This document shows positions 1-64,000 of a stretch of 64,000 bases of DNA, in pieces. Under the pieces are notes generated by a model, which was not told the DNA's origin, searched no databases, and worked only from the letters and a program-made list of their open reading frames with translations. The position numbers and the translations under genes were made by a program. How positions within the stretch are numbered: position 1 is the first letter of the stretch; each line of letters starts with the position of its first letter. The stretch comes from Candidatus Aegiribacteria sp. (lineage in GTDB: Bacteria; Fermentibacterota; Fermentibacteria; Fermentibacterales; JCC-6), in assembly GCA_021108005.1 (NCBI GenBank), contig JAIORS010000154.1, forward strand, positions 7,643 to 71,642, in the 5' to 3' direction.

Positions 1-922
1 ATCCTGCTCTTCGCAGAAGCCAGAGAAGAAGAACCGTTCTATCTCTGCATACACCTGAGCGTTCTTCCAGTGTTTCAACAGGATTTCGCGGGGAATAGCC
101 CGGATCATCTCCCCAGTCGCCACTGAGGTATTCGATTTGCTCTGAAACCCAGCCGCAGAGATCTTCCGGTCTGTTTCCAGCGGTTGCAATGATTGAATCT
201 GCCAGAACTGAGTAATCAACCATGCAGTTTCCGTCCAGAACAGGAAAAAGCCCACTGCTTACTTCTTCGGGAAGGTGGCTTGCCACGTTGACAAAGGGGC
301 TTAAAGCGGCAGCATCGCGGGAGAAAGGCAAATTCGGAACCGGATCACATGGACCGGATTCCCATACCATGCATTCCGTTCGGTCATCAAGGGAATATGC
401 CTGTTCTTCGAAATTCCCTTCGGACATTATGTATATTTCGCGAGAGGAAGGCCATAATACCTTGAAAGTACCGTGGTGAATACTGTCCCTTGAGGCTGCA
501 TGGAAGGTGTAAGAGTAGAAGTCAGCCATTGGAAGGTGTTCGATATTCCGGATGATTTCAACCTTCAGTGTATCACCAATCTCGATGCCCGGAAACGCAA
601 TTGAAACTTCCCTTAGAGAACTCTCCAGTCTTCCGCCTGATAGAAGCGAGCTGTGCGGGTCTTCCCTTATTATTGCGCTTTCATCCCTCCTTCCAGACCG
701 CCAGTGGCTGATGGAAGCGGTGACTTCAAGTGATTCCCATGTATTCCGATAGGAGGCGGATATTTCACTGTAACGCCGTACACCTCTAGCGTTTAGGGGA
801 ATTACAACTTCGTTTGTGATTTCAATGTAACCCGAGTCGGGAGAGGAACAGTCAATCGTTACATGATGTTCAAGGTAGACTGCATCGGGCGCTGAAATGA
901 TCAGGAGAAGAAAAAGGGTCAA
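1..922 (-). CDS. DUF3857 + transglutaminase-like domain protein (partial, runs off window start)
   Basis: Not in the ORF track because there is no stop in the window. Read manually from TTG at 922 (GGGGGA 8 nt upstream): (M)TLFLLLIISAPDAVYLEHHVTID...IAFPGIEIGDTL...GYSPRNPVETLEERSGVCRDRTVLLLWLLRRAG. It has a signal-like N-terminus, the DUF3857-type 'FPGxExGD' and the transglutaminase G-x-C-x-D motif. Confidence 0.75.
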   Translation of the reverse strand, partial: MTLFLLLIISAPDAVYLEHHVTIDCSSPDSGYIEITNEVVIPLNARGVRRYSEISASYRNTWESLEVTASISHWRSGRRDESAIIREDPHSSLLSGGRLESSLREVSIAFPGIEIGDTLKVEIIRNIEHLPMADFYSYTFHAASRDSIHHGTFKVLWPSSREIYIMSEGNFEEQAYSLDDRTECMVWESGPCDPVPNLPFSRDAAALSPFVNVASHLPEEVSSGLFPVLDGNCMVDYSVLADSIIATAGNRPEDLCGWVSEQIEYLSGDWGDDPGYSPRNPVETLEERSGVCRDRTVLLLWLLRRAG

Positions 923-924
923 TA

Positions 925-1677
925 TCAGATTCCCCCGTCTGTCAGCTCCAGATCGGGTGGGATAGCGCTGGAAGTCCTGTTGGAATCCAGAAGGGTAAGG
1001 CTGACCATTGTTTTACTGAGAGCGTCAACATCCGAATCCAAAGGATCAACAACAGGTAGAGAACGGTATCTGTCGTAGGCGAACACCCTTCCAGGTTCAA
1101 TATGCCTGAAGGATATATCGGCTGCGAAACGGGCCATCTTCGTCCATTTCATACCTGCTATTTCATCGTACTCAACCTCCGGTACGTTGATATTCAGAAC
1201 TGTTCCTTCCGGTATTTTTTCAGCAATTCCTTGTTTCATAAGTGATTTTAGAACGGAAGATGCTGTTCTGAAGAAGGGATTCGGGTTGTTTGAGGTTACC
1301 CGAACACTGATGGCAATGGAAGGAATATCCCATAGCGCGGCTTCTGTAGCGGCAGCAACTGTTCCGGAGTAGAAGATGTTATTCGCAAGATTCGCGCCGG
1401 GATTGATTCCTGAAATAAGAAGATCCGGCGGATCGTCCTTCATTACTTCCATCAGAGAAATCTTAACGCAGTCGGTAGGAGTTCCTTCAAGAGCCCATTT
1501 ACGAAAACCTTCCTCTCTCAGTTCCATTGAGGAGTAAAGACCCAGTGCATGGCTTGTGCCACTGCAGTGGTGAAGTGGAGCCACGACCCAGATCTCGTGA
1601 TCATCCTTCAGCAGATTTTCAAGCTCAAGTAGACCGGGTTGATCGTAACCGTCGTCGTTCGTAAGAAGTATTCTCAT
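925..1677 (-). CDS. surE: 5'/3'-nucleotidase SurE
   Basis: MRILLTNDDG, GTPTDCV, SGINPGANL, YSGTVAAA motifs; start moved to ATG 1677 (the track ORF extends into the upstream gene). Confidence 0.95.
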   Translation of the reverse strand: MRILLTNDDGYDQPGLLELENLLKDDHEIWVVAPLHHCSGTSHALGLYSSMELREEGFRKWALEGTPTDCVKISLMEVMKDDPPDLLISGINPGANLANNIFYSGTVAAATEAALWDIPSIAISVRVTSNNPNPFFRTASSVLKSLMKQGIAEKIPEGTVLNINVPEVEYDEIAGMKWTKMARFAADISFRHIEPGRVFAYDRYRSLPVVDPLDSDVDALSKTMVSLTLLDSNRTSSAIPPDLELTDGGI

Positions 1678-1681
1678 TCCG

Positions 1682-2584
1682 TTACAGAGACTTCTGAAGG
1701 GTGAAGCGGTGTACAGTGCCCAGTGAGTAATCGGTAGGAACGTAAGCGTAGTCAAGCGTCCAGCTTCCGGCGGAGAGACCGATGCCCGATGTAAAGTCTC
1801 TTGAATCGTCGAGGAATCTCATTCCGAAGCGCAATTTCAACCATCTCTGCGGAGTGTATTCAATTCCGCTGCCGGCTGAGAGCGTGTTATCCAGAGGTTT
1901 TGATATTTCCGATGTTACAGCCGCATGACCGAATGGCAAACGAAAACAGTACCTGCCGCCAAGTCTCCAGGTGGCGGGAAGACGGAAATCCTGTTCAACC
2001 ATTGTGATGGAAGGCCCTATATGCTGCAGTACGGCGGCCAGATCAAGACCATTTGCAGGATGTATGACGACACCTGCGTCAAAAGCAATTCCTGTGGCGC
2101 TTTCCATCCATATCTTTTCACGGAGGAGTTTCATGCCGATACCGAGGTCGAACATTCCCAGTCTGACAGCGGCAGCCGCATGAAAAGAAATATCCCATGA
2201 GGAAAATGTTGTGATTGGTTCGGAGGAGGCTTCCTCCCGCATTTCAAGGTTTCCAACGTATACGAATCGGGTTCCAAGAGAACAATATACGCGATCAAGG
2301 TTGAAATTCCATGAAAGAAAGCTCTGTGTCGCGTCCCCAAGCCACTGGTTATGACCGGCAGTTATACAACCAGTGTCCATTGACGCAAGCATGGCAGGAT
2401 TCGTAAAACCAGCAAGGCTTCCGCTGTTAAGGAGGCCTGTTCCGCCGAGAGCTGCCGCCCTTGCGCCGGGGTCTATTTTTAGGAAGCTGAAAGCTCCCGC
2501 ACCGGCGTCGCGGTAGACATCATCGGATGAAAAGGCCGGGAACACCAGAAAAAACACAACTGCAGCAAATAATATTGATTTCAT
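1682..2584 (-). CDS. PorV/PorQ (UPF0164) family outer-membrane beta-barrel protein
   Basis: Signal peptide; FSFLKIDPGARAAALGG and NPA motifs; C-terminal 'LDYAY...LGTVHRFTL' beta-strands. Confidence 0.8.
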   Translation of the reverse strand: MKSILFAAVVFFLVFPAFSSDDVYRDAGAGAFSFLKIDPGARAAALGGTGLLNSGSLAGFTNPAMLASMDTGCITAGHNQWLGDATQSFLSWNFNLDRVYCSLGTRFVYVGNLEMREEASSEPITTFSSWDISFHAAAAVRLGMFDLGIGMKLLREKIWMESATGIAFDAGVVIHPANGLDLAAVLQHIGPSITMVEQDFRLPATWRLGGRYCFRLPFGHAAVTSEISKPLDNTLSAGSGIEYTPQRWLKLRFGMRFLDDSRDFTSGIGLSAGSWTLDYAYVPTDYSLGTVHRFTLQKSL

Positions 2585-2696
2585 TTATCACCATTCTGAA
2601 TTAGCCGTTCAGTGTATTATTGTTATCTAGCTTCTACCGCGCAAATTGACAATAGTTCCAGTTTCGAAGAGGAAAATATAGGAACCGGAGGCACAC

Positions 2697-3503
2697 TTGA
2701 AGGCTGCACATTTCTCTACCGGTAAACATGAAGGGGCCTGGAACATGGCATTCGACAGGTTGCTTATGGAGCTTGTCAGGGAAAACAGGTGGGATTTTGT
2801 TCTAAGAACCTACGGATGGGATCCTGCATGCGTTTCGATCGGCAAGCTTCAGTCAGTCCGTCGCGAGATTGATTCGGAGAAGCTTTTTGGCGACGGTTTC
2901 GGATTGGTGCGAAGACCAACAGGTGGCAGAGCGGTATGGCATGAAACGGAATTGACCTACAGTATAGTTGCCAGATTGGATCATCCGATGGTGTCAGGTT
3001 CCATAAGCGAAGCACTTAAGAAAACAGCCGCGCCTATGGTAAATGCCATGAATTCCCTTGGAATAGAAGTCGCTGTAAGTCCCCTTGAAGAGCACCGGGC
3101 GGGCGGCCCGAGAACCGCAAGTAATCCATGCTTTACTTCACATGGTAAATGGGAAGTCGGAACCACTGACGGAAGGAAACTGGTTGGCAGCGCACAGGCT
3201 CGAAGCCGTGGAGTATTCCTTGAGCATGGTTCCATCCTTTTTGAAAATGACCAGCTGAAGATGCTGAAGTATCTTCCTAAGGATACTCCGCAGCGGTTGA
3301 AAGAGATCATCAGGCATCACCTTACAAACGGTATAGCCTGTATACACGAGTTCAAACCAAACCTCGAAACTGCTGATATGGAAAACGCCCTTCACGATTC
3401 ATTCAAAGCGATACTGCCGGTAGATCTCGAATATCTGTTCTGCGAACAGTTCGAGGAAAAACGTTTGAGCGAACTTGAATGCGAGTGCGTAAATGACTTA
3501 TAA
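2697..3503 (+). CDS. lipM: Lipoate-protein ligase family, LipM-type octanoyltransferase
   Basis: NMAFD, RRPTGGRAVWH, NPCF (Cys), GRKLVGSAQ, EHGSI; TTG start with GGAGG; adjacent to lipA. Confidence 0.8.
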   Translation: MKAAHFSTGKHEGAWNMAFDRLLMELVRENRWDFVLRTYGWDPACVSIGKLQSVRREIDSEKLFGDGFGLVRRPTGGRAVWHETELTYSIVARLDHPMVSGSISEALKKTAAPMVNAMNSLGIEVAVSPLEEHRAGGPRTASNPCFTSHGKWEVGTTDGRKLVGSAQARSRGVFLEHGSILFENDQLKMLKYLPKDTPQRLKEIIRHHLTNGIACIHEFKPNLETADMENALHDSFKAILPVDLEYLFCEQFEEKRLSELECECVNDL

Positions 3504-4374
3504 AAAGAAACCCTCATGGCTCAAAATGCCATCGCGAGGATCGGAAGAGGCAGCTGAAGTAAGATCGATCCTTAGAAAATACAATCTTAATACCGTTTGC
3601 AGACAGGCGAAGTGCCCGAATCTGGGGCATTGCTTTCAGCGTGGAACCGCGACTTTCCTGATTCTTGGTAATCTTTGTACCAGATCGTGCCGGTACTGTG
3701 CGATTGAGCATAACGAAGGCATTCTTGATCCGCCCGATGCCGGTGAGCCAGACAGGATTGCCGAGGCTTCAGCGGAAATGAACCTCAGGTACGTTGTAAT
3801 TACATCGGTGACAAGGGACGATCTGCAGGATGGCGGAGCAGACCATTTCGGGAAAACCGTTGAAGCTGTAAGAAAAAAAATCCCTGGAGTGCGGATAGAG
3901 GTTCTCACCCCGGATTTTCTGGGAAGCGAAGATGCTCTCAGGACAATTGCGAATTCAAAACCGGATGTGTTCAATCACAACCTGGAAACCGTTGAGCGCC
4001 TGTTTCCCGATGTAAGGCCCGAAGCATCCTACGGAATGTCACTTGACTTGATTGAACTCTACGGCAGGCTTTCTCCGGATACCCCCCGCAAAAGCGGACT
4101 GATGCTGGGATTGGGAGAAAAGGAGAGGGAAATCAGGATTGCCCTTCAGGATCTCAGGAAAAGAGGTGTTACGATGCTTACTCTCGGGCAGTACCTGCAG
4201 CCTTCGCGGATGCACTGGCCCGTTGACAGTTACCTGACGCCGGATGAATTCAGCTCATGGAAAGATGAAGCTCTGAGAATGGGTTTTGTTTCGGTTGCGT
4301 CCGGACCACTTGTGAGAAGTTCTTTCCATGCTGATGAAAGCTTTCCCGCATCGGGTGCCGGGCCTGATATCTAA
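3493..4374 (+). CDS. lipA: Lipoyl synthase
   Basis: CRQAKCPNLGHC auxiliary cluster motif, CTRSCRYC radical-SAM motif, HNLETV, PLVRSS. Confidence 0.97.
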   Translation: MTYKKKPSWLKMPSRGSEEAAEVRSILRKYNLNTVCRQAKCPNLGHCFQRGTATFLILGNLCTRSCRYCAIEHNEGILDPPDAGEPDRIAEASAEMNLRYVVITSVTRDDLQDGGADHFGKTVEAVRKKIPGVRIEVLTPDFLGSEDALRTIANSKPDVFNHNLETVERLFPDVRPEASYGMSLDLIELYGRLSPDTPRKSGLMLGLGEKEREIRIALQDLRKRGVTMLTLGQYLQPSRMHWPVDSYLTPDEFSSWKDEALRMGFVSVASGPLVRSSFHADESFPASGAGPDI

Positions 4375-4537
4375 ACATTTTTATTGTTACAAAAGTAACT
4401 AATGTTTAGATATCAGGCCCGGCACCTGACATCATGTTATCGATATATCTATTTGATTGCATTGATGTTAAGCTTTTTGTTAATCTAATTTCTTGTAGAT
4501 ATATCAGTTTAAATGTTTAGATGTTAGGCCCGGCACC
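4354..4537. repeat. Nested inverted-repeat element (REP/MITE-like) between convergent genes
   Basis: GGTGCCGGGCCTGATATCTAAACATT (4354-4379) is the exact reverse complement of 4401-4426. A third copy at 4511-4537 matches the left arm over 27 bp with 2 mismatches. Inner inverted repeats: GTTAC-AAAA-GTAAC and GATATATCTA/TAGATATATC. Confidence 0.85.
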
Positions 4538-5077
4538 TTATTCGAGTTTGTAGCTTCTTATTGAATGCACCGATTCACGGTCGAAGGTTAGAAGGCCGAT
4601 TTCTTTTATCCATCCCTTTATTGGAAGATCGATTATATCCATGCAGGTATTAATCGCTTCCTGTACTTTTTCCGGCGGAAGCCCAAGGGTAAGTGAGCAG
4701 TGAGGTACCCAGGAGCCCGGTCTGTAGAGCCACTCAGAGAACTCCTTCATTTCGTTAAATATCCTGTACAGCTGATCGTGTACGATTATGAGTGACGGCG
4801 TGAAAACCGGACCGAGAAACACCGTTCCGCTTTCAGCCCCGAAAGTTGCTATAGAGGAGAAGGTGACCGGAAATGATCGGTGGGTTCTGGCAAAATCCTC
4901 AAGGTCATCGAGTATGAAGTCAGGTTCGAGTTCTTCCCATATCGCCAGTGTCAGATGCGGCTTCCCGCCGGACCGAAGAAGAGGTGATGAGAATCCTCTG
5001 GTTCGCAGGATGCTCCATGTCCTTCTAACGGCGCTTTCGGTTTCTTTGTCAAGGAAAAGACATACGTCACATGCCAT
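4538..5077 (-). CDS. 2H phosphoesterase (2'-5' RNA ligase family) protein
   Basis: Two HxT/S motifs: PHLTL and PHCSL. Confidence 0.85.
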   Translation of the reverse strand: MACDVCLFLDKETESAVRRTWSILRTRGFSSPLLRSGGKPHLTLAIWEELEPDFILDDLEDFARTHRSFPVTFSSIATFGAESGTVFLGPVFTPSLIIVHDQLYRIFNEMKEFSEWLYRPGSWVPHCSLTLGLPPEKVQEAINTCMDIIDLPIKGWIKEIGLLTFDRESVHSIRSYKLE

Positions 5078-5132
5078 TGTATTTCACTACCCTCAATTTT
5101 TCGATAATTGCCCTGCCGGTCATTCACTGAAT

Positions 5133-6134
5133 ATGTTTGCCTTCATGGGAAACAATGCTTTAACTGAATATACGCACGGAGTGGTCCTTGCGCCGATGGC
5201 CGGTTCCACCGATTCGGCGTTCAGGCGGATATGCCGCCGCATGGGGGCTACAGCGGTAGTGACTGAAATGGTCGCGGCCGCGGGATTATCAAGAAAATCG
5301 GTTAAATCACACAAGCTCCTTAATTTTCACGAAGAAGAAAAACCAATAGGGGTACAGCTTTTCGGGAGCAGACCCGGAGATTTTGAGGAGGCAAGCGAGA
5401 TCGTCTCGGGGCTGGGTTTTGATTTTATAGATATCAATGCCGGCTGTCCGATGAAAAAAGTAGTCAGAAATGGTTCGGGTTCAGCACTTCTAAGAGATAT
5501 TCCAACTCTGACCGCCATTGTAAGGGCTGTTTCATCGCGCACATCACTGCCTGTAACTGTGAAGATCCGCACCGGCTGGTCACCGGCGGAACCCGTTCCG
5601 GACAGTCTGCCTCGCATAATTGCTGATGATGGTGCTGCCGCTATTGCTGTTCATGGCAGGTACAGAACGGATATGTTCTCAGGAGAGGTAAGAAAATCGG
5701 AGATCGAGAGGATTGTCCGTAACTCGCCTGTTCCGGTTATCGCCAACGGTGATTCAGGAAATGTCTCCGATGCTCTTGACCTCAAAAATTCAACCGGGGC
5801 AGCGGGGTTGATGATTGGCAGAGGAGCTCTGGGCAATCCCTGGATATTCAGGGGACTTACAGGGAGTCCTGAAGATGCCTCTCCCCTTCAAGGGGAGGTC
5901 GTATCCGTAATACTGCAGCAGTACGAGATGATGAGCGAGTACATTCCGGAGTATCACCTTTACCATATTCTGAGGGGGCAGCTTCTGCACTACATTAAAG
6001 GTTTCAGAGGTGCTTCTGAACTTCGCAGAAAAGCGGTAGGGGTGGATTCCAGGGATGATTTGTCAGATATTCTGCATGAACTTGGGGAACTGCTTAACAT
6101 TGAAAGGCAGAAGCGAAATGATCAAAGCAGCTGA
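5133..6134 (+). CDS. dusB: tRNA-dihydrouridine synthase (DusB-like)
   Basis: LAPMAG, QLFG, DINAGCP, GSGSALL, TVKIRTG, HGR, ANGD, MIGRGALGNPWIF; start ATG 5133 or 5145 (the 4788 start in the track overlaps the opposite-strand gene). Confidence 0.92.
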   Translation: MFAFMGNNALTEYTHGVVLAPMAGSTDSAFRRICRRMGATAVVTEMVAAAGLSRKSVKSHKLLNFHEEEKPIGVQLFGSRPGDFEEASEIVSGLGFDFIDINAGCPMKKVVRNGSGSALLRDIPTLTAIVRAVSSRTSLPVTVKIRTGWSPAEPVPDSLPRIIADDGAAAIAVHGRYRTDMFSGEVRKSEIERIVRNSPVPVIANGDSGNVSDALDLKNSTGAAGLMIGRGALGNPWIFRGLTGSPEDASPLQGEVVSVILQQYEMMSEYIPEYHLYHILRGQLLHYIKGFRGASELRRKAVGVDSRDDLSDILHELGELLNIERQKRNDQSS

Positions 6135-6873
6135 AGTTCTTATTGTACTACATGTAATTCTGGCTTTATCCTGTGGAGTTTCAGAATCCGTTATTCTTCC
6201 TGATAATACTCAATTCATGGCTGATGAGCGCTGCACATATACATGGCAGGATAACGACGGATGGGCTTTCATGGCTTGGGCGATAGATATTGAAGGTGGA
6301 GCCGAGATACTTGCGATACAGTCAGGTTATGCTCCTTCAGAGAGACCGGAGACTGGAGAGGAAATAACATTGCCCATTCCGGAAGAGCTTTCCGAAGCCC
6401 TTGAGAACCGCCTTGAATCCGCACGAATGGTAAGGGAAGCAACCGTTGTAATTGAAACGGGAGATACGGCGCTGGTCAGGAATCTTCTTGAGGAGGCAAT
6501 TGAAGAGGATCCTTCATGGTCTATTCCTGCTTATAACCTGTCTCTTATCCTACTAAGACAGGAAGGTCCCGGAGCTGTTCTTGAGCTGCTTCAGCCCATT
6601 GCCTATAAGTACGATGCGGCACTGATCCAATCGGAGATCTTCTGGAACAGCGGAGATTCTGATAAAGCGCTGAGACAGCTTGAGATATGCCTTATGGATG
6701 AATCTCCTCCCTTCGAAGTACTTGCGGCAGCTGCCCTGATTTACACAGTCACAGGTAATTTTTACCAGGCTTCTGGAATCTGGGGGGAGATACTTGCCAG
6801 TCCTGAAGCTGACTCATCAATCAGGCTCATGGCTGCAAAGTATGCTATTATTTACGAGCGGCGTAACAGATAA
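6118..6873 (+). CDS. Putative lipoprotein/exported protein with possible LysM-like segment and TPR-like helices
   Basis: Hydrophobic N-terminus ending in LSC; 'GAEILAIQSG...PETGEEITLP' weakly LysM-like; alanine/leucine-rich helical repeats. Confidence 0.55.
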   Translation: MIKAAEVLIVLHVILALSCGVSESVILPDNTQFMADERCTYTWQDNDGWAFMAWAIDIEGGAEILAIQSGYAPSERPETGEEITLPIPEELSEALENRLESARMVREATVVIETGDTALVRNLLEEAIEEDPSWSIPAYNLSLILLRQEGPGAVLELLQPIAYKYDAALIQSEIFWNSGDSDKALRQLEICLMDESPPFEVLAAAALIYTVTGNFYQASGIWGEILASPEADSSIRLMAAKYAIIYERRNR

Positions 6874-6884
6874 TTAACCGTTAT

Positions 6885-7232
6885 CTAAAAGACATCGATG
6901 AAAGCCATTTCGGTACCGTAGAAATACTGTGTTTCACCAATTGTGCTTACGATTTTCACATCCAGCATTGAATCATCGTTGTAATCGTTTATTTCAATGA
7001 TATCAGGTATCCAGTTGATTCGGAATACACTTTCTCTTATAGCATATCCGGGCTCCTGCATCGATATTACGAGTTCTTTCATTTGATTGGAATCGAGTAC
7101 AACTATCTTAACCAAGGTTCCGTCTATTTCCATTTCTTCGGTGAAAATAACTCTGTTTATCGCACAGGAAAAAACCTGAAAGCTTAGAAGAGATAAGATA
7201 ATCGCGACGCAGAATATAGAGTTGCAATTCAT
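6885..7232 (-). CDS. Hypothetical exported protein
   Basis: 115-aa ORF with hydrophobic N-terminus, filling the gap between genes; no family recognised. Confidence 0.55.
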   Translation of the reverse strand: MNCNSIFCVAIILSLLSFQVFSCAINRVIFTEEMEIDGTLVKIVVLDSNQMKELVISMQEPGYAIRESVFRINWIPDIIEINDYNDDSMLDVKIVSTIGETQYFYGTEMAFIDVF

Positions 7233-7296
7233 AGTATTTCCAGAGTGTTTGAGTATTTCTGATTAAGATTATTTAGCAAACGGTATATAATGCTTC

Positions 7297-8040
7297 TTAT
7301 CCGGATGTAGCAACCGCTATCAATCTTCCCGATTCCGAATCGTACGGTCCTCCTTCAAGGTTACCGTAAATCTCTACATTCGAAAACCCGGCTTCTTCAA
7401 GCATGCTTTTAAGCTCTGTTGCGCTGTATATCCAGTGTGAAAATTTCCACCTTCCGAGAATTCTCTCATTTTCAATCAGAAGCCAGTCATTTTCAATTCG
7501 ATTCCAGCCATCAACGATTCTGTGTCTCTGGATAAGCAGCAGACCTTCATCCGTTTCCTCAACTGTTACCGGATGGAAAATGGAGGCAAGTGTTTCTTTG
7601 CCCATTATTTCTATTACGAGTACTCCATCCCGCCGCAGGGATTCGTTCAAATTCAGAAGGACTTTCATATTATCGGAATGTTTTTCGAAGTAACCAAACG
7701 ATGTGAACATGTTCAGTGCAAGGTCGTAAACTCCTGGTCTACGGAATACCCGCATATCTTCATGTATCAGTTCGACATCGATTTCTTCAAGTAAAGCCCT
7801 GTTCCGGGCAATGTCCAGCAGAAAAGCAGTTGAGTCAACTCCTGTGACACTGAATCCCATTCTTGCAAGTGGAACGGAGAACCTTCCAGGACCGCAGCAC
7901 AAATCGAGAATGTGCCCTTCGTTTATTCCAGACAGGTTAAGAACTGAAGGAATATCCTGCTCAGCCTTATCTATCCTGGTTTCGGGGAACATGAAAGGAA
8001 AGGTCAGTTCCCAGAAATCACTTTGTTCGAACCATTTCAT
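7297..8040 (-). CDS. Class I SAM-dependent methyltransferase
   Basis: ILDLCCGPGR motif I, GVD, DMR, FTSFGYF; ATG 8040 with AGGAG and TAATG overlap with the upstream gene. Confidence 0.9.
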   Translation of the reverse strand: MKWFEQSDFWELTFPFMFPETRIDKAEQDIPSVLNLSGINEGHILDLCCGPGRFSVPLARMGFSVTGVDSTAFLLDIARNRALLEEIDVELIHEDMRVFRRPGVYDLALNMFTSFGYFEKHSDNMKVLLNLNESLRRDGVLVIEIMGKETLASIFHPVTVEETDEGLLLIQRHRIVDGWNRIENDWLLIENERILGRWKFSHWIYSATELKSMLEEAGFSNVEIYGNLEGGPYDSESGRLIAVATSG

Positions 8041-8489
8041 TATTGCTCCTGAATTAAGGGATTGCATCTTCGGCAGAAATTACAGATACCTGTCCTTCTG
8101 GAGCCCGGGCTGCCCCAGGTATACCATGCATCGATTATCTCAACAGTAAGGAAAACAGGATCCAGTTCAATGTAACCGCAATGTCCGACCATCACCAAAG
8201 TGGAAGGGAGATCGGAATATTCACCACACAGCAGGGCTATTTCCTGATAGCCGGATTTATCCGGTGATATCACATAAAGATCAAGAGAAGCCACTGCAGG
8301 AAGACTGTCCATGGATGAGAGAATGAGTTCCGCCATCTGAAGATTGGATGTAGAATCATCTCCCGTTACAAGCAGGAGGCCAAACCTTGCAGGTGTTGCT
8401 GTATTATCAAGATCGATGAAACCCTCTACTGGTATAAACTGCTCCGGTATAAAAGCGGCTGATGCGAGAATAATAAATACAACTGTCAT
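8040..8489 (-). CDS. Hypothetical exported protein with C-terminal CxxCxxC
   Basis: Signal-like N-terminus; ends GICNFCRRCNP; translationally coupled on both sides. Confidence 0.6.
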   Translation of the reverse strand: MTVVFIILASAAFIPEQFIPVEGFIDLDNTATPARFGLLLVTGDDSTSNLQMAELILSSMDSLPAVASLDLYVISPDKSGYQEIALLCGEYSDLPSTLVMVGHCGYIELDPVFLTVEIIDAWYTWGSPGSRRTGICNFCRRCNPLIQEQ

Positions 8490-9004
8490 TCCATGAACCT
8501 TCCCACTGATACTATTCTGTTTGAGTAATATTCTTTTGAGAGTGACTCCCGTACAACTCCCCGGCTGGAAGAAGCATGGGCGAAGAAACCGTTGCCGATG
8601 TAGATCCCCACATGAGAAATGCCGGATCCGGATGTGTTGAAAAATATGAGGTCGCCGAACTTGAGAATCGAGGGATTAATGGTTTCTGCAGCGGCGGCCT
8701 GCTGGCTGGCGGTACGTGGAATTGTAATGTCTATGGAACTGTAGACTGCCTGCGTAAAAGCTGAGCAGTCAACACCTGAACGGTTCTCACCACCGTACAG
8801 GTAAGGTGTTCCCATCCATGAGTCTATTTCGTTCATCATCTTGTTATCGGTTGAGGTCCTGGGACTTCCCCCTGTGGAGGCAATTTCGGACCAGTCTCCG
8901 CCAGAACAATGTATGCCATCTCCCCTGTATACAGGAGTTGAACCGCAGGATGCAAACATCAGAACAGAAAACAGTGAAATCAGAGAATACAGTGTATTTT
9001 TCAT
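8486..9004 (-). CDS. NlpC/P60 family lipoprotein (cell-wall endopeptidase)
   Basis: Lipobox FASC; GTPYLYGG, GVDCSAF (catalytic Cys), GDLIFF, HVGIY, HAS; ATGA overlap with nadB. Confidence 0.93.
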   Translation of the reverse strand: MKNTLYSLISLFSVLMFASCGSTPVYRGDGIHCSGGDWSEIASTGGSPRTSTDNKMMNEIDSWMGTPYLYGGENRSGVDCSAFTQAVYSSIDITIPRTASQQAAAAETINPSILKFGDLIFFNTSGSGISHVGIYIGNGFFAHASSSRGVVRESLSKEYYSNRIVSVGRFME

Positions 9005-10596
9005 AGTACTATCTTGATTATAGTATCCCTTGGAGGCTGCATGGTATTGGGGCAATCAAGGCTGTAATGCAGGCCTCTGCTTTCCCTTCTTCGCAGAGCG
9101 GATCTTACAATAGCTCTGCTTACAGTGCAGATATTCCGTAGTTCCAGCAGCTCAGTAACGGGAAGAAGAGACCAATAATCCTCCTCTATCTCATCTGCCA
9201 GGACATCTATTATCCTGAGGGCTCGATTTAGTCTTCTGTCGGACCTCACTATTCCTACATAATCCCACATGACGCTTCTTATGGCTGCCCATGCGTGATC
9301 AAGAAGCACGTTTTCCTTTAGTGGTTTAGCTCTGCCGAAGGACCAGTCTCTTGCGTGGAAATCACTCGAGTGTAAAAATGTGTCGGGAATAGATTCTGCT
9401 GCCTTAAGCCCCATCACGCCGGCTTCAAGAAGACTGTTACTGCCAAGACGGTTTGCTCCATGAAGTCCTGTGCAGGATACCTCACCTATCGCTCTCAGGC
9501 CGTTCATTGTGGTTCTGCCGTCGGTTCTGGCCTCAATTCCGCCAACGATGTAGTGGGCGGCGGGAACAACAGGTATTGGTTCTTCCCAGGGAATGATCCC
9601 GACAGAGGTGACGCCCTCGGTAACTTCGGGGAAGGAATTTGTCAGCCTCTCCCTGCCAAGGTGCGATGCGTCAAGCAGGACATGATCGTTGCCGAATCTT
9701 TTCATTTCCGAATCAATAGCCCTTGCAACTATATCCCTTGTAGCCAGTTCCATTCTCACCGGATCGAAGTTTTCCATGAATCTTTCACCATTGAGATTGA
9801 TAAGCACCGCCCCTTCTCCCCTCAGGGCTTCAGTAATCAGGAAATTACGCTTATCAGGATGGAAAAGGCAGGTTGGGTGGAACTGATAGAATTCCATGTT
9901 CTTAAGGGGCAGTCCTGCCCGGTAGGCCATGGCTATTCCATCTCCCGTAGCGGAATCCTGATTGGAGGTATACCGGTATACTTTGCCCGAACCGCCGGTA
10001 GCAATTACAGTTTCTCCCGCAAGGACAGTGGTAATCGTTCCGTTGTGAAGAACATGAGCGCCTATGCATCTGTCCACGGCGCCTTCAACGAGCTCAGGCA
10101 TCTCTCTGGAGGCGGTAAGGAGGTTAACCGCAAATGCCGGTTCAATAATCGTAATGTTTTTCCGTTTGGCACAGCATTCGCTCAGTGTTTCGCTTATGAG
10201 CTTTCCGGTTCTGTCTTTGTGGTGAAGTACGCGCCGTACACTGTGTCCGCCCTCTATACCTCCCTTCCCGTTTCCGTAAGAACCCTCAAGCTCTACGCCC
10301 CAGAGTGACAGTCGCCTAATAAGTTCCGGACCGTTGGATATGATATCCATTGCCACTGTTTCGTCTACAAGACTTCCTCCAGCACTTATCGTATCCTTCA
10401 GGTGCAGCTCAAAACTGTCATTTTCGGAAACTACTGCCGCAAGTCCTCCCTGCGCGAGGGAAGTACTGCCTGTGGGCATAGGTATTTTACTGATCAGAAG
10501 GATATCAATATCCTCCGGAAGGGCGAGAGCACATGTCAGCCCTGCCATGCCGGCCCCAATGATCAGAACATCGGTTTCTATGGCTTCATTATTCAA
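9001..10596 (-). CDS. nadB: L-aspartate oxidase
   Basis: IIGAGMAG FAD motif, AQGG, EGGHSVRRVLH, QFHPT, LITEALRGEG, PAAHY, HGANRLGSNSLLE, ESRGLHY. Confidence 0.95.
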   Translation of the reverse strand: MNNEAIETDVLIIGAGMAGLTCALALPEDIDILLISKIPMPTGSTSLAQGGLAAVVSENDSFELHLKDTISAGGSLVDETVAMDIISNGPELIRRLSLWGVELEGSYGNGKGGIEGGHSVRRVLHHKDRTGKLISETLSECCAKRKNITIIEPAFAVNLLTASREMPELVEGAVDRCIGAHVLHNGTITTVLAGETVIATGGSGKVYRYTSNQDSATGDGIAMAYRAGLPLKNMEFYQFHPTCLFHPDKRNFLITEALRGEGAVLINLNGERFMENFDPVRMELATRDIVARAIDSEMKRFGNDHVLLDASHLGRERLTNSFPEVTEGVTSVGIIPWEEPIPVVPAAHYIVGGIEARTDGRTTMNGLRAIGEVSCTGLHGANRLGSNSLLEAGVMGLKAAESIPDTFLHSSDFHARDWSFGRAKPLKENVLLDHAWAAIRSVMWDYVGIVRSDRRLNRALRIIDVLADEIEEDYWSLLPVTELLELRNICTVSRAIVRSALRRRESRGLHYSLDCPNTMQPPRDTIIKIVL

Positions 10597-10606
10597 TCTT
10601 GCTTCC

Positions 10607-11698
10607 TTATTTTCTATTCCTATTTCTGTACATATCTATATTATTTTGGATATCGTTCATCAGTTCCTGCACAGCTCCCTTGACCTCAAGATTCATGGTT
10701 TGTACGAGGATATCGCCGGTATCCGGGATGCCCTGAAGCTTTACGGCATCCTTGGCCGTTGTTATAAGCGCTGAAGCTCCTGTCCTTTGCATAACACACT
10801 TCAGATGCTCAATATCACTCTCTGAGTAGACATGATGATCAGGGAAAACCTCAAGATCCTCAAGCCTTATTCCGGCTTCCTCAAGGGAATTGCGGAAACT
10901 CTCCGGTTTACCTATACCGCAGAAAGCCAGAACCGTTCTCTCTGGAATATTCGTCAGAGCTTTTCCGTTTACAAGTCTCACTCCAGTATGTTTGATCCTG
11001 CTGAACTCAACGGGAGCCTTCCAGTTATAATCTAAGACCCGTCTCTTTATCCATTCCGCGGACATGCCGGAAGGTATGCGGTTTATCCAGATGTGGTCGG
11101 CCCTGGAGATGACAGATGGGAATTCTCTGAGTGTACCCGAAGGAATGATGCCTCCCTGACCGAAAGGACTCGAGAAATCGAGAACGAGGAGTTCAATATC
11201 ACGGTAAAGCTGCAGATGCTGAAATCCGTCATCAATAATAATTATATCGGGTTTCTCACCGCGATAGGCTTTCAGCGCTGCTTCTGTTTTTGATTTTCCA
11301 GCGTATACGCTGCTCCTGCCGATAAGACTTTCGGCAAGGAGAAGAACCTCGTCGGTGAAATCGTCTCTGACCGCGTCGCTGTCCAGTCTAACCCTGCAGG
11401 CATGAGCGCGAATGCCGAAGTTCCGTGCTACTACTGATACATTGTACCCCATTCCCGCAATACGGTTGGCAAGCCATATGGTAACAGGCGTTTTACCGGT
11501 ACCGCCCACTTCAATATTACCAACGCTTATCACAGGTACCGGAAGATGAAACTGTCTATTTCCGGATTCGTACCATCTTCTTCTTATGGAAGCAAGAAGA
11601 CCGTAAAGCCATCCGAAAGGCATGAGAAACCATCCCGCCCATGCGTATCTGCCCTCCCTGGATACTATCTTCCCGAATAGCGCATCAGGTCTTTTCAT
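10607..11698 (-). CDS. lpxK: Tetraacyldisaccharide 4'-kinase
   Basis: VISVGNIEVGGTGKTP, DDGFQH, PSGTLRE, AFCGIGKPESF, FPDHH, TTAKDAVK. Confidence 0.95.
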   Translation of the reverse strand: MKRPDALFGKIVSREGRYAWAGWFLMPFGWLYGLLASIRRRWYESGNRQFHLPVPVISVGNIEVGGTGKTPVTIWLANRIAGMGYNVSVVARNFGIRAHACRVRLDSDAVRDDFTDEVLLLAESLIGRSSVYAGKSKTEAALKAYRGEKPDIIIIDDGFQHLQLYRDIELLVLDFSSPFGQGGIIPSGTLREFPSVISRADHIWINRIPSGMSAEWIKRRVLDYNWKAPVEFSRIKHTGVRLVNGKALTNIPERTVLAFCGIGKPESFRNSLEEAGIRLEDLEVFPDHHVYSESDIEHLKCVMQRTGASALITTAKDAVKLQGIPDTGDILVQTMNLEVKGAVQELMNDIQNNIDMYRNRNRK

Positions 11699-13568
11699 CC
11701 GCTTTATCCATTTCTATAATTCCCGCTCGTCTGATCATCGATGCGAAGTCATCAAGTATGCTTTCTCTGATACTTTCGAATTCCGCTTTGACCGTGTTTT
11801 CCTTGATGATAAGTGTGGACAGCTTGACAAGTATATCGGTTATCTCTTCCTGTGATGAGGCGATGTATGTCATACCCGCTGCAGACAACTTATTCACGAC
11901 TTCCATAAAATTGCTGTAATAAGGGCCTACGATCAAGGGTATACCACGCATGATCGGTTCAAGCACATTATGCCCTCCAATCGGGACGAGGGTACCTCCA
12001 ACGAATGCCGCTTCAGCGACACCGTACATTTGAGCAAGTTCTCCATGAACATCTACCAGAACGCTGTCGAAATCAAGCGCTTCAAAAGATGATGCAGTCA
12101 ATTCCGACCATTTAACCGGCTTGAAACCCATACCGGTCATCAGATTTTTTACGCTATCTATCCTGTCAAGGTGACGCGGCGCTATTACCGGGAAGTAACC
12201 TGCCGATTCGGCAGCCTTCAGAAGGATTTCCTCTTCACCTTTCCTGGTAGAGCCTGCGACAAGGACAGGTTTATCTGTATTCAGTGCGGTGCGCCATTCC
12301 AGCGGAGGGTCTCCATGGTCTGTCAATATTTTTGAATCCCCCGAAAGGTTCAGAATTCTCTCGTCGACACCCATCGAAATGTACCTTTTCATGTCGGAAG
12401 CGCTTCTCACGAGAATACCCGTGAAGCAGGACAGCAGTTTTCCGGGAAATGAGCCCAGAAAACGGTATCGCGCTGAACTTTTTTCGGAAAGCCTGGCGTT
12501 AATCATCATGCATGGAATTCCAGACTCAATCGATTTCAGAATAGTATTGGGCCATATCTCCGTTTCCGCCAGAATGAATGCCCTGGGACGTATCCGCTGG
12601 ATGAACCGCTCCGCGAATCGAGAAACATCAAGAGGGATATAGCTTCCGTCCAGCCCCGTTTTATCTATGAAAGAACGTCCGGATGGCGTAAAACAGGTAA
12701 TCCATACCGGTACGTTCTTCCCTTTAAGGAATTCCGCATAAGGAATGAGTCCGTTTAACTCACCGAGCGATGAACCATGAAGCCAAACGGGTCTGTCGGG
12801 GGACATTTTCACGTATCCTTTTCTCTCCTTCCGCTCCCTGTTCGGCCTGAATAAGAGAACTATGGATATTAATGGACGCAGAACGGTTCCCAGAAGTTTC
12901 AGAATACCGCTTGTGAACTTTGCGGAAAGCGATGCCAGAAGATCGGAAGAGGCAGTGACCCTGTTCAGTTCTGCCTCAATTCTTCCAGTCCAGTGCTGCA
13001 GATCGTCTTCCCTTTTCATCGGGGGTACAGGTCTGCCCTCAACAACATAGACCCGCGCGAAGGGCAGAGGAAGCATAAAACCATCCCAGGATGAGAATCG
13101 AAAAGCCGGCCAGGCGGAAGCTCCTACAGGTATTACCGGACGTTTTCCCAAACGCGCGATGTGGGCAATGCCGTTTTTTGCTTCCTCTGCAGGCCCTCTG
13201 GGACCGTCAGGTGTTATGACGCAATCGATACCGTTCCTTAGTAAAACTGCCATGGATCGAACAGCCTTCATGCCGCCTCTTGAGCTTGACCCTCTTACAG
13301 TTCTGAAACCCATGGAATGAAGAACATTCGCTGCGTACTGGCCATCCCTGTTGAGACTTACAAGTATTGTAATCCCCTCGTTTCTATGCGTATGGATAAG
13401 CGGCAGCTGTCTTGCATGCCATAGTGCGAAGAACGCGGGCATTTTTCTGGCTCTGCCGGCCCTTCCGGAAAGTGGTCTGATGTAACGTACCCTCCATGTG
13501 AGACCTTCCAGTCTGAAGAATATCCTCCCCAGAAACAGCGAAAGCTTAATCAGGTCAGGAGATTTCAT
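11685..13568 (-). CDS. waaA: Fusion of DUF374 (LpxJ-like late acyltransferase) and Kdo transferase WaaA
   Basis: N-terminal ALWHARQ, SLNRDG, VRGSSSRGG, ITPDGPRGP (DUF374); C-terminal WLHGSSLGE, ETEIWPN, NARLS, GSTRKGEE, APRH, GGHNVLEP (WaaA). One continuous frame; start ATG 13568. Confidence 0.88.
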   Translation of the reverse strand: MKSPDLIKLSLFLGRIFFRLEGLTWRVRYIRPLSGRAGRARKMPAFFALWHARQLPLIHTHRNEGITILVSLNRDGQYAANVLHSMGFRTVRGSSSRGGMKAVRSMAVLLRNGIDCVITPDGPRGPAEEAKNGIAHIARLGKRPVIPVGASAWPAFRFSSWDGFMLPLPFARVYVVEGRPVPPMKREDDLQHWTGRIEAELNRVTASSDLLASLSAKFTSGILKLLGTVLRPLISIVLLFRPNRERKERKGYVKMSPDRPVWLHGSSLGELNGLIPYAEFLKGKNVPVWITCFTPSGRSFIDKTGLDGSYIPLDVSRFAERFIQRIRPRAFILAETEIWPNTILKSIESGIPCMMINARLSEKSSARYRFLGSFPGKLLSCFTGILVRSASDMKRYISMGVDERILNLSGDSKILTDHGDPPLEWRTALNTDKPVLVAGSTRKGEEEILLKAAESAGYFPVIAPRHLDRIDSVKNLMTGMGFKPVKWSELTASSFEALDFDSVLVDVHGELAQMYGVAEAAFVGGTLVPIGGHNVLEPIMRGIPLIVGPYYSNFMEVVNKLSAAGMTYIASSQEEITDILVKLSTLIIKENTVKAEFESIRESILDDFASMIRRAGIIEMDKADEKT

Positions 13569-14655
13569 CTGAAGTTTCTTCAAGTATGTACCGGGCTGCC
13601 CTTTCGGAGGAGCCTTCCGATCCAAGTGCTTCCCTGACCAGTTTCATCCCGCTTAGCGATCTTCTTCTGGCCTCAGTATCTTCAAGAAGCGGTTTTACAT
13701 AGCGTACGATATTCTCAGGATAAACTTCTTTTTGAATGAGTTCCGCGGCTATCTCCGAACCCGCCACAAGATTGGCCATCCCTATCTTCGAAACGCCCCT
13801 GACGAGCATTCTGGCAAGAAAGTAGGTTAGCGGAGATGTCCTGTACGTTATTATGAAAGGTATTCCCCACATGGCCGTTTCAAGCGTCGCTGTGCCTGAA
13901 CAGACTACAGCGGCGGACGCGTTTTCAAGGGCATCTCCAACAGAGTAAACCAGTTCTACGCCCTTAATGCTGCCCGCCGATTCGTAGAGGTCTGAAGGAA
14001 CGTCAGAGGATACCGCAACGGTAGCGTTTGAAACAACCCCTGAGTCCCTTAGAATTATGAAGGAATCCATCATAGGTTTCAGGAGAAGCGAAATTTCCTG
14101 TCGGCGGCTTCCTGGTAGAAAGGCGATTTTCCTGCCCGGTTCGGATTCAAAATGTATCGGGATTGAATCAGCGAGTGGATGTCCGGAACAAAGAGCTCGA
14201 ACGCCGTATCTTCTGTAGAAATCAACTTCGAACTTAAAAAGAGTGATCATCAGATCTACTGACTTTCGAATCTTCCTGACCCTCCCCCTCCCCCACGCCC
14301 AGAGTTGCGGAGAAATGTAATATACGACCCTGTAACCTCTTTTCTTTGCCCAGATGGCAAGGGGAATATTGAAACCCGGATAATCGACAAGAAGAACAAT
14401 ATCAGGATCGACTGCGAGAATATGCGATTTCATGCGACTGCGAAGACTGCGGAATTTGGCAAGAGAGGATATCACCTCAGCAAAACCCATGACAGAATAG
14501 TCGTAAAGACTGAAGATAATCTTACCGCCGGCTTTTTGAATATTCCTGCCTCCCAGCCCTGATACTTCCAGGGGAGTCATCTTCGTAAGCTCTTCAAGGA
14601 GTTCTCCGCTCCTGATATCACCGGATGGGTCTCCAGCTGAGATTACGATTCTCAT
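13555..14655 (-). CDS. lpxB: Lipid-A-disaccharide synthase
   Basis: SAGDPSGD, DYPGFN, YYISPQLWAW, GHPL, LPGSR, SGTATLE. Confidence 0.96.
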   Translation of the reverse strand: MRIVISAGDPSGDIRSGELLEELTKMTPLEVSGLGGRNIQKAGGKIIFSLYDYSVMGFAEVISSLAKFRSLRSRMKSHILAVDPDIVLLVDYPGFNIPLAIWAKKRGYRVVYYISPQLWAWGRGRVRKIRKSVDLMITLFKFEVDFYRRYGVRALCSGHPLADSIPIHFESEPGRKIAFLPGSRRQEISLLLKPMMDSFIILRDSGVVSNATVAVSSDVPSDLYESAGSIKGVELVYSVGDALENASAAVVCSGTATLETAMWGIPFIITYRTSPLTYFLARMLVRGVSKIGMANLVAGSEIAAELIQKEVYPENIVRYVKPLLEDTEARRRSLSGMKLVREALGSEGSSERAARYILEETSDEIS

Positions 14656-15590
14656 CCGTCAGAAATATCCTTCATTACTTCATCCAGCGATTCCTTTATT
14701 CTGCCTGAGATAATTTGTGCTGATCTGAGGGCATTAAGACCATCCTGTCCCGTTACAGTGGGAGAACAGCCTGTTTCGCAGGAGGATCTGAAATCGTTCA
14801 GCTCGGCAGTAAGCGCGTCGCCTTCCGATACTGTTACCGATATGGGCATGATTTTCCTGTCAACCACTTTAAAGGCTTCAACTTTCCTTGACGCGAAATC
14901 AACTGATACGTAGTTCCTGTGCTGGAAGAACCTGAGCTTTCTGACCTGTTCCCTTGATATTCTGCTGGCAGTCATATTTACCACACAGCGATTCCGGAAT
15001 TCTATCCTTGCGCTGGCGATATCAACATTATTGCTGAGTACCGGCACACCGGAAGCATGAACTGAAACAACAGGAGAACGGACGAAGGAAAGCACAAGGT
15101 CGATATCATGTATCATCAGATCCAGAACAACCGAAACATCGGTTCCCCTTGGATTGAAAGGAGCCATTCTGTGACCTTCCACAAACAGTGGTTCATCGAT
15201 AAGTTCCGCAGCAGCCAGTATTGCAGGATTAAAACGTTCTACGTGGCCCACGGCAAGAATCAGATTTGCCTCTTCTGCGAGGTCAACCATTTCCTGCCCC
15301 TCTGCGGTCCCTGAGGCAATAGGTTTCTCCACAAGGACATGCACACCGGCCTTAAGGGTTTTCATCACAACCTGATAATGGCTTGAAGTTGTACAGGCAA
15401 CGACTGCGGAATCACATTCCTCAAGAAAGGAATCCAGCCTTCTGAAGGGTCTGACGTCCAGTTCAGTGGAGAGTATTTTCATTCTCTCATTGTCAGTGTC
15501 GAATATGGGAACGGTTCTTCCAGTTATTTCTCCGAGAATTCTTGCGTGATGGTAACCCAGATGACCTGTCCCGATAACTCCTGTAATCAT
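14652..15590 (-). CDS. Gfo/Idh/MocA oxidoreductase, GnnA-like UDP-GlcNAc 3-dehydrogenase
   Basis: GVIGTGHLG, VEKP, GHVERFNPA, DVSVVLDLMIHDIDL, TASR; ATGA-type overlap with lpxB; ATG 15590 with GGAGG. Confidence 0.8.
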   Translation of the reverse strand: MITGVIGTGHLGYHHARILGEITGRTVPIFDTDNERMKILSTELDVRPFRRLDSFLEECDSAVVACTTSSHYQVVMKTLKAGVHVLVEKPIASGTAEGQEMVDLAEEANLILAVGHVERFNPAILAAAELIDEPLFVEGHRMAPFNPRGTDVSVVLDLMIHDIDLVLSFVRSPVVSVHASGVPVLSNNVDIASARIEFRNRCVVNMTASRISREQVRKLRFFQHRNYVSVDFASRKVEAFKVVDRKIMPISVTVSEGDALTAELNDFRSSCETGCSPTVTGQDGLNALRSAQIISGRIKESLDEVMKDISDG

Positions 15591-15591
15591 A

Positions 15592-16629
15592 TTATCCTCC
15601 AAATGCCGACAGAATGTCGGCAGCGTACTTGACCGAACGTTCGGAAAGTGAAAGATGTGTGACGAATCTCAAATTGGATGGCGAAATCGCCAGACAACCT
15701 ATTTCAAGGTTTGCAAGTGCATCTGCTATGAACCCGGCCTTGCCTTCCGGGGTTTCAGCTATAACTATGTTGGTTTGAGGGTCCGGATTCAGCATCTTCA
15801 GAATCGGTGAATGGGCTATACCCTTTGCAAGCTGTTTTGCGAAACGGTGTGTTCTGGAGAGCTGAGTGAGATTATGTTCGAGTGCGTAAAGACAGGCCGC
15901 TGCAAGAATGCCGGCCTGACGCATTCCGCCTCCATGCTGCTTGCGCAGGCATCGAACTTCATATTCATCCTCTGTCGAACATGCAAGTATTGAGCCAACA
16001 GGACATCCAAGCCCCTTTGAGAAACACATGGAGACCATATCGTAGCCTGAAAGTATTTCACTGAGTGTTTTTCCTGTTGCTGATATTGCATGCCATACCC
16101 TTGCGCCATCAAGGTAAACTGAAACGTTGTTCGCGCCGCAAATATCTACGATTTCTTTAACCTCGCTGTCCGGCAGTACAAGACCCCCCATGATATTCTG
16201 TGTATTCTCAAGCGCGACAAGTGTTCTTGGAGCGTAATGCTGGTCAATGCGTCTGGATAAAGCCTTTTCAACATCAGCAGGTGGAATGCAGCCACTTTCT
16301 GATTCATCTATCCTGTGCATCTGCAGGCCGCCCAGCATAGCGTATTGAGCTCTTTCGTAGAGATATACATGGCTTCTGCTGCCGCATACCACCTCGTCTC
16401 CCGCAGAAGTAAGAGCTCTTATGGCCACTCCATTGGACATTGTGCCCGTGGGCATAAACACAGCCCTGTCGAATCCGGTCATTTCAGCCATAACGCCTTC
16501 AAGATGATTAAGGGTAGGATCTTCGCCGAATACATCGTCTCCCACCTCTGCCCTGGCCATAGCGTTACGCATCGCGTGCCCTGGTGTGCTTACGGTATCG
16601 CTGCGAAGATCAACTCTAATTCTTTTCAC
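15592..16629 (-). CDS. ltaE: Low-specificity L-threonine aldolase
   Basis: DLRSDT, GDDVFGEDPT, PTGTMSN, LDGAR, FSKGLG, GGGMRQAG; GTG start 16629. Confidence 0.9.
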   Translation of the reverse strand: MKRIRVDLRSDTVSTPGHAMRNAMARAEVGDDVFGEDPTLNHLEGVMAEMTGFDRAVFMPTGTMSNGVAIRALTSAGDEVVCGSRSHVYLYERAQYAMLGGLQMHRIDESESGCIPPADVEKALSRRIDQHYAPRTLVALENTQNIMGGLVLPDSEVKEIVDICGANNVSVYLDGARVWHAISATGKTLSEILSGYDMVSMCFSKGLGCPVGSILACSTEDEYEVRCLRKQHGGGMRQAGILAAACLYALEHNLTQLSRTHRFAKQLAKGIAHSPILKMLNPDPQTNIVIAETPEGKAGFIADALANLEIGCLAISPSNLRFVTHLSLSERSVKYAADILSAFGG

Positions 16630-16633
16630 GTAT

Positions 16634-17635
16634 TCACTCAGGTTCCGCTGAACGGCGGTGATACCTGACAGCCTCATCAAGGATTCTGTTAATAACCTCT
16701 GAGGGACTTACTCCGGATGCATTCCAGAGCTTTGGGAACATGCTGATTTCTGTAAAACCGGGTATCGTGTTTATCTCGTTGAAGTAGAATTTACCATCTT
16801 CATCAAGAAGAAAGTCAGCCCTCGCGAATCCGCTTCCCTGAAGCAGCGCAAAACAATTTTCTGCACATGATCTTATCTTGTTTGAAAGAGTATCAGGAAT
16901 AGGTGCGGGAATCAGTAATTCTGACCCTTCGCAGTTGTATTTCGCCGAAAAATCGTACCATTCATGACCGGGAAGAATTTCGCCTGCTACAGAAGAGGAT
17001 ATCGTACCTGATTCGGAAAGAAGGGCTACCTCAATCTCCCTCGCGTTCTCAAGTCCGTTTTCAATGAGAATCAGGTTGTCGAACCGAAATGCCAGATCAG
17101 CTGCATCCTGTAGAGTTTCAGGGGAATCGACTCTTGAAATTCCAACACTTGATCCCATCCTTGCCGGCTTTACGAAAACAGGATACAGCAAAGGAGGTAA
17201 CGATTCAGGTGATGGAGGAGATTGAATGGTATAGCTCTTCCATGGCAGAACTGGAATATCGCGAGATGAAACCAGTTCTTTCGTTGTTATTTTATTCATC
17301 GCTAAGGCTGAAGTCATAACGTCTGCCCCGGCACAGGGCCATCCGGCCATACCGCATAGCCCCTGAACGGTACCGTCTTCACCAAATGGTCCGTGAAGAA
17401 CCGGGAAGATCGCGTCAAAGGTGATTTCAGAACCGTTCCGCAGCAGTTTCCATACGGAATGTCCTGTTTTGATTTCAAGAAAAGCGCCTTCCAGAGACCA
17501 CCGGCCGTCAATGCTGATCTCAACCGGGATTACTTCGTGTCCTGATTCCTCAAGTACGTTTCTGACGAAGGCGGCTGATACTAATGATATTTCACGTTCG
17601 GCGGATTTTCCTCCGGAAAGTTGAAGAATTTTCAT
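16634..17635 (-). CDS. ddl: D-alanine--D-alanine ligase
   Basis: GGKSAEREIS, LHGPFGEDG, VKPARMGSSVG, YDFSAKY, NEINTIPGFT, SMFP; start ATG 17635. Confidence 0.95.
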   Translation of the reverse strand: MKILQLSGGKSAEREISLVSAAFVRNVLEESGHEVIPVEISIDGRWSLEGAFLEIKTGHSVWKLLRNGSEITFDAIFPVLHGPFGEDGTVQGLCGMAGWPCAGADVMTSALAMNKITTKELVSSRDIPVLPWKSYTIQSPPSPESLPPLLYPVFVKPARMGSSVGISRVDSPETLQDAADLAFRFDNLILIENGLENAREIEVALLSESGTISSSVAGEILPGHEWYDFSAKYNCEGSELLIPAPIPDTLSNKIRSCAENCFALLQGSGFARADFLLDEDGKFYFNEINTIPGFTEISMFPKLWNASGVSPSEVINRILDEAVRYHRRSAEPE

Positions 17636-17783
17636 AGTTCCTCCTGAACTGATCAGCCCGGTATGGGTCTTGACCGGACAATTCCCGTTGGTAGTTTTAC
17701 CAGGACGTTTGTTGAATACTAATATACGATTACTTTGTATATCCGGCAGGGACACTTCACCGCAGATAAGCACCGGAGGCTTT

Positions 17784-18725
17784 ATGAAAGTATTGATCAC
17801 GGGGGGAGCCGGCTTTATAGGCTCCAATATCACTGATTACCTGATAGAAAAGGGCTGGGAAGTTCATGTAATGGATGACCTTTCAACAGGATTCATGGAA
17901 AATGTTAACGAAAAAGCTGTATTTCATAAACTGGATATAAGAAGTGAAGGGGCATTTGAACTGGTCTCAACCGGAAGCTTCGATATCGTATGCCATCACG
18001 CAGCCCAGATGGATGTCAGAAGGTCCGTAAGGGAACCTCTTTTCGACGCGGATGTGAATATTAAGGGAATGCTGAACATTCTTGAAGCTTCGCGAAAAGG
18101 TGGTGTAAAACGGGTTGTTTACGCATCTACAGGCGGCGCCGTTTACGGTGAACCTGATACCATTCCTGTTACCGAAGACCACCCGATCAATCCAATCTGC
18201 CATTACGGTATAAGCAAGCACACAGCTGAACACTACCTCTTCCTTTACAGGTACCTGTACAGTCTTGATTACGTTGTACTCAGGTATCCCAACGTTTATG
18301 GTCCAAGGCAGAATCCCTACGGCGAAGCCGGTGTTACAGCCATTTTCACACTTGCTTACCTCACCGGCAAGCCTCCGGTTATAAACGGGGATGGAATGCA
18401 GCAGAGGGATTACGTGCATGTAAGAGATATCGCGAGGGCCAACTGGATGGCGATGGACCTCTCAAGAGATGATATCTCAGGAGAGATATTCAATATTGGA
18501 TTCGGTACCGGGAAATCCGTGATCGAACTGGACAGAATAATCCGAGGTTATATTGGAACTGACCTTTCCCCCTCTTTCGGTCCTGCCCTGCCGGAAGAGA
18601 TAGTCAAAATATCTCTTGACAGTACAAAGGCCAACAAAATTCTTGGTTGGAGACCGGAGATCGAGTTTGAAACCGGATTAAGGGAACTGGTTGAATACCA
18701 CCGCTCAAGACTGGCCATGGGCTGA
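17784..18725 (+). CDS. NAD-dependent sugar epimerase/dehydratase (GalE-like SDR)
   Basis: ITGGAGFIGS, HHAAQ, STGGAVYG, YGISK (YxxxK), RYPNVYGPRQ, RDYVHV. Confidence 0.92.
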   Translation: MKVLITGGAGFIGSNITDYLIEKGWEVHVMDDLSTGFMENVNEKAVFHKLDIRSEGAFELVSTGSFDIVCHHAAQMDVRRSVREPLFDADVNIKGMLNILEASRKGGVKRVVYASTGGAVYGEPDTIPVTEDHPINPICHYGISKHTAEHYLFLYRYLYSLDYVVLRYPNVYGPRQNPYGEAGVTAIFTLAYLTGKPPVINGDGMQQRDYVHVRDIARANWMAMDLSRDDISGEIFNIGFGTGKSVIELDRIIRGYIGTDLSPSFGPALPEEIVKISLDSTKANKILGWRPEIEFETGLRELVEYHRSRLAMG

Positions 18726-19285
18726 TGGCGGCAAAACCTGTTTACATTGACAGGGACGGGGTTATAAATATAAACAGAAGTGATTACGTTAAATCACTGG
18801 AAGAATGGATTCCCTTTCCCGGAGCTGTTGATGCCATCACGGATCTCAGTAATGCAGGGCATCCTGTAATAGTTATTACGAACCAGTCCGCAATTGCCAG
18901 AAAATATTGTCGTATTTCCGATGTCGAGGAAATACACAGGCACCTCATTTCTCTTGTCAGAAAGGCCGGGGGGATGATAACGGGCATTTACTACTGCCCT
19001 CACCATCCCGATGACGGATGCGATTGCAGAAAACCCCGTACAGGTATGGTAGATTCCGCAAGGCGCGAACTTGATCTGCCCGATGGAGGATACATCGTTG
19101 GTGATGCTAATTCTGACATGGAACTCGGCCGAAGAACCGGATTGAAGACAGTCCTTGTTCTCACAGGTCGCGGCAGGGATCAGCTGAAGAGAATAGTATC
19201 GGAATATCTGCCTGAACCCTGGAAAGTTACAGAAAACATCTCTTCTGCCGTAAAGTTAATCCTTGAGAATTCAGCGAATGACTGA
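18725..19285 (+). CDS. gmhB: D,D-heptose 1,7-bisphosphate phosphatase (HAD)
   Basis: DRDGVIN, TNQS, YCPHHP, CDCRKP, VGD. Confidence 0.9.
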   Translation: MAAKPVYIDRDGVININRSDYVKSLEEWIPFPGAVDAITDLSNAGHPVIVITNQSAIARKYCRISDVEEIHRHLISLVRKAGGMITGIYYCPHHPDDGCDCRKPRTGMVDSARRELDLPDGGYIVGDANSDMELGRRTGLKTVLVLTGRGRDQLKRIVSEYLPEPWKVTENISSAVKLILENSAND

Positions 19286-21625
19286 TCAGCTGTCCTCGAT
19301 AATCTCGAGATTCTCAAGGTAATACTCCAGCTTATCGATACCTTCCTCGATTTTCCTTTTACTCTGTGATTTTCCAGCTTTTTCGAGGAAGGCTCCTATC
19401 AGTGTGATTCCATCGAACCCGTAGCCTGATCCAGAGCCTTTCATACTGTGACCGCATCTCTCGATATCTCTGTACTCACGCTTTTTAAGGAGATTGCGCA
19501 GTTTCACGATATCTTCCCTTCGATGACTGATATAGCCTGGAATCAATTCCATGAGTTCCGGGTCAACGATGACTTTTATTCCTTCTCCCGCTCGTTCAGG
19601 TAATTCAGCCGGGTCATCGTTTCTATCGTCAATGTTCTCAACCTCACCGGTTAGTTCTCCTATAAGTCTGATAAGAGCAACCTTGCTGACAGGTTTCGCA
19701 AGGTGAACATCACATCCGGCATCAAGACATCTCTTAATCTCAGTGTTTATAGAATGTGCGGTAAGGGCAACAATTGGTGTATGCTCAAGCTTATTCTCGC
19801 GTTCAATCTTCCGGATTCTCTCTGTTGCGCTGTATCCATCCATTATGGGCATCTGCATATCCATCAGAATAATATCCCAGTATTCCTGGAGATATTTCTC
19901 AACCGCTTCGCTTCCGTTCACAGCTTCGACTACAAGGCAGGGCTCTTTTCTGAGGAAGGCCTTAACCAGGAATCGGTTATCAGGTGAATCATCTACAAGC
20001 AGTATTCTAAGGTTTCTGAGGCTTTCCTTCGAAATCTCATACTGCTCCTTTGAAGCAGTTTTTGATTTCTTTTCATCAGTTGATTCACGATGAACACCAA
20101 ACTCAGATGTAAAAGAGAATTTACTGCCCTGGTCAATCTGACTGTCGACTGTAATTGTTCCGTTCATAAGGCGTACCAGTTTTTTTGATATTGTCAGTCC
20201 AAGTCCCGTGCCGCCGAATTTTCTGGTTACCGAAGGATCAGCCTGGGCGAAACTGCTGAAAATACTCTCAAGTTTTGCGGGCGGGATTCCGATTCCTGTG
20301 TCAACAACTGAGAAACTAATAAGGACTTTCCCATCTGATATTCCGCTGTTTTCAATGAAGACTTTAATACTGCCGGATTCTGTAAACTTGATAGCGTTTC
20401 CTACCAGGTTGATAATTATCTGCATTAACCTGTTTGGATCACCCTCAAGGTATTCAGGTACATCGTTTCTGAACTCGCACGAAAGTAGAAGTTCCTTTTT
20501 CTCAGCCCGCAGTATAAAAGTATCTATCACCTTACGGAAAGTATCTCTGATATTGAAAGGGATGGTTTCCAGAATGACCTTTCCAGCTTCGATCCTTGAA
20601 ATGTCAAGTATATCGTTTACAAGTGCAAGAAGGCTCTTTCCTGAGGATCGCATGAGTTCAAGATACTTTTTCTGTTCATCGTTCAGTTCCGTATCAGCCA
20701 TGAGATCGGTGGTCCCTATTATTGAATTAAGAGGTGTGCGGATTTCATGGCTCATGTTCGCCAGAAATTCGGATTTCGTGCGTGATGCGTTCTCTGCGGC
20801 TTCACTGGTTTCAATGATCCTGTTTTCCGCATTTCTTCTTTCTGTAATATCCCGTATTATGCCTATCGCATGCCATTTACTATTCAGTTTAGTTGAGGAT
20901 ACTGATAGTTCAACCGGAAATATGTTGCCGTTCTTACGTTGGGCTTCTATTTCAAGTGTACGCCCCACCACGATTCCTTCACCTGTGTTTTTGAAATTTT
21001 CAAACCCCTTTCCGAAAGAATCGAGGTATTGTTCGGGAGCTATCATTTCGTGAAGGTTCCTCCCCATCATTTCATCTACTTTATAGCCAAACATTCTGCA
21101 GGCTGCCGAGTTCACAAACGAAATACTTTTTTCATCGTTCATCATGATGATTGCGTCCTGGATTGATTCCGTGATTACTCTGAATTTCTCTTCGCCGAAC
21201 AAACTGGAGTCTATCTTGTTTGCATGATCTATATACTGATCAGTGTGCGTTTCCACACGTATTTCCTCTTCAGCCGTTTCCGGTAGCCTGATGAAGGAAT
21301 GGATGAGGCCTTTATGTTTTCCAATAAAACACTCAGACGTTGAAATAATAACGGGGATTGTCCGGCCCCTGTATATTTTAAGGCTGCCGTGAACGGCTTC
21401 ATCTGAAGGCAGAAGAGGTTTATTATCGGCCGATTTGAGGAAAAAACCGCAGAGTTTTCCGATCACAGCGGTTGCAGGCATTTCCAACATTTTCAAAGCT
21501 GCATTGTTGGCCTCAACGATTCCGGCGGAGGCAGAATCGGAAACAAATACACCTGCGCCCTGAGAATCAAAGAAAGTTTCACCCATTGTTGTCGCAGTAC
21601 GCTCAATACCGCTTGAATCTGACAT
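19286..21625 (-). CDS. Hybrid sensor histidine kinase (PAS-PAS-HisKA-HATPase-REC-HPt)
   Basis: FLANMSHEIRTP, NLVGNAIKFT, DTGIGI, GGTGLGL, LMDMQMP receiver, GHSMKGS HPt. Confidence 0.95.
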   Translation of the reverse strand: MSDSSGIERTATTMGETFFDSQGAGVFVSDSASAGIVEANNAALKMLEMPATAVIGKLCGFFLKSADNKPLLPSDEAVHGSLKIYRGRTIPVIISTSECFIGKHKGLIHSFIRLPETAEEEIRVETHTDQYIDHANKIDSSLFGEEKFRVITESIQDAIIMMNDEKSISFVNSAACRMFGYKVDEMMGRNLHEMIAPEQYLDSFGKGFENFKNTGEGIVVGRTLEIEAQRKNGNIFPVELSVSSTKLNSKWHAIGIIRDITERRNAENRIIETSEAAENASRTKSEFLANMSHEIRTPLNSIIGTTDLMADTELNDEQKKYLELMRSSGKSLLALVNDILDISRIEAGKVILETIPFNIRDTFRKVIDTFILRAEKKELLLSCEFRNDVPEYLEGDPNRLMQIIINLVGNAIKFTESGSIKVFIENSGISDGKVLISFSVVDTGIGIPPAKLESIFSSFAQADPSVTRKFGGTGLGLTISKKLVRLMNGTITVDSQIDQGSKFSFTSEFGVHRESTDEKKSKTASKEQYEISKESLRNLRILLVDDSPDNRFLVKAFLRKEPCLVVEAVNGSEAVEKYLQEYWDIILMDMQMPIMDGYSATERIRKIERENKLEHTPIVALTAHSINTEIKRCLDAGCDVHLAKPVSKVALIRLIGELTGEVENIDDRNDDPAELPERAGEGIKVIVDPELMELIPGYISHRREDIVKLRNLLKKREYRDIERCGHSMKGSGSGYGFDGITLIGAFLEKAGKSQSKRKIEEGIDKLEYYLENLEIIEDS

Positions 21626-21797
21626 ATGAAACTCCTTCGTATTCTACCTGTAGAATTATCAATGTATAGAATCTATTGTAAAAAGGGATGAATATGCAAC
21701 AATGGTTTATTAGCCCGAATTTCAGCGTGAGTCTTATTGTTGTTTTCCTACGTATACCATATGTTACTATTAAGAATTTTAATGAAATGAAGGTATT

Positions 21798-22166
21798 ATG
21801 GCACTAATAATGATAGTTGATGATGATCCTATGATAAGGGAAATGCTTACACAGGCATTCAAAAACGAAAATTACGATGTAATTGACGCCCCTGATGGCA
21901 AAACCGCGCTTAATAAATTCAGCACTGAAAATGTTGACGTTGTAATCACGGATATCATCATGCCGGATATGGAAGGTATTGAAACCATACGCGAGCTCCG
22001 GAAAATAAAACCTGACGCAAAGATAATTGCATTCTCAGGAGGCGGTTCTATCTCACCTGAAGGTTATCTTAAAATAGCGTCTTCAATGGGAGCGCAGTAC
22101 ACTTTTCAGAAACCGATATCCATCAAAGAACTCAGTGAAGCCGTAAAAGATCTTCTGGATTCATGA
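21798..22166 (+). CDS. Single-domain response regulator
   Basis: IVDDD, TDIIMPDMEG, KP; divergent from the hybrid kinase. Confidence 0.92.
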   Translation: MALIMIVDDDPMIREMLTQAFKNENYDVIDAPDGKTALNKFSTENVDVVITDIIMPDMEGIETIRELRKIKPDAKIIAFSGGGSISPEGYLKIASSMGAQYTFQKPISIKELSEAVKDLLDS

Positions 22167-22194
22167 AAGTGAAGAGAACGATAATATTTAATAG

Positions 22195-22959
22195 ATGATG
22201 AAAAAAAGACACAAAAACAAGTATCTGAAGTTTCTTGGTCTCGTGCTTCCATTTATCCTCCCAGCCGGCGTTTTTGTGTTATGGTTTTCTTCACAATGCG
22301 ACGGACAGGAACAGAATCAACTTCACATTGTTGCCTCAATGAATCTTGAAGGCGGCAGAACCACAACATTTTCAACAATCCGGAGCGATGGCAACGAGGC
22401 AGTATGGGAATGCTCAAAGGGAACGTTCATAGAAACCGGTGATATTACTGCTGATGGAAGAAGTGTTACATGGCAGCCTACACCGGGTCTTGAGGATTCC
22501 GTCTCAATAATTATCACTACTCCCACTGTTTCAGACACGATCAGATTTCTCCCTGTAATTCCTGATGTTGTTCCATCCGTGACTGTTTCCGCTGCTTACC
22601 ATCTTGCAATACTTGAACGAGCCAGAAGCATTCAGATGGCTCCCGGTATATACCGGGCAATATCAAGAGGAGATGCTCTGAGAGGTTACGATGGCCTTGT
22701 AATTCTCATAGTAACTTCAATGGGAAAATACCGCGAAGCCTACGGTATGCTTCCGGGCGATACACTCATGCTTACCCTTCCGCTTGGCGGGAGAATACAG
22801 GCTACAGGTCTTGATAATATGGAAGACGCCATGAACAACGAAGGCAATATCCAGATAGTTTTCGAGATACTTGAAGAAACGCCAGATACAACACCTGCAG
22901 AAGAAGATACATCACCGGAACCTGTGCCGGAAACCTCTTCTTCTGGAGAGGAACCATAA
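22195..22959 (+). CDS. Hypothetical membrane-anchored protein
   Basis: Basic N-terminus + TM helix, beta-rich body, acidic Pro/Thr-rich tail. Confidence 0.65.
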   Translation: MMKKRHKNKYLKFLGLVLPFILPAGVFVLWFSSQCDGQEQNQLHIVASMNLEGGRTTTFSTIRSDGNEAVWECSKGTFIETGDITADGRSVTWQPTPGLEDSVSIIITTPTVSDTIRFLPVIPDVVPSVTVSAAYHLAILERARSIQMAPGIYRAISRGDALRGYDGLVILIVTSMGKYREAYGMLPGDTLMLTLPLGGRIQATGLDNMEDAMNNEGNIQIVFEILEETPDTTPAEEDTSPEPVPETSSSGEEP

Positions 22960-24207
22960 AGTAATAAGGCAGACTGGCCAGAGCCAGAACATCCATTCAA
23001 GAAACACTATCCTGCCGGATTTCAGAATCTCAAGAATTGCGAGCCAGGTGAATACGATCCATTCAGTCAGTATCGATGCGGCCGAAATAAATGGAAACAG
23101 CAGTGTCAAAAATCCTGTAAGCATGGTTCCGAGCATGAACGGGACCGAGATTACCGTTGCAATGGGAGCTACAGGCCTAATACCGCCGTATGTGAATGAG
23201 ACAAGAGGAGCCAGCGCTACAGTCACAACGACTCCGGCATATGCGATAGACAGTATCCAGCCTGGCTTTCCCGCAAAATTCTTACCCAGAACTATAAGGC
23301 TTAATACCGCGCCAAATGACATCTGTGCACCAACATCGTTCAGAACACCTCCCGATGAGACGACAGTGAGAATCAGCACAGCAACCGACCAGACGAAGAG
23401 CAGATCAGGGGTTCTGCCCGATAAATGCAGAAGGACAAGTACAAGTAGAAGCATTACACCAGCCCTTACAGTAGATGCCCTTGCTCCCGAAACAAATACG
23501 TAGATGAAGGCTACCAGAATAACTGCGAGTATCGATAACCAGCCTTTTCCGAAAAGTTTGCGAAAAATCAGGAGCATTACAGTTGACAGAATTCCTACAT
23601 GAAGTCCCGAAAGAGCCAGAAGGTGTGATGTGCCGGTTTCACTGAAAACATTGCGAACAGATCGCGGAAGATACCCCCTCTCTCCCACAAGAAGAGCTGA
23701 AGCCAGTGAACTGGTTTCTTTTGATGGTATACTCTCGGTGAGACTGAATGAAGAAGCCTTCCTGATACGATCATGAAGTGAAGTTGAGGGAATAGATCGA
23801 AACGCGGAGCTTTCGAGGAACGCACCATCAATAGAACCGATTATCACTACCGAATCACCCCTGCTGACCGATCGGGCAAGCCCTCTGTCAGATGACCAGA
23901 CAGTATATCCCATTGGAGTAGTTAAGAGCGCCCCGGCGGTAGTAGTTGTTTCTACCCTGCAGCGCCACACACCGGATGTTGAATCTTTATATGAGGGTGG
24001 CTGTCTTTCATTATCGTCAAGGTATGAACCGGCAAGGACTGAGACGATACACAAAAGGATGATCCCGCATTTCCGGAAACCAAGGGCTGCCAAAGCCATT
24101 CCTGCGGGAATAGCCGCAAACCATATTTGAGAAGAGCAACGAAGTGGTGTATAATACCCTGCCAGAAACAAAGCAGTGAACAGGAAGAGCGTTTTGTTTA
24201 AAACCAT
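22912..24207 (-). CDS. comEC: ComEC/Rec2 family competence protein (no C-terminal metallo-beta-lactamase domain)
   Basis: GTSHLLALSGLHVG, ASTVRAGVM, GAQMSF, multiple TM helices. Confidence 0.85.
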   Translation of the reverse strand: MVLNKTLFLFTALFLAGYYTPLRCSSQIWFAAIPAGMALAALGFRKCGIILLCIVSVLAGSYLDDNERQPPSYKDSTSGVWRCRVETTTTAGALLTTPMGYTVWSSDRGLARSVSRGDSVVIIGSIDGAFLESSAFRSIPSTSLHDRIRKASSFSLTESIPSKETSSLASALLVGERGYLPRSVRNVFSETGTSHLLALSGLHVGILSTVMLLIFRKLFGKGWLSILAVILVAFIYVFVSGARASTVRAGVMLLLVLVLLHLSGRTPDLLFVWSVAVLILTVVSSGGVLNDVGAQMSFGAVLSLIVLGKNFAGKPGWILSIAYAGVVVTVALAPLVSFTYGGIRPVAPIATVISVPFMLGTMLTGFLTLLFPFISAASILTEWIVFTWLAILEILKSGRIVFLEWMFWLWPVCLITLWFLSRRRGFRHRFR

Positions 24208-24250
24208 TGTACCTACAGTTTACTCAGAATCTTTATGCAGTTCAAGTGGT

Positions 24251-24727
24251 ATGCCTTTATTCATACTGGACAACCTGCGCAGCGCTTTCAATGTGGGATC
24301 GGTTTTCAGAACTGTAGAAGCTGTTCTTCCTGCCGCAGTATTCCTGACCGGAATATGCTGCAGGCCGGGAAACCGAAAACTCAGTCATTCCTCGCGCGGA
24401 ACTCATGCAGTTGTTCCCTGGAGGTATTTCAATGAAGCCGCAGAAGCTGCTATATGGGCAAAAAACAGCGGAAGGATACTTGTGGCTGTAGAAAATTCAG
24501 AGGACGCTGTCCCAATCTGGGAAGCCAGTTTTGACCTTTCAAGCGCTTTCATGCTTGGTAACGAAGCGGATGGATTGAATCCTGAAATCGCTGAAATGGC
24601 TGATATCAGCGTCTATTTTCCACAGTCTGGAAGAAGGAAATGTATAAACGTATCGAGCACCGCAGCTATTGTCGCTTCAGAAATTCAGCGCAGGAAATGG
24701 CTTAAATTTGATGAAATAGCGGAATAA
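24251..24727 (+). CDS. TrmH/SpoU family RNA methyltransferase
   Basis: LDNLRSAFNVGSVFRT, GNEADG, CINVS. Confidence 0.9.
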   Translation: MPLFILDNLRSAFNVGSVFRTVEAVLPAAVFLTGICCRPGNRKLSHSSRGTHAVVPWRYFNEAAEAAIWAKNSGRILVAVENSEDAVPIWEASFDLSSAFMLGNEADGLNPEIAEMADISVYFPQSGRRKCINVSSTAAIVASEIQRRKWLKFDEIAE

Positions 24728-24758
24728 CCCGCATTTATCAGCCTGTTCTTCAATAACA

Positions 24759-26096
24759 CTATCTGATATATCCGATATCCCTGAGCTGGTGGTTTGCGGC
24801 TTCAGTGAAGGATACGCGCGGTGCTTCTGCGACAGGCGGTGTTGCCCAGTAGAACTCAGCAGCCTCTATCATCGCAGCGTCAGCGTCAGGAAGCGGGATC
24901 CGTTCACCGGGGTCCGATGAAAGGTTGTAGTACTCAACTCCGCTTCCATCGGAATTCCATATCACCTTTAAACTGTCTCTTCTTACCGAAGCCTGTTGTA
25001 TTTCACACCAGAGAAGGTTGCTGGCCGGAATATAGAACTCCGTATATTCTGAGTTCAGCAGGTCTCGTCCGGAAAGCCCGTCGGGAATCTCAAGATTCAG
25101 GTACGAAAGGATTGTCGGAAGAATATCAATATGTGCTGCGGGTGCATCTATAGCAGCACCTGCGGGAACACCGGGTCCGCTGATAATAAGTGGTACATGA
25201 GTAACCTCCTGATACAGGGTTCTGCCATGTTCGATTCCCGAGTGTTCCAGGAATTCCTCCCCATGATCGGCTACTACAATTACAAGGGTGCTGTCGGTAA
25301 GACCGTTGTTTCTCATTTCATTGAGAAGTCTGCCAATTTCCGCGTCTGTGAACGCAATTTCACCATCGTACAGGTCTATCAGATATTTCAACCCTTCATT
25401 TGTGATCTCAGCGCTGTCATTGTTTACTGAACGCATAATACTCAGCTGCTGTTCACCGCTGCGGAGAGCGTAATTGAATGGATCAGCGTACAGGGTATCG
25501 TAAGGAGATGGCGGGTCGTAAGGCATGTGAGGATCATAAAAATGCAGTACAGCGCAGAAACGAGATTCATTATCGAGTTCGTCCAGCCATTCCAGCGCGT
25601 CATCAACCGTCTGGTCAGCCCGTCTGCATCCGATGTCTTCCGTAACGCCCCGGCAGTCAAAATGATCGAATCCTCTGTGAAACCCAAAATCCTCATTTAG
25701 AAAAATTACATTGAAAATACCGCAGGTCTGCCAGCTCCTGGAGTGAAGAATAGACTGCACCGTGGGAATGGAAGATGACAGTCCGTACATTTGACCGTGA
25801 GAAGATCCAGCGCTGTGCTCTCTTGGAGAAAGACCGGTCAGCATCGATGCTACGGAAGGAAGCGTCCATGAACTCTGTGCCTGTGTTTCCATCCATGCGG
25901 TACCTGAGGTGGCCAGGCTGTCAAGTGTTGGGGTAACATCTCTTTCGTATCCCCAGTAACCAAGATGATCCGCTCTCAGTGTATCTATAATTATCAGAAG
26001 CACGTTCATTCCAGAAACCGTATCATCAACCTGTCTGCCGCACGTTGGCAGTGTAAGGATGACAACGGACAGTGAAACTGTTTTGATGAGACCCAT
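24759..26096 (-). CDS. Sulfatase-like / alkaline phosphatase superfamily lipoprotein
   Basis: IDTLRADHL, WTLPSVASMLTG, HFYDPH, YDGEIAFTD, ADHGEEF, HVPLII; lipobox-like Cys. Confidence 0.85.
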   Translation of the reverse strand: MGLIKTVSLSVVILTLPTCGRQVDDTVSGMNVLLIIIDTLRADHLGYWGYERDVTPTLDSLATSGTAWMETQAQSSWTLPSVASMLTGLSPREHSAGSSHGQMYGLSSSIPTVQSILHSRSWQTCGIFNVIFLNEDFGFHRGFDHFDCRGVTEDIGCRRADQTVDDALEWLDELDNESRFCAVLHFYDPHMPYDPPSPYDTLYADPFNYALRSGEQQLSIMRSVNNDSAEITNEGLKYLIDLYDGEIAFTDAEIGRLLNEMRNNGLTDSTLVIVVADHGEEFLEHSGIEHGRTLYQEVTHVPLIISGPGVPAGAAIDAPAAHIDILPTILSYLNLEIPDGLSGRDLLNSEYTEFYIPASNLLWCEIQQASVRRDSLKVIWNSDGSGVEYYNLSSDPGERIPLPDADAAMIEAAEFYWATPPVAEAPRVSFTEAANHQLRDIGYIR

Positions 26097-28792
26097 CAGT
26101 GTTGCGCCTCCATCCAGTTTCTGCCCCAGCCGGTATCAACGACCATAGGAATGCTCATTTCGAAGGCCGATTCCATCTCATCCCTGATTATTCCGGAAAT
26201 TTCAACGGCGTACCTTTCAGGCGCCGTTGCCACAAGCTCATCATGAACCTGGAGAACAAGTCCGGCATTTATTTGCGAATGACGCAAACTGCGGTCAACG
26301 TTAAGCATCGCTATTTTTATGATATCCGCAGCGGACCCCTGAACTGTTGTGTTAATCACCATTCGTTCCATCGAATTTCTTCTTGCTCCCTTTGCCGATT
26401 TAAAACCCTTGAACTCGCGTCTTCTCCCGAGAATCGTTCTTGTTTCATTGTGTTCCTCAGCATATTCAACGCATCTGCTGAAAAAGGTTTTCAGTTCAGG
26501 ATAGTTATCGAGGTATCTGTCAATGATACCCGCAGCTTCCCCTCTGCTGATGTTCAGCCTTTTACTCAGTCCCCAGGAGCTGATGCCGTAGAGTATTGAG
26601 AAATTCACTTCCTTGGCCTTTCTTCTGTGCTCGGGAGAGGCATCGCCAAAAAGGGCCTCGGCAGTGGAACTGTGGATATCCAGGTTCCGTTCGTACGCTC
26701 TTCTCAGGTTACCCGGACCGGCCAGATGCGCCAGAATGCGCAGTTCGATCTGGGAGTAGTCAGCCGTAATAAGAACATGACCGTCTTTCCCGGGTACGAA
26801 ACACTTTCTCACCTCGCGGCCCCTGCTGGTCCTCACGGGAATATTCTGAAGGTTAGGGCTGCTGGAACTCAATCTGCCGGTTGCTGTGACTGTCTGGCTG
26901 AAACTGGTGTGTATCATGCCGTCTTTCTCGCAGACGTATTCAGGCAGTTTTCTTATATAAGTGTTAAGCAGCTTGGATAGTTCCCTGTGTTCAATTACGG
27001 TTTCTACGAACCTGTGCTTTCCCCTGAGTCTTTCAAGAACTTCCATACTTGAGGAGTTGGCTCCGGTTCCGGTTTTTCCCGCAGGAGTAAGTCCGAGACT
27101 GTCAAAGAGTATTCTGGAAACCTGCGCCGGACTGTTTAGATTGATAGGAAAACCGGCGGTTTCCGCGGCTTTCGCTTCAAGTTCTCTGATAGAATCGGAG
27201 AATTCTATTTCCAGCAGATGGAGTGACTCGATATCAAGGCCGATTCCCCTTTTCTCCATATTCGAGATTACTTTAACCAGCGGAAGTTCGAGTGTATCAT
27301 ATATTTTAAGAAGTTTCTCATCCTTCTCGAGCTCTTTTCTCAACACACCGTTCAGATTCAGTGCAGCCGCTGAATCGCAGCAGCAGTACTCAGCGACTGT
27401 TTCCGTCTTCACATCGGCCAGAGTTGCTGCGTTCCCAAGAACGTCGCTGTAGTCGATCATATGCCTTCCCAGCCAGGTTATGGAAAGGTTGGAAAGTGAA
27501 TGTGACCTGAATTCGGGTCTGAGAAGATAATCCGCTATCATCGGGTCACCGCTCAACCCCCGTATTTCAAGGCCAATGGATTCAAGTATATGAATGTCGT
27601 ACTTCCCGTTCTGAGCCACAATCAGCCTGTTTATAAGAATGGTTCTCAGAATTGTTACAACCTTATCTATCGGAAGGGCATCGGGGCCGGAAAGGGGAAT
27701 GTAGAGTGCGCCGTCTTCCGATGTAGTCAGTGATATCCCGACAGGAATCGCCTGAAATGGAAATTTTGATGTGGTTTCTGTATCAAGCGCAAGAAGCTCA
27801 TTCTCTGAATGGTTAAGGCAATATTCTTCAAGTTCGTTCAAACTTTTAATGATGGTTGTCGAACACCATTCCGTTGGAGATGTATTTCCCCATCCGCTGA
27901 ATAGATCGGTTGCGGGACTGATACCCAGCTTTAAGAGAACGCTCTGCATTCCAAGTGAAGTGAGTAACTCGGAAGCAAGTTCGGCATCGGGAAGCTTCAT
28001 TGAAAGGTCATCAAGATAAATATCCATTTTCTGAGCAGGTTTAAGGGATATGAGCTTTCTGCTGAGAAGTACCGTTTTCCTGCTGTTTTTAAGCTTTCTC
28101 CGAACAGAATCAGGTAATACATCATCGATTGATCCGTAAATGCCGTCAATACTCTGGAATTCATCAAGCAGTTTAACGGCGGTTTTAGGGCCTATACCCT
28201 TTGCGCCGGGAATATTGTCGGAAGAATCGCCTGTCAGTGAAAGAAGATCCGCAACCTGGTCAGCTCTTACACCCATGATACTATTTACATCGTTCTTCCT
28301 GACAATGGTTTCAGGGCTGTTTCCCCTGCCAGGCCGGATAATCGTCACACCGTCATCAGCAAGCTGAAGAAGGTCTTTGTCGGATGACAGAATTTCAACC
28401 GTATCACCTCTTGAAACAGCCTCCTGTGTAAGCCATGCTATAATATCATCGGCCTCAAGTCCCTCCTTCTCAAGAAGAGGGATTCCCAATGCAGGTATAA
28501 GTCTTCTGGCATACTCAGACTGGCTTCTAAGCTCATCCGGCATAGACGGACGGTTAGCTTTGTATTCGGGATACATCTCCGTGCGGAAAGTTGGTGACGG
28601 GTGATCGAATACAGCGATAGTAATAGTATCCGGTGAACGGGATTCTCTGTGGTCAATTATCTCCCTTACAAGGTGAAACAGACCACTGGTATTAGTTCCA
28701 TCCAGAGCCCGCAGAGGATTCCGTAGCATCGCGAAATATCCTCTGTAGAGCAGCGCATGGCTGTCGATGAGAAAGTATTCTTTTTTAGTCAT
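26096..28792 (-). CDS. polA: DNA polymerase I
   Basis: 5'-3' exonuclease (YKANR, EADD, GDSSDNIPG), 3'-5' exonuclease (DTET, KYD), polymerase (PNLQNIP, DYSQIELR, KEVNFSILYG, QVHDEL). Confidence 0.98.
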   Translation of the reverse strand: MTKKEYFLIDSHALLYRGYFAMLRNPLRALDGTNTSGLFHLVREIIDHRESRSPDTITIAVFDHPSPTFRTEMYPEYKANRPSMPDELRSQSEYARRLIPALGIPLLEKEGLEADDIIAWLTQEAVSRGDTVEILSSDKDLLQLADDGVTIIRPGRGNSPETIVRKNDVNSIMGVRADQVADLLSLTGDSSDNIPGAKGIGPKTAVKLLDEFQSIDGIYGSIDDVLPDSVRRKLKNSRKTVLLSRKLISLKPAQKMDIYLDDLSMKLPDAELASELLTSLGMQSVLLKLGISPATDLFSGWGNTSPTEWCSTTIIKSLNELEEYCLNHSENELLALDTETTSKFPFQAIPVGISLTTSEDGALYIPLSGPDALPIDKVVTILRTILINRLIVAQNGKYDIHILESIGLEIRGLSGDPMIADYLLRPEFRSHSLSNLSITWLGRHMIDYSDVLGNAATLADVKTETVAEYCCCDSAAALNLNGVLRKELEKDEKLLKIYDTLELPLVKVISNMEKRGIGLDIESLHLLEIEFSDSIRELEAKAAETAGFPINLNSPAQVSRILFDSLGLTPAGKTGTGANSSSMEVLERLRGKHRFVETVIEHRELSKLLNTYIRKLPEYVCEKDGMIHTSFSQTVTATGRLSSSSPNLQNIPVRTSRGREVRKCFVPGKDGHVLITADYSQIELRILAHLAGPGNLRRAYERNLDIHSSTAEALFGDASPEHRRKAKEVNFSILYGISSWGLSKRLNISRGEAAGIIDRYLDNYPELKTFFSRCVEYAEEHNETRTILGRRREFKGFKSAKGARRNSMERMVINTTVQGSAADIIKIAMLNVDRSLRHSQINAGLVLQVHDELVATAPERYAVEISGIIRDEMESAFEMSIPMVVDTGWGRNWMEAQH

Positions 28793-29703
28793 ATGCGATC
28801 AGCCTTTTCCATTAGTTCCTCGCAGGCTGTAAGAACCACCTCAGAGGAAATATCGTTCAGACACTCAGGAATTCCATAGGGGCATCTGCGTTTGAAGCAT
28901 GGTGAACATGCCCTGTCAGACGTAACTGTTTCAGTGAAACGCCCCAATGGAGCTGTCCATACCGGAGAGCTTGAACCGAATACGGTAACTGTCGGAATTC
29001 CGATCGCGGCTGAGACATGCACGCCCCCGGAATCGTTTCCAACCGTGAGAACAGCGGAAAGCAGATGGGAGACCAGGTCCGGAAGAGCGAGATCGGTTCT
29101 GACGCAAGCACCGGGTACTTCGGAGGAAACCGCGCGTAGAACATCATCCTCCTCACTGGAACCGTAAAATACGGCCGGAAGGTCTGTGCTTTCGCATAGG
29201 TGTCGAGCAAGTTCCGGAAATCGGGACCATCTTTTTGCGCTTCCATACCTTGCACCCGCAAAGTAAGCAATATGCGGAGAACCTTCAGCTTCAACCGATG
29301 GCTTTGGAGTCACGGCATTTCCGGTCGCGCCGGTTTCCGATGCAAGAAACATGTAATCATCGGAATGGTGATGACGGCGATCTGAAGGGTGGCTGATTGC
29401 CTTTGTCAGAAGAAGGCTCCGCATGTCTGTTCCGTACCCGATTCGTTCAGGTATCCCTGACATAAAGCCCTGTAACGCTGATCTGAAGGAATCGGTCATA
29501 AGAAGAAGGTTTGTGAATCCAGCCCCCTTTATTCTATTATCTGTATACAATTTCAGTGAAGGAAAGAAAACGGGAATTAGTCCCGATACCCTTGAATGAC
29601 TCCATAAACTCATCTGTGGGTATTTTTTCTCGAGCAACGAGATCGAAGGAAGTGACATGACCAGATCACCTAGCCAGTTGGGAGTTCTGACTACCAGATT
29701 CAA
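28789..29703 (-). CDS. waaF: GT9 glycosyltransferase (WaaF-like heptosyltransferase)
   Basis: PNWLGDLVM, AKRW, NDSGGVHVSAA, C-terminal CSPCFKRRCP; TTG start. Confidence 0.85.
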   Translation of the reverse strand: MNLVVRTPNWLGDLVMSLPSISLLEKKYPQMSLWSHSRVSGLIPVFFPSLKLYTDNRIKGAGFTNLLLMTDSFRSALQGFMSGIPERIGYGTDMRSLLLTKAISHPSDRRHHHSDDYMFLASETGATGNAVTPKPSVEAEGSPHIAYFAGARYGSAKRWSRFPELARHLCESTDLPAVFYGSSEEDDVLRAVSSEVPGACVRTDLALPDLVSHLLSAVLTVGNDSGGVHVSAAIGIPTVTVFGSSSPVWTAPLGRFTETVTSDRACSPCFKRRCPYGIPECLNDISSEVVLTACEELMEKADRI

Positions 29704-29704
29704 T

Positions 29705-30631
29705 TCACCATCCTTTTTTCAGCAGTTTAACCCAGGCCTCAACGAAATCACTCTCATTCGATGCCGGTTCTCCGCCTGTCCATTTGATGAAGCTGTTCGA
29801 TTTATCAAGGCCTACAACGGGCACGCCGAATGCGCATGCGTCTCCCCAGATATCATCCGAATCGGTTATCACGGCGGAAGCGTCGGCGATAATCGCAGTC
29901 TTCACATCTCTGTCCAGTGTAGTGAAATCACAGTTCCTGCCGGATAGAGAAATCGTTCTCAGTGGTATTTCAGCCCTGCTCTTCTCAAGAATTGAAATTG
30001 CAGAAGATGTGGTGACTATATAAGGCAGCATCCTTCCTGAAACCGGAGCCATCATTCTTTCCGCAGCCTTTTCTACCTTTCTCGGAAGCGAAGGTTTCCA
30101 ATTGGGATCGAATGTAATCCCTACAGCGTTGCACATCTCCAAAAGAATATCCGGATAAATATCCGATTCAGTCTTTATTCTGAAATTTATGTACGGCGAC
30201 GAATGATTGACAGGAGCCATCCTTATTCCGCAGGAAGTACTACCCAGTAATCTTTCCATTTTACTGTTGACGTTCGCGTATGGGTATACGAGGACTGTTC
30301 CATCGGAAAAAGATTTGCCTTCTATCGTATCAGGTATTTCAGGGTGCCCTGAGTATGAATGAACTGAGGGGCGAAGCCGCAGCATGTTGAAAAGCTCATT
30401 GTCTCTTCTGCTGCAGATGACTGTGAGGATCTTTTTCGGAAATTCCGTCTGAAGAGCGTTTGCCATGTATACAGCCGGCCAGATGTCCGATTCCACGGTT
30501 CCCGCGATTAGCAGAAAACCGTCCGGATTAAGCAGATCATCGGGCAGGTGAATGATCCTGCTGTTAAGCTTTCTTAAGCTCAGCGGTTTTCCAAGTGTGT
30601 TTCTCAACAATTTTCCCATTGCGAGTTTCAT
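29705..30631 (-). CDS. Hypothetical protein, possibly divergent GT9-fold
   Basis: 'SDIWPAVYMANALQTEFPKKILTVIC' and 'VITDSDDIWGDACAFGVPVVGL' echo GT9 segments without the canonical motifs. Confidence 0.5.
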   Translation of the reverse strand: MKLAMGKLLRNTLGKPLSLRKLNSRIIHLPDDLLNPDGFLLIAGTVESDIWPAVYMANALQTEFPKKILTVICSRRDNELFNMLRLRPSVHSYSGHPEIPDTIEGKSFSDGTVLVYPYANVNSKMERLLGSTSCGIRMAPVNHSSPYINFRIKTESDIYPDILLEMCNAVGITFDPNWKPSLPRKVEKAAERMMAPVSGRMLPYIVTTSSAISILEKSRAEIPLRTISLSGRNCDFTTLDRDVKTAIIADASAVITDSDDIWGDACAFGVPVVGLDKSNSFIKWTGGEPASNESDFVEAWVKLLKKGW

Positions 30632-31308
30632 TCCAGATCCTCCAGGAGTGTTGCGGCAAAATGCTTCGTAATTGAAGTGTATTTATCTCCCCCGTAAAGC
30701 GACTGCAGTACGGACATGGACTCGCCAAACCTGTTCTGCTCATGAAGGCTCAGGGCAAGGGAGATAACCGGTAAGCCTTCTCCGGGAAAGCAGCTGGAAA
30801 GAAAAACTGCTATATCCTCAGCCTCTTCGTATCTGCCGGTTTGTACAAGTGCAAAACTCAGATCAAGCGCGGAATAAAACCGCTGCCTGGTCGAAGCAGC
30901 AAGGTCAATGGAAAGCCTGAAGTACTCAGCCGCGCTGTTTCCGTTACCCCTGAACTGGGCGGCAAGCCCCTTTGCTCTGCTTTCCAGCCATCGGCTTCCA
31001 TGAATGGAATCCAAAGTCATACAGGCGAATTCAGAAAGTCCGCAGTTCCAGCTCAATCGCGCATACCAGAAATCAAAGAAGGAGGATTCAATTGGAAAAC
31101 ACTCAAGCTGCAATAATAGATCAAAAGCATGAGTATTGCTGCCTGAATAAAGGGCTTCCTCAAGAAATCCAGTGAGTATTCTTGATTCACCTGCGGTGTC
31201 GTTATCTTCGAAATATGCACGTCCTGCTTCAACAAAATCGCCGGATAGTTCCAGTTCCGCTCCCGATGAAAGAAACAGTGAAAACAAAAGAGAATAGTAT
31301 ATAAGCAT
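30628..31308 (-). CDS. TPR-containing exported protein
   Basis: Signal peptide; helical repeats such as 'ALVQTGRYEEAE' and 'LHEQNRFGESM'. Confidence 0.65.
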   Translation of the reverse strand: MLIYYSLLFSLFLSSGAELELSGDFVEAGRAYFEDNDTAGESRILTGFLEEALYSGSNTHAFDLLLQLECFPIESSFFDFWYARLSWNCGLSEFACMTLDSIHGSRWLESRAKGLAAQFRGNGNSAAEYFRLSIDLAASTRQRFYSALDLSFALVQTGRYEEAEDIAVFLSSCFPGEGLPVISLALSLHEQNRFGESMSVLQSLYGGDKYTSITKHFAATLLEDLE

Positions 31309-31311
31309 TGT

Positions 31312-31959
31312 TTACTCCAGAAATCGTGAAAGCAACCTTCTCAGTAGACGAAGATAACTGAGAAGGCCTGTAAAAGCTGATAGCAGAGCTATTATTGTCA
31401 GTGGAGTATGAAGTGATTGGAATATCTGCTTATGGGGGAATGCCAGCCTTCCGGCGGCTGTCATCAGAAGAAGGTAACTGAACAACACCGCGAGACGCTC
31501 ACCCGTAGTGATTGTTACAACAGGAACATGAATACTCCAGGATATAGCCGAAAGTGAAAAGAGCAAAAGAAGATGATATCCGACCAGTATGCTGGCTACA
31601 ACAGTATCAATGGCGCCAAGGGAGAAGGATAATGCTATCAGTGAAACGGAAATGAAAAGCTTGTCGGCCGTAAAATCCATGACCTTTCCGGGATAGGAGG
31701 TTTTTTTTAATCTTCTTGCAAGCCATCCATCAAGGTAGTCTGAAATACCACACACAAGAATGACCCAGAAAAGAAAGTCAAGGGACAACGAACCGTAAAC
31801 CATCATAATTACCATGCCGGCTCCAAGAAAACGTAGCCATGTTATCGCTGCGGGAAGAATCGCGAAACTGTCGGCTATCTGCTGAGCTTTTTCCTGAACT
31901 TCCCGATTCAGTTGTCTCAGAAAAATCCTGTTCTTACCAGTTGCTGGATCAGTGTTCAT
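31312..31959 (-). CDS. CDP-alcohol phosphatidyltransferase family protein
   Basis: SDYLDGWLAR...GKVMDFTADK motif; TM helices. Confidence 0.9.
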   Translation of the reverse strand: MNTDPATGKNRIFLRQLNREVQEKAQQIADSFAILPAAITWLRFLGAGMVIMMVYGSLSLDFLFWVILVCGISDYLDGWLARRLKKTSYPGKVMDFTADKLFISVSLIALSFSLGAIDTVVASILVGYHLLLLFSLSAISWSIHVPVVTITTGERLAVLFSYLLLMTAAGRLAFPHKQIFQSLHTPLTIIALLSAFTGLLSYLRLLRRLLSRFLE

Positions 31960-32543
31960 CGATTTCTCTCCCTGGCGCCTGCAACAAAGAGGCTGTCAAG
32001 GGATTTTATTCCGATCCAGTCCCTTTCCCAGTGAAATGACACAGGGAAAAATTCATGCGAAACAAGTTCGAGTTCAGACGATCCCACAAGAAGGTTCGGA
32101 TGAAAACAACCATCCGGTGAAGTGTTCATCCATCCCTTGTAAAGGATGGCGGCAATTGTAGGAGCGTAATCGTCGTCTTCGATGTCCGGAGGAATGCTGA
32201 TATCTATGGATATTACGTTGTACAGATCGAAGCGTCCGTACCACGAAAGAGCTATTCCAAGATCCCTTCTTGTAACTGGCAATACTTCTCCCCGGCCCTC
32301 CATCCATATTTCAGCATCATCGATTCTGCCGGATGAGACGAAAAGACGCACAAGAGGGATTAGCGCTTTTCTGTTGCCATTTTTTAACTGCTGCAGAAGA
32401 AATATCTCACTCGTATACGTTGAAGTTACCGAATCACCCATGATTCCGTACCCTGAAGCCAGAAGCCAGAAATCCTGTTGGTCGTTAACTGAAGCTGTGA
32501 CAAGAGAGCAGAACAGAAGAAGCGCGGAAAAGAGCATAAACAT
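31956..32543 (-). CDS. Hypothetical exported protein
   Basis: MFMLFSALLLFCSLVTAS signal peptide beginning at ATG 32543 (or 32537) immediately after the tRNA; ATGA overlap with the next gene. Confidence 0.65.
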   Translation of the reverse strand: MFMLFSALLLFCSLVTASVNDQQDFWLLASGYGIMGDSVTSTYTSEIFLLQQLKNGNRKALIPLVRLFVSSGRIDDAEIWMEGRGEVLPVTRRDLGIALSWYGRFDLYNVISIDISIPPDIEDDDYAPTIAAILYKGWMNTSPDGCFHPNLLVGSSELELVSHEFFPVSFHWERDWIGIKSLDSLFVAGARERNR

Positions 32544-32618
32544 GGAGCGGGTAACGGGGGTCGAACCCGCGACATTCAGCTTGGGAAGCTGACACTCTGC
32601 CAACTGAGTTATACCCGC
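32543..32618 (-). tRNA. tRNA-Gly (anticodon CCC), CCA encoded
   Basis: GCGGGTATAACTCAGTTGGCAGAGTGTCAGCTTCCCAAGCTGAATGTCGCGGGTTCGACCCCCGTTACCCGCTCCA: 76 nt, acceptor stem GCGGGTA/TACCCGC, anticodon arm TCAGC-TTCCCAA-GCTGA, GGTTCGA T-loop. Confidence 0.96.
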
Positions 32619-32644
32619 TCCGGACCGACGAGATGAATATGCTT

Positions 32645-33478
32645 TCATAAAGCTACCGTCAAGTCTTCGTTCGGGGGACTTTCAAGAACACCTTCGTATA
32701 CTGTTCTTGCCTCACCCTGGAGCCACCATCCATGGCTGCTCTTTCCTACCTTCAATATTCTTCCGCTTCTTACGGTAATATTCAGTGGAAGGCACATTTT
32801 ATGGATATTAGCAGCACAGATTGCTGAGGCTACCGCTCCGGTTCCACAGGCAAGAGTCTCTCCCTCAAGACCCCTCTCCCAGGTTCGGATTGAAAGATCC
32901 GACTTACCGGTTATCCATGCGAAATCGACATTGGCACCCTCTTTTCCGAAGAGAGCGTGATTTCTGAGAATCGGTGCCAATTCTTCAAAGGGGAACTCCT
33001 CTGATTCGGCAAACATGACAACGATATGAGGTACGCCTGTATTCAGAAATGATAATCGTAAACCTACGGAATCCAAATCGATGTACCGATCCAGATAATG
33101 TACTTCCGGGGCAGTCATCCATAGTCTGACGCTGTTCTGTCCGGTTATCTCAGCGAAATGAACTCCGGCATCGCTTCTGAAACGGAAAATGCCTCTATCA
33201 GGCACAATGCCTGCTGAAGCTGCGTATCCAGCTATGCATCTTCCGCCGTTCCCACACATTACAGCAGCTTTTCCATCGTTGTTATAGAACTTCATGCGAA
33301 ATGCGTATTCAGAATCATCTTTAAGTTCCAGGAGACCATCGGCCCCGACTGACAGACCCCGTGCGCACAGTTTTCTGATAAGGTCAGGGGTTATGATATC
33401 GTCAAGCGATGAATCCATGTTATCAAGAAGTATGAAATCATTTCCTGCGCCGCTCATTTTCACGAATTTCAGTTTCAT
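32645..33478 (-). CDS. dapF: Diaminopimelate epimerase
   Basis: KMSGAGNDF, MCGNGGRC, GVPH, NVDF, WERG, ETLACGTGA. Confidence 0.96.
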   Translation of the reverse strand: MKLKFVKMSGAGNDFILLDNMDSSLDDIITPDLIRKLCARGLSVGADGLLELKDDSEYAFRMKFYNNDGKAAVMCGNGGRCIAGYAASAGIVPDRGIFRFRSDAGVHFAEITGQNSVRLWMTAPEVHYLDRYIDLDSVGLRLSFLNTGVPHIVVMFAESEEFPFEELAPILRNHALFGKEGANVDFAWITGKSDLSIRTWERGLEGETLACGTGAVASAICAANIHKMCLPLNITVRSGRILKVGKSSHGWWLQGEARTVYEGVLESPPNEDLTVAL

Positions 33479-35682
33479 TCCATTTCCCTGTCGGTAATCA
33501 TTTGAAGTTCTGCCTCCGCCTGAGTATTTTCGGGATCTTCTTCAAGTACAAGCACATATTCGATTACTGCTTCATTGAATTTGCCTTCCGACGCGAACAG
33601 CCTTGCTAGAAGAAGCCTTAATTCAGGTCTTTCACCGCGCCAGTAGATAAATGTCTCAATATCTTCAGCAAGATTATCTAGATCGTAACTGCACTGAATA
33701 TACAACTGAATAAGGTCGTTGAGCATCTGTTCCGTAACATCCCGCGGGCCATCTCCGGATAAACCTATGAGAAGGGCGCCTGAAAGCATATCCGGATCGT
33801 TCATCTCGATACCTGTATCGGCAAGATACCCCGAGGCTGCCCTGGGATCTGCGAGAAGGGCTCTGGCTGAATCGTAACCGTCGTAGCAGTGCCTGTAACG
33901 GTCAACAAATAGAAAGCGCCTTTGCACAGGTTCCGCGTTTGCTTCTCCCAGTTTAAAAACGCGAAGAGATGAACCCTGAAAAACAGGTGTCAGTGAAGAT
34001 AGCAGCTCCGGTGCGAACTGCATTTTCAGTGCGACCGCATCGTCCGGTACATCCTCAAGGCCTGCCAGATACAGAAGGCCGCAATAGCTGTCGTCCAGCA
34101 GGAAATCCGCTTGATAAACAACAAGTTCGCATTCCTTTTCTTTCATGAATGCAGTAAGGCTGTCCTCAGGCATGAACATTACACTGGCGAATCTAACGAT
34201 GTTCCTTCTATTGCTTCTGTTTTCAAAGAAGGTATGTGTAATTACAGGTCGATGCGCATAGGCGGAAACGAGTCCCGAAATATGCCAGAAACTTAGTACC
34301 GCCTCATCACTGCCGGTTTCTCTCTGCATCCAATGAAGAAATGAATCCAGTTCAATGTCATTCAGTAATGATGAAGTATTCCTGAACTGAAGCCCGCTTT
34401 TCGAGATTATTTCCGCAACATTTCCCGGGATAATCGATTGCATCAGTAATAACGCAATGGCCGGGATGAATAACCATGTTTTACGAAGTGAGAGTGTAAT
34501 CACCGGAATGAGAGCGATTACCAGAAATACAAGAAGCCTGTCGAAGAAAAGGTATCCTGCCAGTGAAAGAAACAGGAACCAGAATACCAGTCTGCCCTTC
34601 TTCTCCCTGAAAAACGCTGGCATTCCCGGAAGTGCAACAGCGACGGGAATACCGAAAACAAGCAGGAACTGCGCAGGAGTAGGACTGGTATATCCAGGAA
34701 CCCAGAACAGTCTTGCGTCACTGGAAAGCAATGATGGGTCGGAAGGATGCGAGAACATGAAACGTATCTTCGCCGCAATTACCGCAGCAACATGCCCGCT
34801 GGAACCGGATCCTGCGAACACTGAAAGAACGGCTAGAATTGTTCCGCCAATTGGAACCCAGACATTCCTGAAGCGCGGAAGAACAAGAAGGACAGCCATT
34901 ACTGTTGATGGGCTTAGAATGGCTCCATCGTGCCGCATATGAGAAAGCAGAACTGCGGCTGCAACCTGTGCGGCAGCAAATGAGATCCGGAGAGAAAAAG
35001 GAACATCACCATTTCTATAATTCCTCCAGAAAAGGTAAACCAGAAGGAAAAATACAATGAAGGCGGATACTTTCCAGGCGGCAAGTGTAAGAAAAAGAAC
35101 AAGTCCTGCCGCGATTGATGTAATCAGTGCTTTCCTGTCAGTTGTTCCGTCCCGATGATCGTCCGAAAGAGCTATTTCTGTAAGCCAGGCAAGTGTAACC
35201 AGAAGCGGAAGCGCAACCGTCTCTCTATAGAATGATTCCCCTCTTGCTCTTAAAAGCGCTGGAAAGATAAAGGCATAAAGGGATGAACCCGCCAGCGCGA
35301 ATCGAATGCTGTAATCGGCAGAGCGCATCCATAGGAACAGCGCAGGAATTGTGAGGAGAGGAAAAAGAAAACAGAAAGCTTTTATGAAATCATCAAAATC
35401 CCCGCCAATTATCCTGTGAATACCTCCGGCAAGATACTCCTCAAAAATGGAATTCTCGGATGTATTCATGCCTTCAGGATGCATCACGAGAGAATCTAAT
35501 TCCGGAATACTACCATTTTGTGAAATCATTTTCGCGTACCTGTAGGATTGCGTTGTTTCTGTCTGCATCCTGATGGAAGGCGGCATGACCTTCCGCGCGA
35601 AGTATGTTCTGAAAAGAAAGCCTGAAGCAACGGCTGCAAGTAAAGCTGAAATGACAAGCGTTTTCTTCATTCCATTGGACAT
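33475..35682 (-). CDS. GT-C fold membrane glycosyltransferase (DPY19/STT3 superfamily) with C-terminal TPR
   Basis: About 11-13 TM helices plus a periplasmic domain; motifs QTETTQSYRYAK, DSLVMHPEGMNT, RARGESFYRETVALP, AVLSFWHISGLVSAYAHRPVITHTFFEN; terminal TPR 'ARLFASEGKFNEAVIEY...DPENTQA'. Confidence 0.75.
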   Translation of the reverse strand: MSNGMKKTLVISALLAAVASGFLFRTYFARKVMPPSIRMQTETTQSYRYAKMISQNGSIPELDSLVMHPEGMNTSENSIFEEYLAGGIHRIIGGDFDDFIKAFCFLFPLLTIPALFLWMRSADYSIRFALAGSSLYAFIFPALLRARGESFYRETVALPLLVTLAWLTEIALSDDHRDGTTDRKALITSIAAGLVLFLTLAAWKVSAFIVFFLLVYLFWRNYRNGDVPFSLRISFAAAQVAAAVLLSHMRHDGAILSPSTVMAVLLVLPRFRNVWVPIGGTILAVLSVFAGSGSSGHVAAVIAAKIRFMFSHPSDPSLLSSDARLFWVPGYTSPTPAQFLLVFGIPVAVALPGMPAFFREKKGRLVFWFLFLSLAGYLFFDRLLVFLVIALIPVITLSLRKTWLFIPAIALLLMQSIIPGNVAEIISKSGLQFRNTSSLLNDIELDSFLHWMQRETGSDEAVLSFWHISGLVSAYAHRPVITHTFFENRSNRRNIVRFASVMFMPEDSLTAFMKEKECELVVYQADFLLDDSYCGLLYLAGLEDVPDDAVALKMQFAPELLSSLTPVFQGSSLRVFKLGEANAEPVQRRFLFVDRYRHCYDGYDSARALLADPRAASGYLADTGIEMNDPDMLSGALLIGLSGDGPRDVTEQMLNDLIQLYIQCSYDLDNLAEDIETFIYWRGERPELRLLLARLFASEGKFNEAVIEYVLVLEEDPENTQAEAELQMITDREME

Positions 35683-35727
35683 TATTCAGAAGAATCTTTC
35701 ATCTGACAGGGAGTTTGCCCTGTGCTT

Positions 35728-36309
35728 TCAGGACAGCAGGCCCGAATGCTGCTTCGCGATTATGGAGGACATCATCTTAAGAGTTTCCAGAGGACCCGAA
35801 CCCCCAATGGCAACCGATTCTATACCTGGCCAATCGTATCGGTTCAAAAGATTCTCCATATGTTCAACAGATGAGATTGAAGGAAGATCACGCTTGTTGA
35901 ACTGAAGTATTGTCGGAATTCCGGAAAGCTCCAGCCCGTACGATTCAAGGTTGTTGTCGAGGTCTTCGATACTGTCCAGATTAGCATCCATACGTTCGGT
36001 CTGGCTGTCTGCTACAAAAACAAGCCCATCGACCCCGTCCAGTATCACCCTCCTGCTTAGGGAGTAATATGCCTGTCCGGGAACCGAATAGAGGTGAAGC
36101 CTGACTCTGTCATTTCCTATTGACGCGTAATTCACTGGAAGAAAGTCAAAGAAGACCGTTCGCTCTCCTCTTGTGCAGAGTGTTACAAGCCTTCCCCGGT
36201 GTTCCGGCGCAATAATGTCTCTGATCCTTCTCAGGTTAGTTGTTTTTCCTGAAAGACCCGGTCCGTAATAAACGATTTTATACGCTACCTCATTGACAGA
36301 TCGATGCAT
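35728..36309 (-). CDS. mglA: MglA-family small GTPase (paralog 1)
   Basis: KIVYYGPGLSGKTTN, ERTVFFDF, LYSVPGQ, VFVADSQ, NKRD. Confidence 0.88.
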   Translation of the reverse strand: MHRSVNEVAYKIVYYGPGLSGKTTNLRRIRDIIAPEHRGRLVTLCTRGERTVFFDFLPVNYASIGNDRVRLHLYSVPGQAYYSLSRRVILDGVDGLVFVADSQTERMDANLDSIEDLDNNLESYGLELSGIPTILQFNKRDLPSISSVEHMENLLNRYDWPGIESVAIGGSGPLETLKMMSSIIAKQHSGLLS

Positions 36310-36344
36310 TTATCCCCGTTTCAGAAATTCATTAAAAAACAAAC

Positions 36345-37661
36345 TTAGAGTATATAATTACCATCTTCTCGACGATCAGCAAGGTCAAGCAAAATCTTCG
36401 AAGCAATTGCACCCGTAATCTTCACATTTCCCTGGACAAGATCGGGTGCCCCAAATAATTGTTCATCCAGTAGATAACTTAGTACCGGCCTTAGTCTCCT
36501 TGCCCCTATATCTTCGGTTTCATCGTTAAGGTAATTGGCGACTCTGGCGACTTCCAATGCAGCTTTTCGATTCAGTTTGAGTTCAACGCCGTCCGCCTCA
36601 AGAAGTGCAGTATACTGTTTGAGAAGAGAATTTTCGGGTTCAGTCAATATACGAAACAGGTCCTTTTCCGAAAGTGGATCGAGTTCGACTCTCATTGGGA
36701 AACGGCCCTGCAACTCAGGTATAAGGTCAGAAGGGCTGGATCCATGAAAAGCTCCCGCGGCAATGAAAAGTATATGGTCAGTATTCACTGGTCCGTAGCG
36801 TGTTGGTACGGTACATCCTTCCACAATCGGAAGCAGATCCCTCTGAACCCCCATTCTGGAAACCTCAGGTCCTTTGCTTTCACTTGTTCCGATGATTTTG
36901 TCGATCTCATCTATGAAGATTATCCCTTCCTCCTGGGCGAGTTTGAGACCCCTCGAGATATGATCGCTTCCTTCCAGAAGCCTTCTCATTTCTTCTTCGT
37001 AAAGACGTTCCCTGGCTTCAGATACGGTCAGCTTCTTCCTTTTTCGTCTGCTGCCAACCATTTTCTGCATGAGTTTCTTCAGGTTCTCGCCTGCTGGATT
37101 ATCGAAGCCTCCCCCGCCTGGTATCAGTGGCATTATCTCCATCTGCGCGATGCTCTCCGGAAGTATCAGTTCGATCTCGTTATCGTCGAGAAGACCCTTA
37201 TCAAGCATCCGGATAATTTCACTGTTTGATATGGAATCGAATCCGGTTTTTTTAAGTGTTTCAGCCAGTTTACTGCTTACAACGTCTCTTACCTGCTCCT
37301 CACGTTCTTTTGCAGCTTTTTCAGCCTCGATGTTCACTGCCTGACGGACAAGGGATCTGACCATTGACTCAACATCCCTGCCGACATAACCGGTTTCAGT
37401 ATACTTTGAAGCTTCGACTTTTACGAAAGGGGCTCCTGTCATATTGGCAAGCCTTCTGGCAATCTCGGTTTTACCTATGCCTGTAGGTCCCATCATTATA
37501 AGATTACTTGGATATATTTCGGACTTGATCTCCTCAGCTGCTTCCCTTCTTCTGAAGCGGTTGCGAAGGGCTATAGCTACAGAACGTTTTGCGCTATCCT
37601 GGCCTATGACATGACGATCAAGCCATTGAACGATCTGTGCCGGGGTAAGATCTCTTTTCAT
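36345..37661 (-). CDS. hslU: ATP-dependent protease ATPase subunit HslU
   Basis: IGQDSAKRSVAIALRNR, GPTGIGKTEIARR, KVEASKY, IDEIDK, VQRDLLP, ELQGRFP, IGARRL; ATG 37661 (TGATG overlap with hslV). Confidence 0.97.
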   Translation of the reverse strand: MKRDLTPAQIVQWLDRHVIGQDSAKRSVAIALRNRFRRREAAEEIKSEIYPSNLIMMGPTGIGKTEIARRLANMTGAPFVKVEASKYTETGYVGRDVESMVRSLVRQAVNIEAEKAAKEREEQVRDVVSSKLAETLKKTGFDSISNSEIIRMLDKGLLDDNEIELILPESIAQMEIMPLIPGGGGFDNPAGENLKKLMQKMVGSRRKRKKLTVSEARERLYEEEMRRLLEGSDHISRGLKLAQEEGIIFIDEIDKIIGTSESKGPEVSRMGVQRDLLPIVEGCTVPTRYGPVNTDHILFIAAGAFHGSSPSDLIPELQGRFPMRVELDPLSEKDLFRILTEPENSLLKQYTALLEADGVELKLNRKAALEVARVANYLNDETEDIGARRLRPVLSYLLDEQLFGAPDLVQGNVKITGAIASKILLDLADRREDGNYIL

Positions 37662-38197
37662 CAGTGAAGCTCCTCGATCTGTATTTCTCCGCCTGTGTAT
37701 ATACATATCGATGAAGCTATTTTTAAACTCTCACGGGCTATTTTCGCCGGTCCCATTTTCGTATGTTCATCGAGTGCCCTTGCCGCTGCCATAGCGTAAG
37801 ACTGACCGGAACCAACCGAAACAATTCCGTCCTCAGCCTCAACGATTTCTCCCGAACCTCCTATGAGCAAGGCATGCTTACTGTCAACGGCTGCTATAAG
37901 AGCCTGGAGTTGTCTGAGGTATTTATCGGTTCTCCATTCCCGAGCCAGTTCCACTGCAGCCCTGGGAAGATTACCTCTTGCTGCTTCGAGTTTCTCTTCA
38001 AGTCTTTCAACAAGGGCAAACGCATCCGCTCCCGTTCCGGAAAAACCCACAAGTACGGTATTGGAGTACAGCTTCCTTATTTTTTTTGCCGTACTCTTGA
38101 TTACCGTTTCACCAAGGGTGACCTGACCGTCGGCAGCCATCGCGGCTTTGCCGTTACGGACTATCCCGAGTACGGTTGTTGCGTGAATATCTTCGAT
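37661..38197 (-). CDS. hslV: ATP-dependent protease peptidase subunit HslV (inferred ATC start)
   Basis: HA|TTVLG...AADGQVTLG, GFSGTGADA, WRTDKYLR, GSGQSYA, CIYT. The N-terminal Thr lies upstream of the first ATG; see findings. Confidence 0.92.
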   Translation of the reverse strand: MEDIHATTVLGIVRNGKAAMAADGQVTLGETVIKSTAKKIRKLYSNTVLVGFSGTGADAFALVERLEEKLEAARGNLPRAAVELAREWRTDKYLRQLQALIAAVDSKHALLIGGSGEIVEAEDGIVSVGSGQSYAMAAARALDEHTKMGPAKIARESLKIASSICIYTGGEIQIEELH

Positions 38198-41100
38198 TAT
38201 GATCCTCCATCAAGAGTATTGACCCAGGAATAACTTCCTGAGCCTCCGCCCGGTTCAGGCAAGGATTCAGCATACGATGCGGGATCCTGAAGAATTTCGG
38301 ACAGGGTTAAATCAGAAACATGGCTGCTTCTACAGAGGGCTGCATACATTAAATAGGGTTTCCCGCCCCTGGCAGCCATCCAGGCCAGTGCTTCCGGAGA
38401 TACCCTTCTGCCTTCAATAACGAACCATTCTGACCACCGCCTGGCCTCTTCAGGACTTTCTTCAAGCAGCATCAAGGCAAATCCCTCTACTGTCTCGGCT
38501 TCAGCTTCATCCTCAATATAGTCGGACAGGACAAGTCCCGCGGATATGGATGACATGATGCGTCCCCTTGAAGCCAGTTCAACCATAGAGTCAATAATAT
38601 CTCCGGCGTTCGCGTCTTCTGTAAGGCTAATTCTATTTGAGCTGTCCTGACTGATGAATTCAAAGAATATTGACAGGCCGCTGTCACGGGGATTAACTCT
38701 TGCTCCCGTCCTTGAATTATCAAGAATATCCTCGAGCGTACTCCGTGCGAGCGCAGCCAGTTCAACCGATTGAAGGTTATGTTGCACATCCATCCCGTCG
38801 AGAATACTCCAGGCTCCAATATAATCGGAGAACATCAGTGATACTTCAATCTTCATCCATGCAAATGGTATTGAACCCTCATCGGAGGTTGTCCATTCAA
38901 ATGACACTGAACTGTCATCAATAATGTTAAAAAGATTTCTGTACTCCATCTCCTGCCGGTATCCGAAAGTGTTCTCCGAACCTGTTGCCATGTTTAAAAT
39001 CGAATAGGACAGCTGCAGGAGTTCCCGATTGCCAAGTCTCTCGGCAGCTTCCATCGCTTCGGCAGCAAGAATCTCTAGAGTATCCGCGGCAGCAGCAGGT
39101 CCGTGAAGACCATCGATCAGCTTACCAACTATCATGGCTCTGGACGGCAATATCTCAGCCCAGTCGTCGGGAAGTGTTAGTCCAGGGCCATCTGTACACT
39201 GTCCGGCTCTCCGGCTGCCATGTAATGATAGGCGAGCCTGTGATATGCTGAAACGTAGTTCTTCAGAAGCTGCACGGCCTGATCACATTTGAATATGGAT
39301 GGATCTTCGATTCCGTTGAACTGATACTCGTTCATAAGCTGCCAGCCCCGAACTCCGTTGACGGCATCCACGACGGGATGATCTGTTATGCTGAATGCTA
39401 TACCTTCCATTTCCTGGTAATGCTCAAGAAATCTCCGGCTTTCGGGGGCAACCGTGCCAGCGAAGTAAATTTCGCGACCATGAACAGGCCTGTTCTTGAT
39501 CATGTTCAAAAGAACGAGATCCTGCATTGCAAGCGCGCCCTGATTGGATAAACCCTCTGTGGGCATAGCCATGGCCATAGAGCTGCTGGTTATTGCCCAG
39601 GGCCACACCTGGTTAAATGTTACCCGGAGAATCGCCCCGTCAATTGGTGATGATTCAGCCTGTCCGTTTTCATTCAAATGGAAATAGTGCGGACCCCATA
39701 TGTAAACAGGATGCAGCGAATCAACAAGTCCATAGTCATCGTAATCAAGAAGGAGAGAATCCTTTTCTACAAGCTGCTGCACGTACCAGTTCGTGTTCAT
39801 CAGGCTAAGGTTGCTTACAATGACATCTCTGCGTACTCCCAGAACTCCCTGCGCGAACCACAGGGGGAATGTGTCGTTGTCACCGTTGGTAATAAGAACA
39901 GCGTTCTGAGGACAGCTTTCCAGAAGATTTATACCGTAATCCCGCGGTCGCACCTGTATGAGTTCACACCAATTGATAAAGCGGGTATCAGCAATGTTAC
40001 CCAGGCCAGTCTCGATTTGTTCGTAAGGAAATCTTTGAAAACGGAAACCAGCCCTATTCCCGAGAATATAGCAAAAAGGGCGAAGGAAGCTCCAAAGAAA
40101 TAGTCCCTCTCCCTTACTTCTCCTAAAAGCGTAGCCTCTGTACCGGTTTTAAAATTGAGAATGAAGAAAATGAAGAGGATTGATGACATCAGAAATAGTA
40201 AACCCAGATATAGAAGCAGTTTAGGTCTATTCAAGCCCAGAACCACCAGTCCGTAAATCGCTCCGAAAATCAATAATATCCTTACGACCATGGATGCGGC
40301 TGAACCAGCCGTATCACCCAGATAACGATCCCATCCGTCATTCACCCTTCCGGACTGCCAGGATAGATATTTCATATAAAGCTTCATCTGATCGATGAAC
40401 GGACCCTTCCGCTCAAGGATCGATGTTCTGCCGTACTGCTCTCGAGTGAAAGCCTTCTCAAAATCGGTCCAGTGGGAACTGTCACGTTCGTTTATTTCCG
40501 GATTCTGCACAGCGCGAAGGGGCATATAAAGATGAATACTGAAAGCCAGAACTACCAGGCCGACTATTGTAAGAACGAACCAGGATCGTTTCCATATATC
40601 CGTCTTCTTCCTGAAGGCGTAAATAAGGAACATCAAAAGTATAGGGGGGCCGGTAACGAACGGTACGCTGCCATGGTTTCCGACAGCAAGGATTATCAGA
40701 TAGGAAATTAGAAGCAGATACCTCGCTTCTCCCCAGCCGCCATGATCCTTTTTTCCCTTTTCATGCTTTTTCTCTGCGTATTTCTCTATCCAGCAGTCGA
40801 ATGACCACATTATGATAAATGTCAGCAGTAACGCCGTGGCGTAGGTTTCGGTGGCATTGCTGTTACGCCAGATGGTGTAGCTGAAAGCGGCAATAAATCC
40901 GGAAAGAACAGCCATTGGCCTGTACCAGTCCGGCGCGAAATCCATTCTGTTTCCCCATCGCTGAACGAGGCGGACAAGAAGGCCGATGGTGGCTGCTCCG
41001 GCCAATGCGCACAAAGTATTAACCCTTGCCGCCACTGCCGGGATAAAGGAAAACACGATAGTACTAAATCTTCCAAGGAGAACAAACAGGGGAACACCGG

Positions 41101-41272
41101 GCGGGTGTGGAACACCCGCAGTCCATGAACAGGTCACGTATTCTCCGCTGTCCCAGAAACTTACACTGGGAGCGAGAGTTAACAGGTATGCTAAAAGGGC
41201 AATCAGTCCTACTATTAAGGCAATTGACCTGTCAATTCTGATTCTTCTTATTTCTTCAATACTATTAGTCAA
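38197..41272 (-). pseudogene. DUF2723 (TMEM260-like) GT-C membrane protein split by two frameshifts into three ORFs (39929-41272, 39177-39953, 38197-39150)
   Basis: WDSGEY, GVPHPPG, ATETYA in the first part; GDNDTFPLW, NLSLMNTNWY in the second; the third frame stays open upstream across the second ORF's stop; TTG start overlaps the xerC stop. Confidence 0.75.
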
Positions 41273-42180
41273 TCTTCCCCCCTGGGATGTGCTTTCCTGT
41301 ATGCCTTCCTCAATCGTTCCATTGTCAGGTGCGTGTAAACCTGGGTTGTAGAAAGAGTAGCGTGTCCCAGCATATCCTGAACCGCTCTCAGGTCGGCTCC
41401 ATTATCAAGCAGATGGGTTGCAAAGCTGTGCCGGAAAGTGTGAGGCGTTGCTCCCGCTGCCCGGGCAGCTTTTTTCACTCCGCATGCAACAATACGCTGG
41501 ATATCTCTGGGGTCAAGCTTTCTTCCATGGATGCTGATAAATACGGTTCCCGGATCAGCGGTAGAATCCACTGCAAGCTCACTCCTGCTGTCAATCCATA
41601 ATTTCAGTGATCTGCAGGTTAATTCTGGAAGAGGTACTATTCTTTCTCTCTTTCCCTTACCCATGATTTTTATCTCTCTTGCCTGCAGGTTCAGTCCGGA
41701 AAGAAGTACCGAAACGGATTCTGAAGCTCTTAAACCTGCTCCGTAAAGAAGATCAACTACAGCTCGGTTGCGTCTGCCAAGAACCGATGATACATCGAAA
41801 CTGTCGATTACCTGCTGCACCTCCCGGACGCTGAGAAACCCGGGTAATCTGGTTGCTGTTTTAGGCATTGCAATCAGTTTTGCCGGATTCGAGGGTAATC
41901 TTTCAGTTTCAAGCATCCAGTTCCCGAAGGTCCGCAAAGATGAAACCTCCCTTGCCAGAGATTTCGGATCAAGTTCTCTTGACGCTTCGTGTCGAAGAAA
42001 TCCCCTCAACCCGTTCAGTGTAAAGCCATCAAGAATACTCTCGGATTTCTGCCAGTTATTGAATCTGTAGAGATCGGCTCTGTATGCCTTTATTGTGTTC
42101 TCGGAAAATCTCCGGCCAAAAAGCAGATCCCTGCAGAAATTTTCTATCAGTTCACAATTTTCTTTCTGCAACTGGGGCAC
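41269..42180 (-). CDS. xerC: Tyrosine recombinase XerC
   Basis: LYGAGLRASE, GKGKRER, TPHTFRHSFATHLL, LGHATLSTTQVYT; topA-xerC-hslVU context. Confidence 0.93.
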   Translation of the reverse strand: MPQLQKENCELIENFCRDLLFGRRFSENTIKAYRADLYRFNNWQKSESILDGFTLNGLRGFLRHEASRELDPKSLAREVSSLRTFGNWMLETERLPSNPAKLIAMPKTATRLPGFLSVREVQQVIDSFDVSSVLGRRNRAVVDLLYGAGLRASESVSVLLSGLNLQAREIKIMGKGKRERIVPLPELTCRSLKLWIDSRSELAVDSTADPGTVFISIHGRKLDPRDIQRIVACGVKKAARAAGATPHTFRHSFATHLLDNGADLRAVQDMLGHATLSTTQVYTHLTMERLRKAYRKAHPRGED

Positions 42181-44351
42181 CAGATACCTTTCTTTTTTTC
42201 GACCAGTATTGGAAAGCCACACCTGGGACAGGTTCTATCGACCGGCCTGTTCCATACTGCGTATTTGCATTCAGGGAACCTGTTGCAGGCATAAAAAAGC
42301 CTTCCCTTTCCGGATTTCTTCTCGACCAGTTCTCCACTGCACGTTTCCTCGGGACACATCACACCAGTTGGCACAGGTTCTGTATGTTTGCATTCAGGAT
42401 GGTTCTTGCAGCTTAGATATCTTCCAAACCTGCCATTTTTAAGTAACAGGTTACCGCCACATATCGGGCACTTCCTGCCTGAGAATTCTGTTGAATTCTC
42501 TTTTTCAAGAGGGCTTGAGTACCTGCACTTGGGAAAATCGGTGCAGGCTTTGAATTTTCCATATCTTCCCCACCGAATGACAAGAGGAGAACCGCATTCA
42601 GGACATGTCTCCCCCGTATCCTGCTGCAGTTCATTCCTGTACTGATCGGTACTTTGCAGCGCCTTTTTCAGAGAGGATTCAAGTGGAAGGTTCAACTGTT
42701 CCAGAACATTCATATAGGATTCAGTGCCATTTGCAACCGAATCGAGGAGGTCTTCCATTTTTGCCGTAAAATCAACCTTGAAGATATGTGGAAACATTTT
42801 TGTAAGTATTCGCACAGTGGTTGTTCCGAGTTCTGTGGGCCTGAGGGTCTTTCCGTCCTTCTCTACATACTTTCTGTTTTTTAGTGTCTTTATTGTACTA
42901 ACGTATGTAGAAGGTCTTCCAATACCTGCTTTTTTCATTTCAGCTACAAGCCTCGCCTCGGAGAATCTGGGAGGCGGTGCTGTGAACTTCTGTTCTTTGC
43001 TGAATGATTGCAGGGAAACATTACCCCTCTTCACTTCGGGAAGCCTGTTCTTTGTTTTAATGAATGCAGGATCGATTATCGAAAAACCCTGTTCAAGCAG
43101 TATTTCCCCGGTAGATTTGAATTCAAGGCCTGCTCCCGATACGCTTACAGTCGTATTCATTATTTCAGCATCTATAAGCTGAGTAGCCGCGAAGCGATTC
43201 CAGATGAGTCTGTAAAGGGAAAGCTCAGGTGTACTGAGAACAGATGTGAGTTCATCCGGTGTAAGCCGAATGTCGACAGGCCTGATGGCTTCATGGGCAT
43301 CCTGTGAGCCCTTTGAACCTCTGTACCTTCTGGTTTTAGGGTACAGCAAACCCGAACCGTATCGTTCAGTCAGATATTTCCTGCAATCCTTCAGACTATC
43401 CGGACTCATTCTTACGGAATCCGTACGCATGTAAGTAATAAGCCCTTTTCTGGTGCTTTTACCGAAGGATATGCCTTCGTACAATTTCTGGGCAATTGAC
43501 ATTGTTCTTGAAGGAGAGAACGACAATCTGTTGGAGGCTGTCTGCTGAAGTGTGCTTGTAATGAAGGGAGGAGGAGGATTTACAGCCTTCTTTCTGGAAT
43601 CTACTTTCGAGATTTCCCAAATGATATCTGGTTCATTAATTCTTTCAATGATATTCTCCGCTTCTTCTTCGCATTCCGGAAACTTTCCCGGTTTTCCCGA
43701 TGTTTTTCCATCAATTTTATGAAGATTCGCGGTAAATGAATTCTTTCCCTGAGTAAAACGTGCGTCAATCAGCCAGTATTCAACAGGCAGAAAACTGCCG
43801 ATGGTATCCTCGCGCTCCTGAATCATCCTGAGAGCTACAGATTGCACTCTTCCAGCGCTTTTGCCCTTCCCCATTATCTTTTGGAGCCACGAAGATATTT
43901 TGTAGCCCACAAGCCGATCCATAACCCTTCTTGCCTGCTGAGCGTCAACAAGCTGCATATCAATTGAACTGGGGTTTTTAATAGATTTAAGAACTGTGTC
44001 TTTCGTGATCGCGTTGAATCTCAGCCTGCTGAATACGACACCCTCTCGTTCCAGTATCTGCGAAAGGTGCCAGCATATTGCCTCTCCCTCTCTGTCAGGA
44101 TCGGCTGCAAGATAGATTCTGGAGACCTCGCTGGCTTTCTTTTTAAGCATGGTTACAACTTTCCTTTTATCCGGAAGTATTGTATAGGAAGGTTTAAAAC
44201 CTTTGCTTTCGTCAACTCCAAGGTAGTTCCTTGGAAGATCTCTTACGTGACCGTACGAAGCGATCACCTCGTAACTGTCACCAAGATAGCTGCGAAGACT
44301 GCTGGCCTTCGCAGGTGATTCGATAATTACAAGGCTTTTTTTCTTACTCAT
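42147..44351 (-). CDS. topA: DNA topoisomerase I (type IA) with C-terminal Zn ribbons
   Basis: IIESPAKA, DPDREGE, SAGRVQS, LITYMRTDS, GIGRPST, several CxxC ribbons; ATG 44351. Confidence 0.97.
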   Translation of the reverse strand: MSKKKSLVIIESPAKASSLRSYLGDSYEVIASYGHVRDLPRNYLGVDESKGFKPSYTILPDKRKVVTMLKKKASEVSRIYLAADPDREGEAICWHLSQILEREGVVFSRLRFNAITKDTVLKSIKNPSSIDMQLVDAQQARRVMDRLVGYKISSWLQKIMGKGKSAGRVQSVALRMIQEREDTIGSFLPVEYWLIDARFTQGKNSFTANLHKIDGKTSGKPGKFPECEEEAENIIERINEPDIIWEISKVDSRKKAVNPPPPFITSTLQQTASNRLSFSPSRTMSIAQKLYEGISFGKSTRKGLITYMRTDSVRMSPDSLKDCRKYLTERYGSGLLYPKTRRYRGSKGSQDAHEAIRPVDIRLTPDELTSVLSTPELSLYRLIWNRFAATQLIDAEIMNTTVSVSGAGLEFKSTGEILLEQGFSIIDPAFIKTKNRLPEVKRGNVSLQSFSKEQKFTAPPPRFSEARLVAEMKKAGIGRPSTYVSTIKTLKNRKYVEKDGKTLRPTELGTTTVRILTKMFPHIFKVDFTAKMEDLLDSVANGTESYMNVLEQLNLPLESSLKKALQSTDQYRNELQQDTGETCPECGSPLVIRWGRYGKFKACTDFPKCRYSSPLEKENSTEFSGRKCPICGGNLLLKNGRFGRYLSCKNHPECKHTEPVPTGVMCPEETCSGELVEKKSGKGRLFYACNRFPECKYAVWNRPVDRTCPRCGFPILVEKKKGIWCPSCRKKIVN

Positions 44352-44419
44352 ATATCCTTCATGATTATAAACTCTAATATGTGATATTGTTTTGGAGAAT
44401 GTTCTCAAAAAGTGATTGA

Positions 44420-45937
44420 TCAGTTCAAATCTGTCATCCAGTCGAAGATCCTGCCGGTGACCAACTCCGCTGTTTCAGGTATTATTGCCTGTTTCCTCTG
44501 AAGGAAATATGGGCTGCTGGATCCTGAAAGGATACTGAAACTGTCAGCGGTAAACGAGAATATATTAGTTTCGTAATACTGGTTTTCTCTGTAATACAGA
44601 ACCATCTGGTCAACCATTGTCGAATCGAGAAGCATTCCCAGTTTTCCTATCAGTGCCGTTCTTTTTTCAGCAGGTTCAGGATGCAGTATTGACATAATAA
44701 GAATGTCAAAACCGTCATCAGTACTGACTAACGAAAAAGCATCGAACTTTATTGAATAAATCGCCGCAAGCTTACCCATGGGTTCGACCAGTAATTGTAA
44801 GGAATCGATCTGTATTTCTATGTTCGAAACGGGTGATGAAGTCAGCATCAAGGGAAGAGAATACTCTTCCGGCGTTCCGAGGGAATCGGGTATTGAAATG
44901 TCTCTCAGTGATATGTATCCGTTAACAATCAGGGAATCTGTAAGCAGAGAATCCTCAGAGGTGATGGTTGTATCCACAGAAAGAGTTGTGTCAGCAACTG
45001 CCACCGAATCCGATAGAACCGTGTCAGGCTCATGAATAACTGCGGTATCGGCATATACGGTTTCGATTTCATCAATGCTGTTATTTGATGAAACGAAAAG
45101 ATTCAATGGATCGATAATAGTGAAGGCTGCAATAACAAGAACCAGTGCGATAATGACAATAAGTAAAGGAGAGATTTTTGAAAATAGCCCGGGTTTTGTT
45201 GTTCTTGCTTTTGTTTTTGGAGATACTTTTTTCGTCTCGGTGTGCTTGACCTTCTTTTTCTGTTCTGTGGGATGAGGCGCTGAGTCAAGCGGCTTGTCAA
45301 CTACCCTTCCCTCAGAAGCGCATTTCTCGCATACGTGATATTTCCTGTTGAAACAATCTGAACAAGTAAGTTCTTCGCAAGTTCGACATGGAACAAGCTT
45401 CTGTCCGTTTGTCGGTGTTCTTCCACATATGTGGCATCTTTCGACTGACAGCATCTCTTCGGCAGCGGATGTAATTATAAGTGAATCATCATCGTCATCG
45501 TTGAAGTGCTTACGAGGATAATCATCATCTTTTACAGAACTCTGATCATGGTATATTTCACCAGAATCCTCGGTGTCAGGATGCAATTCATCTTCTTTAT
45601 CCTCAACTACGGGAATATTATCGGTAATCAACTCGTAGGATGATTCTTCAGATCCGCTTTCTTGAACATCCGGGTTGACAGCATTATCGCCGTATTGTCT
45701 TGGGAGCAGGTCTACGAATGGATACATCCTGTCCTGGAGTATTCTGGCCTGCTCCATCTCAACGCCTTCGCTGAGAATGCTTGGAGAATTCTCAACATTA
45801 TCCCTGGCTTCTTCGATGGACATTCCAAGTTCGCTTATAAGCAGTTCTTCTACCTTTTTCTTCTCTTCTTCCCTGCTTAATCTTACAAGAAGGAGATCGA
45901 CCAGCCTGCTCTGATTCAATTCAGCCTCGCTTTTCAT
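44420..45937 (-). CDS. Bitopic membrane protein: L7/L12-CTD-like domain + acidic linker + Cys8 Zn finger + TM + periplasmic domain
   Basis: 'LGMSIEEARDNVENSPSILSEGVEMEQA' resembles the L7/L12 C-terminal domain; CHIC...CRTC...CSDC...CEKC; TM 'LLIVIIALVLVIAAFTII'. Confidence 0.7.
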   Translation of the reverse strand: MKSEAELNQSRLVDLLLVRLSREEEKKKVEELLISELGMSIEEARDNVENSPSILSEGVEMEQARILQDRMYPFVDLLPRQYGDNAVNPDVQESGSEESSYELITDNIPVVEDKEDELHPDTEDSGEIYHDQSSVKDDDYPRKHFNDDDDDSLIITSAAEEMLSVERCHICGRTPTNGQKLVPCRTCEELTCSDCFNRKYHVCEKCASEGRVVDKPLDSAPHPTEQKKKVKHTETKKVSPKTKARTTKPGLFSKISPLLIVIIALVLVIAAFTIIDPLNLFVSSNNSIDEIETVYADTAVIHEPDTVLSDSVAVADTTLSVDTTITSEDSLLTDSLIVNGYISLRDISIPDSLGTPEEYSLPLMLTSSPVSNIEIQIDSLQLLVEPMGKLAAIYSIKFDAFSLVSTDDGFDILIMSILHPEPAEKRTALIGKLGMLLDSTMVDQMVLYYRENQYYETNIFSFTADSFSILSGSSSPYFLQRKQAIIPETAELVTGRIFDWMTDLN

Positions 45938-46529
45938 TAAGTGCAAGAGAGAATTGTCTATGCAATCTGTGCATTACAATTCGGCTGGCTTTTCTCAGAG
46001 TTTCAAAAACACCTGTACCTTCGGTAGCGACTGATTCAATACATGGGACCCTATCAAGACCAAGACGTTTCTGTATCACAGCCGTTGGAAAAATATCCGG
46101 AAGGTCTCTTTTGTTGGTTTGGAGTACAAGGCTGAACCCTTTTCGTTTCGTATTCCTCAGGTTATCCTTCAGATCGCGCAGGCTTGCTATGTTAGCGTCC
46201 ATTCTGGCTCTCTGTGAATCGGCAACGAAAATGATGCCGTCAACGCCCTGAAGAATCAACTGACGGCTGTCAGTATACATTGCCTGTCCTGGAACACTGT
46301 AGAGGTGAAGCCTTACCTTGAAGCCGTAGATCGTACCTGTATTAATTGGAAGGAAATCGAAAAAGAGTGTACGTTCGTTACCTGTTGCGAGAGAAATGAG
46401 CTTTCCCCTGTCACTGGAAGGTATCTGGCTGTGAATATATTTGACGTTGGTTGTCTTCCCGGAAAGCCCAGGACCGGCATATACAAGTTTGCAATCGATT
46501 TCTCTTGAACTGTAGCTAACTGTCGCCAT
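45921..46529 (-). CDS. mglA: MglA-family small GTPase (paralog 2)
   Basis: SYSSREIDCKLVYAGPGLSGKTTN, ERTLFFDF, YSVPGQ, IFVADSQ, NKRDLP, ATEGTGVFET. Confidence 0.9.
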   Translation of the reverse strand: MATVSYSSREIDCKLVYAGPGLSGKTTNVKYIHSQIPSSDRGKLISLATGNERTLFFDFLPINTGTIYGFKVRLHLYSVPGQAMYTDSRQLILQGVDGIIFVADSQRARMDANIASLRDLKDNLRNTKRKGFSLVLQTNKRDLPDIFPTAVIQKRLGLDRVPCIESVATEGTGVFETLRKASRIVMHRLHRQFSLALNEKRG

Positions 46530-46722
46530 TCGTATTTTCCCCGTTTCCTGAATCTTCTTCGTCGTTATCCATGTCTGATATATCTTCTTTCATTCCTTTT
46601 CTGAACATATGCAGCGCCTGCCCCACTGACCTGGCGAGGTCCGGAATTCTTTTAGCTCCGAAAAGGAGTAGAAGAACAACAACAATCAGTATAATTTCAC
46701 CAGTGCCCGGACGAAACATCAT
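46516..46722 (-). CDS. tatA: Twin-arginine translocase TatA/E subunit
   Basis: GTGEIILIVVVLLLLFGAKRIPDLARSVG..FRKG. Confidence 0.92.
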   Translation of the reverse strand: MMFRPGTGEIILIVVVLLLLFGAKRIPDLARSVGQALHMFRKGMKEDISDMDNDEEDSGNGENTNGDS

Positions 46723-46748
46723 AATATCTCCTGCCTGCAGATCCTGTA

Positions 46749-47021
46749 TCAGAACCAACGGTAAAGATAACCTACAAACATCAGTCCCGCAAAACTCATG
46801 AGATTCAGCTTGAAAGCAATCTCTTCAAGGGCGAACCTGAACACGATCAAATCAAATCCTATAGGACCCACTGAAAATTCAAGGGATCCGGCAAAAAACG
46901 ACTTGAGAGCCATAGAAGATTCAGGAACTATTAATGCTATCGCTTCGCCAAACACGGTTCCTGTCATCATTCCGAGGAATGAGATGGTAATCCAGAATCC
47001 GGTCGAGCGAGAGTGAAGCAA
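46749..47021 (-). CDS. Small membrane protein (DUF4321-like)
   Basis: TM-GxxxG...'SVGPIGFDLIVFRF...NLMSFAG' pattern; TTG start with GGAGG. Confidence 0.7.
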   Translation of the reverse strand: MLHSRSTGFWITISFLGMMTGTVFGEAIALIVPESSMALKSFFAGSLEFSVGPIGFDLIVFRFALEEIAFKLNLMSFAGLMFVGYLYRWF

Positions 47022-47042
47022 AATTCCTCCAGTAATTGTAAT

Positions 47043-47585
47043 CTATTCTGGCATACATGCCGAATCAACCCCCGGATTGTAGATCCAGGGAAAACCTCTC
47101 CTTAATAATACAGTAGCAACAATACCTGTTATAGTTCCAGAAAGGAAACCCCATATTGTAAGGGGCAATACAAGGTTCTCCGTAGGAAGTCCGGGAAGCA
47201 GCGCGGATGCTGTAAGCAGCTGTATTGAAAGACTGGAAAGACTGCCTGAAACGGACATCCCGGTAACCGAAAAACACTTCTTCGTACAACCCATTACCAC
47301 AGCTGAGGCAATCCCCCCTGAAACGGAAAGAAGATATGTCGGAGTTGCGAGTGTTCCTATAAACAGAGCCGCGCCGGTGGATCTCAGTATATTCACCCTC
47401 AGACCTGTCCAGAAGCCGTATTTCGCTATTGCCGCAACCGTTATTACATTAGCCAGACCCAGTTTGATGAAAGGCAAAGGTCTGGGAATGAGATTCTCTA
47501 TAACACCGGCACCGATTGCCAGTATTACTAGAAGTACTTCAATTCTTACGCAGTCTCCACGATATTTCTCAGTTGATTTCTGCAT
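47043..47585 (-). CDS. Gx transporter / heptaprenyl diphosphate synthase component I-like membrane protein
   Basis: ENLIPRPLPFIKLGLANVIT, SVSGGIAS, SVSG motifs. Confidence 0.82.
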   Translation of the reverse strand: MQKSTEKYRGDCVRIEVLLVILAIGAGVIENLIPRPLPFIKLGLANVITVAAIAKYGFWTGLRVNILRSTGAALFIGTLATPTYLLSVSGGIASAVVMGCTKKCFSVTGMSVSGSLSSLSIQLLTASALLPGLPTENLVLPLTIWGFLSGTITGIVATVLLRRGFPWIYNPGVDSACMPE

Positions 47586-48654
47586 TGACTGCTTCTTCAA
47601 GAAGAGATTCTACCCTGGAAAACAGACGTTCGGCGTTGAAGTGGCATACCGCCCTTTCCAACGCTCCGGAGGAGAGCCTGGAATGCATATGTGGATCCTC
47701 CATCTTCTTCACCGCCTCTGTCATGGCGATGGAATCACCCGGCGGAATAACCAGACCTGATACATTATCAGAATTTACCCAGGGAACTCCGGTTGGAAGA
47801 GCTGTACTTATTACAGGAATACCGCAAGCCATGGCTTCGGTCTGCACCATACCGAATGCTTCGCTTCGCAGTGTTGATGGCAGAATAAGACACCTGGCCT
47901 GCTGATAGAGTTCTACAAGCTTTCGATCGTCCGGGTTACTGACAATCTCTACATTCAGGCTGTTCTCACGGATTATTTTTCGGACATCGCACTCGAGGGG
48001 GCCTCCCCCCACCATAACAAGTTTTCTCCGTGGAAATTTCTTCCAGGCATCGAGCAGTACTCCGATACCCTTGTACTTCCGAAACCTTCCTACAAATAGA
48101 AAATAATCGCTTTTCGGGGAAGCATCGGAAGGTCTGAAGACATCAAGATCTGAACCGATAGGAACAACTTCAGTATTATCAAGGTCTGAGAGATAGAGGG
48201 AAGTATCAAGATAAACAGGAGAAGTAGCTATTACCTTGCTCGCGCCTTTGAGAAACCTTTTAAGAAGCGGGCCGTAGAAAGGAAGGAATAATGCCTGTCT
48301 GACTATATCGCTATGGTATGTTACGATGTAAGGTGTGTTTCTTCGGGCAAGGAGCCATGCAATTACAGCAGATGGAAGTGGAACATGGAAGTGCAGTATA
48401 TCGGCAGGAGTGTTTTGTAATATCCTTCGAAGTCCGGGGGATATAGGATTTGAAAGGATTCTGCATATACAGGGGTATTCAATGACATTGAATCCTGACA
48501 CCTCCTTTTCAGAACATCCCCTGGCATTGCCTGCCACAAGAACACTGACTTCATGCCCTCTGCCGACGAGATACCTGGAAAGGTCGTGCAGATACCTTTC
48601 AATTCCACCCCTCACGAATGGATGGATATCCTTGTAAACCTGAAGGATATTCAC
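47569..48654 (-). CDS. GT4 glycosyltransferase
   Basis: RGGIERY, FVGRFRKYKG, EAFGMVQTEAMACG. Confidence 0.92.
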   Translation of the reverse strand: MNILQVYKDIHPFVRGGIERYLHDLSRYLVGRGHEVSVLVAGNARGCSEKEVSGFNVIEYPCICRILSNPISPGLRRILQNTPADILHFHVPLPSAVIAWLLARRNTPYIVTYHSDIVRQALFLPFYGPLLKRFLKGASKVIATSPVYLDTSLYLSDLDNTEVVPIGSDLDVFRPSDASPKSDYFLFVGRFRKYKGIGVLLDAWKKFPRRKLVMVGGGPLECDVRKIIRENSLNVEIVSNPDDRKLVELYQQARCLILPSTLRSEAFGMVQTEAMACGIPVISTALPTGVPWVNSDNVSGLVIPPGDSIAMTEAVKKMEDPHMHSRLSSGALERAVCHFNAERLFSRVESLLEEAVNAEIN

Positions 48655-49739
48655 GTTCCAAACTCCTCATACACTGTCAAAACCTGTCTTGCCATTCGTT
48701 CCGTTGAGAAATCTGAAGCAAAATTCATCAATGTGTCAGCGTCATGATCGGTATCAAGAGAACCAAGGATGGATTCAGAAATGGAATCGGGATCAAAGCC
48801 TCCCGCGACGGTCGATATCTCCGAGTAGATCTCCCTGAGTGCGGAAGCGGGAGTAACAACAGATGGAACTCCCGCTGAAGCTGCTTCAAGCGGTGGCAGT
48901 CCAAAACCTTCGTACAAAGATGGGTAAACAAGCAGTTCAGCGCCTGAAATGCAGCTTTTCAACATACTTTCCGGGAGGGATCCAGTAAGAAGAACACCTT
49001 CCGTAGTGAGAAGCTTTTTCCTGAGGGATTCCGGTCCCCAGCCCCACCTCCCAGCGATAACAAGAAGCATATCAGGATGAATCCTTCTCACATTCGCCCA
49101 GGAATCAACAAGAGCTGAAATATTTTTTCTTGGTTCTATTGTCCCGGCAAACGCTATATATCTTCCCCGGACGGAGAATACGCTCCTGAATTCGGAAGGA
49201 TCAGCCAGAAAGGAATCTGTAGACAGGTAAACCTTTCTGATTCTACTCGCTTTTATACCCAGAAGCTCCTCCGCTTCACTTCCCGTTGACTCGCTGTCAA
49301 CCATAACCACATCAGCTTTTCCAGCGACTTCCCTGAAATGAAGGCGGTAATAGACTGATTTCAAGAATGGAAACCATGACGGATTCCTGCAGAATGCCAG
49401 GTCATGAAGGGTAACCGCGCAGGGAACATCATGAGGCGCTCTGCCGGAAAAGGCGGGAAGATGTACTATGGAAGGTGAAATTGTTGCGACTGCTGAAGGC
49501 AGTGTAATATTCTCGTAAAATACCTTCCTGATACCACCCGCAGAATGCTGATAGCAAAGAGCTTCCGAAGGAGAGATCAGCTTCCCGCCGACAGCGGCAA
49601 CAACGTTGGCTTTGGAACGAATGAATCCTTCAAGAAGTCTTTTAAGGTAAATACCTGTTCCGCCCCTGTTGGAGAGTGAATCAGCGTAAATAACTGCCGG
49701 TGCGGAGCGGTTCGAATATTCAGTACATTTATATTTCAA
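48651..49739 (-). CDS. GT4 glycosyltransferase
   Basis: TLHDL, GTIEPRKN, YPSLYEGFGLPPLEA; start uncertain (TTG). Confidence 0.9.
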   Translation of the reverse strand: MKYKCTEYSNRSAPAVIYADSLSNRGGTGIYLKRLLEGFIRSKANVVAAVGGKLISPSEALCYQHSAGGIRKVFYENITLPSAVATISPSIVHLPAFSGRAPHDVPCAVTLHDLAFCRNPSWFPFLKSVYYRLHFREVAGKADVVMVDSESTGSEAEELLGIKASRIRKVYLSTDSFLADPSEFRSVFSVRGRYIAFAGTIEPRKNISALVDSWANVRRIHPDMLLVIAGRWGWGPESLRKKLLTTEGVLLTGSLPESMLKSCISGAELLVYPSLYEGFGLPPLEAASAGVPSVVTPASALREIYSEISTVAGGFDPDSISESILGSLDTDHDADTLMNFASDFSTERMARQVLTVYEEFGT

Positions 49740-50709
49740 TTTTGCACGAGCTGCCGGCGTTGATCCTCACAGCACTGCCCGATATGTCCGCTTCGTTACC
49801 GATTATTGAATCGTGGAGATTCACATTGATGAGTTTTGTTCCACAACCTACAATTGTATTACGGATGATGGAATCTCTAACTTCCGAACCGGATGCAATG
49901 GAGACGTAAGGTCCAACAACAGAGGATTCGATTGTTACATCATCATCAATGCTTACGGGCGGAATTATCACGGTGTTTCTCAATTCTCCTTCCGATGAAC
50001 CCTTTTTCAGATCAAGGAGAATCCTGTTGGTTTCAAGAATGGTTTCCGGTTTACCGCAATCGTACCATCCATCAACCTCAAAACATCCAAATGGGTGCCC
50101 CTCCTCAAGCATAAGCTGCATGGCGTCAGTCAGCTGGAATTCCCCGCTGGTCTTTTTTCCGCTTTCTATCAGACGGGACGTGGCATCCATAAGTTCATAA
50201 CCTGAAATGAATCCGTAAATACCGACTATAGCCAGGTCGCTGATGAATTCCTGAGGTTTCTCCACAAGTTCCTTAACTCCGTTGTTATCTTGCACGACAA
50301 CACCGAATCTTCGTGGGTCCTTTACTCTCTTAACCGCTATCATGTTCGATTCACTATTGAGGGCCAGAGACAGGTCAGCGCTGAAAAGAGTATCTCCGAG
50401 AACCACAAGTGTCTGTCCGTCATTGGTCATTGGTGACGCAAGATTCACGGCTGCCGCGAGTCCATCCATCGTCTTCTGCATTGCGAAATCAACTTGAATT
50501 TCCGGATAGTTCTTCCTGGCCCAATCCACGATTTCATCTCCGAGGTATCCAACTACAAGTGTGATGTGATCTATTCCTGAAGCTGTAAGTTCATCTATGA
50601 TATGTCCCAGCATGGTTTTTCCAGCAAGGCGAATGAGAACTTTGGGCAACGACCATGTGAGGGGCCTCATTCTTGTGCCTTTTCCTGCCACCGGGATTAT
50701 GGCATGCAT
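49729..50709 (-). CDS. Sugar-1-phosphate nucleotidyltransferase (long RmlA-like)
   Basis: PVAGKGTRMRPLT...PK, GDTLF, EKP, EFQLTDA, WYDCG, left-handed beta-helix tail. Confidence 0.9.
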   Translation of the reverse strand: MHAIIPVAGKGTRMRPLTWSLPKVLIRLAGKTMLGHIIDELTASGIDHITLVVGYLGDEIVDWARKNYPEIQVDFAMQKTMDGLAAAVNLASPMTNDGQTLVVLGDTLFSADLSLALNSESNMIAVKRVKDPRRFGVVVQDNNGVKELVEKPQEFISDLAIVGIYGFISGYELMDATSRLIESGKKTSGEFQLTDAMQLMLEEGHPFGCFEVDGWYDCGKPETILETNRILLDLKKGSSEGELRNTVIIPPVSIDDDVTIESSVVGPYVSIASGSEVRDSIIRNTIVGCGTKLINVNLHDSIIGNEADISGSAVRINAGSSCKIEI

Positions 50710-52488
50710 TCATTCACCTCCATCGTTTCTTTCCCGATGTATCTCGTCCAGTATGATCTCGGGATATCTGGATTTAACGTAATCAAAAACGAGATCTCTT
50801 ATTTCATCTCCTGATTTCAAGGTCAAAGCTTTTTTTGCGATAGGCTCAACTTCACTCATGCGGATAACGCTTATCATTTCCTTGACGTCAGGGATGAGTG
50901 TAATAGGTACACTGAGTTCGTTCAGGCCGAATCCTACCAGAAGAGGAACTGATAACGGATCGTTGGCCATCTGTCCGCATAGGCCAACCCATTGTTTCAC
51001 TTCCCTGCATTTTCTGGCGACGATATCGATCTGCCTGACAACTGCGGGATGCAGTGAATCAAACAGCTTGGATACGTATGGGCTGCCTCTGTCAACCGCA
51101 AGAGTGTACTGAGTAAGATCGTTTGAGCCAATTGATACGAAATCGGTATGGGGAAGCAGAAGATCAATGCCAAGAACGGCTGCGGGAGTTTCAATCATGA
51201 TACCAAGCGGTGGAATGTCTCCTCTTGGAGTGCCTTCACGATCAAGTTCTCCGGCAATATCCGCAAGCATGGTTCTGACCTGAAGAATCTGATCGTATCC
51301 GGTAATCATCGGAAGCATTATCCTTCCGTTTCCGTACCTTGCCGCTCTAAGCAATGCTCTCAGCTGTCTGATGAATTTTTCCGGACGGTCAAGGCAGATT
51401 CTTATAGCCCTCCACCCTAGAAATGGATTTTTTTCCGTTGAGGGAATTGAATCCAGGAACTTGTCGCCCCCGAGATCCAGTGTCCTTATTATCACAGGAT
51501 CAGGATTAAGAGTCTCGAGTACATGCCTGTAGGCTCTATAGTGGAAATCTTCATCGTCTTCCATCTCCGGTGTGAGAAGCCTTATGAATTCCGTTCTGAA
51601 AAGACCTATGCCATACCCTCCGAAACGGCGAACCTGATCGGCTTCCTGGGAGAATTCAATATTCGCCGAAAGTTCCACTTCTCTGCCATCTTCGGTTGCG
51701 GCAGGGCTTTCGGCGTTCATCGCTATCTCCGCCTCGGCTATGTTGTACCGATTTTTTATTCTGGAATAGTACTCAAGTTCATCGTCGTTGGGATCCAGTA
51801 TTACATTGCCATGGATTCCATCGATAATTACAGTCTGTCCTGGAACCACATATTCCGCTACATCCTTAAGGGCAACAACGGCCGGAATCCCCATACTCCT
51901 GGCAAGTATCGCGGTATGTGAAGTTGAACCGCCAAGATCGGTAACTATTCCAAGAAGCTGTCTTCTTGACAGTCCCGCAGTTTGTGAAGGGTCGAGATCC
52001 CGCGATACAAGAACTACAGGATCAGTCAGATTTGACAGGGCTTCCTGCTCGGTACCCAGCAGATTTGCCATTATCCTTTTGCCTACGTCCCTTATATCGA
52101 CAGATCTGCTTTGAATGTACGGATCCTTTATCAGGTTGAAACGTTCAAGAACCTCATAGAGAGCCATGCTTAAGGCATACTCGGCACTCACCTGTTCGTT
52201 CCGTATCCGCTTTTCAACCTCTGAGATCATGGCCGGATCGTTCAGAAGTAGGATATGAACTTCGATGAGCTGTTTACCCTCAATAATATCGCTGACCTGA
52301 TCCGATATCTGCTCAAGTTCCACCCTCGTATGAGCAAGAGCTGCTTTGAATCGATCGAGTTCCGCTTCTACCTCTGCGTTGTTTTTCAGGCTTCTCTTCT
52401 TTACCCTTATCTCTTCGATGTTCAGCAGAAATGCCGGCCCTATAGATACACCGGGAGACGCAGGAGTACCTGTAAATCTAATGCTCAA
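50710..52488 (-). CDS. ptsI: PTS enzyme I (PEP-protein phosphotransferase)
   Basis: TSHTAILARS (phospho-His), GLFRTEF, RTLDLGGDK, NPFLGWRAIR, MIETP, GSNDLTQY, CGQMA; TTG start. Confidence 0.97.
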   Translation of the reverse strand: MSIRFTGTPASPGVSIGPAFLLNIEEIRVKKRSLKNNAEVEAELDRFKAALAHTRVELEQISDQVSDIIEGKQLIEVHILLLNDPAMISEVEKRIRNEQVSAEYALSMALYEVLERFNLIKDPYIQSRSVDIRDVGKRIMANLLGTEQEALSNLTDPVVLVSRDLDPSQTAGLSRRQLLGIVTDLGGSTSHTAILARSMGIPAVVALKDVAEYVVPGQTVIIDGIHGNVILDPNDDELEYYSRIKNRYNIAEAEIAMNAESPAATEDGREVELSANIEFSQEADQVRRFGGYGIGLFRTEFIRLLTPEMEDDEDFHYRAYRHVLETLNPDPVIIRTLDLGGDKFLDSIPSTEKNPFLGWRAIRICLDRPEKFIRQLRALLRAARYGNGRIMLPMITGYDQILQVRTMLADIAGELDREGTPRGDIPPLGIMIETPAAVLGIDLLLPHTDFVSIGSNDLTQYTLAVDRGSPYVSKLFDSLHPAVVRQIDIVARKCREVKQWVGLCGQMANDPLSVPLLVGFGLNELSVPITLIPDVKEMISVIRMSEVEPIAKKALTLKSGDEIRDLVFDYVKSRYPEIILDEIHRERNDGGE

Positions 52489-52493
52489 CTGTT

Positions 52494-52760
52494 CTATTCC
52501 TCTCCAAATCCGCCACGGATGATATCGACAATTGTTTTAACAGCCTCGTTTTCATCATCGCCTTCAGCTGTAACTTCGATTGTAGTCCCACGGCATGCCG
52601 CAAGCGTCATGACACCCATAATACTTTTTGCGTTAACCGTATCGCCATCAGCGGTCAGTGTGATATCGCAGTAAAATATTGAGGCAGCTTTAACTATCTT
52701 TGCAGCTGGCCGTGCATGGATCCCCAGTTTGTTTACTACTTCAGCATTTTCAGTTTTCAA
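52494..52760 (-). CDS. ptsH: Phosphocarrier protein HPr
   Basis: GIHARPAA (His15), NAKSIMGV (Ser46); TTG start. Confidence 0.97.
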   Translation of the reverse strand: MKTENAEVVNKLGIHARPAAKIVKAASIFYCDITLTADGDTVNAKSIMGVMTLAACRGTTIEVTAEGDDENEAVKTIVDIIRGGFGEE

Positions 52761-52776
52761 TAAAGTCCCCCAGCTT

Positions 52777-53748
52777 TTACTTTTTTCCCGATCTCAGCTC
52801 TTTTCTGATTATTCTATTGATCAGGTCTTTTTCAATCTCCTCAGGAACGTTTCTTCCCTTCTGAAGAAGAAGATAATTCATTACCGCGACTTCAAGAAGA
52901 AGTGTAAGGTTACGGCCAGGCAAGACAGGTATAATCGTTATGGGAATAGGCAGATCAAGTATAGTGCTGATCTTTTGAATAAGGCCTGTTCTATCGAAAT
53001 CCTGATTGTGCCTTGACCATTCCTCCAGTTTCACTTCAAGGTTTATCTGCTGTCTGTCCTTTACCGATCTTATTCCGTAGAATGCTGAGACATCCACAAG
53101 TCCAAGACCTCTGATCTCCATATGATGCGCCATTCTGGAATCTCCAATACCGAAGAGCGCATTTCCAATTCTTCTTACATGTACTCTGTCATCAGCGATC
53201 AGCCTGTGTCCTCTTTCAAGAAGACCCAGTACGGTCTCGCTTTTGCCTATTGCGCTTCTTCCCGTACATAATACTCCTGCGCCGAAAACTTCTACGAGGC
53301 TTCCATACACATCGGTTTTAGGTGCGAATACCATATCAAGGAAACCGCAGAGTTTTCGTATCAGCGGCGTCGTGTCCATACTGGAACGAAAAAGAGCTGA
53401 GGAACTTGATTTGGAAAAACGGACAAGTTCATCGGGAGGGTCGAGACCCTTAGTTACAATAGAACAGTAGACAGGCAATTCAAAAAGCAGTTCCAGCGAA
53501 GCCTCTCTGCGCTTGGAAGAAAGTGAATCGATGTAAGATATCTCCGTTTCACCGAAGATCTGCACCCTTTTGTGCAGGAAATTATGAAGGTATCCGGTCA
53601 GCGCCATTCCCGGCCGGCTGATATCCTGGGATTGTACAAGTCTATCATGCCCGGTATCTTCGTTAATTGTCTCCAGTTCAAGACTTTTACTTAGTAATCT
53701 GAAAAGCTCACCTGTCGTAAGCTCTTCCCTGCCGGGAATGTATTCCAT
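52777..53748 (-). CDS. hprK: HPr kinase/phosphorylase
   Basis: GRSAIGKSE Walker A, GHRLIADD, HMEIRGLG, PGRNL. Confidence 0.96.
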   Translation of the reverse strand: MEYIPGREELTTGELFRLLSKSLELETINEDTGHDRLVQSQDISRPGMALTGYLHNFLHKRVQIFGETEISYIDSLSSKRREASLELLFELPVYCSIVTKGLDPPDELVRFSKSSSSALFRSSMDTTPLIRKLCGFLDMVFAPKTDVYGSLVEVFGAGVLCTGRSAIGKSETVLGLLERGHRLIADDRVHVRRIGNALFGIGDSRMAHHMEIRGLGLVDVSAFYGIRSVKDRQQINLEVKLEEWSRHNQDFDRTGLIQKISTILDLPIPITIIPVLPGRNLTLLLEVAVMNYLLLQKGRNVPEEIEKDLINRIIRKELRSGKK

Positions 53749-53762
53749 CGGGATAATCTCCG

Positions 53763-54311
53763 TTATTTCTGGTCTCTCACCAGTTCAACAACCTGTGTCT
53801 TGCCGTCCGGGGTTGTATATACAACACTGAGCATGCCGGTTTCCGTGTTCTGGAAAACAAAATGCTCGTCCTGCTTAATTTCGTAATTCATAATGGCGTC
53901 TTTAGTGTTCTGCCTCGGCATTATTTCCGAATCGTCGATGAGAATTCCATCAGCGAACTCGGATTCCCCCGCGGGAACGTAATAAGTTAAAGAAATGTCG
54001 TCTGAACCGTTACTTTCCCGGTGGGGATGATTGTGCATTCTGTCTTTGAATTTCCGAACCTGTGTTTCAAGCGAGTCGAATGCATCATCAAATGCTGAAT
54101 AGATATCATGGGATTTTGATTTGGAATCCAGTTTTATATGATTTCCTCTAACCTGTATATGAACATGATTGGTTCCGGAGGTTACTTCGAGTATCACATG
54201 CACGTCATCTATTCCATTGTAGAATCTATCTACGGTTTTGAGTTTTTTCTCAACATGTTTTTTCAGAGCATCCGTTAATTGAAAGTGTCTTCCACTGATT
54301 TCAATATTCAT
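53763..54311 (-). CDS. hpf: Ribosome hibernation factor, long-HPF type
   Basis: N-terminal RaiA fold (GRHFQLTDALKKHVEKKL...DIYSAFD) plus C-terminal 'FVFQNTETGMLSVVY' S30AE_C-like domain. Confidence 0.9.
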   Translation of the reverse strand: MNIEISGRHFQLTDALKKHVEKKLKTVDRFYNGIDDVHVILEVTSGTNHVHIQVRGNHIKLDSKSKSHDIYSAFDDAFDSLETQVRKFKDRMHNHPHRESNGSDDISLTYYVPAGESEFADGILIDDSEIMPRQNTKDAIMNYEIKQDEHFVFQNTETGMLSVVYTTPDGKTQVVELVRDQK

Positions 54312-54508
54312 TCAGAACTCCCTTCGGTTAATTGTCTATTTCTCAATGGAAACGGTGAACATGGATAAAAAATACTGTTCCACATATGCGATTGAGCATA
54401 TCCTGAACAGTTAACGCTTACAAGTGTATTTATCACAGAACAATAATATTGTTCCTTTAGTGCGTGGTCAACACCATTAGAAAACCAATCCTTCCGCAGC
54501 TTTCTCTT

Positions 54509-55894
54509 TTATCGATTATTCCTGCCGATGAACTCCTCAACTTCAGGAATACCGCCCTGGAATATCAGATAGCCGTTATGTGGTTCTCTTTCTGTAATCT
54601 CACCCGCTATCGGTGTGAGCATTATCTTTTTAACCTCTTCCCTGTCATGGCTCTGACCAAGTGCCCAGCATAGTTTTACATATGCAACTTCCGGAAGCAT
54701 ATTGGAAGCTGGAATTACACCAAGATCCATGATATCCCGCCCGGTATCGTATACGAACATCTGTACGTATCCCCACAGGGTCTGAACTGTCATGTAAACG
54801 TGTACTCCCTGATCGCAGGCTTTCTTAAGAACAGGATAGAGAGGCTTGTTCACATGTCCAAGTCCCGTTCCCGCGATTATGATGCCATTGTAAGCGTTAT
54901 CAATAAGCGATTCAATTATATCCGGCTTCATATCAGGATAGTAATACACTATAGAAACACTTGAATCGTAATCCGTATTGATCTTCACATTACGGTCGGT
55001 GCGTCTTTTCCTGTAATCGCTCTTCAGGGGGGTTATTTGTCCCTTTTCAACCATAGCCAGAGGAATGTCTCCGATTGTTCGGAATGTGGACCTGTAGGAG
55101 GAATGCATCTTTCTGACCCTTGTTCCTCTGTGCAGAAGTCCATACTGATCACTTGTAGGGCCGAACATACAGACCATAACCTCAGCAATGTCGCTTTCAG
55201 CGGCTGCATAGGTAGCGTTCATCAGATTTAATGCCGCATCGCTTGAAGGGCGGTCACTGGATCGCTGGGATCCGACCATTACTATAGGAACAGGTGTATC
55301 CTGAACCATGAATGAGAGTACAGCAGCTGTATGATGCATCGTATCGGTTCCATGGCCGATGACTATTCCATCTACACCATCGGCTATTGCCCTGCCTATC
55401 GCTTCCGCCGTTCCTTTCCACTGTTCAGGTCCCATGTTCTCACTGAATACTCCGTAGAGTTTTTCTGTTTTTAGGTTGCAGATATCGGCCAGTTCGGGTA
55501 CCGATCCATAAAGCTCACCGGGGGAAAATGCGGGAATGACAGCGCCGGTTCTGTAATCAAGCCTTGAGGCAATGGTACCCCCGGTGCCGAAAAGCCTCAC
55601 ATTCGGTTTTAATGAATCGTAAGGGAATTCCTTTTCAGGTATCTTGTAATGTGCTTCGTTCCTTCCCAGCTCAGTGATGGATTCAATAGTTTCAACATCA
55701 AGGCCGACATTGTATCCGTTATGGATTTTTAACACTATATGCACATCGTCAGCGGTTTCCGACCGGGGAAGAATTACTCCCTTGAACCCCCCCCTGGTTG
55801 ATTCTATACTTACATCGGACCATACGCCGACACTGAATTTTTTCAGACATTCCAGGCTTTTACCCCGGTATCCTTTGTATAGATCGGAAGACAG
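54509..55894 (-). CDS. gatD: Glu-tRNA(Gln) amidotransferase subunit D (archaeal type), inferred CTG start
   Basis: GatD N-terminal domain (GVILPRSETADDVHIVLKIHNGYNVG) and asparaginase-like core TGGTIASR, HGTDTM, GSQRSSDRPSSDA, HRGTRVRKMHS. Confidence 0.93.
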   Translation of the reverse strand: MSSDLYKGYRGKSLECLKKFSVGVWSDVSIESTRGGFKGVILPRSETADDVHIVLKIHNGYNVGLDVETIESITELGRNEAHYKIPEKEFPYDSLKPNVRLFGTGGTIASRLDYRTGAVIPAFSPGELYGSVPELADICNLKTEKLYGVFSENMGPEQWKGTAEAIGRAIADGVDGIVIGHGTDTMHHTAAVLSFMVQDTPVPIVMVGSQRSSDRPSSDAALNLMNATYAAAESDIAEVMVCMFGPTSDQYGLLHRGTRVRKMHSSYRSTFRTIGDIPLAMVEKGQITPLKSDYRKRRTDRNVKINTDYDSSVSIVYYYPDMKPDIIESLIDNAYNGIIIAGTGLGHVNKPLYPVLKKACDQGVHVYMTVQTLWGYVQMFVYDTGRDIMDLGVIPASNMLPEVAYVKLCWALGQSHDREEVKKIMLTPIAGEITEREPHNGYLIFQGGIPEVEEFIGRNNR

Positions 55895-55900
55895 CTTGGA

Positions 55901-57829
55901 TCACCTCCTATGTATCTGCTGGGACGTAGAATCAGTAACCTCGTGAAGGATTACATTTCGCACTGCTTCCAGTACTTCCCTTCCGCCCGGAATCCCGTTA
56001 AATTTGTGCCTCACACCCCCGATGATGAATAGTTCCATCAGATCGGTATCGAACGGATCAAGTCCTTCCATCAGGTTGAGGGCAGCATTTTCCATTTCTT
56101 TTCTGCCTGGTATCGTTAAACCGCTTACCATCGATTCGATTCCCGCGTTTTCGTGTCCGCGGGATTTTTCCAGAATATAGGATGCCGCTTCAACGGGAAG
56201 ATCGCGGTTGCCGGTTGCAGATAGTACTTCTATAAGTGCTTCATCAGTGATATCACCTGAGCTGCCGTTTTTCTTCAGATGGTTCAACGTGCTAAGAAAA
56301 TAATGCATTAGAACGCGTGGAGAGTACGGGCATTTCTCCACAGCTTCATCGTACGCGAATCTCATGTGAGAGATACTCATTTGACGGGCAGATTCTGCAG
56401 GCACCCCTGCGGAAATGTATCTCTCCATCCGTTCCCAGGGTCTTTCGGGAAGATCAGATTCTATGCGTTCAATCATTTTCTCGGTTATTGCTATGGGAGG
56501 CAGGTCGGTATCTGGATACATCCTGTTAGGTCCGGGTAGAATTCTTTCGAATCCGTTTGTTCCGTCGGAATATGATTGTCTGGTTTCACTGCAGACGCCA
56601 TCGATGGCTTCCCTTGCTCTTGTTGCGATTTCACTCGTCGCCATATCGAGGTCTTCGGCAGATCCCCATACAACAACGACAGCATCAGCAGTCTCAGCAC
56701 CGGTTCTCTTTTTTATTGTCTGCCATTCGCCAACAGTGAAACTGTATCCTTCCTCTCCATCGTGTACGATATTGGGGAGGGTATCAAGACATGCAATCAC
56801 ACGGACTCTGTCGGAGATCTCCCCGGCGAAAGTGCAACCTGGCTGTGTAACCGTAGAAAGAAGCCCTTCGTATCCCCGCAGTAAAACAGCTCGAAGCTCA
56901 AATCCCTTCTCAATCGCGTCCGCGACCGGGCTGAAGGCAGTTCCGGAGAGTTCATCCGTGATATCAAAGCATTCCGAACTGAAAGTCGAATCTGTAATGC
57001 CCCTGCTGGAAAGTTCTTTCTTGATCTCCAGAAGAGACACCTGGCGGAATGCCTCAATGTGAACGAGCAGTGGTATCGCTGGAATCCTTGAAACGCCTTT
57101 TATCTCAACACGGCATCCACCCTTTACAGAAACGTTCACATCCTGCCTTGCGGCGCCAATTCCACGTCTTACTTTCCCGGAGGCTCTTACAAGATCGCTG
57201 AGTATCCGGGCAACCTCAGCCACATCGCGTGGAGTAGTCATTTCGGGAGCCGTTACAGTCTCAATAAGCGGTATTCCAAGCCTGTCCGTCAGGTATACGC
57301 GTTCATGGCCTTTATCGCTTACTTCCCGGCAGGCATCTTCTTCCAGTCCAAGCTGAATAATATTGATACGCCTGTCTTTAAATGGGATCCAACCGTCTAC
57401 TCCCAGTATTGTCGTTCTTTGAAATCCCGCGGGTATTGATCCATCGAGGTACTGCTTCCTCTGAATATGTATCTCACTAACGAGTTTGCAGTTAAGAAGC
57501 ATCGTTATTTCAAGCGCGATATCGAGAGCCTGAGGATTCAGTTCGAAGGGCGGGGTATCATCAATTTCGTAAGTACAAATGGTATCTTTGTTTATCCGGT
57601 ATGTAATGTTCTTTTTTGTTTTGAATTCCATAAGAGCTGTGCCGTCGTATTCACCTAGTTCTGAAAGAGTAGGCCTCATATGACGTATTATCTTTGCGTC
57701 GAATTCGTCAGAGTAAGGAAGCACCGGGCAGCGACAGAATAATTTTTTCCTGGTATCTATCTGCTGGTGTATCTCAAGTCCGCTGCGCAGCCCGATAGCT
57801 TCGTAATCGGAGGCTGTCGTCTCCTCCAT
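55901..57829 (-). CDS. gatE: Glu-tRNA(Gln) amidotransferase subunit E (archaeal type)
   Basis: GLEIHQQ, KLFCRCP, RPTLSELGEYD, RKQYLDGSIPAGFQRT, GLEEDACR, DRLGIPLIE, RRGIGAARQDVNVS, AspRS-like insertion, RILPGPNRMYPDTDLP. Confidence 0.95.
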   Translation of the reverse strand: MEETTASDYEAIGLRSGLEIHQQIDTRKKLFCRCPVLPYSDEFDAKIIRHMRPTLSELGEYDGTALMEFKTKKNITYRINKDTICTYEIDDTPPFELNPQALDIALEITMLLNCKLVSEIHIQRKQYLDGSIPAGFQRTTILGVDGWIPFKDRRINIIQLGLEEDACREVSDKGHERVYLTDRLGIPLIETVTAPEMTTPRDVAEVARILSDLVRASGKVRRGIGAARQDVNVSVKGGCRVEIKGVSRIPAIPLLVHIEAFRQVSLLEIKKELSSRGITDSTFSSECFDITDELSGTAFSPVADAIEKGFELRAVLLRGYEGLLSTVTQPGCTFAGEISDRVRVIACLDTLPNIVHDGEEGYSFTVGEWQTIKKRTGAETADAVVVVWGSAEDLDMATSEIATRAREAIDGVCSETRQSYSDGTNGFERILPGPNRMYPDTDLPPIAITEKMIERIESDLPERPWERMERYISAGVPAESARQMSISHMRFAYDEAVEKCPYSPRVLMHYFLSTLNHLKKNGSSGDITDEALIEVLSATGNRDLPVEAASYILEKSRGHENAGIESMVSGLTIPGRKEMENAALNLMEGLDPFDTDLMELFIIGGVRHKFNGIPGGREVLEAVRNVILHEVTDSTSQQIHRR

Positions 57830-57967
57830 TCTTTTTATCACCTTTAGATAATTCTCCTTTCTCTTCGCATGTTCATACTCATTTCAGATAATTCATTGAG
57901 TATGAAGTGAGATCAGATTCCGCAAGAACAGAACTTGATTATATTTCATGGTATTCCACAAAACAAC

Positions 57968-57993
57968 GCCCGGCACCTTTAAAGGCACCTTTA
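57968..57993. repeat. Second occurrence of the GCCCGGCACCT motif with a tandem GGCACCTTTAAA duplication
   Basis: GCCCGGCACCTTTAAAGGCACCTTTA directly after the stop of the response regulator gene; 11-bp identity with the ends of the 4354-4537 element. Confidence 0.6.
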
Positions 57994-59262
57994 AATATCA
58001 AGGTCCTTCAGTCTTGAAAGCAGTGTCCTGTAGCTGATCCTTAAAATCTCAGCGGCCTTCTTCCTGTTGCCATTGGTATCTCTGAGAGCTTTTCTTATCA
58101 TCTCCCCTTCTCGAAGTTTCGCCGCCCTGGCCGATTCCTCCAGAAGTCCTTCCTCATTGACCGCTTCATCGATCTCCAGTATTTCAGTATCTATGATTTT
58201 ATCATCAACGAGCGCTGCAGCTCTTAGTACGATACTTCTGAGCTGTCTTATGTTTCCCGGCCAACTGTACGCCTTCAGTTTGTTCATCGCATCCTCAGTA
58301 ACGGTTACTTCCCGGTAACCGGATTGTCTGAGAAAGTACTTTGTAAGATCAGCTATATCCTCCGACCTGTCCCGAAGAGGTGAAAGGGTAACAGGAAACT
58401 CCCCTATTCTGAAAAAGAGATCTTTTCTGAATCTTCCTTCTTCTGTTTCCAGTTTGAGTTCTCTGTTACTAGCTGAGATAACCCTTGCGTTGGTATGGAA
58501 TACTTCCGTCCCTCCGACTCTTGTGTATTCCCTTTCCTGAAGTACTCTTAGAAGTTTTCCCTGCAGTGATGTATCAAGATCTCCAACCTCATCGAGAAAG
58601 ATGGTTCCTCCCTGAGCATACTCGAATCTGCCCTTGCGTGTTCTGTCCGCACCGGTGTAGGCACCTTTTTCAGCGCCGAAAAGTTCACTCTCAAGAAGGT
58701 CGGGGGGTATAGCGGCGCAGTTGACAGGTATAAAAGGCCCATCGGAACATACACTGTCCAGATGGATCATTCTTGCTAGAAGTTCCTTTCCTGTACCGCT
58801 CTCTCCCAGTACAAGGATGTTCAAATCGGTTCCGGCACCCTTGGATGCCCTCTTTATTGTGGAAAGAAGGGATGGCGAGGAACCTATTATATCGGTACCT
58901 GCCGAATGCGAATACCTTCTCAAAAGCGCGAGAAGTTCATCCAGATCGAAGGGTTTTGTTATAAAATCCCTTGCGCCTTCTTTCATTGCCTCAACCGCAA
59001 GATTCACCGTGCCGAAAGCCGTCATCAGAATAACAGGTGTCCAGTGGTTCAATTCCCTTGATTTTTTAAGAATATCCATCCCGTTGATGTTCCCTGGAAG
59101 ACATATATCACTCAGCAGAATATCAAAAGCGCCGGTCTCGAGCATCCTGACAGCATCGGTTCCGGAAGAAACCGCAGTCACTTCCCATCCATCTTCCGAA
59201 AGGGCTGTTGTAAGCATGTTTCGCATGGCTCGTTTGTCCTCGATAAGAAGAATCCTTTCGAT
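57991..59262 (-). CDS. Sigma54-dependent response regulator (REC-AAA+-Fis HTH), inferred ATC start
   Basis: (M)ERILLIED, LLSD, GESGTGKE, VNCAAIP, ESELFGAEKGAYTGA, FLDEVG, WPGNIRQL, C-terminal HTH. Confidence 0.93.
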   Translation of the reverse strand: MERILLIEDKRAMRNMLTTALSEDGWEVTAVSSGTDAVRMLETGAFDILLSDICLPGNINGMDILKKSRELNHWTPVILMTAFGTVNLAVEAMKEGARDFITKPFDLDELLALLRRYSHSAGTDIIGSSPSLLSTIKRASKGAGTDLNILVLGESGTGKELLARMIHLDSVCSDGPFIPVNCAAIPPDLLESELFGAEKGAYTGADRTRKGRFEYAQGGTIFLDEVGDLDTSLQGKLLRVLQEREYTRVGGTEVFHTNARVISASNRELKLETEEGRFRKDLFFRIGEFPVTLSPLRDRSEDIADLTKYFLRQSGYREVTVTEDAMNKLKAYSWPGNIRQLRSIVLRAAALVDDKIIDTEILEIDEAVNEEGLLEESARAAKLREGEMIRKALRDTNGNRKKAAEILRISYRTLLSRLKDLDI

Positions 59263-59263
59263 G

Positions 59264-60949
59264 TCAATAACCTCCCTGGTTTTCCTGAATAGGAATCAGA
59301 ATGGTGAACAAAGCTCCGCTCTCGTCTCTGTTCTCACCGCTCAGTTCGCCTCCCATAGACCTGATTATTCTCCTGCTGACGGAAAGACCCAGCCCCATAT
59401 TGCCACTGCTTCTGTTCTTTGTTGTCCTGAAAGGCCTGAATGCTTCATCACTGTCAATGGATAAACCGGGGCCGGAATCTGCAACCGATATTAAAAGATT
59501 TGTGCCTTTCCTGTTTATTGAGATACGCACTGAAGACGATGAATCAGCCTCAACGGCGTTTCTTACGATATTGTAAATACAGGATGAAAGGAGTTTCCTG
59601 TCAGCGTTTATGAAAAACTCGTCAATAGAAGTACTTACCGAACATCTATCTTCGTTCAGCCTGCAGGCTTCTTCGCATATTGAAACCACATCATCCCTCC
59701 CAAGATTAGCTTTAACCGGCTCCGGTGATCTGGCGAAACTCCCGAAGGAAATGATAAGACCCTGAGCCGATTCGACCTCCCTTTTTACTTCGGAGATGAT
59801 ATTCTGTGTTCTTTCATCGGAATGCCCCCTGGTCAGTAAATCAACGTAACCTGATAGTGCACATAGCGTATTTCCCATTTCATGCGATATACCAGCAGAT
59901 GCAGCTCCTATATCTGCCATTGCCGTCTGATCGGCTATTTTCCTCTCCAGTTCACTGATTCTGGTGACATCGGTAACAAGTACCGCAATCTCGTTCACCC
60001 CCGAGCGTGAAATAACTACACTGTACATTCTATCCTGTTTAACAACGTCGTCTCTTATCTGAAATTCCGAGGAGGTATTTCCCGATTTATCCTGTGAAAG
60101 AAGAATGGGTTTGAGCTTGCGTCCAGCTTCAGTTTTCTCCCATGGGAACTCTTTATCGATATCGCCATCGCTGAGTTCGAACATCTCCTTCGACTGTCTG
60201 TTAAATAGTGAAAGATTTCCGTTTCCGTCAATTGAGAATACTGCTGATCCGAGTACAGACAGCATGGCAGCAGATCGTTTTTCCACTCTATCGGCTCTTT
60301 TCTCAGCCCTCTTTCTTAGATCGTTCAATTGTTGATCCCGATCGTGAAGCAATTCTACAAGACGATGAAAGGATGCACCGGCAGCTTCCGGATCTATTCC
60401 GCCGCCGCTGCTGAAACGATCGGCTTCAAACAGTATCTCTCTCAAAGGAGAAATAACAGTCCTGGCAAGATATCTCGGAGTAAAGAAAGCCAGAACCGCG
60501 AGAGCGGCTGTAAGAGCAGCAAGGCCGATAATGAGTGACCTGTATATAGCTGAAATAGACGATCGACATGGCCTGACTCCAACAATGTGATCAGTTTCAG
60601 CACACCCTGCGAAATACCAGCCCTTAGTCTCTCCTGGTACGGGTATATCTTCAGATGATATCCCGGATCCGGCTATCATGTTCCCCGAATAATCAAGCAT
60701 CACTGCAGCTTCAAGGCTTCCGCTCCGTACGAGTGGGGCTGTGATAGTATCGAATTGATTTGAAGTATCTGATGCTTCAATCGTTCTGCTTATTGCATAC
60801 GCGGTTATCGTGGCCATATGCCCTGATTCAGCTTCAATGTCTTTGTCTACAAGAAATACTATTAAAAAGGAAACCACAGTAGCGGCCGCGGCTGCTCCTA
60901 TTGCCAGCCCTGTCAGAAGCTCAACACCTATTATGAATCTTTTTCGCAA
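59264..60949 (-). CDS. Membrane sensor histidine kinase (TM-periplasmic-TM-PAS-HisKA-HATPase)
   Basis: SHEMGN H-box, NIVRNA, DSGPG, GLGLS; TTG start with AAGGAG. Confidence 0.92.
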   Translation of the reverse strand: MRKRFIIGVELLTGLAIGAAAAATVVSFLIVFLVDKDIEAESGHMATITAYAISRTIEASDTSNQFDTITAPLVRSGSLEAAVMLDYSGNMIAGSGISSEDIPVPGETKGWYFAGCAETDHIVGVRPCRSSISAIYRSLIIGLAALTAALAVLAFFTPRYLARTVISPLREILFEADRFSSGGGIDPEAAGASFHRLVELLHDRDQQLNDLRKRAEKRADRVEKRSAAMLSVLGSAVFSIDGNGNLSLFNRQSKEMFELSDGDIDKEFPWEKTEAGRKLKPILLSQDKSGNTSSEFQIRDDVVKQDRMYSVVISRSGVNEIAVLVTDVTRISELERKIADQTAMADIGAASAGISHEMGNTLCALSGYVDLLTRGHSDERTQNIISEVKREVESAQGLIISFGSFARSPEPVKANLGRDDVVSICEEACRLNEDRCSVSTSIDEFFINADRKLLSSCIYNIVRNAVEADSSSSVRISINRKGTNLLISVADSGPGLSIDSDEAFRPFRTTKNRSSGNMGLGLSVSRRIIRSMGGELSGENRDESGALFTILIPIQENQGGY

Positions 60950-61016
60950 AGGATCTCCTTAGTACTGCCAGTCATAAAAACCATTGCCTGCCCTCAATCG
61001 TACTGGATAATCTTTA

Positions 61017-62261
61017 TTATATACTGTTTTTCGTAGCAGCGCATTGTGACAGCCGTCTGTAAAACCTGTCTGTAACTCTATCCCAGGTCCATTTTTCAAG
61101 TACGCTCTTCCTGCCCTTCTCACCCATTGTAAAACCGAGTTCCGGATTATCAAGCAGTATATCGATTCTATCTGAAAGAGTGGCAGTATCACCCCATGAA
61201 ACTAGGAATCCGTTAATGCCATCACTAATTATGTCCGGCATTGCTCCTGACCAGCATCCTATAACCGGTTTCCCTGTCATCCATGCTTCCAGCAATACGA
61301 TTCCAAAACAATCAAGTCTTGATGGAAGAAGTACTATGTCCGCTGCGGAGATGAGATCAATTCTCCCCTTCATACTTATATAATCAGTTAAGATAAGCCT
61401 GCTTCCGAACTCCTCAGCAAGATTCTCCCGCGAATCGATGTATTCCTCCGAATCGGGAAGAACCGGCCCCGCAAGAACAAGTGTAAAATTCCATCCTTTT
61501 TTCAGTAGATTCCCGCATGCTTCAATTATCTGTGCGGTTCCTCTATCTAGTGAGTGAGCGGTAAGGCTCAGGATTACAGGTCCTGAAACACCAAGCCTCT
61601 TCAGACCTCTTTCCCGGTTGCTCTCACTAAATTCCCCCGGATCGATTCCGCTGCCTGATACGTGAACCCTTTCATCCGGAACGCCCATCCCGGTGTAAAG
61701 CTCCCTCTCAAAATTACTCTGGGCAACGACAAAGCTGCTGTTGTTAATGACCTTCTTCAAGCATCCGTCGAAATAGTGCATTGGCTTTATTCTTCTGTAT
61801 TTCTCGCCAACACTCGCATGGGGTACTGAAACGAGTCCTGTTTGATTTCTCCGACTGTAGCGCCAACCTTCGTAAAGCATGAACGGCATCGCGTTGGCAT
61901 GCACAAAATCGAATTCCCTATCAACCGAAAGCCAGCGGTGCAATGATGGAATGAATGGATTGGGATAGTAGTATCTGTCAGTCCCGCATCCGGTCAGCCG
62001 CCTCAACGTTCCACGGAGGATATTCTGAAAAGGAGGATGTATAACGGGAAAGCGTTTAATCCTGACACCGTTGTACAGGTCATCTCTTCTTAGAATACTG
62101 GATCCCGCTCTGGAAACGAACCATGACATGTCCCATGCGTCAGTAGTGTAAATAGCGGATTTGTGTCCCCACCTTTCCCCTGCAAGGGCATGTTCGAGAA
62201 CGTACCGCTCAGCACCTCCATGAAAAGGCCAGGATCTGTGAACAAGGTGGAGAATCTTCAT
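61017..62261 (-). CDS. GT4 glycosyltransferase
   Basis: GGAERYV, GSGID, LPSRLDCFGIVLLEAW, GINGFLV. Confidence 0.9.
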   Translation of the reverse strand: MKILHLVHRSWPFHGGAERYVLEHALAGERWGHKSAIYTTDAWDMSWFVSRAGSSILRRDDLYNGVRIKRFPVIHPPFQNILRGTLRRLTGCGTDRYYYPNPFIPSLHRWLSVDREFDFVHANAMPFMLYEGWRYSRRNQTGLVSVPHASVGEKYRRIKPMHYFDGCLKKVINNSSFVVAQSNFERELYTGMGVPDERVHVSGSGIDPGEFSESNRERGLKRLGVSGPVILSLTAHSLDRGTAQIIEACGNLLKKGWNFTLVLAGPVLPDSEEYIDSRENLAEEFGSRLILTDYISMKGRIDLISAADIVLLPSRLDCFGIVLLEAWMTGKPVIGCWSGAMPDIISDGINGFLVSWGDTATLSDRIDILLDNPELGFTMGEKGRKSVLEKWTWDRVTDRFYRRLSQCAATKNSI

Positions 62262-63385
62262 TGTACCGATATCCTTCTATAAAACTCGCATATGCCCCTT
62301 GCTATATCCTGCCAGTTCTTCCTTCTGGCTGAAGAGGACATTCTACGGAGTTCTTCCACTCTGGCAGGCTCCTCAAGCATTGTTATTTCCCTTATCCAGC
62401 CTTCATGATCGTTGGGTTCGAGGAGAATTCCGTTATTTCCCACGGTATCCGGAAGAGCGGTAGCGTTGCTTGAAATAACCGGCGTGCCGCAGCCTAATGC
62501 TTCAAGTACAGGTAACCCGAGTCCCTCGAACCTGCTGGGGCAAAGCAGTGCCCTTGCTCCACGATACAATTCCACTATAGCAGTGTCCGAAACGTTCTTC
62601 ATCATTCGAACACCCGGCCCCTGTTTAACTTCCACATCTCCCCATCCTCCGGCTCCAACCAGAATGAGGGGTATTTCAACACCCTTTTCCCTGGATTTTC
62701 CGTATACATCAAGGAGAAAGGGAATGTTTTTTCGTGGAACGAAGCTGCTCACATGAAGTAAATAGTTTCCCTGCTGTAGATTAAGTTCATTCAGTATCTC
62801 TTTTGAAGACGGCCCCGGAGAGAATTTCTCATCCGCGGCGCCTCCGGCGCAGAAAATCCTATCCTGCGGTAACCCGAAATAATCCCTTACTCTCTGTCCT
62901 GTCCAGTTTGATATTGCCATAACTGAAGAGCCAGCCTTTATCAGCCGGGCTTCCTTTTTAGCGAAGTCAACGGTTTCCTCAGTATGCCATTGGGGATTTT
63001 CGAGCGCGGAAAGATCATACATTGTTATAACAGATTTGCAACCGTGAGGATATTCGGGCTGAACACCACTGTGGTGATATACGGCGTTTTCGCCTGAATA
63101 TGTGTACAATCTTGAACTCCTGGATCTCTCTTCCCATTTTTCACGGATGGGAATCCTCCGTAAGAAGGGTATTCTCAGGTAGAAAGGAGTTTTCAGTATC
63201 TGGCAATCAACCTCTGGCCCGGGGACCCCCGGATGCGCTGCGGGAACATCAATCGGAATAAAATCGATCTCAAACTCGGATGCGACTTCTGAAATGGCCT
63301 TTACTACGGAAAGAAGGTATCTTGACACACCACCCAGCGCATGTGGAACAACACTGAGATCAAAATACACGCGGAGCTCGCCTAT
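62258..63385 (-). CDS. GT4 glycosyltransferase (inferred ATA start; GTG at 63370 is the alternative)
   Basis: GGVSRY, TMYDL, PRKN, PSRFEGLGLPVLEA. Confidence 0.88.
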   Translation of the reverse strand: MGELRVYFDLSVVPHALGGVSRYLLSVVKAISEVASEFEIDFIPIDVPAAHPGVPGPEVDCQILKTPFYLRIPFLRRIPIREKWEERSRSSRLYTYSGENAVYHHSGVQPEYPHGCKSVITMYDLSALENPQWHTEETVDFAKKEARLIKAGSSVMAISNWTGQRVRDYFGLPQDRIFCAGGAADEKFSPGPSSKEILNELNLQQGNYLLHVSSFVPRKNIPFLLDVYGKSREKGVEIPLILVGAGGWGDVEVKQGPGVRMMKNVSDTAIVELYRGARALLCPSRFEGLGLPVLEALGCGTPVISSNATALPDTVGNNGILLEPNDHEGWIREITMLEEPARVEELRRMSSSARRKNWQDIARGICEFYRRISVQ

Positions 63386-63582
63386 GGCGCACCTCCGTTA
63401 CAGAATATCCATACCGAATCTTCGAGAACCTGGGATTGGCTGTAAGGTATTCCTGTCAGTACTGGTGAATCGAATGGCGGAACCAGTACGAAAGGAAGAA
63501 GAAGCACAAGGATAGACGCAACGACCGCAATCGGAAACGGAGTTCTTTTAAGATCATTGCGACTGTCATTTCCAGAGTACAT
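63382..63582 (-). CDS. Possible small single-TM protein
   Basis: Fills the gap between two genes, one hydrophobic helix, and its TAG stop overlaps the ATA of the next gene; the start is uncertain. Confidence 0.4.
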   Translation of the reverse strand: MYSGNDSRNDLKRTPFPIAVVASILVLLLPFVLVPPFDSPVLTGIPYSQSQVLEDSVWIFCNGGAP

Positions 63583-64000
63583 TTGAAATCCATCCATTAC
63601 CGCTGAAACGCAATACTCTGTCATCGATTCTTACAACCGATGGCTCACTATCAAGTTCGATGCTTCCGACGGAACCATCTCCCCATATCGTGATAAGAGC
63701 TCCATGAGCATCTTCAGGACCTTCAAGCATCGCACCTCCTGAAAACTTCCATGTTACCGGTACTGTGCATAGATCCCTCGTGAAGCCTTCCGGAGTTTCA
63801 TGTAATGCGGGTGAAAGTGAAGCACTGTTCCAATCGGTAGAACTAACTTTCGGAAGGTTCTCAGCAAGCCGAAGCACTCTTTTCCAGTCTCTTACAAGTC
63901 TTTCATCGGAACCCGTATCCTCGGCGTAGGATACTGCTCTTCTTGATAGTTTCTTCCTGAGATCAGGCCTTTCTTCAAGTAAGAGAACTGCCGATCTGAT
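63566..64000 (-). CDS. 3' end of a probable glycosyltransferase with a C-terminal extension (partial)
   Basis: Open frame from the window end: 'LLLEERPDLRKKLSRRAVSYAEDTG..ERLVRDW' resembles a GT-B C-terminal helix. Confidence 0.55.
   Translation of the reverse strand: MRSAVLLLEERPDLRKKLSRRAVSYAEDTGSDERLVRDWKRVLRLAENLPKVSSTDWNSASLSPALHETPEGFTRDLCTVPVTWKFSGGAMLEGPEDAHGALITIWGDGSVGSIELDSEPSVVRIDDRVLRFSGNGWISNVLWK

What the first reader, a model, noticed from the sequence alone, without database searches (positions are those of the whole stretch)
33475..35682. Bacterial GT-C protein with DPY19 (tryptophan C-mannosyltransferase)-like signature motifs
Seen motifs compared with human DPY19L1 recalled from memory (needs verification): QTETTQSYRYAKMI vs RTEMGLYYSYFKTI (catalytic-Glu loop); DSLVMHPEGMNT vs DxLTEYPLxINT; RARGESFYRETVALP vs RVMWTPPLRESFSYP; and HRPVITHTFFEN vs LRPIVNHPHYED. 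The STT3/PglB WWDYG motif needed for N-glycosylation is replaced by FWHIS, and the DxD/DNE loop is replaced by YRE. A C-terminal TPR is appended. Established: DPY19 C-mannosylates WxxW motifs and is known from animals and apicomplexans. Inference: a bacterial DPY19-like enzyme, potentially an undescribed prokaryotic protein C- or other glycosylation system using a polyprenyl-phosphate sugar.
Basis: partly seen in the sequence, partly recalled or inferred. Interest (0 to 1): 0.78.

Follow-up and report, generated by a model that had tools for sequence, protein, structure and literature searches.

The report
Bacterial DPY19/STT3-like membrane glycosyltransferase with TPR tail
This gene from an uncultured marine-sediment bacterium encodes a membrane sugar-transferring enzyme that is a distant cousin of the animal enzyme that puts mannose on tryptophan (DPY19) and of the N-glycosylation enzyme STT3; it belongs to a large, uncharacterised bacterial family whose target is unknown.

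Summary
The 735-aa ORF (33475-35682, minus strand) is real and is matched base for base by independent metagenome contigs.

It is a GT-C membrane glycosyltransferase: about 13 transmembrane helices, a periplasmic alpha/beta "dome" and a C-terminal TPR-like tail. It is a divergent Fermentibacterota member of a large bacterial family (854 representative clusters, more than 12 phyla, all MAGs, named only "hypothetical" or "TPR protein").

Nine of 10 sampled relatives pass Pfam's Dpy19 threshold; the window protein does not (16 vs 27 bits). A TPR-trimmed family profile hits C. elegans DPY19 best (E 2e-28), then eukaryotic STT3 (1e-21 to 8e-18), and PglB barely. Profile-profile comparison with eukaryotic DPY19 gives 99.4 %. 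Fold search ties DPY19 and STT3, with DPY19 best on TM-score and RMSD.

The DPY19 catalytic and donor-side residues have family-wide counterparts: Glu71→E42, Arg211→R145, the Rx6LRE motif, Trp262→W203, Arg471→R382 and the HPxYE loop. STT3's WWDYG and DNE motifs are absent. DPY19's WxxW-binding elements (Lys473, the EL5 LYTCxxEFDF motif) are not conserved.

Verdict: a DPY19-like enzyme by descent and probably in its donor chemistry. Tryptophan C-mannosylation is neither shown nor predicted.

The parts
33475..35682 (-). Whole gene: 735-aa DPY19/STT3-like GT-C glycosyltransferase with a TPR-like tail. The stop codon is 33475-33477. Its end overlaps the dapF start codon by 4 nt.
   Evidence: ORF list. 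More than 140 homologues at 43-90 % identity. Identical independent contig. AF2 model with pLDDT 88.9 and pTM 0.85.
34399..35682 (-). Membrane-embedded GT-C module, residues 1-428, with about 13 TM helices. The N-terminus is cytoplasmic (K6 K7).
   Evidence: AF2 secondary structure. Hydropathy scan. Foldseek matches to 13-TM STT3 and CeDPY19.
35536..35571 (-). Start of periplasmic loop EL1: RMQTETTQSYRY. It contains the putative catalytic acid E42 (codon 35557-35559).
   Evidence: E42 is invariant in 41/41 Fermentibacterota and is E (107) or D (7) in the wider family. HMMER places it on CeDPY19 Glu71, but that sub-alignment is not significant alone. The role of Glu71 is described in PMC10154233.
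35461..35496 (-). EL1 motif DSLVMHPEGMNT (D63, P69, G71).
   Evidence: D63, P69 and G71 are family-wide. The motif aligns with STT3 'FDDRAWYPLGR'.
35221..35250 (-). EL2 motif R145-x6-Y152-R153-E154. This is the DPY19-type 'Rx6LRE'; STT3 has 'Rx6DNE'.
   Evidence: HMMER alignment: R145/Arg211 and R153E154/R219E220. Motif definition from PMC6801728. Position 152 is never Asp or Glu in the family.
35071..35076 (-). EL3 W203-K204. W203 is the counterpart of CeDPY19 Trp262, which hydrogen-bonds the donor phosphate.
   Evidence: Alignment. W is present in 113/114 wider-family sequences and 41/41 clade members. The role of Trp262 is described in PMC10154233.
34681..34794 (-). EL5: HVAAVIAAKIRFMFSHPSDPSLLSSDARLFWVPGYTSP. 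This is a family-specific motif: H297, K305, P313, D315, P316, R324, W327, Y331.
   Evidence: P313 and W327 are invariant in 124 sequences. Only the first helix (H297...K305) aligns with DPY19 'AHIFxILKSK'. The rest is not aligned by hhalign and lacks LYTCxxEFDF.
34528..34539 (-). EL6/TM12 start, R382-L-L-V385. R382 is the counterpart of CeDPY19 Arg471 (donor phosphate). L384 and V385 occupy the Lys473 and Leu474 positions.
   Evidence: Alignments. Position 382 is R/K family-wide; position 384 is variable.
33907..34398 (-). Periplasmic alpha/beta 'dome' domain, residues 429-592.
   Evidence: hhalign vs eukaryotic DPY19: 99.4 %, E 7.9e-22, over window residues 369-582. Beta-strands and helices in the AF2 model.
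34273..34293 (-). SFWHISG, at the position of STT3 WWDYG. Specific to the Fermentibacterota clade.
   Evidence: Aligned to SWWDYGY of STT3. The wider family has F-G-x-S-P here.
34207..34251 (-). Dome loop RPVITHTFFENRSNR. It is the counterpart of the CeDPY19 substrate-responsive loop RPIVNHPHYEHVGIR (His575-Arg584, with Tyr578 as 'peptide sensor').
   Evidence: Alignments. F486 (F/Y/W), E487 and R492 are family-wide. The loop's role is described in PMC10154233.
33478..33906 (-). C-terminal all-helical TPR-like domain, residues 593-735. One TPR is recognisable at residues 684-726. It is periplasmic, since no TM helix follows the dome.
   Evidence: Pfam TPR_19/TPR_14 at E~0.1. Designed TPR in the PDB at E 5e-4. 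Helical repeats in the model. Strong multi-TPR tails in relatives.

Best explanation
The gene encodes a periplasm-facing GT-C glycosyltransferase. It belongs to a previously uncharacterised bacterial lineage of the STT3/DPY19 clade.

**Proposed mechanism (inferred).**
- A polyprenyl-monophosphate sugar, most simply undecaprenyl-P-hexose, enters from the membrane.
- Its phosphate is held by R382 and W203, and probably also R145.
- E42 at the start of loop EL1 acts as the general acid/base.
- No divalent metal is needed, because the metal-binding Asp of STT3's DNE/DxD motif is replaced by Tyr or Leu, as in DPY19.
- The acceptor is most likely an exported protein. It would bind in the groove between EL1/EL5 and the periplasmic dome, with the TPR tail helping to recruit it.
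- The acceptor site is probably not the WxxW sequon of animal DPY19.
- The atom that is glycosylated (C, O or N) is unknown.

**What is shown and what is inferred.**
- Shown: the fold, the homology, conservation of catalytic and donor-site residues, and absence of the STT3 signature motifs.
- Inferred: the donor type, metal independence, a protein acceptor, and a periplasmic location for the TPR tail.
For: **Fold**
- AF2 model: pLDDT 88.9, pTM 0.85.
- Foldseek to CeDPY19: TMt 0.67-0.69, RMSD 5.6-6.2 A, E~1e-12.
- Foldseek to STT3: TMt 0.59-0.67, E~1e-13.
- ArnT matches poorly (TM 0.27-0.34).
- A central family member, P0131, gives the same ranking.

**Homology**
- 854 representative clusters match the family profile; 336 of them at E<=1e-30.
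- 9 of 10 sampled relatives pass Pfam Dpy19's gathering score, at 40-89 bits.
- The trimmed family profile scores 102 bits with CeDPY19 (E 1.9e-28), 67-80 bits with STT3, and E 0.011 with PglB.
- hhalign against eukaryotic DPY19: 99.4 %.

**Residue mapping and conservation**
- E42/Glu71.
- R145/Arg211.
- Rx6YRE matches the DPY19 motif Rx6LRE.
- W203/Trp262.
- R382/Arg471.
- H483..F486-E487..R492 matches His575..Tyr578-Glu579..Arg584.
- The functional roles of these CeDPY19 residues come from PMC10154233.

**Other support**
- TPR fusions are general in the family.
- Eukaryotic GT-C+TPR enzymes (the TMTCs) are protein O-mannosyltransferases (PMC7801869).
- The ORF is intact in independent assemblies.
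Against: - No experimental data exist for any member of the family.
- No RNA evidence was found.
- The window protein alone is below Pfam's Dpy19 threshold and is weak against a eukaryote-only DPY19 profile.
- The E42-Glu71 equivalence rests on a sub-alignment that is not significant by itself.
- The N-terminal half is more STT3-like, so a pyrophosphate-linked oligosaccharide donor is not excluded.
- There is no conserved operon partner, no candidate acceptor gene and no polyprenyl-phosphate-sugar synthase nearby.
- In Fermentibacterota the gene sits among cell-envelope genes (dapF, a CDP-alcohol phosphatidyltransferase, GT9). That is also compatible with a non-protein acceptor.
Confidence: 0.6

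Rival explanations
1. It is a genuine bacterial tryptophan C-hexosyl (C-mannosyl) transferase. On this reading it is functionally orthologous to DPY19 and modifies Trp in WxxW-like or other Trp-containing sequons of exported proteins.
For: - The catalytic Glu, both phosphate-contacting Arg residues, Trp262 and the HPxYE loop of DPY19 all have conserved counterparts.
- The dome domain is DPY19-like, not STT3-like.
- The Tyr578 position is always aromatic (F/Y/W). EL5 carries an invariant W327 and an aromatic residue at 331, which could rebuild an indole-binding groove.
- E to D is the only variation at position 42, as in DPY19 paralogues.
Against: - The Lys473 cation-pi clamp for Trp(+3) is not conserved. 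Position 384 is H/L/M in the clade and S/H/E/Q elsewhere in the family.
- The EL5 motif LYTCxxEFDF, which holds Tyr395 and Phe401, is absent and is not aligned by hhalign.
- Tyr578 is Phe in most members.
- C-mannosyl-Trp has not been reported in bacteria in the literature searched.
Confidence: 0.12
2. It is an oligosaccharyltransferase-like enzyme, an STT3/PglB/AglB analogue. It would transfer a pyrophosphate-linked glycan en bloc to Asn, or to another residue, of periplasmic proteins.
For: - STT3 chains give the best Foldseek E-values.
- The N-terminal-half profile hits STT3 better than DPY19.
- The window protein has a weak hit to TIGR04154, an archaeal STT3 model.
- The EL1 D..YP.G motif is shared with STT3.
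Against: - WWDYG is absent: FWHIS in the clade, F-G-x-S-P in the family.
- The EL2 DNE/DxD metal site is replaced by (Y/L)RE, and position 152 is never acidic.
- Pfam STT3 is below threshold in all but a marginal case.
- PglB scores only E 0.011, and AglB is not found by sequence.
- The C-terminal domain aligns with DPY19 at 67 bits and with STT3 at 25 bits.
Confidence: 0.08
3. It glycosylates a non-protein envelope acceptor, such as lipid A/LPS core, peptidoglycan or a surface polysaccharide. This would make it ArnT-, Emb- or O-antigen-ligase-like in role.
For: - In Fermentibacterota the gene lies in a conserved array with dapF, a CDP-alcohol phosphatidyltransferase, a GT9 heptosyltransferase and, further away, lpxK-waaA-lpxB.
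- The peptide-binding residues of DPY19 are not conserved.
- TPR domains also occur in polysaccharide-export machinery.
Against: - The synteny does not extend outside the phylum: no neighbour recurs in more than 7 of 59 loci.
- The fold is much closer to the protein-modifying STT3 and DPY19 than to ArnT (TM 0.27-0.42).
- The dome domain and its substrate-responsive loop are retained.
Confidence: 0.17
4. It is a catalytically dead scaffold or chaperone-like membrane protein that merely keeps the GT-C fold.
For: No function has been tested. DPY19L2 in mammals was long discussed as a structural protein.
Against: All predicted catalytic and donor-site residues are under strict conservation across more than 12 phyla: E42, R145, E154, W203, H297, K305, R382 and E487.
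Confidence: 0.03

Closest known systems
DPY19 tryptophan C-mannosyltransferases (CAZy GT98, Pfam PF10034; C. elegans DPY-19, PDB 7ZLG/7ZLH/7ZLI/7ZLJ)
   Same: - 13-TM GT-C fold plus an alpha/beta dome, with the best TM-score and RMSD of all PDB chains.
- Best sequence-profile match; hhalign 99.4 %.
- Shared residues and motifs: the EL1 Glu, the EL2 Rx6(L/Y)RE motif, Trp262, Arg471 and the RPIVxHPx(Y/F)E loop.
- No metal-binding Asp.
- Most bacterial relatives pass Pfam's Dpy19 threshold.
   Different: - Bacterial rather than eukaryotic ER.
- A C-terminal TPR domain is added.
- EL5 carries a different conserved motif: KPxDPxLLxxxARxxWxxPFxSP instead of LYTCxxEFDF.
- Lys473 is not conserved, and Tyr578 is usually Phe.
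- The N-terminal half is closer to STT3.
- The window protein itself is below the Pfam threshold.
STT3 / AglB / PglB oligosaccharyltransferases (GT66, Pfam PF02516)
   Same: - Same 13-TM fold plus a C-terminal domain.
- Foldseek E-values as good as for DPY19.
- Profile hits at 1e-21 to 8e-18 to eukaryotic STT3.
- Shared EL1 D..YP.G motif, EL2 Arg and EL6 Arg.
   Different: - No WWDYG.
- DNE/DxD is replaced by YRE/LRE.
- Glu instead of Asp in EL1.
- PglB and AglB are only marginal by sequence.
- The C-terminal domain aligns with DPY19 much better.
TMTC1-4 and TMEM260 (GT-C + TPR protein O-mannosyltransferases) and their prokaryotic look-alikes
   Same: - Domain logic: an N-terminal GT-C module followed by lumenal or periplasmic TPRs.
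- A TMEM260-like gene lies 2.5 kb upstream in the same gene array.
   Different: - A different GT-C branch: 11 TM helices, PMT/ArnT-like.
- No significant sequence or fold match: TMEM260 chain at E 0.24, and PMT hit in 1 of 41 members.

Membership tests
DPY19 (Pfam PF10034 / GT98) | Scores above Pfam's curated gathering threshold (27.2 bits) | tested here: not met
   The window protein scores 16.1 bits, E 0.0032. Only 10 of 41 clade members reach E<0.01. By contrast, 9 of 10 sampled non-Fermentibacterota relatives pass at 40-89 bits, so the wider family is within Pfam's Dpy19 boundary and the window's clade is a divergent offshoot of it.
DPY19 (Pfam PF10034 / GT98) | 13-TM GT-C fold with a C-terminal lumenal alpha/beta dome | tested here: met
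   AF2 model with pLDDT 88.9. Foldseek to 7ZLH/7ZLI/7ZLG: TMt 0.67-0.69, RMSD 5.6-6.2 A.
DPY19 (Pfam PF10034 / GT98) | Catalytic Glu at the start of EL1 (CeDPY19 Glu71; Asp in DPY19L4) | tested here: inconclusive
   E42 is invariant in the clade and E/D-only in the family. HMMER aligns it to Glu71, but that segment scores -0.9 bits alone. No 3D superposition was possible.
DPY19 (Pfam PF10034 / GT98) | EL2 Rx6LRE motif (STT3 has Rx6DNE) | tested here: met
   R145-x6-Y152-R153-E154 aligns with R211-x6-L218-R219-E220. Motif definition in PMC6801728.
DPY19 (Pfam PF10034 / GT98) | Donor-phosphate contacts Arg471 and Trp262 | tested here: met
   R382 (R/K family-wide) and W203 (154 of 155 sequences) are aligned to them.
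DPY19 (Pfam PF10034 / GT98) | Dome loop RPIVNHPHYE..R (His575-Arg584; Tyr578 peptide sensor) | tested here: met
   The window has RPVITHTFFENRSNR. H483, E487 and R492 are conserved. Tyr578 becomes Phe, and the position is aromatic in all but about one member.
DPY19 (Pfam PF10034 / GT98) | EL5 aromatic groove for Trp(0): LYTCxxEFDF with Tyr395 and Phe401 | tested here: not met
   The motif is absent, and EL5 beyond its first helix is not aligned by hhalign. The family has its own EL5 motif with an invariant W327.
DPY19 (Pfam PF10034 / GT98) | Trp(+3) pocket: Arg211 + Lys473 clamp with Leu474 as floor | tested here: not met
   The Arg211 equivalent is present. The Lys473 position is L384 in the window, H/L/M in the clade and S/H/E/Q in the family. 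The Leu474 position is Val.
DPY19 (Pfam PF10034 / GT98) | Transfers mannose from Dol-P-Man to C2 of Trp in WxxW/C | not testable with these tools
   Needs biochemistry or glycoproteomics.
STT3/AglB/PglB (GT66, PF02516) | WWDYG motif in the C-terminal domain | tested here: not met
   The aligned position reads SFWHISG. The wider family has F-G-x-S-P.
STT3/AglB/PglB (GT66, PF02516) | EL2 metal-binding DxD/DNE | tested here: not met
   YRE in the window and LRE in the family consensus. Position 152 is never acidic.
STT3/AglB/PglB (GT66, PF02516) | Passes the Pfam STT3 or NCBIfam OST model thresholds | tested here: not met
   PF02516 is hit by 1 of 41 members at E 0.008. One relative scores 18.3 bits against a cut-off of 24.5. 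TIGR04154 scores 17.9 bits against a cut-off of 450.
ArnT / PMT / TMTC branch of GT-C | Fold and profile similarity to ArnT/PMT (11-13 TM, PMT_2 domain) | tested here: not met
   ArnT: TM 0.27-0.42, E 1e-4. PMT is hit in 1 of 41 members. TMEM260 chain at E 0.24.

The most novel reading that the evidence does not exclude
Bacteria of many uncultured phyla may carry out a so far undescribed periplasmic protein glycosylation, performed by DPY19-type enzymes with TPR substrate-recruiting tails. This could include C-glycosylation of tryptophan. The same bacterial family would be the prokaryotic stock from which eukaryotic C-mannosyltransferases arose, and it would bridge DPY19 and STT3 in sequence space.
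Probability: 0.15. Interest if true: 0.9.

Novelty: new variant of a known kind. Interest (0 to 1): 0.6.

Why it matters
**State of knowledge.** DPY19 C-mannosylation is regarded as a eukaryotic, mainly metazoan and apicomplexan, invention. In the literature I could search, its only stated evolutionary link is a faint similarity to STT3.

**What this finding adds.**
- It shows a large bacterial family: 854 clusters at 50 % identity, in Elusimicrobiota, Verrucomicrobiota, Planctomycetota, Gemmatimonadota, Fermentibacterota and other phyla.
- The family keeps the DPY19 catalytic and donor-binding residues and the DPY19-type dome. It is also significantly similar to STT3.
- A eukaryote-only DPY19 profile does not detect STT3 at all.
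- The family is therefore a sequence bridge between the C- and N-glycosylation enzymes, and a candidate prokaryotic ancestor or donor of DPY19.

**Practical value.**
- It points to an unexplored bacterial glycosylation activity with a new acceptor specificity.
- Its members are currently annotated only as 'hypothetical' or 'TPR protein'; NCBIfam has no model for them.
- It gives experimentalists soluble-expression-friendly bacterial homologues for mechanistic work on C-glycosyl transfer.

Tried and rejected
1. **Single-sequence searches** (Pfam, NCBIfam, PDB) gave only sub-threshold hints.
2. **Full-length family profile against the PDB.** It was swamped by TPR proteins. The TPR tail had to be trimmed off.
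3. **Genome scan with the diverse alignment A3.** It failed for lack of a conserved 7-10-mer. A narrower alignment, A5, worked.
4. **A second word-indexed homologue search, with the profile.** It only re-found Fermentibacterota.
5. **A third homologue search, with a CeDPY19 fragment.** It returned only fragmentary eukaryotic DPY19 sequences of 390 aa or less. There was no N-terminal DPY19 alignment and no full phylogeny with an STT3 outgroup.
6. **Conserved-neighbour analysis over 59 loci.** It found no recurrent partner. The commonest neighbours were an ABC ATPase, a cobalamin adenosyltransferase, a radical-SAM protein and a redoxin, each in 7 loci or fewer.
7. **Search for a donor-synthesis gene.** No Dpm1/GtrB-type GT2 is present in the window.
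8. **Transcription evidence.** No RNA run holds the locus.
9. **Model coordinates.** They were not exposed to the scripting environment, so residue-level 3D superposition on 7ZLG could not be done.
10. **Rejected: pseudogenisation of the neighbouring TMEM260-like gene.** The two apparent frameshifts are 19-nt deletions peculiar to this assembly.

Full report
**1. The observation**

The window holds a 735-codon ORF on the minus strand at 33475..35682, with an ATG start and a TGA stop. A public gene call for the identical protein starts four codons later (P0001, 731 aa).

- RMQTETTQSYRY: residues 38-49.
- DSLVMHPEGMNT: residues 63-74.
- RARGESFYRE: residues 145-154.
- SFWHISG: residues 464-470.
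- RPVITHTFFEN: residues 478-488.

The DNA is sound. A contig from an independent marine-sediment run covers 32569-36313 with no difference and no gap. A second run differs by one synonymous SNP, at codon T482.

**2. The protein and its close relatives**

The word-indexed search returned 140 homologues at 43-90 % identity (the best 120 were listed). Every one that carries a taxon name is from Fermentibacterota (Ca. Aegiribacteria, Fermentibacteria, Sabulitectum). All are named 'hypothetical protein' or 'TPR protein'.

A 41-sequence alignment shows blocks of invariant polar residues:
- E42, D63, P69, G71;
- R145, R147, G148, S150, Y152, R153, E154;
- W203, K204, H248, D252, H297, K305, H312, P313;
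- R324, W327, R382, W466, S469, G470;
- T484, F485, F486, E487, N491, R492.

AlphaFold2 run on this alignment gives a confident model with pLDDT 88.9 and pTM 0.85. It has three parts:
- about 13 transmembrane helices, with long loops after TM1 (EL1, residues ~33-95) and TM9 (EL5, ~290-335);
- an alpha/beta domain at residues 429-592;
- an all-helical repeat at residues 594-731.

The N-terminus is basic, and the soluble 309-residue C-terminal part is acidic. No transmembrane helix follows the alpha/beta domain. Since that domain must sit on the same side as EL1 and EL5, the C-terminal tail is inferred to be periplasmic.

**3. Which GT-C branch?**

*Single-sequence searches* gave only hints: Pfam Dpy19 at E 0.003 and 16.1 bits against a 27.2-bit cut-off, and archaeal STT3 (TIGR04154) at E 8e-4.

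*Exhaustive profile search.* A search of 1.84 billion representative proteins found 854 clusters at E<=1e-3, 336 of them at E<=1e-30. Most are 650-970 aa long and align over profile positions ~44-590.

*Pfam on the distant relatives.* Nine of ten sampled relatives pass Pfam's own Dpy19 gathering score, at 40-89 bits. Nine of the ten also carry recognisable C-terminal TPR repeats; the tenth, P0128, showed none.

*Trimmed profile against the PDB.* With the TPR tail removed, a 26-sequence profile of the family gave these scores:

| PDB target | E-value | Bits |
|---|---|---|
| C. elegans DPY-19 | 1.9e-28 | 102 |
| Eukaryotic STT3 chains | 1.3e-21 to 8e-18 | 67-80 |
| PglB | 0.011 | – |

*Profile-profile comparison.* hhalign against 20 eukaryotic DPY19 C-terminal halves gives probability 99.4 % and E 7.9e-22, covering window residues 369-582.

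*Fold search* does not separate the two candidates by E-value. STT3 reaches 4e-14 and CeDPY19 5e-13. CeDPY19 has the best geometry, with TMt 0.67-0.69 and RMSD 5.6-6.2 A, against 0.59-0.67 and 7-12 A for STT3. AglB and PglB follow at a distance, and ArnT is poor at TM 0.27-0.34. A second model, of the central family member P0131, gave the same ranking.

Two qualifications are needed.
- The N-terminal half of the family (TM1-TM7) scores better with STT3 (1.6e-12 to 2e-6) than with the single CeDPY19 sequence (1.4e-5). The C-terminal half is clearly DPY19-like: 67 bits against 25 bits for STT3.
- The window's Fermentibacterota clade is a divergent offshoot. Against an HMM built from eukaryotic DPY19 only, other bacterial members reach 58 bits (E 4e-14 at Z=1e6). 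Fermentibacterota stay at 21 bits or below, and the window protein scores 15.8 bits.

A eukaryote-only DPY19 profile finds no STT3 chain at all in the PDB. The bacterial family finds both, so it behaves as a sequence bridge between the two eukaryotic enzyme families.

**4. Residue-level comparison with DPY19**

The functional roles of the CeDPY19 residues come from the cryo-EM paper PMC10154233. The family-defining motifs come from PMC6801728. The mapping comes from the HMMER and hhalign alignments, and the conservation.

| CeDPY19 residue or motif | Role | Window counterpart | Conservation |
|---|---|---|---|
| Glu71 | catalytic acid/base | E42 | E 107, D 7 in the wider family; E in 41/41 of the clade. 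That alignment segment is not significant alone |
| Arg211 | phosphate contact and Trp(+3) clamp | R145 | near-invariant |
| Rx6LRE (STT3: Rx6DNE) | EL2 motif | R145-x6-YRE154 | position 152 never acidic; E154 invariant |
| Trp262 | phosphate hydrogen bond | W203 | 113/114 |
| Arg471 | phosphate salt bridge | R382 | R/K only |
| His575-Pro576-x-Tyr578-Glu579...Arg584 | substrate-responsive dome loop | H483-T-F-F486-E487...R492 | position 486 is F/Y/W; E487 and R492 conserved |

Acceptor-specific elements of DPY19 are not conserved.
- Lys473, the Trp(+3) clamp, corresponds to L384, which is a variable position.
- Leu474 corresponds to Val.
- The EL5 motif LYTCxxEFDF holds Tyr395 and Phe401, which form the Trp(0) groove. 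The family has no such motif. Instead it carries H..L..AK.RF...KP.DP.LL...AR..W..PF.SP, with P313 and W327 invariant in 124 sequences.

The STT3 hallmark WWDYG aligns with SFWHISG. That string is specific to Fermentibacterota; the wider family has F-G-x-S-P at the same position.

**5. Distribution and context**

A scan of one genome per GTDB species, using two family motifs, returned 59 loci. All are MAGs. Elusimicrobiota is the most frequent phylum. Also represented are Verrucomicrobiota, Gemmatimonadota, Ca. Eisenbacteria, Planctomycetota, WOR-3, Armatimonadota, Kiritimatiellia, Auribacterota, Glassbacteria and Thermodesulfobacteriota.

No neighbouring gene family recurs in more than 7 of the 59 loci, and none of the recurrent ones is glycosylation-related.

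Within Fermentibacterota the gene order is conserved:

topA - xerC - TMEM260-like GT-C - hslV - hslU - small Arf/MglA-like GTPase - this gene - dapF - hypothetical - CDP-alcohol phosphatidyltransferase - two hypotheticals - GT9 - polA - sulfatase

The window as a whole is rich in envelope genes: lpxK, waaA, lpxB, ddl and four GT4 genes. It contains no Dpm1/GtrB-type polyprenyl-phosphate-sugar synthase. NCBIfam has no model for the GT-C part of any family member. No RNA-seq run holding the locus could be listed.

**6. Interpretation**

*Shown.* The protein is a GT-C enzyme of the STT3/DPY19 clade.
- Its donor-site and catalytic residues are DPY19-type and strictly conserved.
- Its C-terminal domain is DPY19-like.
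- It lacks the STT3 signature motifs.
- It carries a TPR-like tail.

*Inferred.*
- It uses a polyprenyl-monophosphate sugar without a metal. The Asp that binds the metal in OST is replaced by a hydrophobic residue, as in DPY19.
- It modifies an exported protein held between EL1/EL5, the dome and the TPR tail. The analogy is with DPY19, STT3 and the TPR-bearing TMTC and TMEM260 O-mannosyltransferases (PMC7801869).

*Not established.* Tryptophan C-mannosylation of WxxW is not excluded, but the residues that create that specificity are missing. I therefore give it about 0.12.

An envelope-glycan acceptor remains a serious rival at about 0.17, because of the Fermentibacterota synteny. An OST-like function is unlikely, at about 0.08.

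**7. Novelty**

I found no paper in the searchable library that describes prokaryotic DPY19 homologues. Reviews treat C-mannosylation as eukaryotic.

Pfam's Dpy19 model does already score many of the bacterial relatives above its threshold. The existence of 'bacterial Dpy19-domain proteins' is therefore implicit in the databases. The window's own clade, however, is not recognised.

I classify this as a new, uncharacterised bacterial variant of a known enzyme kind, with TPR fusion and a different acceptor site. It is of moderate to high interest to glycobiologists and for the evolutionary origin of DPY19 and STT3.

**8. Side finding**

The TMEM260-like gene 2.5 kb upstream appears in the window as three ORFs in three frames.
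- Contigs from three independent runs carry 19-nt insertions at exactly the two junctions, after 39179 and after 39946.
- Both insertions begin, on the coding strand, with AGATCGGAAT, which is Illumina-adapter-like.
- Restoring them gives one ORF of about 1040 aa.
- The frameshifts are therefore assembly or trimming artefacts of the window sequence, not biology.
- No other indel was seen in 1-20000 or 26000-64000.

Noticed in passing
window 38197-41272 (minus strand); junctions at 39179 and 39946: A TMEM260-like GT-C gene (PF11028) is split into three ORFs in three frames. Independent runs carry a 19-nt insertion at each junction: +strand CGAAAAGCAATTCCGATCT and CGAAGTAAGATTCCGATCT. Their reverse complements start with AGATCGGAAT, which is Illumina-adapter-like. 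Restoring them gives one ORF of about 1040 aa. The window therefore has two artefactual deletions, probably from adapter trimming. The orthologue in L002 is a single 948-aa gene.
   Followed up: yes
window 35728-36309 and 45921-46529 (minus strand): Two small Arf/MglA-like GTPases (Pfam Arf, E 2e-5 and 4e-7). One lies directly upstream of the target gene, and this position is conserved in Fermentibacterota (L002). The other lies next to a 508-aa protein with no Pfam match (44420-45946).
   Followed up: no
window 54509-55744 and 55901-57841 (minus strand): An adjacent pair that looks like archaeal-type GatD (Asparaginase + GatD_N) and GatE (GatB_N with a weak GAD-domain hit, E 0.008). This would be unusual for a bacterium.
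   Followed up: no
window 28789-44408 vs L002:1-17308: Long-range synteny is conserved between the window and a relative whose target-gene orthologue is 45 % identical. The order is topA-xerC-TMEM260-like-hslV-hslU-GTPase-DPY19-like-dapF-...-CDP-OH transferase-...-GT9-polA-sulfatase. Two eukaryote-like protein-mannosyltransferase homologues thus lie within 6 kb of each other.
   Followed up: partly
window 10607-14655 (minus strand): A lipid A/Kdo cluster lpxK - waaA - lpxB. The waaA ORF (11685-13625, 646 aa) carries an N-terminal DUF374 domain fused to the Kdo transferase domain.
   Followed up: no
window 4354-4539: Short stretches here also fit several other contigs of runs X1 and X2, in both orientations, with loose ends at 4537-4539. 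This suggests a repeated or mobile sequence boundary.
   Followed up: no
window 29819-30901 and 13440-14437: Dense clusters of SNPs occur in run X2 relative to the window, while flanking genes, including the target, are identical. This suggests strain-level variation or recombination patches in hypothetical and envelope genes.
   Followed up: no

Follow-up and report, generated by a model that had tools for sequence, protein, structure and literature searches.

The window analysed here is a 64 kb stretch of the genome of an uncultured marine-sediment or cold-seep bacterium (Candidatus Fermentibacteria/Aegiribacteria), and the survey covered this window together with its syntenic relatives (all gene coordinates are on the minus strand unless marked). 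Three of its approximately 57 genes require a near-cognate start codon: hslV (HslV protease subunit, 37661..38200), gatD (Glu-tRNA(Gln) amidotransferase subunit D, 54509..55894) and the gene of a sigma-54-dependent response regulator of the NtrC family (RR, 57991..59262). In each of them, conserved essential N-terminal residues precede every in-frame ATG, GTG or TTG and are bounded by an in-frame stop; none of the three can start at a standard codon. A GGAGG followed at 5-10 nt by an in-frame near-cognate codon is not rare by itself, and the evidential weight thus lies in the lack of any standard start upstream of the essential residues rather than in that pairing. Stop-to-stop scans of the other window ORFs revealed no further gene with homology reaching upstream of all standard starts; no near-cognate-start gene was found in the first 37 kb and the three required cases fall within 26 kb. 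Confirmed near-cognate starts in E. coli concern roughly 2 of ~4,300 genes (10.1101/063800). At a base rate of 1e-3, our own arithmetic gives a binomial P of ~3e-5 for three of ~57 genes.

The gatD gene comprises 461 codons from CTG 55894-55892. The open frame begins at 55900 and offers no standard start before codon 53 (GTG 55744); GatD profiles match from its residues 29-39, ahead of this GTG, and the 50 N-terminal codons that precede the GTG have a dN/dS of 0.02-0.2. CTG 55894 is the sole near-cognate codon ahead of the conserved YKGY motif and lies 9 nt past an AGGAGG. At the gatE-gatD junction (55901..55909), this AGGAGG (55909-55904) is directly followed by the gatE stop TGA (55903-55901), 6 nt and the CTG. 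The start column holds CTG in the window and in 8 other species-representative genomes; it reads GTG or TTG in the relatives next in line and ATG in the rest, and other phyla carry ATG, GTG or TTG there. Silent sites of gatD are saturated (2 of 153 fourfold sites invariant across 8 genomes) and the CTG is nonetheless invariant, unlike the 26 invariant-leucine columns, none of which keeps one codon in the 8 genomes. The GGAGG-TGA-TC stretch is also kept at the nucleotide level across GatE proteins whose final residues differ (HRR, KGR, KR, RR, WR). This comparison shows the CTG start codon to be conserved beyond neutral expectation, both the CUG and its ribosome-binding site being held by selection. 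gatD is the strongest of the near-cognate cases.

The RR gene (423 codons) starts at ATC 59262-59260. Open-frame residue 13-15 marks the beginning of its receiver domain (ILLIED, acidic pocket), the first ATG (59226) is residue 24, and no ATG, GTG or TTG occurs from the in-frame stop 59298-59296 to ILLIED. The junction with the histidine kinase gene (59264..59276) consists of GGGAGG 59276-59271, the kinase stop TGA 59266-59264, 1 nt and the ATC, which is 8 nt past the GGGAGG. The ATC, with the same arrangement of ribosome-binding site and stop, is also found in relatives L010, L012, L102-104 and L105; five lineages share it, three of them lacking any standard alternative, and nearby alternatives are an in-frame ATG six codons upstream in L012 and a GTG three codons upstream in L010. 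L013 and L016 have an ATG two codons upstream of the ATC column. As 5 of 20 invariant-isoleucine columns of RR also keep one codon, these data are consistent, if weakly, with conservation of the ATC beyond neutral expectation.

The open frame of hslV extends from 38209, and a standard start codon first occurs at residue 24 (ATG 38140). By then the HslV profile, with its catalytic Thr-Thr, has already begun, matching from open-frame residue 7-11 (profile position 1, the catalytic threonine, is residue 11). The junction with the upstream DUF2723 gene (38197..38208) reads GGAGG 38208-38204, ATC, ATA 38200 and ATC 38197, with the upstream stop TAA at 38199-38197. The start is AUA (38200, 179 codons, 3 nt from the GGAGG) or AUC (38197, 178 codons, 6 nt), the two being indistinguishable. 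The original prediction had named the ATC, but the codon aligned with the ATG of relatives is ATA 38200. Relatives 87-96% identical have an ATGA overlap with the upstream stop at this position, where the window has ATAA; the start codon of hslV is therefore aligned with that of its orthologues yet not conserved. The near-cognate results from a recent, species-specific single G-to-A change, which may be merely tolerated and not favoured.

A fourth gene, encoding a GT4 glycosyltransferase (62258..63385), can be read from GTG 63370 (370 aa) or from ATA 63385 (375 aa), the latter 6 nt past GGAGG 63396-63392 and the former, conserved, five codons downstream. The ribosome-binding site fits the ATA alone (duplex energy -13.1 kcal/mol versus -3.3 kcal/mol for the GTG). 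Gene calling starts the nearest relative (P0121/L102) at the GTG column (MFFDLS), the NCBI record holds the 370-aa form, and the L105 translation crosses the ATA-GTG stretch from an upstream TTG. The closer relatives were obtained through a protein search and contig look-ups; a scan of metagenome contigs had returned distant matches only (23-32% identity). The ribosome-binding site speaks for the ATA start, but homology does not demand it. Of the four genes with a near-cognate start behind a GGAGG that had been predicted, hslV, gatD and RR thus stand, and in the glycosyltransferase the ATA is dispensable, GTG 63370 being available.

The strongest ribosome-binding sites of the window are carried by near-cognate starts. 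Duplex energies, computed against an assumed standard 16S tail, range from -9.3 to -14.5 kcal/mol for these starts, with medians of -5.9 for ATG and -8.2 for TTG (Mann-Whitney P = 0.007), a comparison which is partly circular because spacing to such sites helped to choose the starts. gatD has the strongest duplex (-14.5 kcal/mol), RR reaches -12.1 kcal/mol, a value exceeded by only one of 48 standard starts, and hslV has -9.3 kcal/mol. All three genes follow co-directed neighbours, the distance from the upstream stop being -4 or -1 nt for hslV (an ATAA overlap for the ATA), +6 nt for gatD and +1 nt for RR; GatE and GatD are partner subunits of a single complex. Short junctions are dense throughout the window, and enrichment of non-ATG starts at coupled junctions was not significant (13 of 18 lie at most 10 nt from the upstream stop, versus 21 of 37 ATG starts; P = 0.21).

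TTG was assigned at 11 of ~51 starts (~20%): a lipM-like gene (2697, plus strand), nadB (10596), waaF (29703), DUF2723 (41272), xerC (42171), orf508 (45919), orf90 (47021), a glycosyltransferase (GT, 49739), ptsI (52488), ptsH (52760) and the histidine kinase (HK, 60949). Such a share is high but within the ordinary range. These starts are frequent and conserved: relatives mostly have TTG in the same columns, with GTG in a few and ATG for xerC; for the ptsH and ptsI pair (52488..52760), TTG or GTG occupies the same columns. The ptsI column of L013 reads CTG, against TTG in its sister genome, and the junction is again of the type seen at the near-cognate starts. The TTG of the DUF2723/TMEM260-like gene (41270..41272) forms a TTGA overlap with the xerC stop, and 41272 is also where the 1037-aa gene called in L007/L008 begins. 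Two labels given earlier, DUF3857 and DUF4321, were not reproduced by Pfam; the ORFs themselves are real and conserved. Several further candidates were rejected. The long open N-terminus of dusB, considered as a fifth case, is an overlap with a minus-strand 2H-phosphoesterase-like ORF, and ATG 5133 fits; the open upstream stretches at 38197-41401 arise from two 19-nt deletions that split one gene, and that at 8040-8675 is accounted for by an ATGA overlap. Recoding of TGA was likewise dismissed, since TGA terminates many intact window genes.

The two 19-nt deletions are artefact-like damage of the window assembly and could lend some credit to the idea that the near-cognate codons are ATGs misread in sequencing or assembly. 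Independent DNA data, compared as assembled contigs, speak against it: none of the four codons differs at nine loci that share 99.2-99.96% identity with the window and come from five or more samples, with assemblies from several studies in agreement, the hslV junction is kept in a strain ~2% divergent from another study, and codons are also conserved in other species. Moreover, the presence of the gatD CTG in at least nine genomes identifies it as a real trait. We consider the error reading as already refuted, in agreement with the original preference for real starts.

We propose that these are genuine near-cognate starts (CUG for gatD, AUC for RR, AUA or AUC for hslV) used at coupled junctions and offset by strong ribosome-binding sites, a reading to which we give a probability of about 0.72. 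The shared layout combines a strong GGAGG, the stop of the upstream gene and a weak start at most 6 nt past this stop or overlapping it. Either a ribosome terminating on the upstream gene or a 30S subunit that the strong site has attracted would linger over the junction, which could let the initiator tRNA accept a codon with one mismatch. In E. coli, unaided near-cognate codons reach only ~0.1-3% of AUG efficiency; the downstream protein would accordingly be made in small amounts and in dependence on upstream translation, coupling GatE to GatD and kinase to regulator. From the sequence we infer that fMet-tRNA initiates at precisely these codons and that they serve for coupling; among sequencing runs with the gatE-gatD junction, none was an RNA run. 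The suggestion that weak starts tune expression fits the selected, lineage-wide gatD CTG but does not extend to a single uniform pattern, as the ages differ widely (clade-wide for gatD, five lineages for RR, recent and species-specific for hslV).

Loss of the start could instead signal decay, the affected genes being pseudogenes or on the way to becoming so. HslUV is dispensable in many bacteria, and the hslV change is recent, species-specific and a single G-to-A that also preserves the upstream stop. We find decay improbable, given that gatD and RR are intact genes on which purifying selection acts strongly across species, even in the stretches before any standard start, and that hslV itself is intact, with dN/dS of 0.056 (dS 0.46, versus L090) and a codon fixed in strains ~2% apart. 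Even less probable is a GatE-GatD fusion produced by read-through of the gatE TGA, in which GatD would have no start of its own. This TGA is indeed in frame with gatD, exactly two codons before the CTG, in every CTG-bearing genome, but the layout goes back to a single ancestor and had a one-in-three chance of arising; the GGAGG is conserved in nucleotides across differing GatE C-termini and spaced for the CTG, the gatE stop is out of frame in the relatives with GTG (L015) and TTG (L020), and TGA is an ordinary stop throughout the window. Read-through would also leave RR and hslV unexplained, their upstream stops lying in other frames.

A lineage-wide relaxation of the start-codon check, through an altered IF3 or an initiator tRNA without the three G:C pairs, would make near-cognates common without special context. 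The three cases among ~57 genes, the TTG share of ~20% and the repeated origin within the clade (gatD, RR, hslV, ptsI in L013 and an ORF after tRNA-Gly in L092) point in this direction, but every case sits behind an unusually strong ribosome-binding site, needless under lax checking, and none was found in the first 37 kb, so that we regard it as rather unlikely. It overlaps with the reading of strong sites at coupled junctions and is not its exclusive alternative. A tBLASTn search with an E. coli IF3 query gave zero matches in the window or in the relatives' loci searched, and tRNA scans of 11 relatives' loci found tRNA-Gly only and no initiator tRNA. The window and these loci likewise contained no 16S rRNA 3' end.

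Among known systems, E. coli has two confirmed cases and no more (10.1101/063800), the AUU starts of infC and pcnB. Each is likewise a single-mismatch near-cognate that forms the sole start of a conserved gene and keeps its translation low. For infC, the AUU belongs to an IF3 feedback loop, no such loop being evident for the window genes, which are other genes, use CUG and AUC/AUA codons just past an upstream stop and occur as three in 26 kb. The GUC start of Streptomyces sigR (PMC5472188) is similarly a conserved non-standard start of a regulator gene whose expression is held down; IF3 repression was shown by experiment in that case, whereas the window starts, read from sequence, are classical near-cognates. 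Termination-reinitiation coupling (PMC6728339, PMC10666635, PMC12548453) has the same co-directed layout, with stop and start a few nt apart and the ribosome-binding site inside the upstream gene, but the described cases restart at ATG, GTG or TTG (ATGA, TGATG), whereas the window starts are near-cognate and their dependence on upstream translation is our deduction. Belinky et al. 2017 (PMC5622118) found that non-AUG starts accompany stronger or better-conserved ribosome-binding sites and that changes from AUG to CUG (~3e-5 per start) and AUU (~1.6e-5) are extremely rare; CUG/AUU genes were set aside there as too few, whereas the gatD CUG is held clade-wide despite saturated silent sites.

More broadly, and only tentatively, Fermentibacterota may use CUG/AUH starts at a percent-level rate, selected at junctions of ribosome-binding site, stop and start where they would fix the ratios of neighbouring proteins, with a laxer IF3/initiator-tRNA check as a possible enabling condition. 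If so, homology-blind annotation of these genomes would shorten a few percent of their proteins. To our knowledge, confirmed bacterial non-standard start codons can be counted on one hand, and the gatD CUG under clade-wide selection offers a clean natural case in which to study the reasons for retaining a weak start and its possible enforcement of subunit coupling. The anticipated truncation by gene callers was observed: Prodigal-type calls in public metagenome resources reduce HslV to 159 aa, GatD to 411 aa and RR to 411 aa, at the cost of the catalytic threonine, 50 residues and part of the phosphorylation pocket, respectively, and function predictions and protein-family alignments for the phylum inherit these errors. 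The NCBI pipeline recovered the near-cognate start for two of the three genes, its protein records holding a 178-aa, ATC-started HslV and a 461-aa, CTG-started GatD for the window's genome, with 461-aa GatD also present in several sister genomes.

The window is gene-dense, with about 57 genes lying mostly on the minus strand and GGAGG as the ribosome-binding motif throughout. Its sequence was found again in marine-sediment and cold-seep metagenomes, and the source bacterium is uncultured. Start codons were surveyed by comparing the stop-to-stop translation of each long open frame with full-length family profiles. Across the whole window, three genes, all on the minus strand, have homology upstream of every in-frame ATG, GTG or TTG and thus need a near-cognate start (any codon other than these three). 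In hslV, homology begins at residues 7-11 and includes the catalytic Thr-Thr, upstream of the first standard ATG (38140, residue 24); the candidate starts are ATA 38200 and ATC 38197, behind GGAGG 38208-38204. Homology in gatD starts at residues 29-39, the first standard codon is GTG 55744 (residue 53), and CTG 55894 lies 9 nt downstream of AGGAGG 55909-55904. The third gene encodes a sigma-54 response regulator of the NtrC family, in which homology starts at residues 13-15 (first strand, with the ED acidic pair), ahead of ATG 59226 (residue 24), and ATC 59262 follows GGGAGG 59276-59271 by 8 nt. The same profile alignment found no further gene in the window requiring a non-standard start, and the first 37 kb contain no required near-cognate start. 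The long open N-terminus of dusB was rejected as a further case: it reflects an overlapping ORF on the minus strand, and ATG 5133 fits as the start of this gene.

The original prediction had counted four genes that need or favour near-cognate starts. The three genes above stand, and the fourth, encoding a GT4 glycosyltransferase (minus strand), has a usable GTG at 63370 in addition to ATA 63385, which lies 6 nt from GGAGG; judging from the sequence, a near-cognate start is not required there. In its closest relative (93% identity) the gene call begins at the GTG column (MFFDLS), and many homologues start no more than 1-2 residues from it. The relative L102 retains ATA as well as GTG, and the L105 homologue reads through this stretch from an upstream TTG. 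The ribosome-binding site suits only ATA (-13.1 versus -3.3 kcal/mol for GTG).

The observation is real and beyond chance. Nine loci from other assemblies (one ENA, one JGI and several Logan), representing at least five samples, match the window at 99.2-99.96% identity; strain differences are scattered over them, but none falls in the four codons or in the associated ribosome-binding sites. Contigs from four studies have the same codons over these regions, and the hslV junction is kept in a strain about 2% divergent. Since such codons are also conserved in other species, sequencing or assembly error is refuted as their explanation, and the earlier preference for real codons is borne out. Comparison with relatives indicates that two of the three required cases are conserved lineage features, one of them clearly under selection, and that the third is a recent change.

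The gene under selection is gatD, in which no near-cognate codon other than CTG 55894 occurs from the in-frame stop to the conserved YKGY motif. In a scan of one genome for each GTDB species, CTG occupies the start column in the window and in eight representative genomes (L010-L014, L016, L017, L019), always preceded by GGAGG-TGA-TC and then four bases. In the next relatives this codon is GTG (L015, L018) or TTG (L020, L082), and all more distant ones have a standard start at or adjacent to the column, ATG in most phyla. The 50 codons from CTG to the first standard start have a dN/dS of 0.02-0.2 (dS at or beyond saturation) and are therefore translated. In a comparison of eight CTG genomes, all but 2 of 153 fourfold-degenerate sites vary, and each of the 26 columns with invariant leucine uses more than one codon. 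The first codon is nonetheless CTG in 8/8, so the constraint acts on the triplet itself and not on its leucine reading. A, G or T at the first position would each make a stronger start, yet no such drift has occurred, which is evidence of selection for keeping the weak start.

The gatE-gatD pair (54509-57883; loci L010-L089) is an archaeal-type GatDE amidotransferase operon in a bacterial genome. The GatD scan gave at least 578 confirmed stretches, of which the best 80, with best segments 75-90% identical, came from bacterial genomes labelled Ignavibacteria, Aminicenantes, Bacteroidota, Calditrichia, Zixibacteria and others. We found no literature on this operon in such bacterial genomes.

The response regulator ATC stands 1 nt past the TGA of the upstream histidine kinase gene, and this layout recurs in L010, L012, L102-L104 and L105/L106. 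No standard alternative exists in the window, L102-L104 or L105; in L010 a GTG overlaps the ribosome-binding site, in L012 an ATG without a ribosome-binding site lies six codons upstream, and the more distant L013 and L016 have an ATG two codons upstream. The conservation of this ATC is statistically weak (invariant fourfold sites, 25/151; isoleucine columns, 5/20). Conservation in other genomes is found for the gatD CTG in eight and for the regulator ATC in several, but not for hslV, whose relatives (87-96% protein identity) all read ...GGAGGATC ATG A..., where ATGA and the stop codon of the DUF2723-like gene upstream overlap. The junction in the window's species is ATAA, a single G-to-A change converting both ATG to ATA and TGA to TAA. 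Because the relatives' ATG aligns to ATA, the homologous start is ATA 38200, 3 nt past GGAGG; the next codon, ATC 38197, is better spaced (6 nt), and on sequence grounds the two cannot be told apart as the start. Public gene calls also differ for the start of hslU (36345-37706): ATG 37706 (453 aa) lacks a ribosome-binding site and gives a 46-nt overlap with hslV, and ATG 37661 (438 aa), behind GAGGAG and overlapping the hslV stop by 1 nt, is the form matching the ribosome-binding-site pattern.

As the original prediction had it, TTG starts are numerous: the 48 confidently assigned standard starts comprise 35 ATG, 11 TTG and 2 GTG, and TTG (11) far exceeds GTG (2-3) among about 51 assigned starts in the whole window. 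In codon-marked alignments, most TTG genes (waaF, orf90, orf508, ptsH, ptsI, the histidine kinase gene, a GT4 gene, the DUF2723-like gene and xerC) have a start codon at the same column in syntenic relatives, nearly always TTG (a few genomes have GTG, and xerC has ATG); the assignments for the lipM-like gene and nadB are based on homology and ribosome-binding-site position. In xerC (41269-42222), TTG 42171 against ATG in relatives is a further start-codon weakening limited to this species; GTG 42180 lies three codons upstream. The ptsI column reads CTG in the Aegiribacteria genome L013 (near 13403), TTG in its sister L014 (near 5471) and GTG or TTG in others. The L013 CTG follows the same GGAGAGGAA-TGA-AAAA junction, and an in-frame ATG eight codons upstream means that a near-cognate start is not forced.

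Common to hslV, gatD and the regulator gene is a strong ribosome-binding site, an upstream stop and a weak start -4 to +6 nt from that stop. Predicted pairing with an assumed 16S tail gave duplex energies of -9.3 to -14.5 kcal/mol for near-cognate starts, and medians of -8.2 kcal/mol for TTG and -5.9 kcal/mol for ATG (P = 0.03, TTG stronger). Near-cognate sites are among the strongest in the window (Mann-Whitney against standard starts, P = 0.007), a comparison that is partly circular because spacing helped to choose the starts. Weak starts were not significantly enriched at short junctions in the window (13/18 versus 21/37 ATG starts, P = 0.21). In E. coli, initiation at AUA, AUC, AUU and CUG is about 0.1-3% of AUG (10.1101/063800), and a ribosome finishing one gene can restart a few nucleotides away on its neighbour (PMC6728339, PMC12548453). 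We suggest that a ribosome that is terminating or has just bound would be held at the junction by the strong site, and that the weak codon would keep unaided initiation low, so that GatD output may follow GatE and regulator output its kinase.

Other readings were weighed against this coupling. Decay following start-codon loss is excluded for gatD and the regulator gene; for hslV it is possible but unlikely, the gene being intact with a dN/dS of 0.056 relative to L090 (dS 0.46). A GatE-GatD fusion by read-through is conceivable because the gatE TGA is in frame with gatD, but it is disfavoured: conservation of the ribosome-binding site is at the nucleotide level, with the final GatE residues varying by species, the stop is out of frame in relatives with standard starts, and elsewhere in the window TGA acts as a normal stop. 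A start-codon check relaxed across the whole lineage is hinted at by CTG versus TTG in ptsI of the two sister genomes and by an ORF after tRNA-Gly that has ATA-CTG in L092 versus ATG in the window; however, every case depends on an unusually strong ribosome-binding site, and none lies within the first 37 kb. The three near-cognate starts form an unusually dense new set of members of a rare but known kind. Between closely related genomes, AUG switches to CUG at a rate of about 3e-5 and to AUU at about 1.6e-5 per start (PMC5622118), and no literature on start-codon usage in this phylum was found.

The anticipated truncation by standard gene callers affects all three genes in ENA, Logan and JGI calls. 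It holds in NCBI protein records for the regulator, present only as a 411-aa truncation, but not for this genome's 82,196-nt contig entries of GatD (461 aa, CTG read as Met, as in several sister genomes) and HslV (178 aa, ATC start); the glycosyltransferase is recorded in its 370-aa GTG form.

Further observations were made in the window. The region 38197-41401 (minus strand) lacks two 19-nt pieces, AGATCGGAATCTTACTTCG and AGATCGGAATTGCTTTTCG, present in three other assemblies of the species; through the deletions, after 39946 and 39179, a 1037-aa DUF2723/TMEM260-like gene is broken up into three ORFs that overlap. Each piece opens with AGATCGGAA, a 9-mer of the Illumina adapter, and this suggests an artefact of trimming or assembly, a reading that does not account for the intact plus-strand copies of AGATCGGAA at 8209, 12940 and 55881. 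In sequencing run X6, one Logan contig has its end at 38453, in true adapter sequence. Just downstream of tRNA-Gly CCC (32543-32618, minus strand), near 32543, begins an ORF for a signal-peptide-like protein whose ATG abuts or overlaps the tRNA 3' end (...GCTCCA|TG TTT ATG...) without a ribosome-binding site, and its mRNA might be leaderless once the tRNA is processed. Public calls give a 230-aa ORF passing through the tRNA, and the ATG is replaced by ATA then CTG in L092 and by ATA then TTG in L095. Finally, two small Ras/Arf-like GTPase genes (35728-36309, 193 aa; 45921-46529, 202 aa) are paralogues, each with about 51% identity to the orthologues of the other, and next to each lies a gene for a large protein without family match (735 and about 500 aa).

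Follow-up and report, generated by a model that had tools for sequence, protein, structure and literature searches.

The window, a stretch of 64,000 nucleotides of Candidatus Aegiribacteria sp. (GCA_021108005.1 JAIORS010000154.1:7643-71642), carries gatE and gatD at positions 54509-57841 of the minus strand, both co-directional and full length (Table 1). The host chromosome belongs to Candidatus Aegiribacteria/Fermentibacteria, within the FCB group, and its habitat is marine sediment and cold seep. The flanking genes were identified by NCBIfam models and are those of a bacterium, as the earlier note had described them. The stop of the sigma54-dependent regulator gene lies 149 bp from gatE, and the regulator/kinase arrangement is syntenic in loci L001 and L089-L091. 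A promoter scan gave a sigma70-like match at 54471-54443, in the spacer between gatD and hpf. The remainder of the window, or of the contig it comes from, also encodes PolA, a bacterial TopA, HslU, a Kdo transferase, LpxK and NadB.

Table 1. Features of the gatE-gatD locus and its flanks (positions in the window; domain limits in residues).
Feature	Position	Strand	Remarks
ptsI	50710-52488	-	NCBIfam PtsI equivalog; downstream of gatD
ptsH	52494-52760	-	NCBIfam HPr equivalog; downstream of gatD
hprK	52777-53748	-	NCBIfam HprK equivalog; downstream of gatD
hpf	53763-54311	-	NCBIfam HPF equivalog; downstream of gatD
gatD, glutaminase subunit	54509-55894	-	461 aa; database protein P0121 is identical to the translation
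gatD domains			GatD_N, residues 26-73; asparaginase-type core, 99-425; clade-specific C-terminal tail, about 441-461
First 50 gatD codons	55745-55894	-	Encode most of Pfam GatD_N; missed by ATG/GTG/TTG ORF calling
Coupling junction	55892-55909	-	Read from sequence
gatE, kinase/amidotransferase subunit	55901-57841	-	646 aa from GTG 57841; NCBIfam GatE equivalogs
sigma54-dependent response regulator	57991-59226	-	NCBIfam NtrC/AtoC-type; upstream of gatE
Sensor histidine kinase	59264-60949	-	NCBIfam AtoS-type; upstream, co-directional with gatE

GatE exceeded the cut-offs of both GatE models, NF003107 (522.6 bits, cut-off 456) and TIGR00134 (457.4 bits, cut-off 319.55). It was also considered as GatB, but every GatB model failed, the best reaching 148.5 bits against a cut-off of 338; in addition, an assignment to the GatB subunit of GatCAB is contradicted by the presence of the AspRS-like insertion and by the partner gene, which is an asparaginase-type gatD. 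Residues 8-629 align over their full length to residues 5-625 of Pyrococcus abyssi GatE (1zq1_C; phmmer E 3e-104), and the AF2 model matched 1zq1_C and 2d6f with TM of 0.69-0.75 (0.75 for 1zq1_C), above GatB, whose chains gave 0.57-0.71 when normalised to the target chain. The region at about 285-400, modelled with pLDDT of about 76-94, aligns to the P. abyssi AspRS-like insertion and draws AspRS chains in a fold search (E about 2e-3); the Pfam GAD signature was undetected in the window GatE and detected in relatives. As to the start of the gene, an ATG at 57829 would give 642 residues, and residue M5 of the window protein is where the consensus of 58 homologues starts. Judged by the start conserved among homologues, this ATG is more likely to be used than the GTG at 57841.

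On the 461-residue GatD, Pfam recognised GatD_N, Asparaginase and Asparaginase_C, and both GatD models were passed, TIGR02153 with 511.6 bits (cut-off 324) and NF003217 with 511 bits (cut-off 310; profile positions 8-416 of 420). GatD_N is complete only in the version that starts at a CTG codon (48.3 bits, Pfam positions 5-51 of 54). When only ATG, GTG and TTG are admitted as starts, ORF calling gives a GatD of 411 residues that begins at 55744; this shorter ORF reaches 26.6 bits (positions 31-51 of 54) and its extent has to be corrected. The core of GatD (residues 97-434) matches the subfamily model of type I L-asparaginase (AnsA), with which it has the catalytic Thr/Thr-Asp/Lys residues in common. 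We rejected this identity, since GatD differs from AnsA, a stand-alone enzyme of about 330 residues, in its length and extra GatD_N, is coupled to gatE, with which it is always paired, and scores 511 bits with GatD equivalogs as compared to 395 with the asparaginase subfamily. Nor does it belong among ordinary asparaginases in the phylogeny, where E. coli AnsA, used as outgroup, falls outside all GatD sequences.

At the junction between the two genes a Shine-Dalgarno sequence, AGGAGG (55909-55904), abuts the gatE stop TGA (55903-55901), which is followed by the spacer TCCAAG and by the gatD start CTG (55894-55892), so that gatD begins 6 nt past the stop and is read in the frame of gatE. The same layout was found in L001, L002 and L008; a related Shine-Dalgarno sequence followed by CTG occurs in L004, L005 and L009, TTG takes its place in L003, and most remaining loci have ATG. 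A CTG or TTG start together with same-frame gatE and gatD marks a Fermentibacteria/Krumholzibacteriota subgroup. Within the first 50 gatD codons, synonymous and nonsynonymous differences numbered 10 and 4 with respect to L001, 25 and 13 to L002, and 26 and 10 to L008. This synonymous excess and the presence of most of GatD_N led us to consider 55745-55894 coding, and to reject the apparent 156-bp 'intergenic' gap that precedes an ORF from 55744. Ab initio callers in other collections report GatD versions of 395-411 residues. Translational coupling, with the ribosome-binding site at the gatE stop and initiation at the CTG 6 nt further on, would yield both subunits.

The active-site residues are conserved throughout. 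GatD T107, T183, D184 and K262, which correspond to T101, T177, D178 and K254 of Methanothermobacter thermautotrophicus, are invariant in 65 bacterial and two archaeal sequences; GatE E23, H25, E167, E168 and E194, corresponding to E13, H15, E157, E158 and E184, are invariant in 73 bacterial and two archaeal ones. Oshikane and colleagues reportedly assigned, in 2006, catalytic roles to GatD T101, T177, D178 and K254 and to GatE H15, E157 and E184; the M. thermautotrophicus catalytic positions were confirmed on the 2d6f sequence. The kinase/transamidase residues of GatE are all retained, as is the whole cradle domain, and both genes are under strong purifying selection. The match in motifs, family and context far exceeds what chance could produce. 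The earlier note was right in taking the proteins for true GatD and GatE orthologues, intact and with hallmark motifs, every one of which was found in the translations.

Gene order and flanks are identical in at least three assemblies from different runs (L089-L091), and the related closest MAG (L001) is syntenic. Individual contigs, 27 kb and 14.6 kb long and of uniform depth (about 20x), cover 53600-58300, and the hpf-gatD-gatE side is bridged as well by a run from another study. The GC, GC3 and codon usage of gatE and gatD are typical of the window. The independent assemblies, the junction-spanning contigs and the native composition and codon usage indicate that the locus is neither chimeric nor recent, and the check for a chimera proposed in the earlier note revealed no assembly break at either flank. 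Among RNA-seq runs, none had a match to the locus.

Bacterial genomes with the same gatE-gatD order occur in Krumholzibacteriota, Ignavibacteria, Kapabacteria, Marinimicrobia, Cloacimonetes, Calditrichia, Rhodothermia, Bacteroidota and some Planctomycetota. The best 80 genome matches are all labelled bacterial, mostly FCB group plus a few Planctomycetota MAGs, and several lie on closed chromosomes of 2.4-6.9 Mb; all the hosts found are MAGs, no cultured strain being seen among them. Across phyla, identity is 73-95% for GatD and 49-86% for GatE, lengths are uniform, and most loci have an intergenic distance between -11 and about 25 nt. Nearly all loci retain the pair, the exception being one in Planctomycetota with no gatD within 10 kb. 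More divergent copies have bacterial neighbours as well, namely a tmRNA gene and genes for a T9SS C-terminal sorting-domain protein and a heptosyltransferase-family glycosyltransferase. The translation factor gene ettA is found near gatDE elsewhere, as hpf is in the window. NCBI (PGAP) and IMG already name GatD and GatE in bacterial MAGs of Ignavibacteria, Krumholzibacteriota, Aegiribacteria and others, and the 90%-identity clusters of the window proteins include named GatD from Candidatus Aegiribacteria and Fermentibacteria. These proteins have the same operon order, lengths and motifs as those of the window, with no essential difference. The premise that GatDE is archaea-specific stands for the literature, as reviews up to 2022 still call it exclusively archaeal (PMC8762117, PMC9499178), but not for the databases. 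We rejected an exclusively archaeal GatDE, which is a claim about distribution rather than a structural criterion, given the bacterial host and the bacterial best matches. The label of 'archaeal signature' looks outdated.

The archaeal enzymes of M. thermautotrophicus (2D6F, with tRNA(Gln)) and P. abyssi (1ZQ1) have the same two subunits with the same domain order, namely an N-domain and an asparaginase fold in GatD, and a cradle, an AspRS-like insertion and a helical C-terminal region in GatE. The catalytic residues are identical throughout and the alignments are full length (E 1e-104 to 1e-114), with identities to the window proteins of 37-38% for GatE and 48-49% for GatD, as compared to 55-59% between the two archaeal enzymes. 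Unlike these, the window proteins have a bacterial host, GatE shows neither the Pfam YqeY nor the GAD signature, bacterial GatD is extended at the C-terminus by a conserved tail of about 21 residues, and the bacterial genes are always adjacent, gatE then gatD, and translationally coupled (with CTG as the gatD start in the window). Among the named archaeal GatD sequences, the highest score (P0266, locus L098; 442 bits, 46% identity) belongs to a member of Sigynarchaeota (Asgard), which has the same adjacent gatE-gatD order and a similar C-terminal tail motif, xEPPNxFxxGQG. Its GatE is 39% identical to that of the window and has retained strong signatures of GatB_Yqey (68 bits) and GAD.

The bacterial GatDE sequences are monophyletic. 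In the GatD neighbour-joining tree, bootstrap was 98% for the core bacterial clade and 99% for core plus divergent sequences; in the GatE tree, which includes only three archaeal sequences, these split from all bacterial-context copies with 100% support. When the GatD tree is rooted on AnsA, the bacterial clade nests among archaeal sequences, with the Sigynarchaeota sequence as its sister. Since the backbone is unsupported and this grouping has a bootstrap of only 38%, the direction of transfer is one that we infer. The earlier note had proposed that this lineage acquired an archaeal module. That view needs revision, because the genes show no compositional anomaly and the pair is common to many, mostly FCB, phyla and forms a single clade, so that any transfer was ancient and not lineage-specific. 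The bacterial clade would most likely descend from one ancient archaeon-to-bacterium transfer, followed mainly by vertical inheritance among FCB bacteria and, now and then, by spread to bacteria outside this group. On the whole, we estimate at about 70% the probability that the locus is a functional, chromosome-native gatE-gatD operon for a heterodimeric tRNA-dependent GatDE amidotransferase, belonging to an old bacterial clade that arose by ancient transfer.

Bacterial GatDE might instead have been inherited vertically from a very early ancestor and lost in most bacterial phyla, with no archaeal transfer at all. Such a history would suit a clade that is monophyletic, internally deep and long-branched, and that is about equally distant from all the archaeal sequences compared: GatD is 44-49% identical to those of Asgard, TACK, Thermococcales and Methanobacteriales, and GatE 37-39%, none exceeding 49% and 39%, respectively. 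It would also accord with the idea of Sheppard and Soll that LUCA had both GatCAB and GatDE (summarised in PMC9499178). We consider it rather improbable, as a gene pair found mostly in the FCB group, and in a few Planctomycetota MAGs besides, would have to have been lost independently a great many times, and as the nesting among archaea and the tail motif and gene order in common with Sigynarchaeota point, weakly at 38% bootstrap, the other way.

By homology with the solved archaeal enzymes, the operon in its ancient-transfer reading is most likely that of a Glu-tRNA(Gln) amidotransferase. GatD, with its asparaginase fold and Thr-Thr-Asp-Lys site, would hydrolyse glutamine or asparagine to give ammonia, which would pass through an internal channel to GatE. 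GatE would then use ATP to phosphorylate the side-chain carboxyl of the glutamate carried by tRNA(Gln) and amidate it to form Gln-tRNA(Gln); the supply of Glu-tRNA(Gln) would require a non-discriminating GluRS. Strict co-occurrence, adjacency, coupling and a natural fusion protein lend indirect support to a GatD-GatE complex with such a channel. The chemistry is that of bacterial GatCAB, also a glutaminase-fed tRNA-dependent kinase/amidotransferase, whose GatB is a paralogue of GatE with a cradle that aligns to GatE at about 100-277. GatCAB differs in that GatB has no AspRS-like insertion, and in that the donor is the amidase GatA and not an asparaginase-type GatD; GatDE, in turn, has no GatC. 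Genes for tRNA(Gln), GluRS, GlnRS and GatCAB were absent from the window and from the relatives' loci examined, and the single 'tRNA-Gln' call by ARAGORN, in L046, proved to be a palindromic repeat.

Archaeal GatDE recognises tRNA(Gln) by its A1-U72 pair and its D-loop, and it is the YqeY-like helical tail region at the C-terminus of GatE that binds the D-loop. In the window GatE, residues 454-645 are predicted to be helical (AF2 pLDDT mostly 80-90) and give a weak phmmer alignment, extending to residue 629, with P. abyssi GatE; Pfam GatB_Yqey was not detected, and in the fold search YqeY matched at E of about 1 only. Across the bacterial clade the tail has an identity of 11-22% to that of the window protein and contains no invariant residue, and it is more eroded in Fermentibacteria/Krumholzibacteriota than in Ignavibacteria. 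One bacterial relative is a GatE-GatD fusion without any tail. Because the tail is so poorly conserved and a tail-less fusion exists, tRNA recognition by bacterial GatDE may differ from that of the archaeal enzyme.

A different recognition might go along with a shift of substrate, bacterial GatDE amidating Asp-tRNA(Asn), or both this and Glu-tRNA(Gln), in place of the dual-specificity bacterial GatCAB and unlike its Gln-only relatives in archaea. A U1-A72 pair of the bacterial type is presumed for the tRNA(Gln) of the host. In bacteria, tRNA(Gln) and tRNA(Asn) both have this pair, which bacterial GatCAB uses (PMC2330236); the fast evolution of the D-loop-reading tail, unrecognisable to Pfam in the window, and the fusion lacking it would be in line with such a change. 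Nevertheless, we regard the shift as unlikely, since both equivalog HMMs were passed, the catalytic pocket is conserved, and asnA, for ammonia-dependent asparagine synthetase, adjoins gatD in divergent bacterial lineages, while in Krumholzibacteriota and a Rhodothermaceae MAG the gene immediately upstream of gatE is glnA. These neighbours fit free asparagine synthesis and a glutamine-linked role of GatDE.

Still less probable is a recruitment outside translation, for example as an asparaginase/glutaminase coupled to the ATP-dependent amidation of a small molecule or in nitrogen-status regulation, Gln-tRNA being made by GlnRS or GatCAB. GatD is indeed far more conserved than GatE, whose tRNA-binding tail is the poorly conserved part, and several neighbours are nitrogen- or stress-related (the sigma54 regulator, hpf, hprK/ptsH/ptsI and glnA). 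On the other hand, the complete conservation of the GatE kinase/transamidase residues and cradle, the AspRS-like insertion and helical C-terminal region that are still predicted, and the retention of both subunits, save in the one Planctomycetota locus, all speak against it; we know of no example of a non-translational recruitment in the GatDE family. Finally, an artefact might be suspected, given that the window is part of a metagenome-assembled genome and that GatDE serves as a marker of archaea. An erroneous joining of archaeal to bacterial DNA in metagenome assembly or binning is effectively refuted by the concordant assemblies, the contigs across both junctions, the native composition and the same pair on closed bacterial chromosomes.

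For the family as a whole we would tentatively entertain a broader possibility, less probable than the reading of the locus itself, that a whole bacterial radiation, mostly FCB but with some other lineages, makes its Gln-tRNA(Gln) by GatDE and not by GatCAB or GlnRS, GatE having been re-tuned, by way of its fast-evolving or even dispensable tail, from the archaeal A1-U72 tRNA(Gln) to bacterial-type tRNA. If this is true, the clade would represent a natural experiment in which tRNA identity was re-wired across domains, and its existence would be relevant to the question of whether GatDE is older than the divergence of archaea and bacteria.

The upstream ORF of the pair scored above both curated GatE equivalog cut-offs (NF003107, 522.6 bits as compared to 456; TIGR00134, 457 as compared to 319.6) and below all GatB models (at most 148.5 bits, with a cut-off of 338), while the downstream ORF scored above both GatD equivalogs (~511 bits, with cut-offs of 310 and 324). 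With the equivalogs passed and all GatB models failed, the two proteins are a true GatE and a true GatD, as the earlier note had proposed, and the motifs it had cited for them were all found in the translations. Nearly full-length alignments were obtained between GatE and the P. abyssi (1zq1_C, E 3e-104) and M. thermautotrophicus (2d6f_C, E 7e-97) proteins, and between GatD and 1zq1_A and 2d6f_A (E about 1e-114). When the AlphaFold2 model of GatE (58 homologues as input; pLDDT 76.6, pTM 0.76) was used in a fold search, the top matches were 1zq1_C (TM 0.75) and 2d6f (TM about 0.7); archaeal GatE was followed by GatB chains and then, via the insertion domain, by AspRS. The residues that we take to be catalytic (in M. 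thermautotrophicus numbering, T101, T177, D178 and K254 of GatD and H15, E157 and E184 of GatE) coincide exactly with the expected motifs in the 2d6f sequences, and do not vary among the window proteins and those of bacterial loci (73 GatE and 65 GatD). The window locus is a bacterial member of the known GatDE family.

Features of the gatE-gatD region in the window
Feature	Position	Strand	Description
Co-directional gene run	47569-63370, about 16 kb	-	unbroken
gatE	55901-57841	-	646 aa; upstream ORF of adjacent pair; GatE equivalogs passed
gatD	54509-55894	-	461 aa; downstream ORF of pair; GatD equivalogs passed
Coupling junction	55892-55909	-	Shine-Dalgarno AGGAGG, gatE TGA, spacer, gatD CTG; gatE and gatD in the same frame
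GatD C-terminal tail	residues about 441-461; DNA 54512-54574	-	conserved EREPHNGYLIFQGGIPEVEEFI in all bacterial-context GatD; weaker version in a Sigynarchaeota-related group, missing from other archaeal GatD sampled

The bacterial flanks described previously were also observed here: a histidine kinase and a sigma54-dependent response regulator (HK-RR) lie on one side and hpf-hprK-ptsH-ptsI, encoding HPF, HprK, HPr and PtsI, on the other. Also in the window are the genes for DNA polymerase I, bacterial-type topoisomerase I, HslU, Kdo transferase and NadB, and LpxK was detected by Pfam on the same contig as gatE-gatD. Extension of the contig via edge proteins added about 10 kb per side, with MutS, an ECF sigma factor, UvrC, MurJ and SurE. 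The nearest genome is a Candidatus Aegiribacteria MAG (GatE 86% and GatD 95% identical), and cluster mates of the window proteins are named Candidatus Aegiribacteria and Fermentibacteria (FCB group). Continuity across the two genes was verified, as the order HK-RR-gatE-gatD-hpf-hprK-ptsH-ptsI was identical in independent assemblies from at least three runs, and single contigs of 27 kb and 14.6 kb covered 53600-58300 without a joint at about 20x depth; the hpf-gatD-gatE side was also crossed by a cold-seep run of another study. Neither gene stands out from the window in GC, GC3 or codon usage, and a compositional island was rejected on this basis. The two genes are native to a bacterial chromosome and do not represent an artefact.

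Besides the two genes, HK-RR and hpf-hprK-ptsH-ptsI, the co-directional run contains a nucleotidyltransferase gene and glycosyltransferase genes towards both ends. The sole sigma70-like match in the intergenic spacers near gatE-gatD precedes hpf (54471-54443); none was found upstream of gatE, and no terminator-like site was present on the coding strand in 53600-58300. No RNA-seq runs containing the locus were found. At L001, the locus of this closest Aegiribacteria relative, a 3.1-kb insertion (5126-8167) separates the response regulator from gatE, as compared to 149 bp in the window (57842-57990), the other flanks being the same; it contains three ORFs, two of which, by eye, resemble secreted proteins rich in repeats, and one of these two probably has a C-terminal domain of T9SS type. 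Three large minus-strand ORFs of the window had no NCBIfam match at E <1e-5 (33475-35682, 735 aa; 39929-41272, 447 aa; 44420-45946, 508 aa).

Scanning GTDB at one genome per species with peptide patterns from the window GatE gave 369 relatives. The best 80 of these 369 were all labelled bacterial (80/80), and included Aegiribacteria, Krumholzibacteriota, many Ignavibacteria/Melioribacteraceae, Kapabacteria, Chlorobiota, Neomarinimicrobiota, Cloacimonetes, Calditrichia, Rhodothermaceae, other Bacteroidota and two Planctomycetota MAGs; the automatic labels Hyphomicrobiales, Ectothiorhodospiraceae, Chromatiales and Clostridiales among the relatives are unreliable. Several gatE relatives are on chromosome-scale records of 2.4-6.9 Mb. 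When an Ignavibacteria GatE was used as query, no cultured host was found, every named match being a MAG. In almost all loci with enough sequence gatD lies directly 3' of gatE, in most of them with a gap of -11 to about 25 nt, and the lengths are very uniform (628-653 aa for GatE and 456-462 aa for GatD). Across phyla GatD is strikingly better conserved than GatE (73-95% vs. 49-86% identity). Within a large bacterial GatDE clade, the window locus is an ordinary representative.

The sole non-adjacent case among loci with enough sequence was L068 (Planctomycetota MAG134), where gatE has no gatD within 10 kb downstream. In some Ignavibacteria 300-870 bp are inserted between gatE and gatD (L021, 11912-12745; also L048 and L080), so that the operon evidently tolerates splitting; the L021 insert is a 277-aa ORF resembling, by eye, a phage antirepressor/Bro-N type protein. 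Shorter inserts occur in L012, L015, L020, L022 and L038. With GatD as query, 1.84 billion cluster representatives yielded four further, more divergent GatD copies (59%, 59%, 52% and 36% identity), all with gatE or a partial, probable gatE ORF upstream of gatD. Three of the four are in bacterial contexts, namely a tmRNA with a Glyco_transf_9 (heptosyltransferase-family) gene, a T9SS C-terminal sorting-domain protein, and a Ser/Thr kinase with TPR repeats. For the 52% copy (P0264) the contig is too short for assigning a context, but asnA is downstream of gatD, as in the 36% copy (L086), where two unrelated genes separate gatE and gatD. In addition, a Logan contig (L082, 9301-12132) encodes a 943-aa protein, P0263, in which an approximately 10-aa linker connects the GatE cradle with a full GatD; this fusion is known from one contig, and a deletion or assembly error is possible.

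The start of gatD required closer reading. At the DNA level the junction is AGGAGG-TGA-TCCAAG-CTG, i.e. a strong Shine-Dalgarno abutting the gatE stop, a 6-nt spacer and CTG 55894-55892, right after which the conserved SSDLYKGYRG is encoded. Between the gatE stop and SSDLYKGYRG there is no ATG, GTG or TTG. An ORF list restricted to these three codons gave a 411-aa GatD from GTG 55744, preceded by a 156-bp "gap"; this call was rejected because the upstream stretch is coding. The first 50 codons of gatD are clearly coding, judging from synonymous to nonsynonymous differences of 10:4, 25:13 and 26:10 with respect to three relatives, and the GatD_N domain is whole only in the long protein (48 bits, positions 5-51 of 54, as compared to 26.6 bits, 31-51 of 54, in the short form). 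The database copy of the window GatD (P0121) has 461 aa, and most homologues have 456-465 aa; a look-up of the 461-aa protein by exact sequence gave no match, and the recorded gene positions for the locus are those of the 411-aa call. For gatE, the start kept among homologues is ATG 57829, not GTG 57841.

The identical junction is present in L001, L008 (Krumholzibacteriota) and L002 (unclassified bacterium), and a related Shine-Dalgarno followed by a CTG start in L004, L005 and L009; the start is TTG in one locus, L003, and ATG in Ignavibacteria and most others. The CTG start is conserved across Fermentibacteria and Krumholzibacteriota-type loci. In this CTG group gatD shares the reading frame of gatE, and read-through of the TGA would give a GatE-GatD fusion protein. 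Such a product is not absurd, since a natural fusion exists elsewhere (P0263); read-through is the less likely reading, and gatD is probably translated by termination-reinitiation (translational coupling) at the CTG. Because of the CTG start, ab initio gene callers cut at least 50 residues off gatD, and versions of 395-411 aa are found in other collections: the junction is a practical annotation trap.

The origin of the pair was addressed with a neighbor-joining (NJ) tree of 187 GatD sequences rooted on E. coli AnsA, NJ being a rough tool at the divergence of GatDE. The bacterial-context copies formed one clade (bootstrap 98% for the core and 99% for the core plus the divergent bacterial-context copies). 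The remainder of the tree includes representatives of Sigynarchaeota, Nitrososphaerota, Bathyarchaeia, Thermococcus and Methanosarcina, and one more in a plainly archaeal gene context. The nominal sister of the bacterial clade is a small group including a Sigynarchaeota (Asgard) protein, with 38% bootstrap on a tree backbone without support. This grouping agrees with two independent characters: the C-terminal tail motif xEPxNGYLIxQGxxPE, present in all bacterial-context GatD and, in a weaker form, only in the Sigynarchaeota-related group, and the adjacent gatE-gatD, in the same order, on the Sigynarchaeota contig. The tail might contact a partner or the tRNA. Raw identities single out no archaeal group (GatD, 46% with Asgard and 48-49% with Thermococcales and Methanobacteriales; GatE, 39% with Asgard vs. 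37-38% with the other two). The split between bacterial-context and archaeal GatE was recovered in 200/200 bootstraps, the archaeal side being Pyrococcus, Methanothermobacter and Sigynarchaeota only. The earlier note had spoken of an archaeal module acquired by "this lineage". The restriction to one lineage does not hold, given that the pair is found in many bacterial phyla; the acquisition itself was probably a single ancient event, with largely vertical transmission within the FCB group thereafter. Ancient vertical descent of bacterial GatDE, in which no such transfer occurred, appears less likely.

In the archaeal enzyme the reaction of GatD and GatE on Glu-tRNA(Gln) is established (PMC2330236). 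By homology, GatD would free ammonia from glutamine or asparagine, and GatE would phosphorylate, then amidate, the Glu on tRNA(Gln). Bacterial GatDE most likely works as an archaeal-type amidotransferase: conserved catalytic residues and cradle, strong selection and tight gene coupling predict a working enzyme. In Krumholzibacteriota and one Rhodothermaceae MAG (L002-L008 and L019), glnA is immediately upstream of gatE (e.g. L002, 8611-9966), and hpf is downstream of gatD in the window; such neighbours, like ettA downstream in many Ignavibacteria and elsewhere, are consistent with a role linked to glutamine and translation. In the two bacterial lineages with the most divergent GatD (52% and 36% identity), gatD is followed by asnA (aspartate-ammonia ligase; L083, 2699-3829; L084, 2618-3748; L086, 11524-12657), which suggests that asparagine may be made separately there. 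In a neighbourhood census only gatE and gatD were conserved across phyla, while glnA, ettA and others represent lineage-level synteny. The glnA-gatE-gatD array places a type I glutamine synthetase, the maker of the amide donor, next to the amidotransferase. In Ignavibacteria and in loci of other phyla (L012, 15502-17187; L014, L017-L029 and others, and L022, L032, L042, L045, L064 and L069), the gene ettA (translational throttle, ABC-F) recurs downstream of gatD, at a distance of a few kb.

Bacterial GatE differs from archaeal GatE in its tRNA-binding end. Over residues 481-646, members of the bacterial clade share only 11-22% identity with the window protein, and no position is invariant. The GatB_Yqey and GAD Pfam signatures are strong in Sigynarchaeota (Asgard) GatE; in Ignavibacteria they are marginal, and neither was detected in the window protein, whose C-terminal region is predicted by AlphaFold2 as a confident helical domain. 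In the P0263 fusion the GatE part corresponds to window residues 13-465 and the tail is deleted. Considering the divergent tail and the tail-less fusion, bacterial GatE may have come to recognise the D-loop and the 1-72 pair differently.

No tRNA(Gln) was accepted from the ARAGORN search of the window and 94 loci. A 79-nt "tRNA-Gln" called in the Melioribacteraceae locus L046 (8886-9010, anticodon at 39) was rejected as a GC-rich palindromic repeat; this repeat, just upstream of gatE, resembles Rfam whalefall-1 below threshold (28.4 bits vs. 37). A tblastn search of 1.53 Mb of flanks, with E. coli GlnRS, AsnRS and GluRS plus the GatE core as queries, gave no GlnRS or GluRS; the only matches were an AsnRS/AspRS-like gene (archaeal locus L087) and a divergent gatE (L086). 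The extended flanks of the window contig (about 10 kb per side) contain no aminoacyl-tRNA synthetase or tRNA genes, and tRNA(Gln), GluRS, GlnRS and GatCAB genes were all absent from the window, the extended contig and 1.5 Mb of related loci.

That GatDE is classically regarded as archaea-specific is true of the literature: reviews of 2021-2022 still confine it to archaea (PMC8762117, PMC9499178, PMC8007984), one as "an archaeal signature protein". This confinement underlies the argument that GatDE co-evolved with A1-U72 tRNA(Gln), which is also invoked to explain why archaea never acquired GlnRS (PMC9499178, PMC8762117). In the literature outside subscription journals we found none linking GatDE to Ignavibacteria, Fermentibacteria, Krumholzibacteria, Cloacimonetes, Marinimicrobia or other phyla of the clade, and no amidotransferase is mentioned in the genome papers of Ignavibacterium album or Melioribacter roseus. 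NCBI PGAP and IMG already label these bacterial proteins GatD/GatE; bacterial GatDE is therefore present in databases by name, and a prior description is possible.

Many bacterial phyla have a GatDE clade that is conserved and evidently under selection, which clearly indicates that the archaea-only distribution claim is wrong. Since reviews and marker-gene sets treat GatDE as an archaeal signature, bacterial genomes that carry it can be scored wrongly when domain assignment or contamination checks rely on markers. The interest of the window locus lies mainly in its clade and in the co-evolution of GatDE with tRNA(Gln), an idea that becomes testable in these bacteria: whether their tRNA(Gln) has U1-A72 or A1-U72, whether GatCAB and GlnRS are missing, and whether the enzyme accepts either tRNA.
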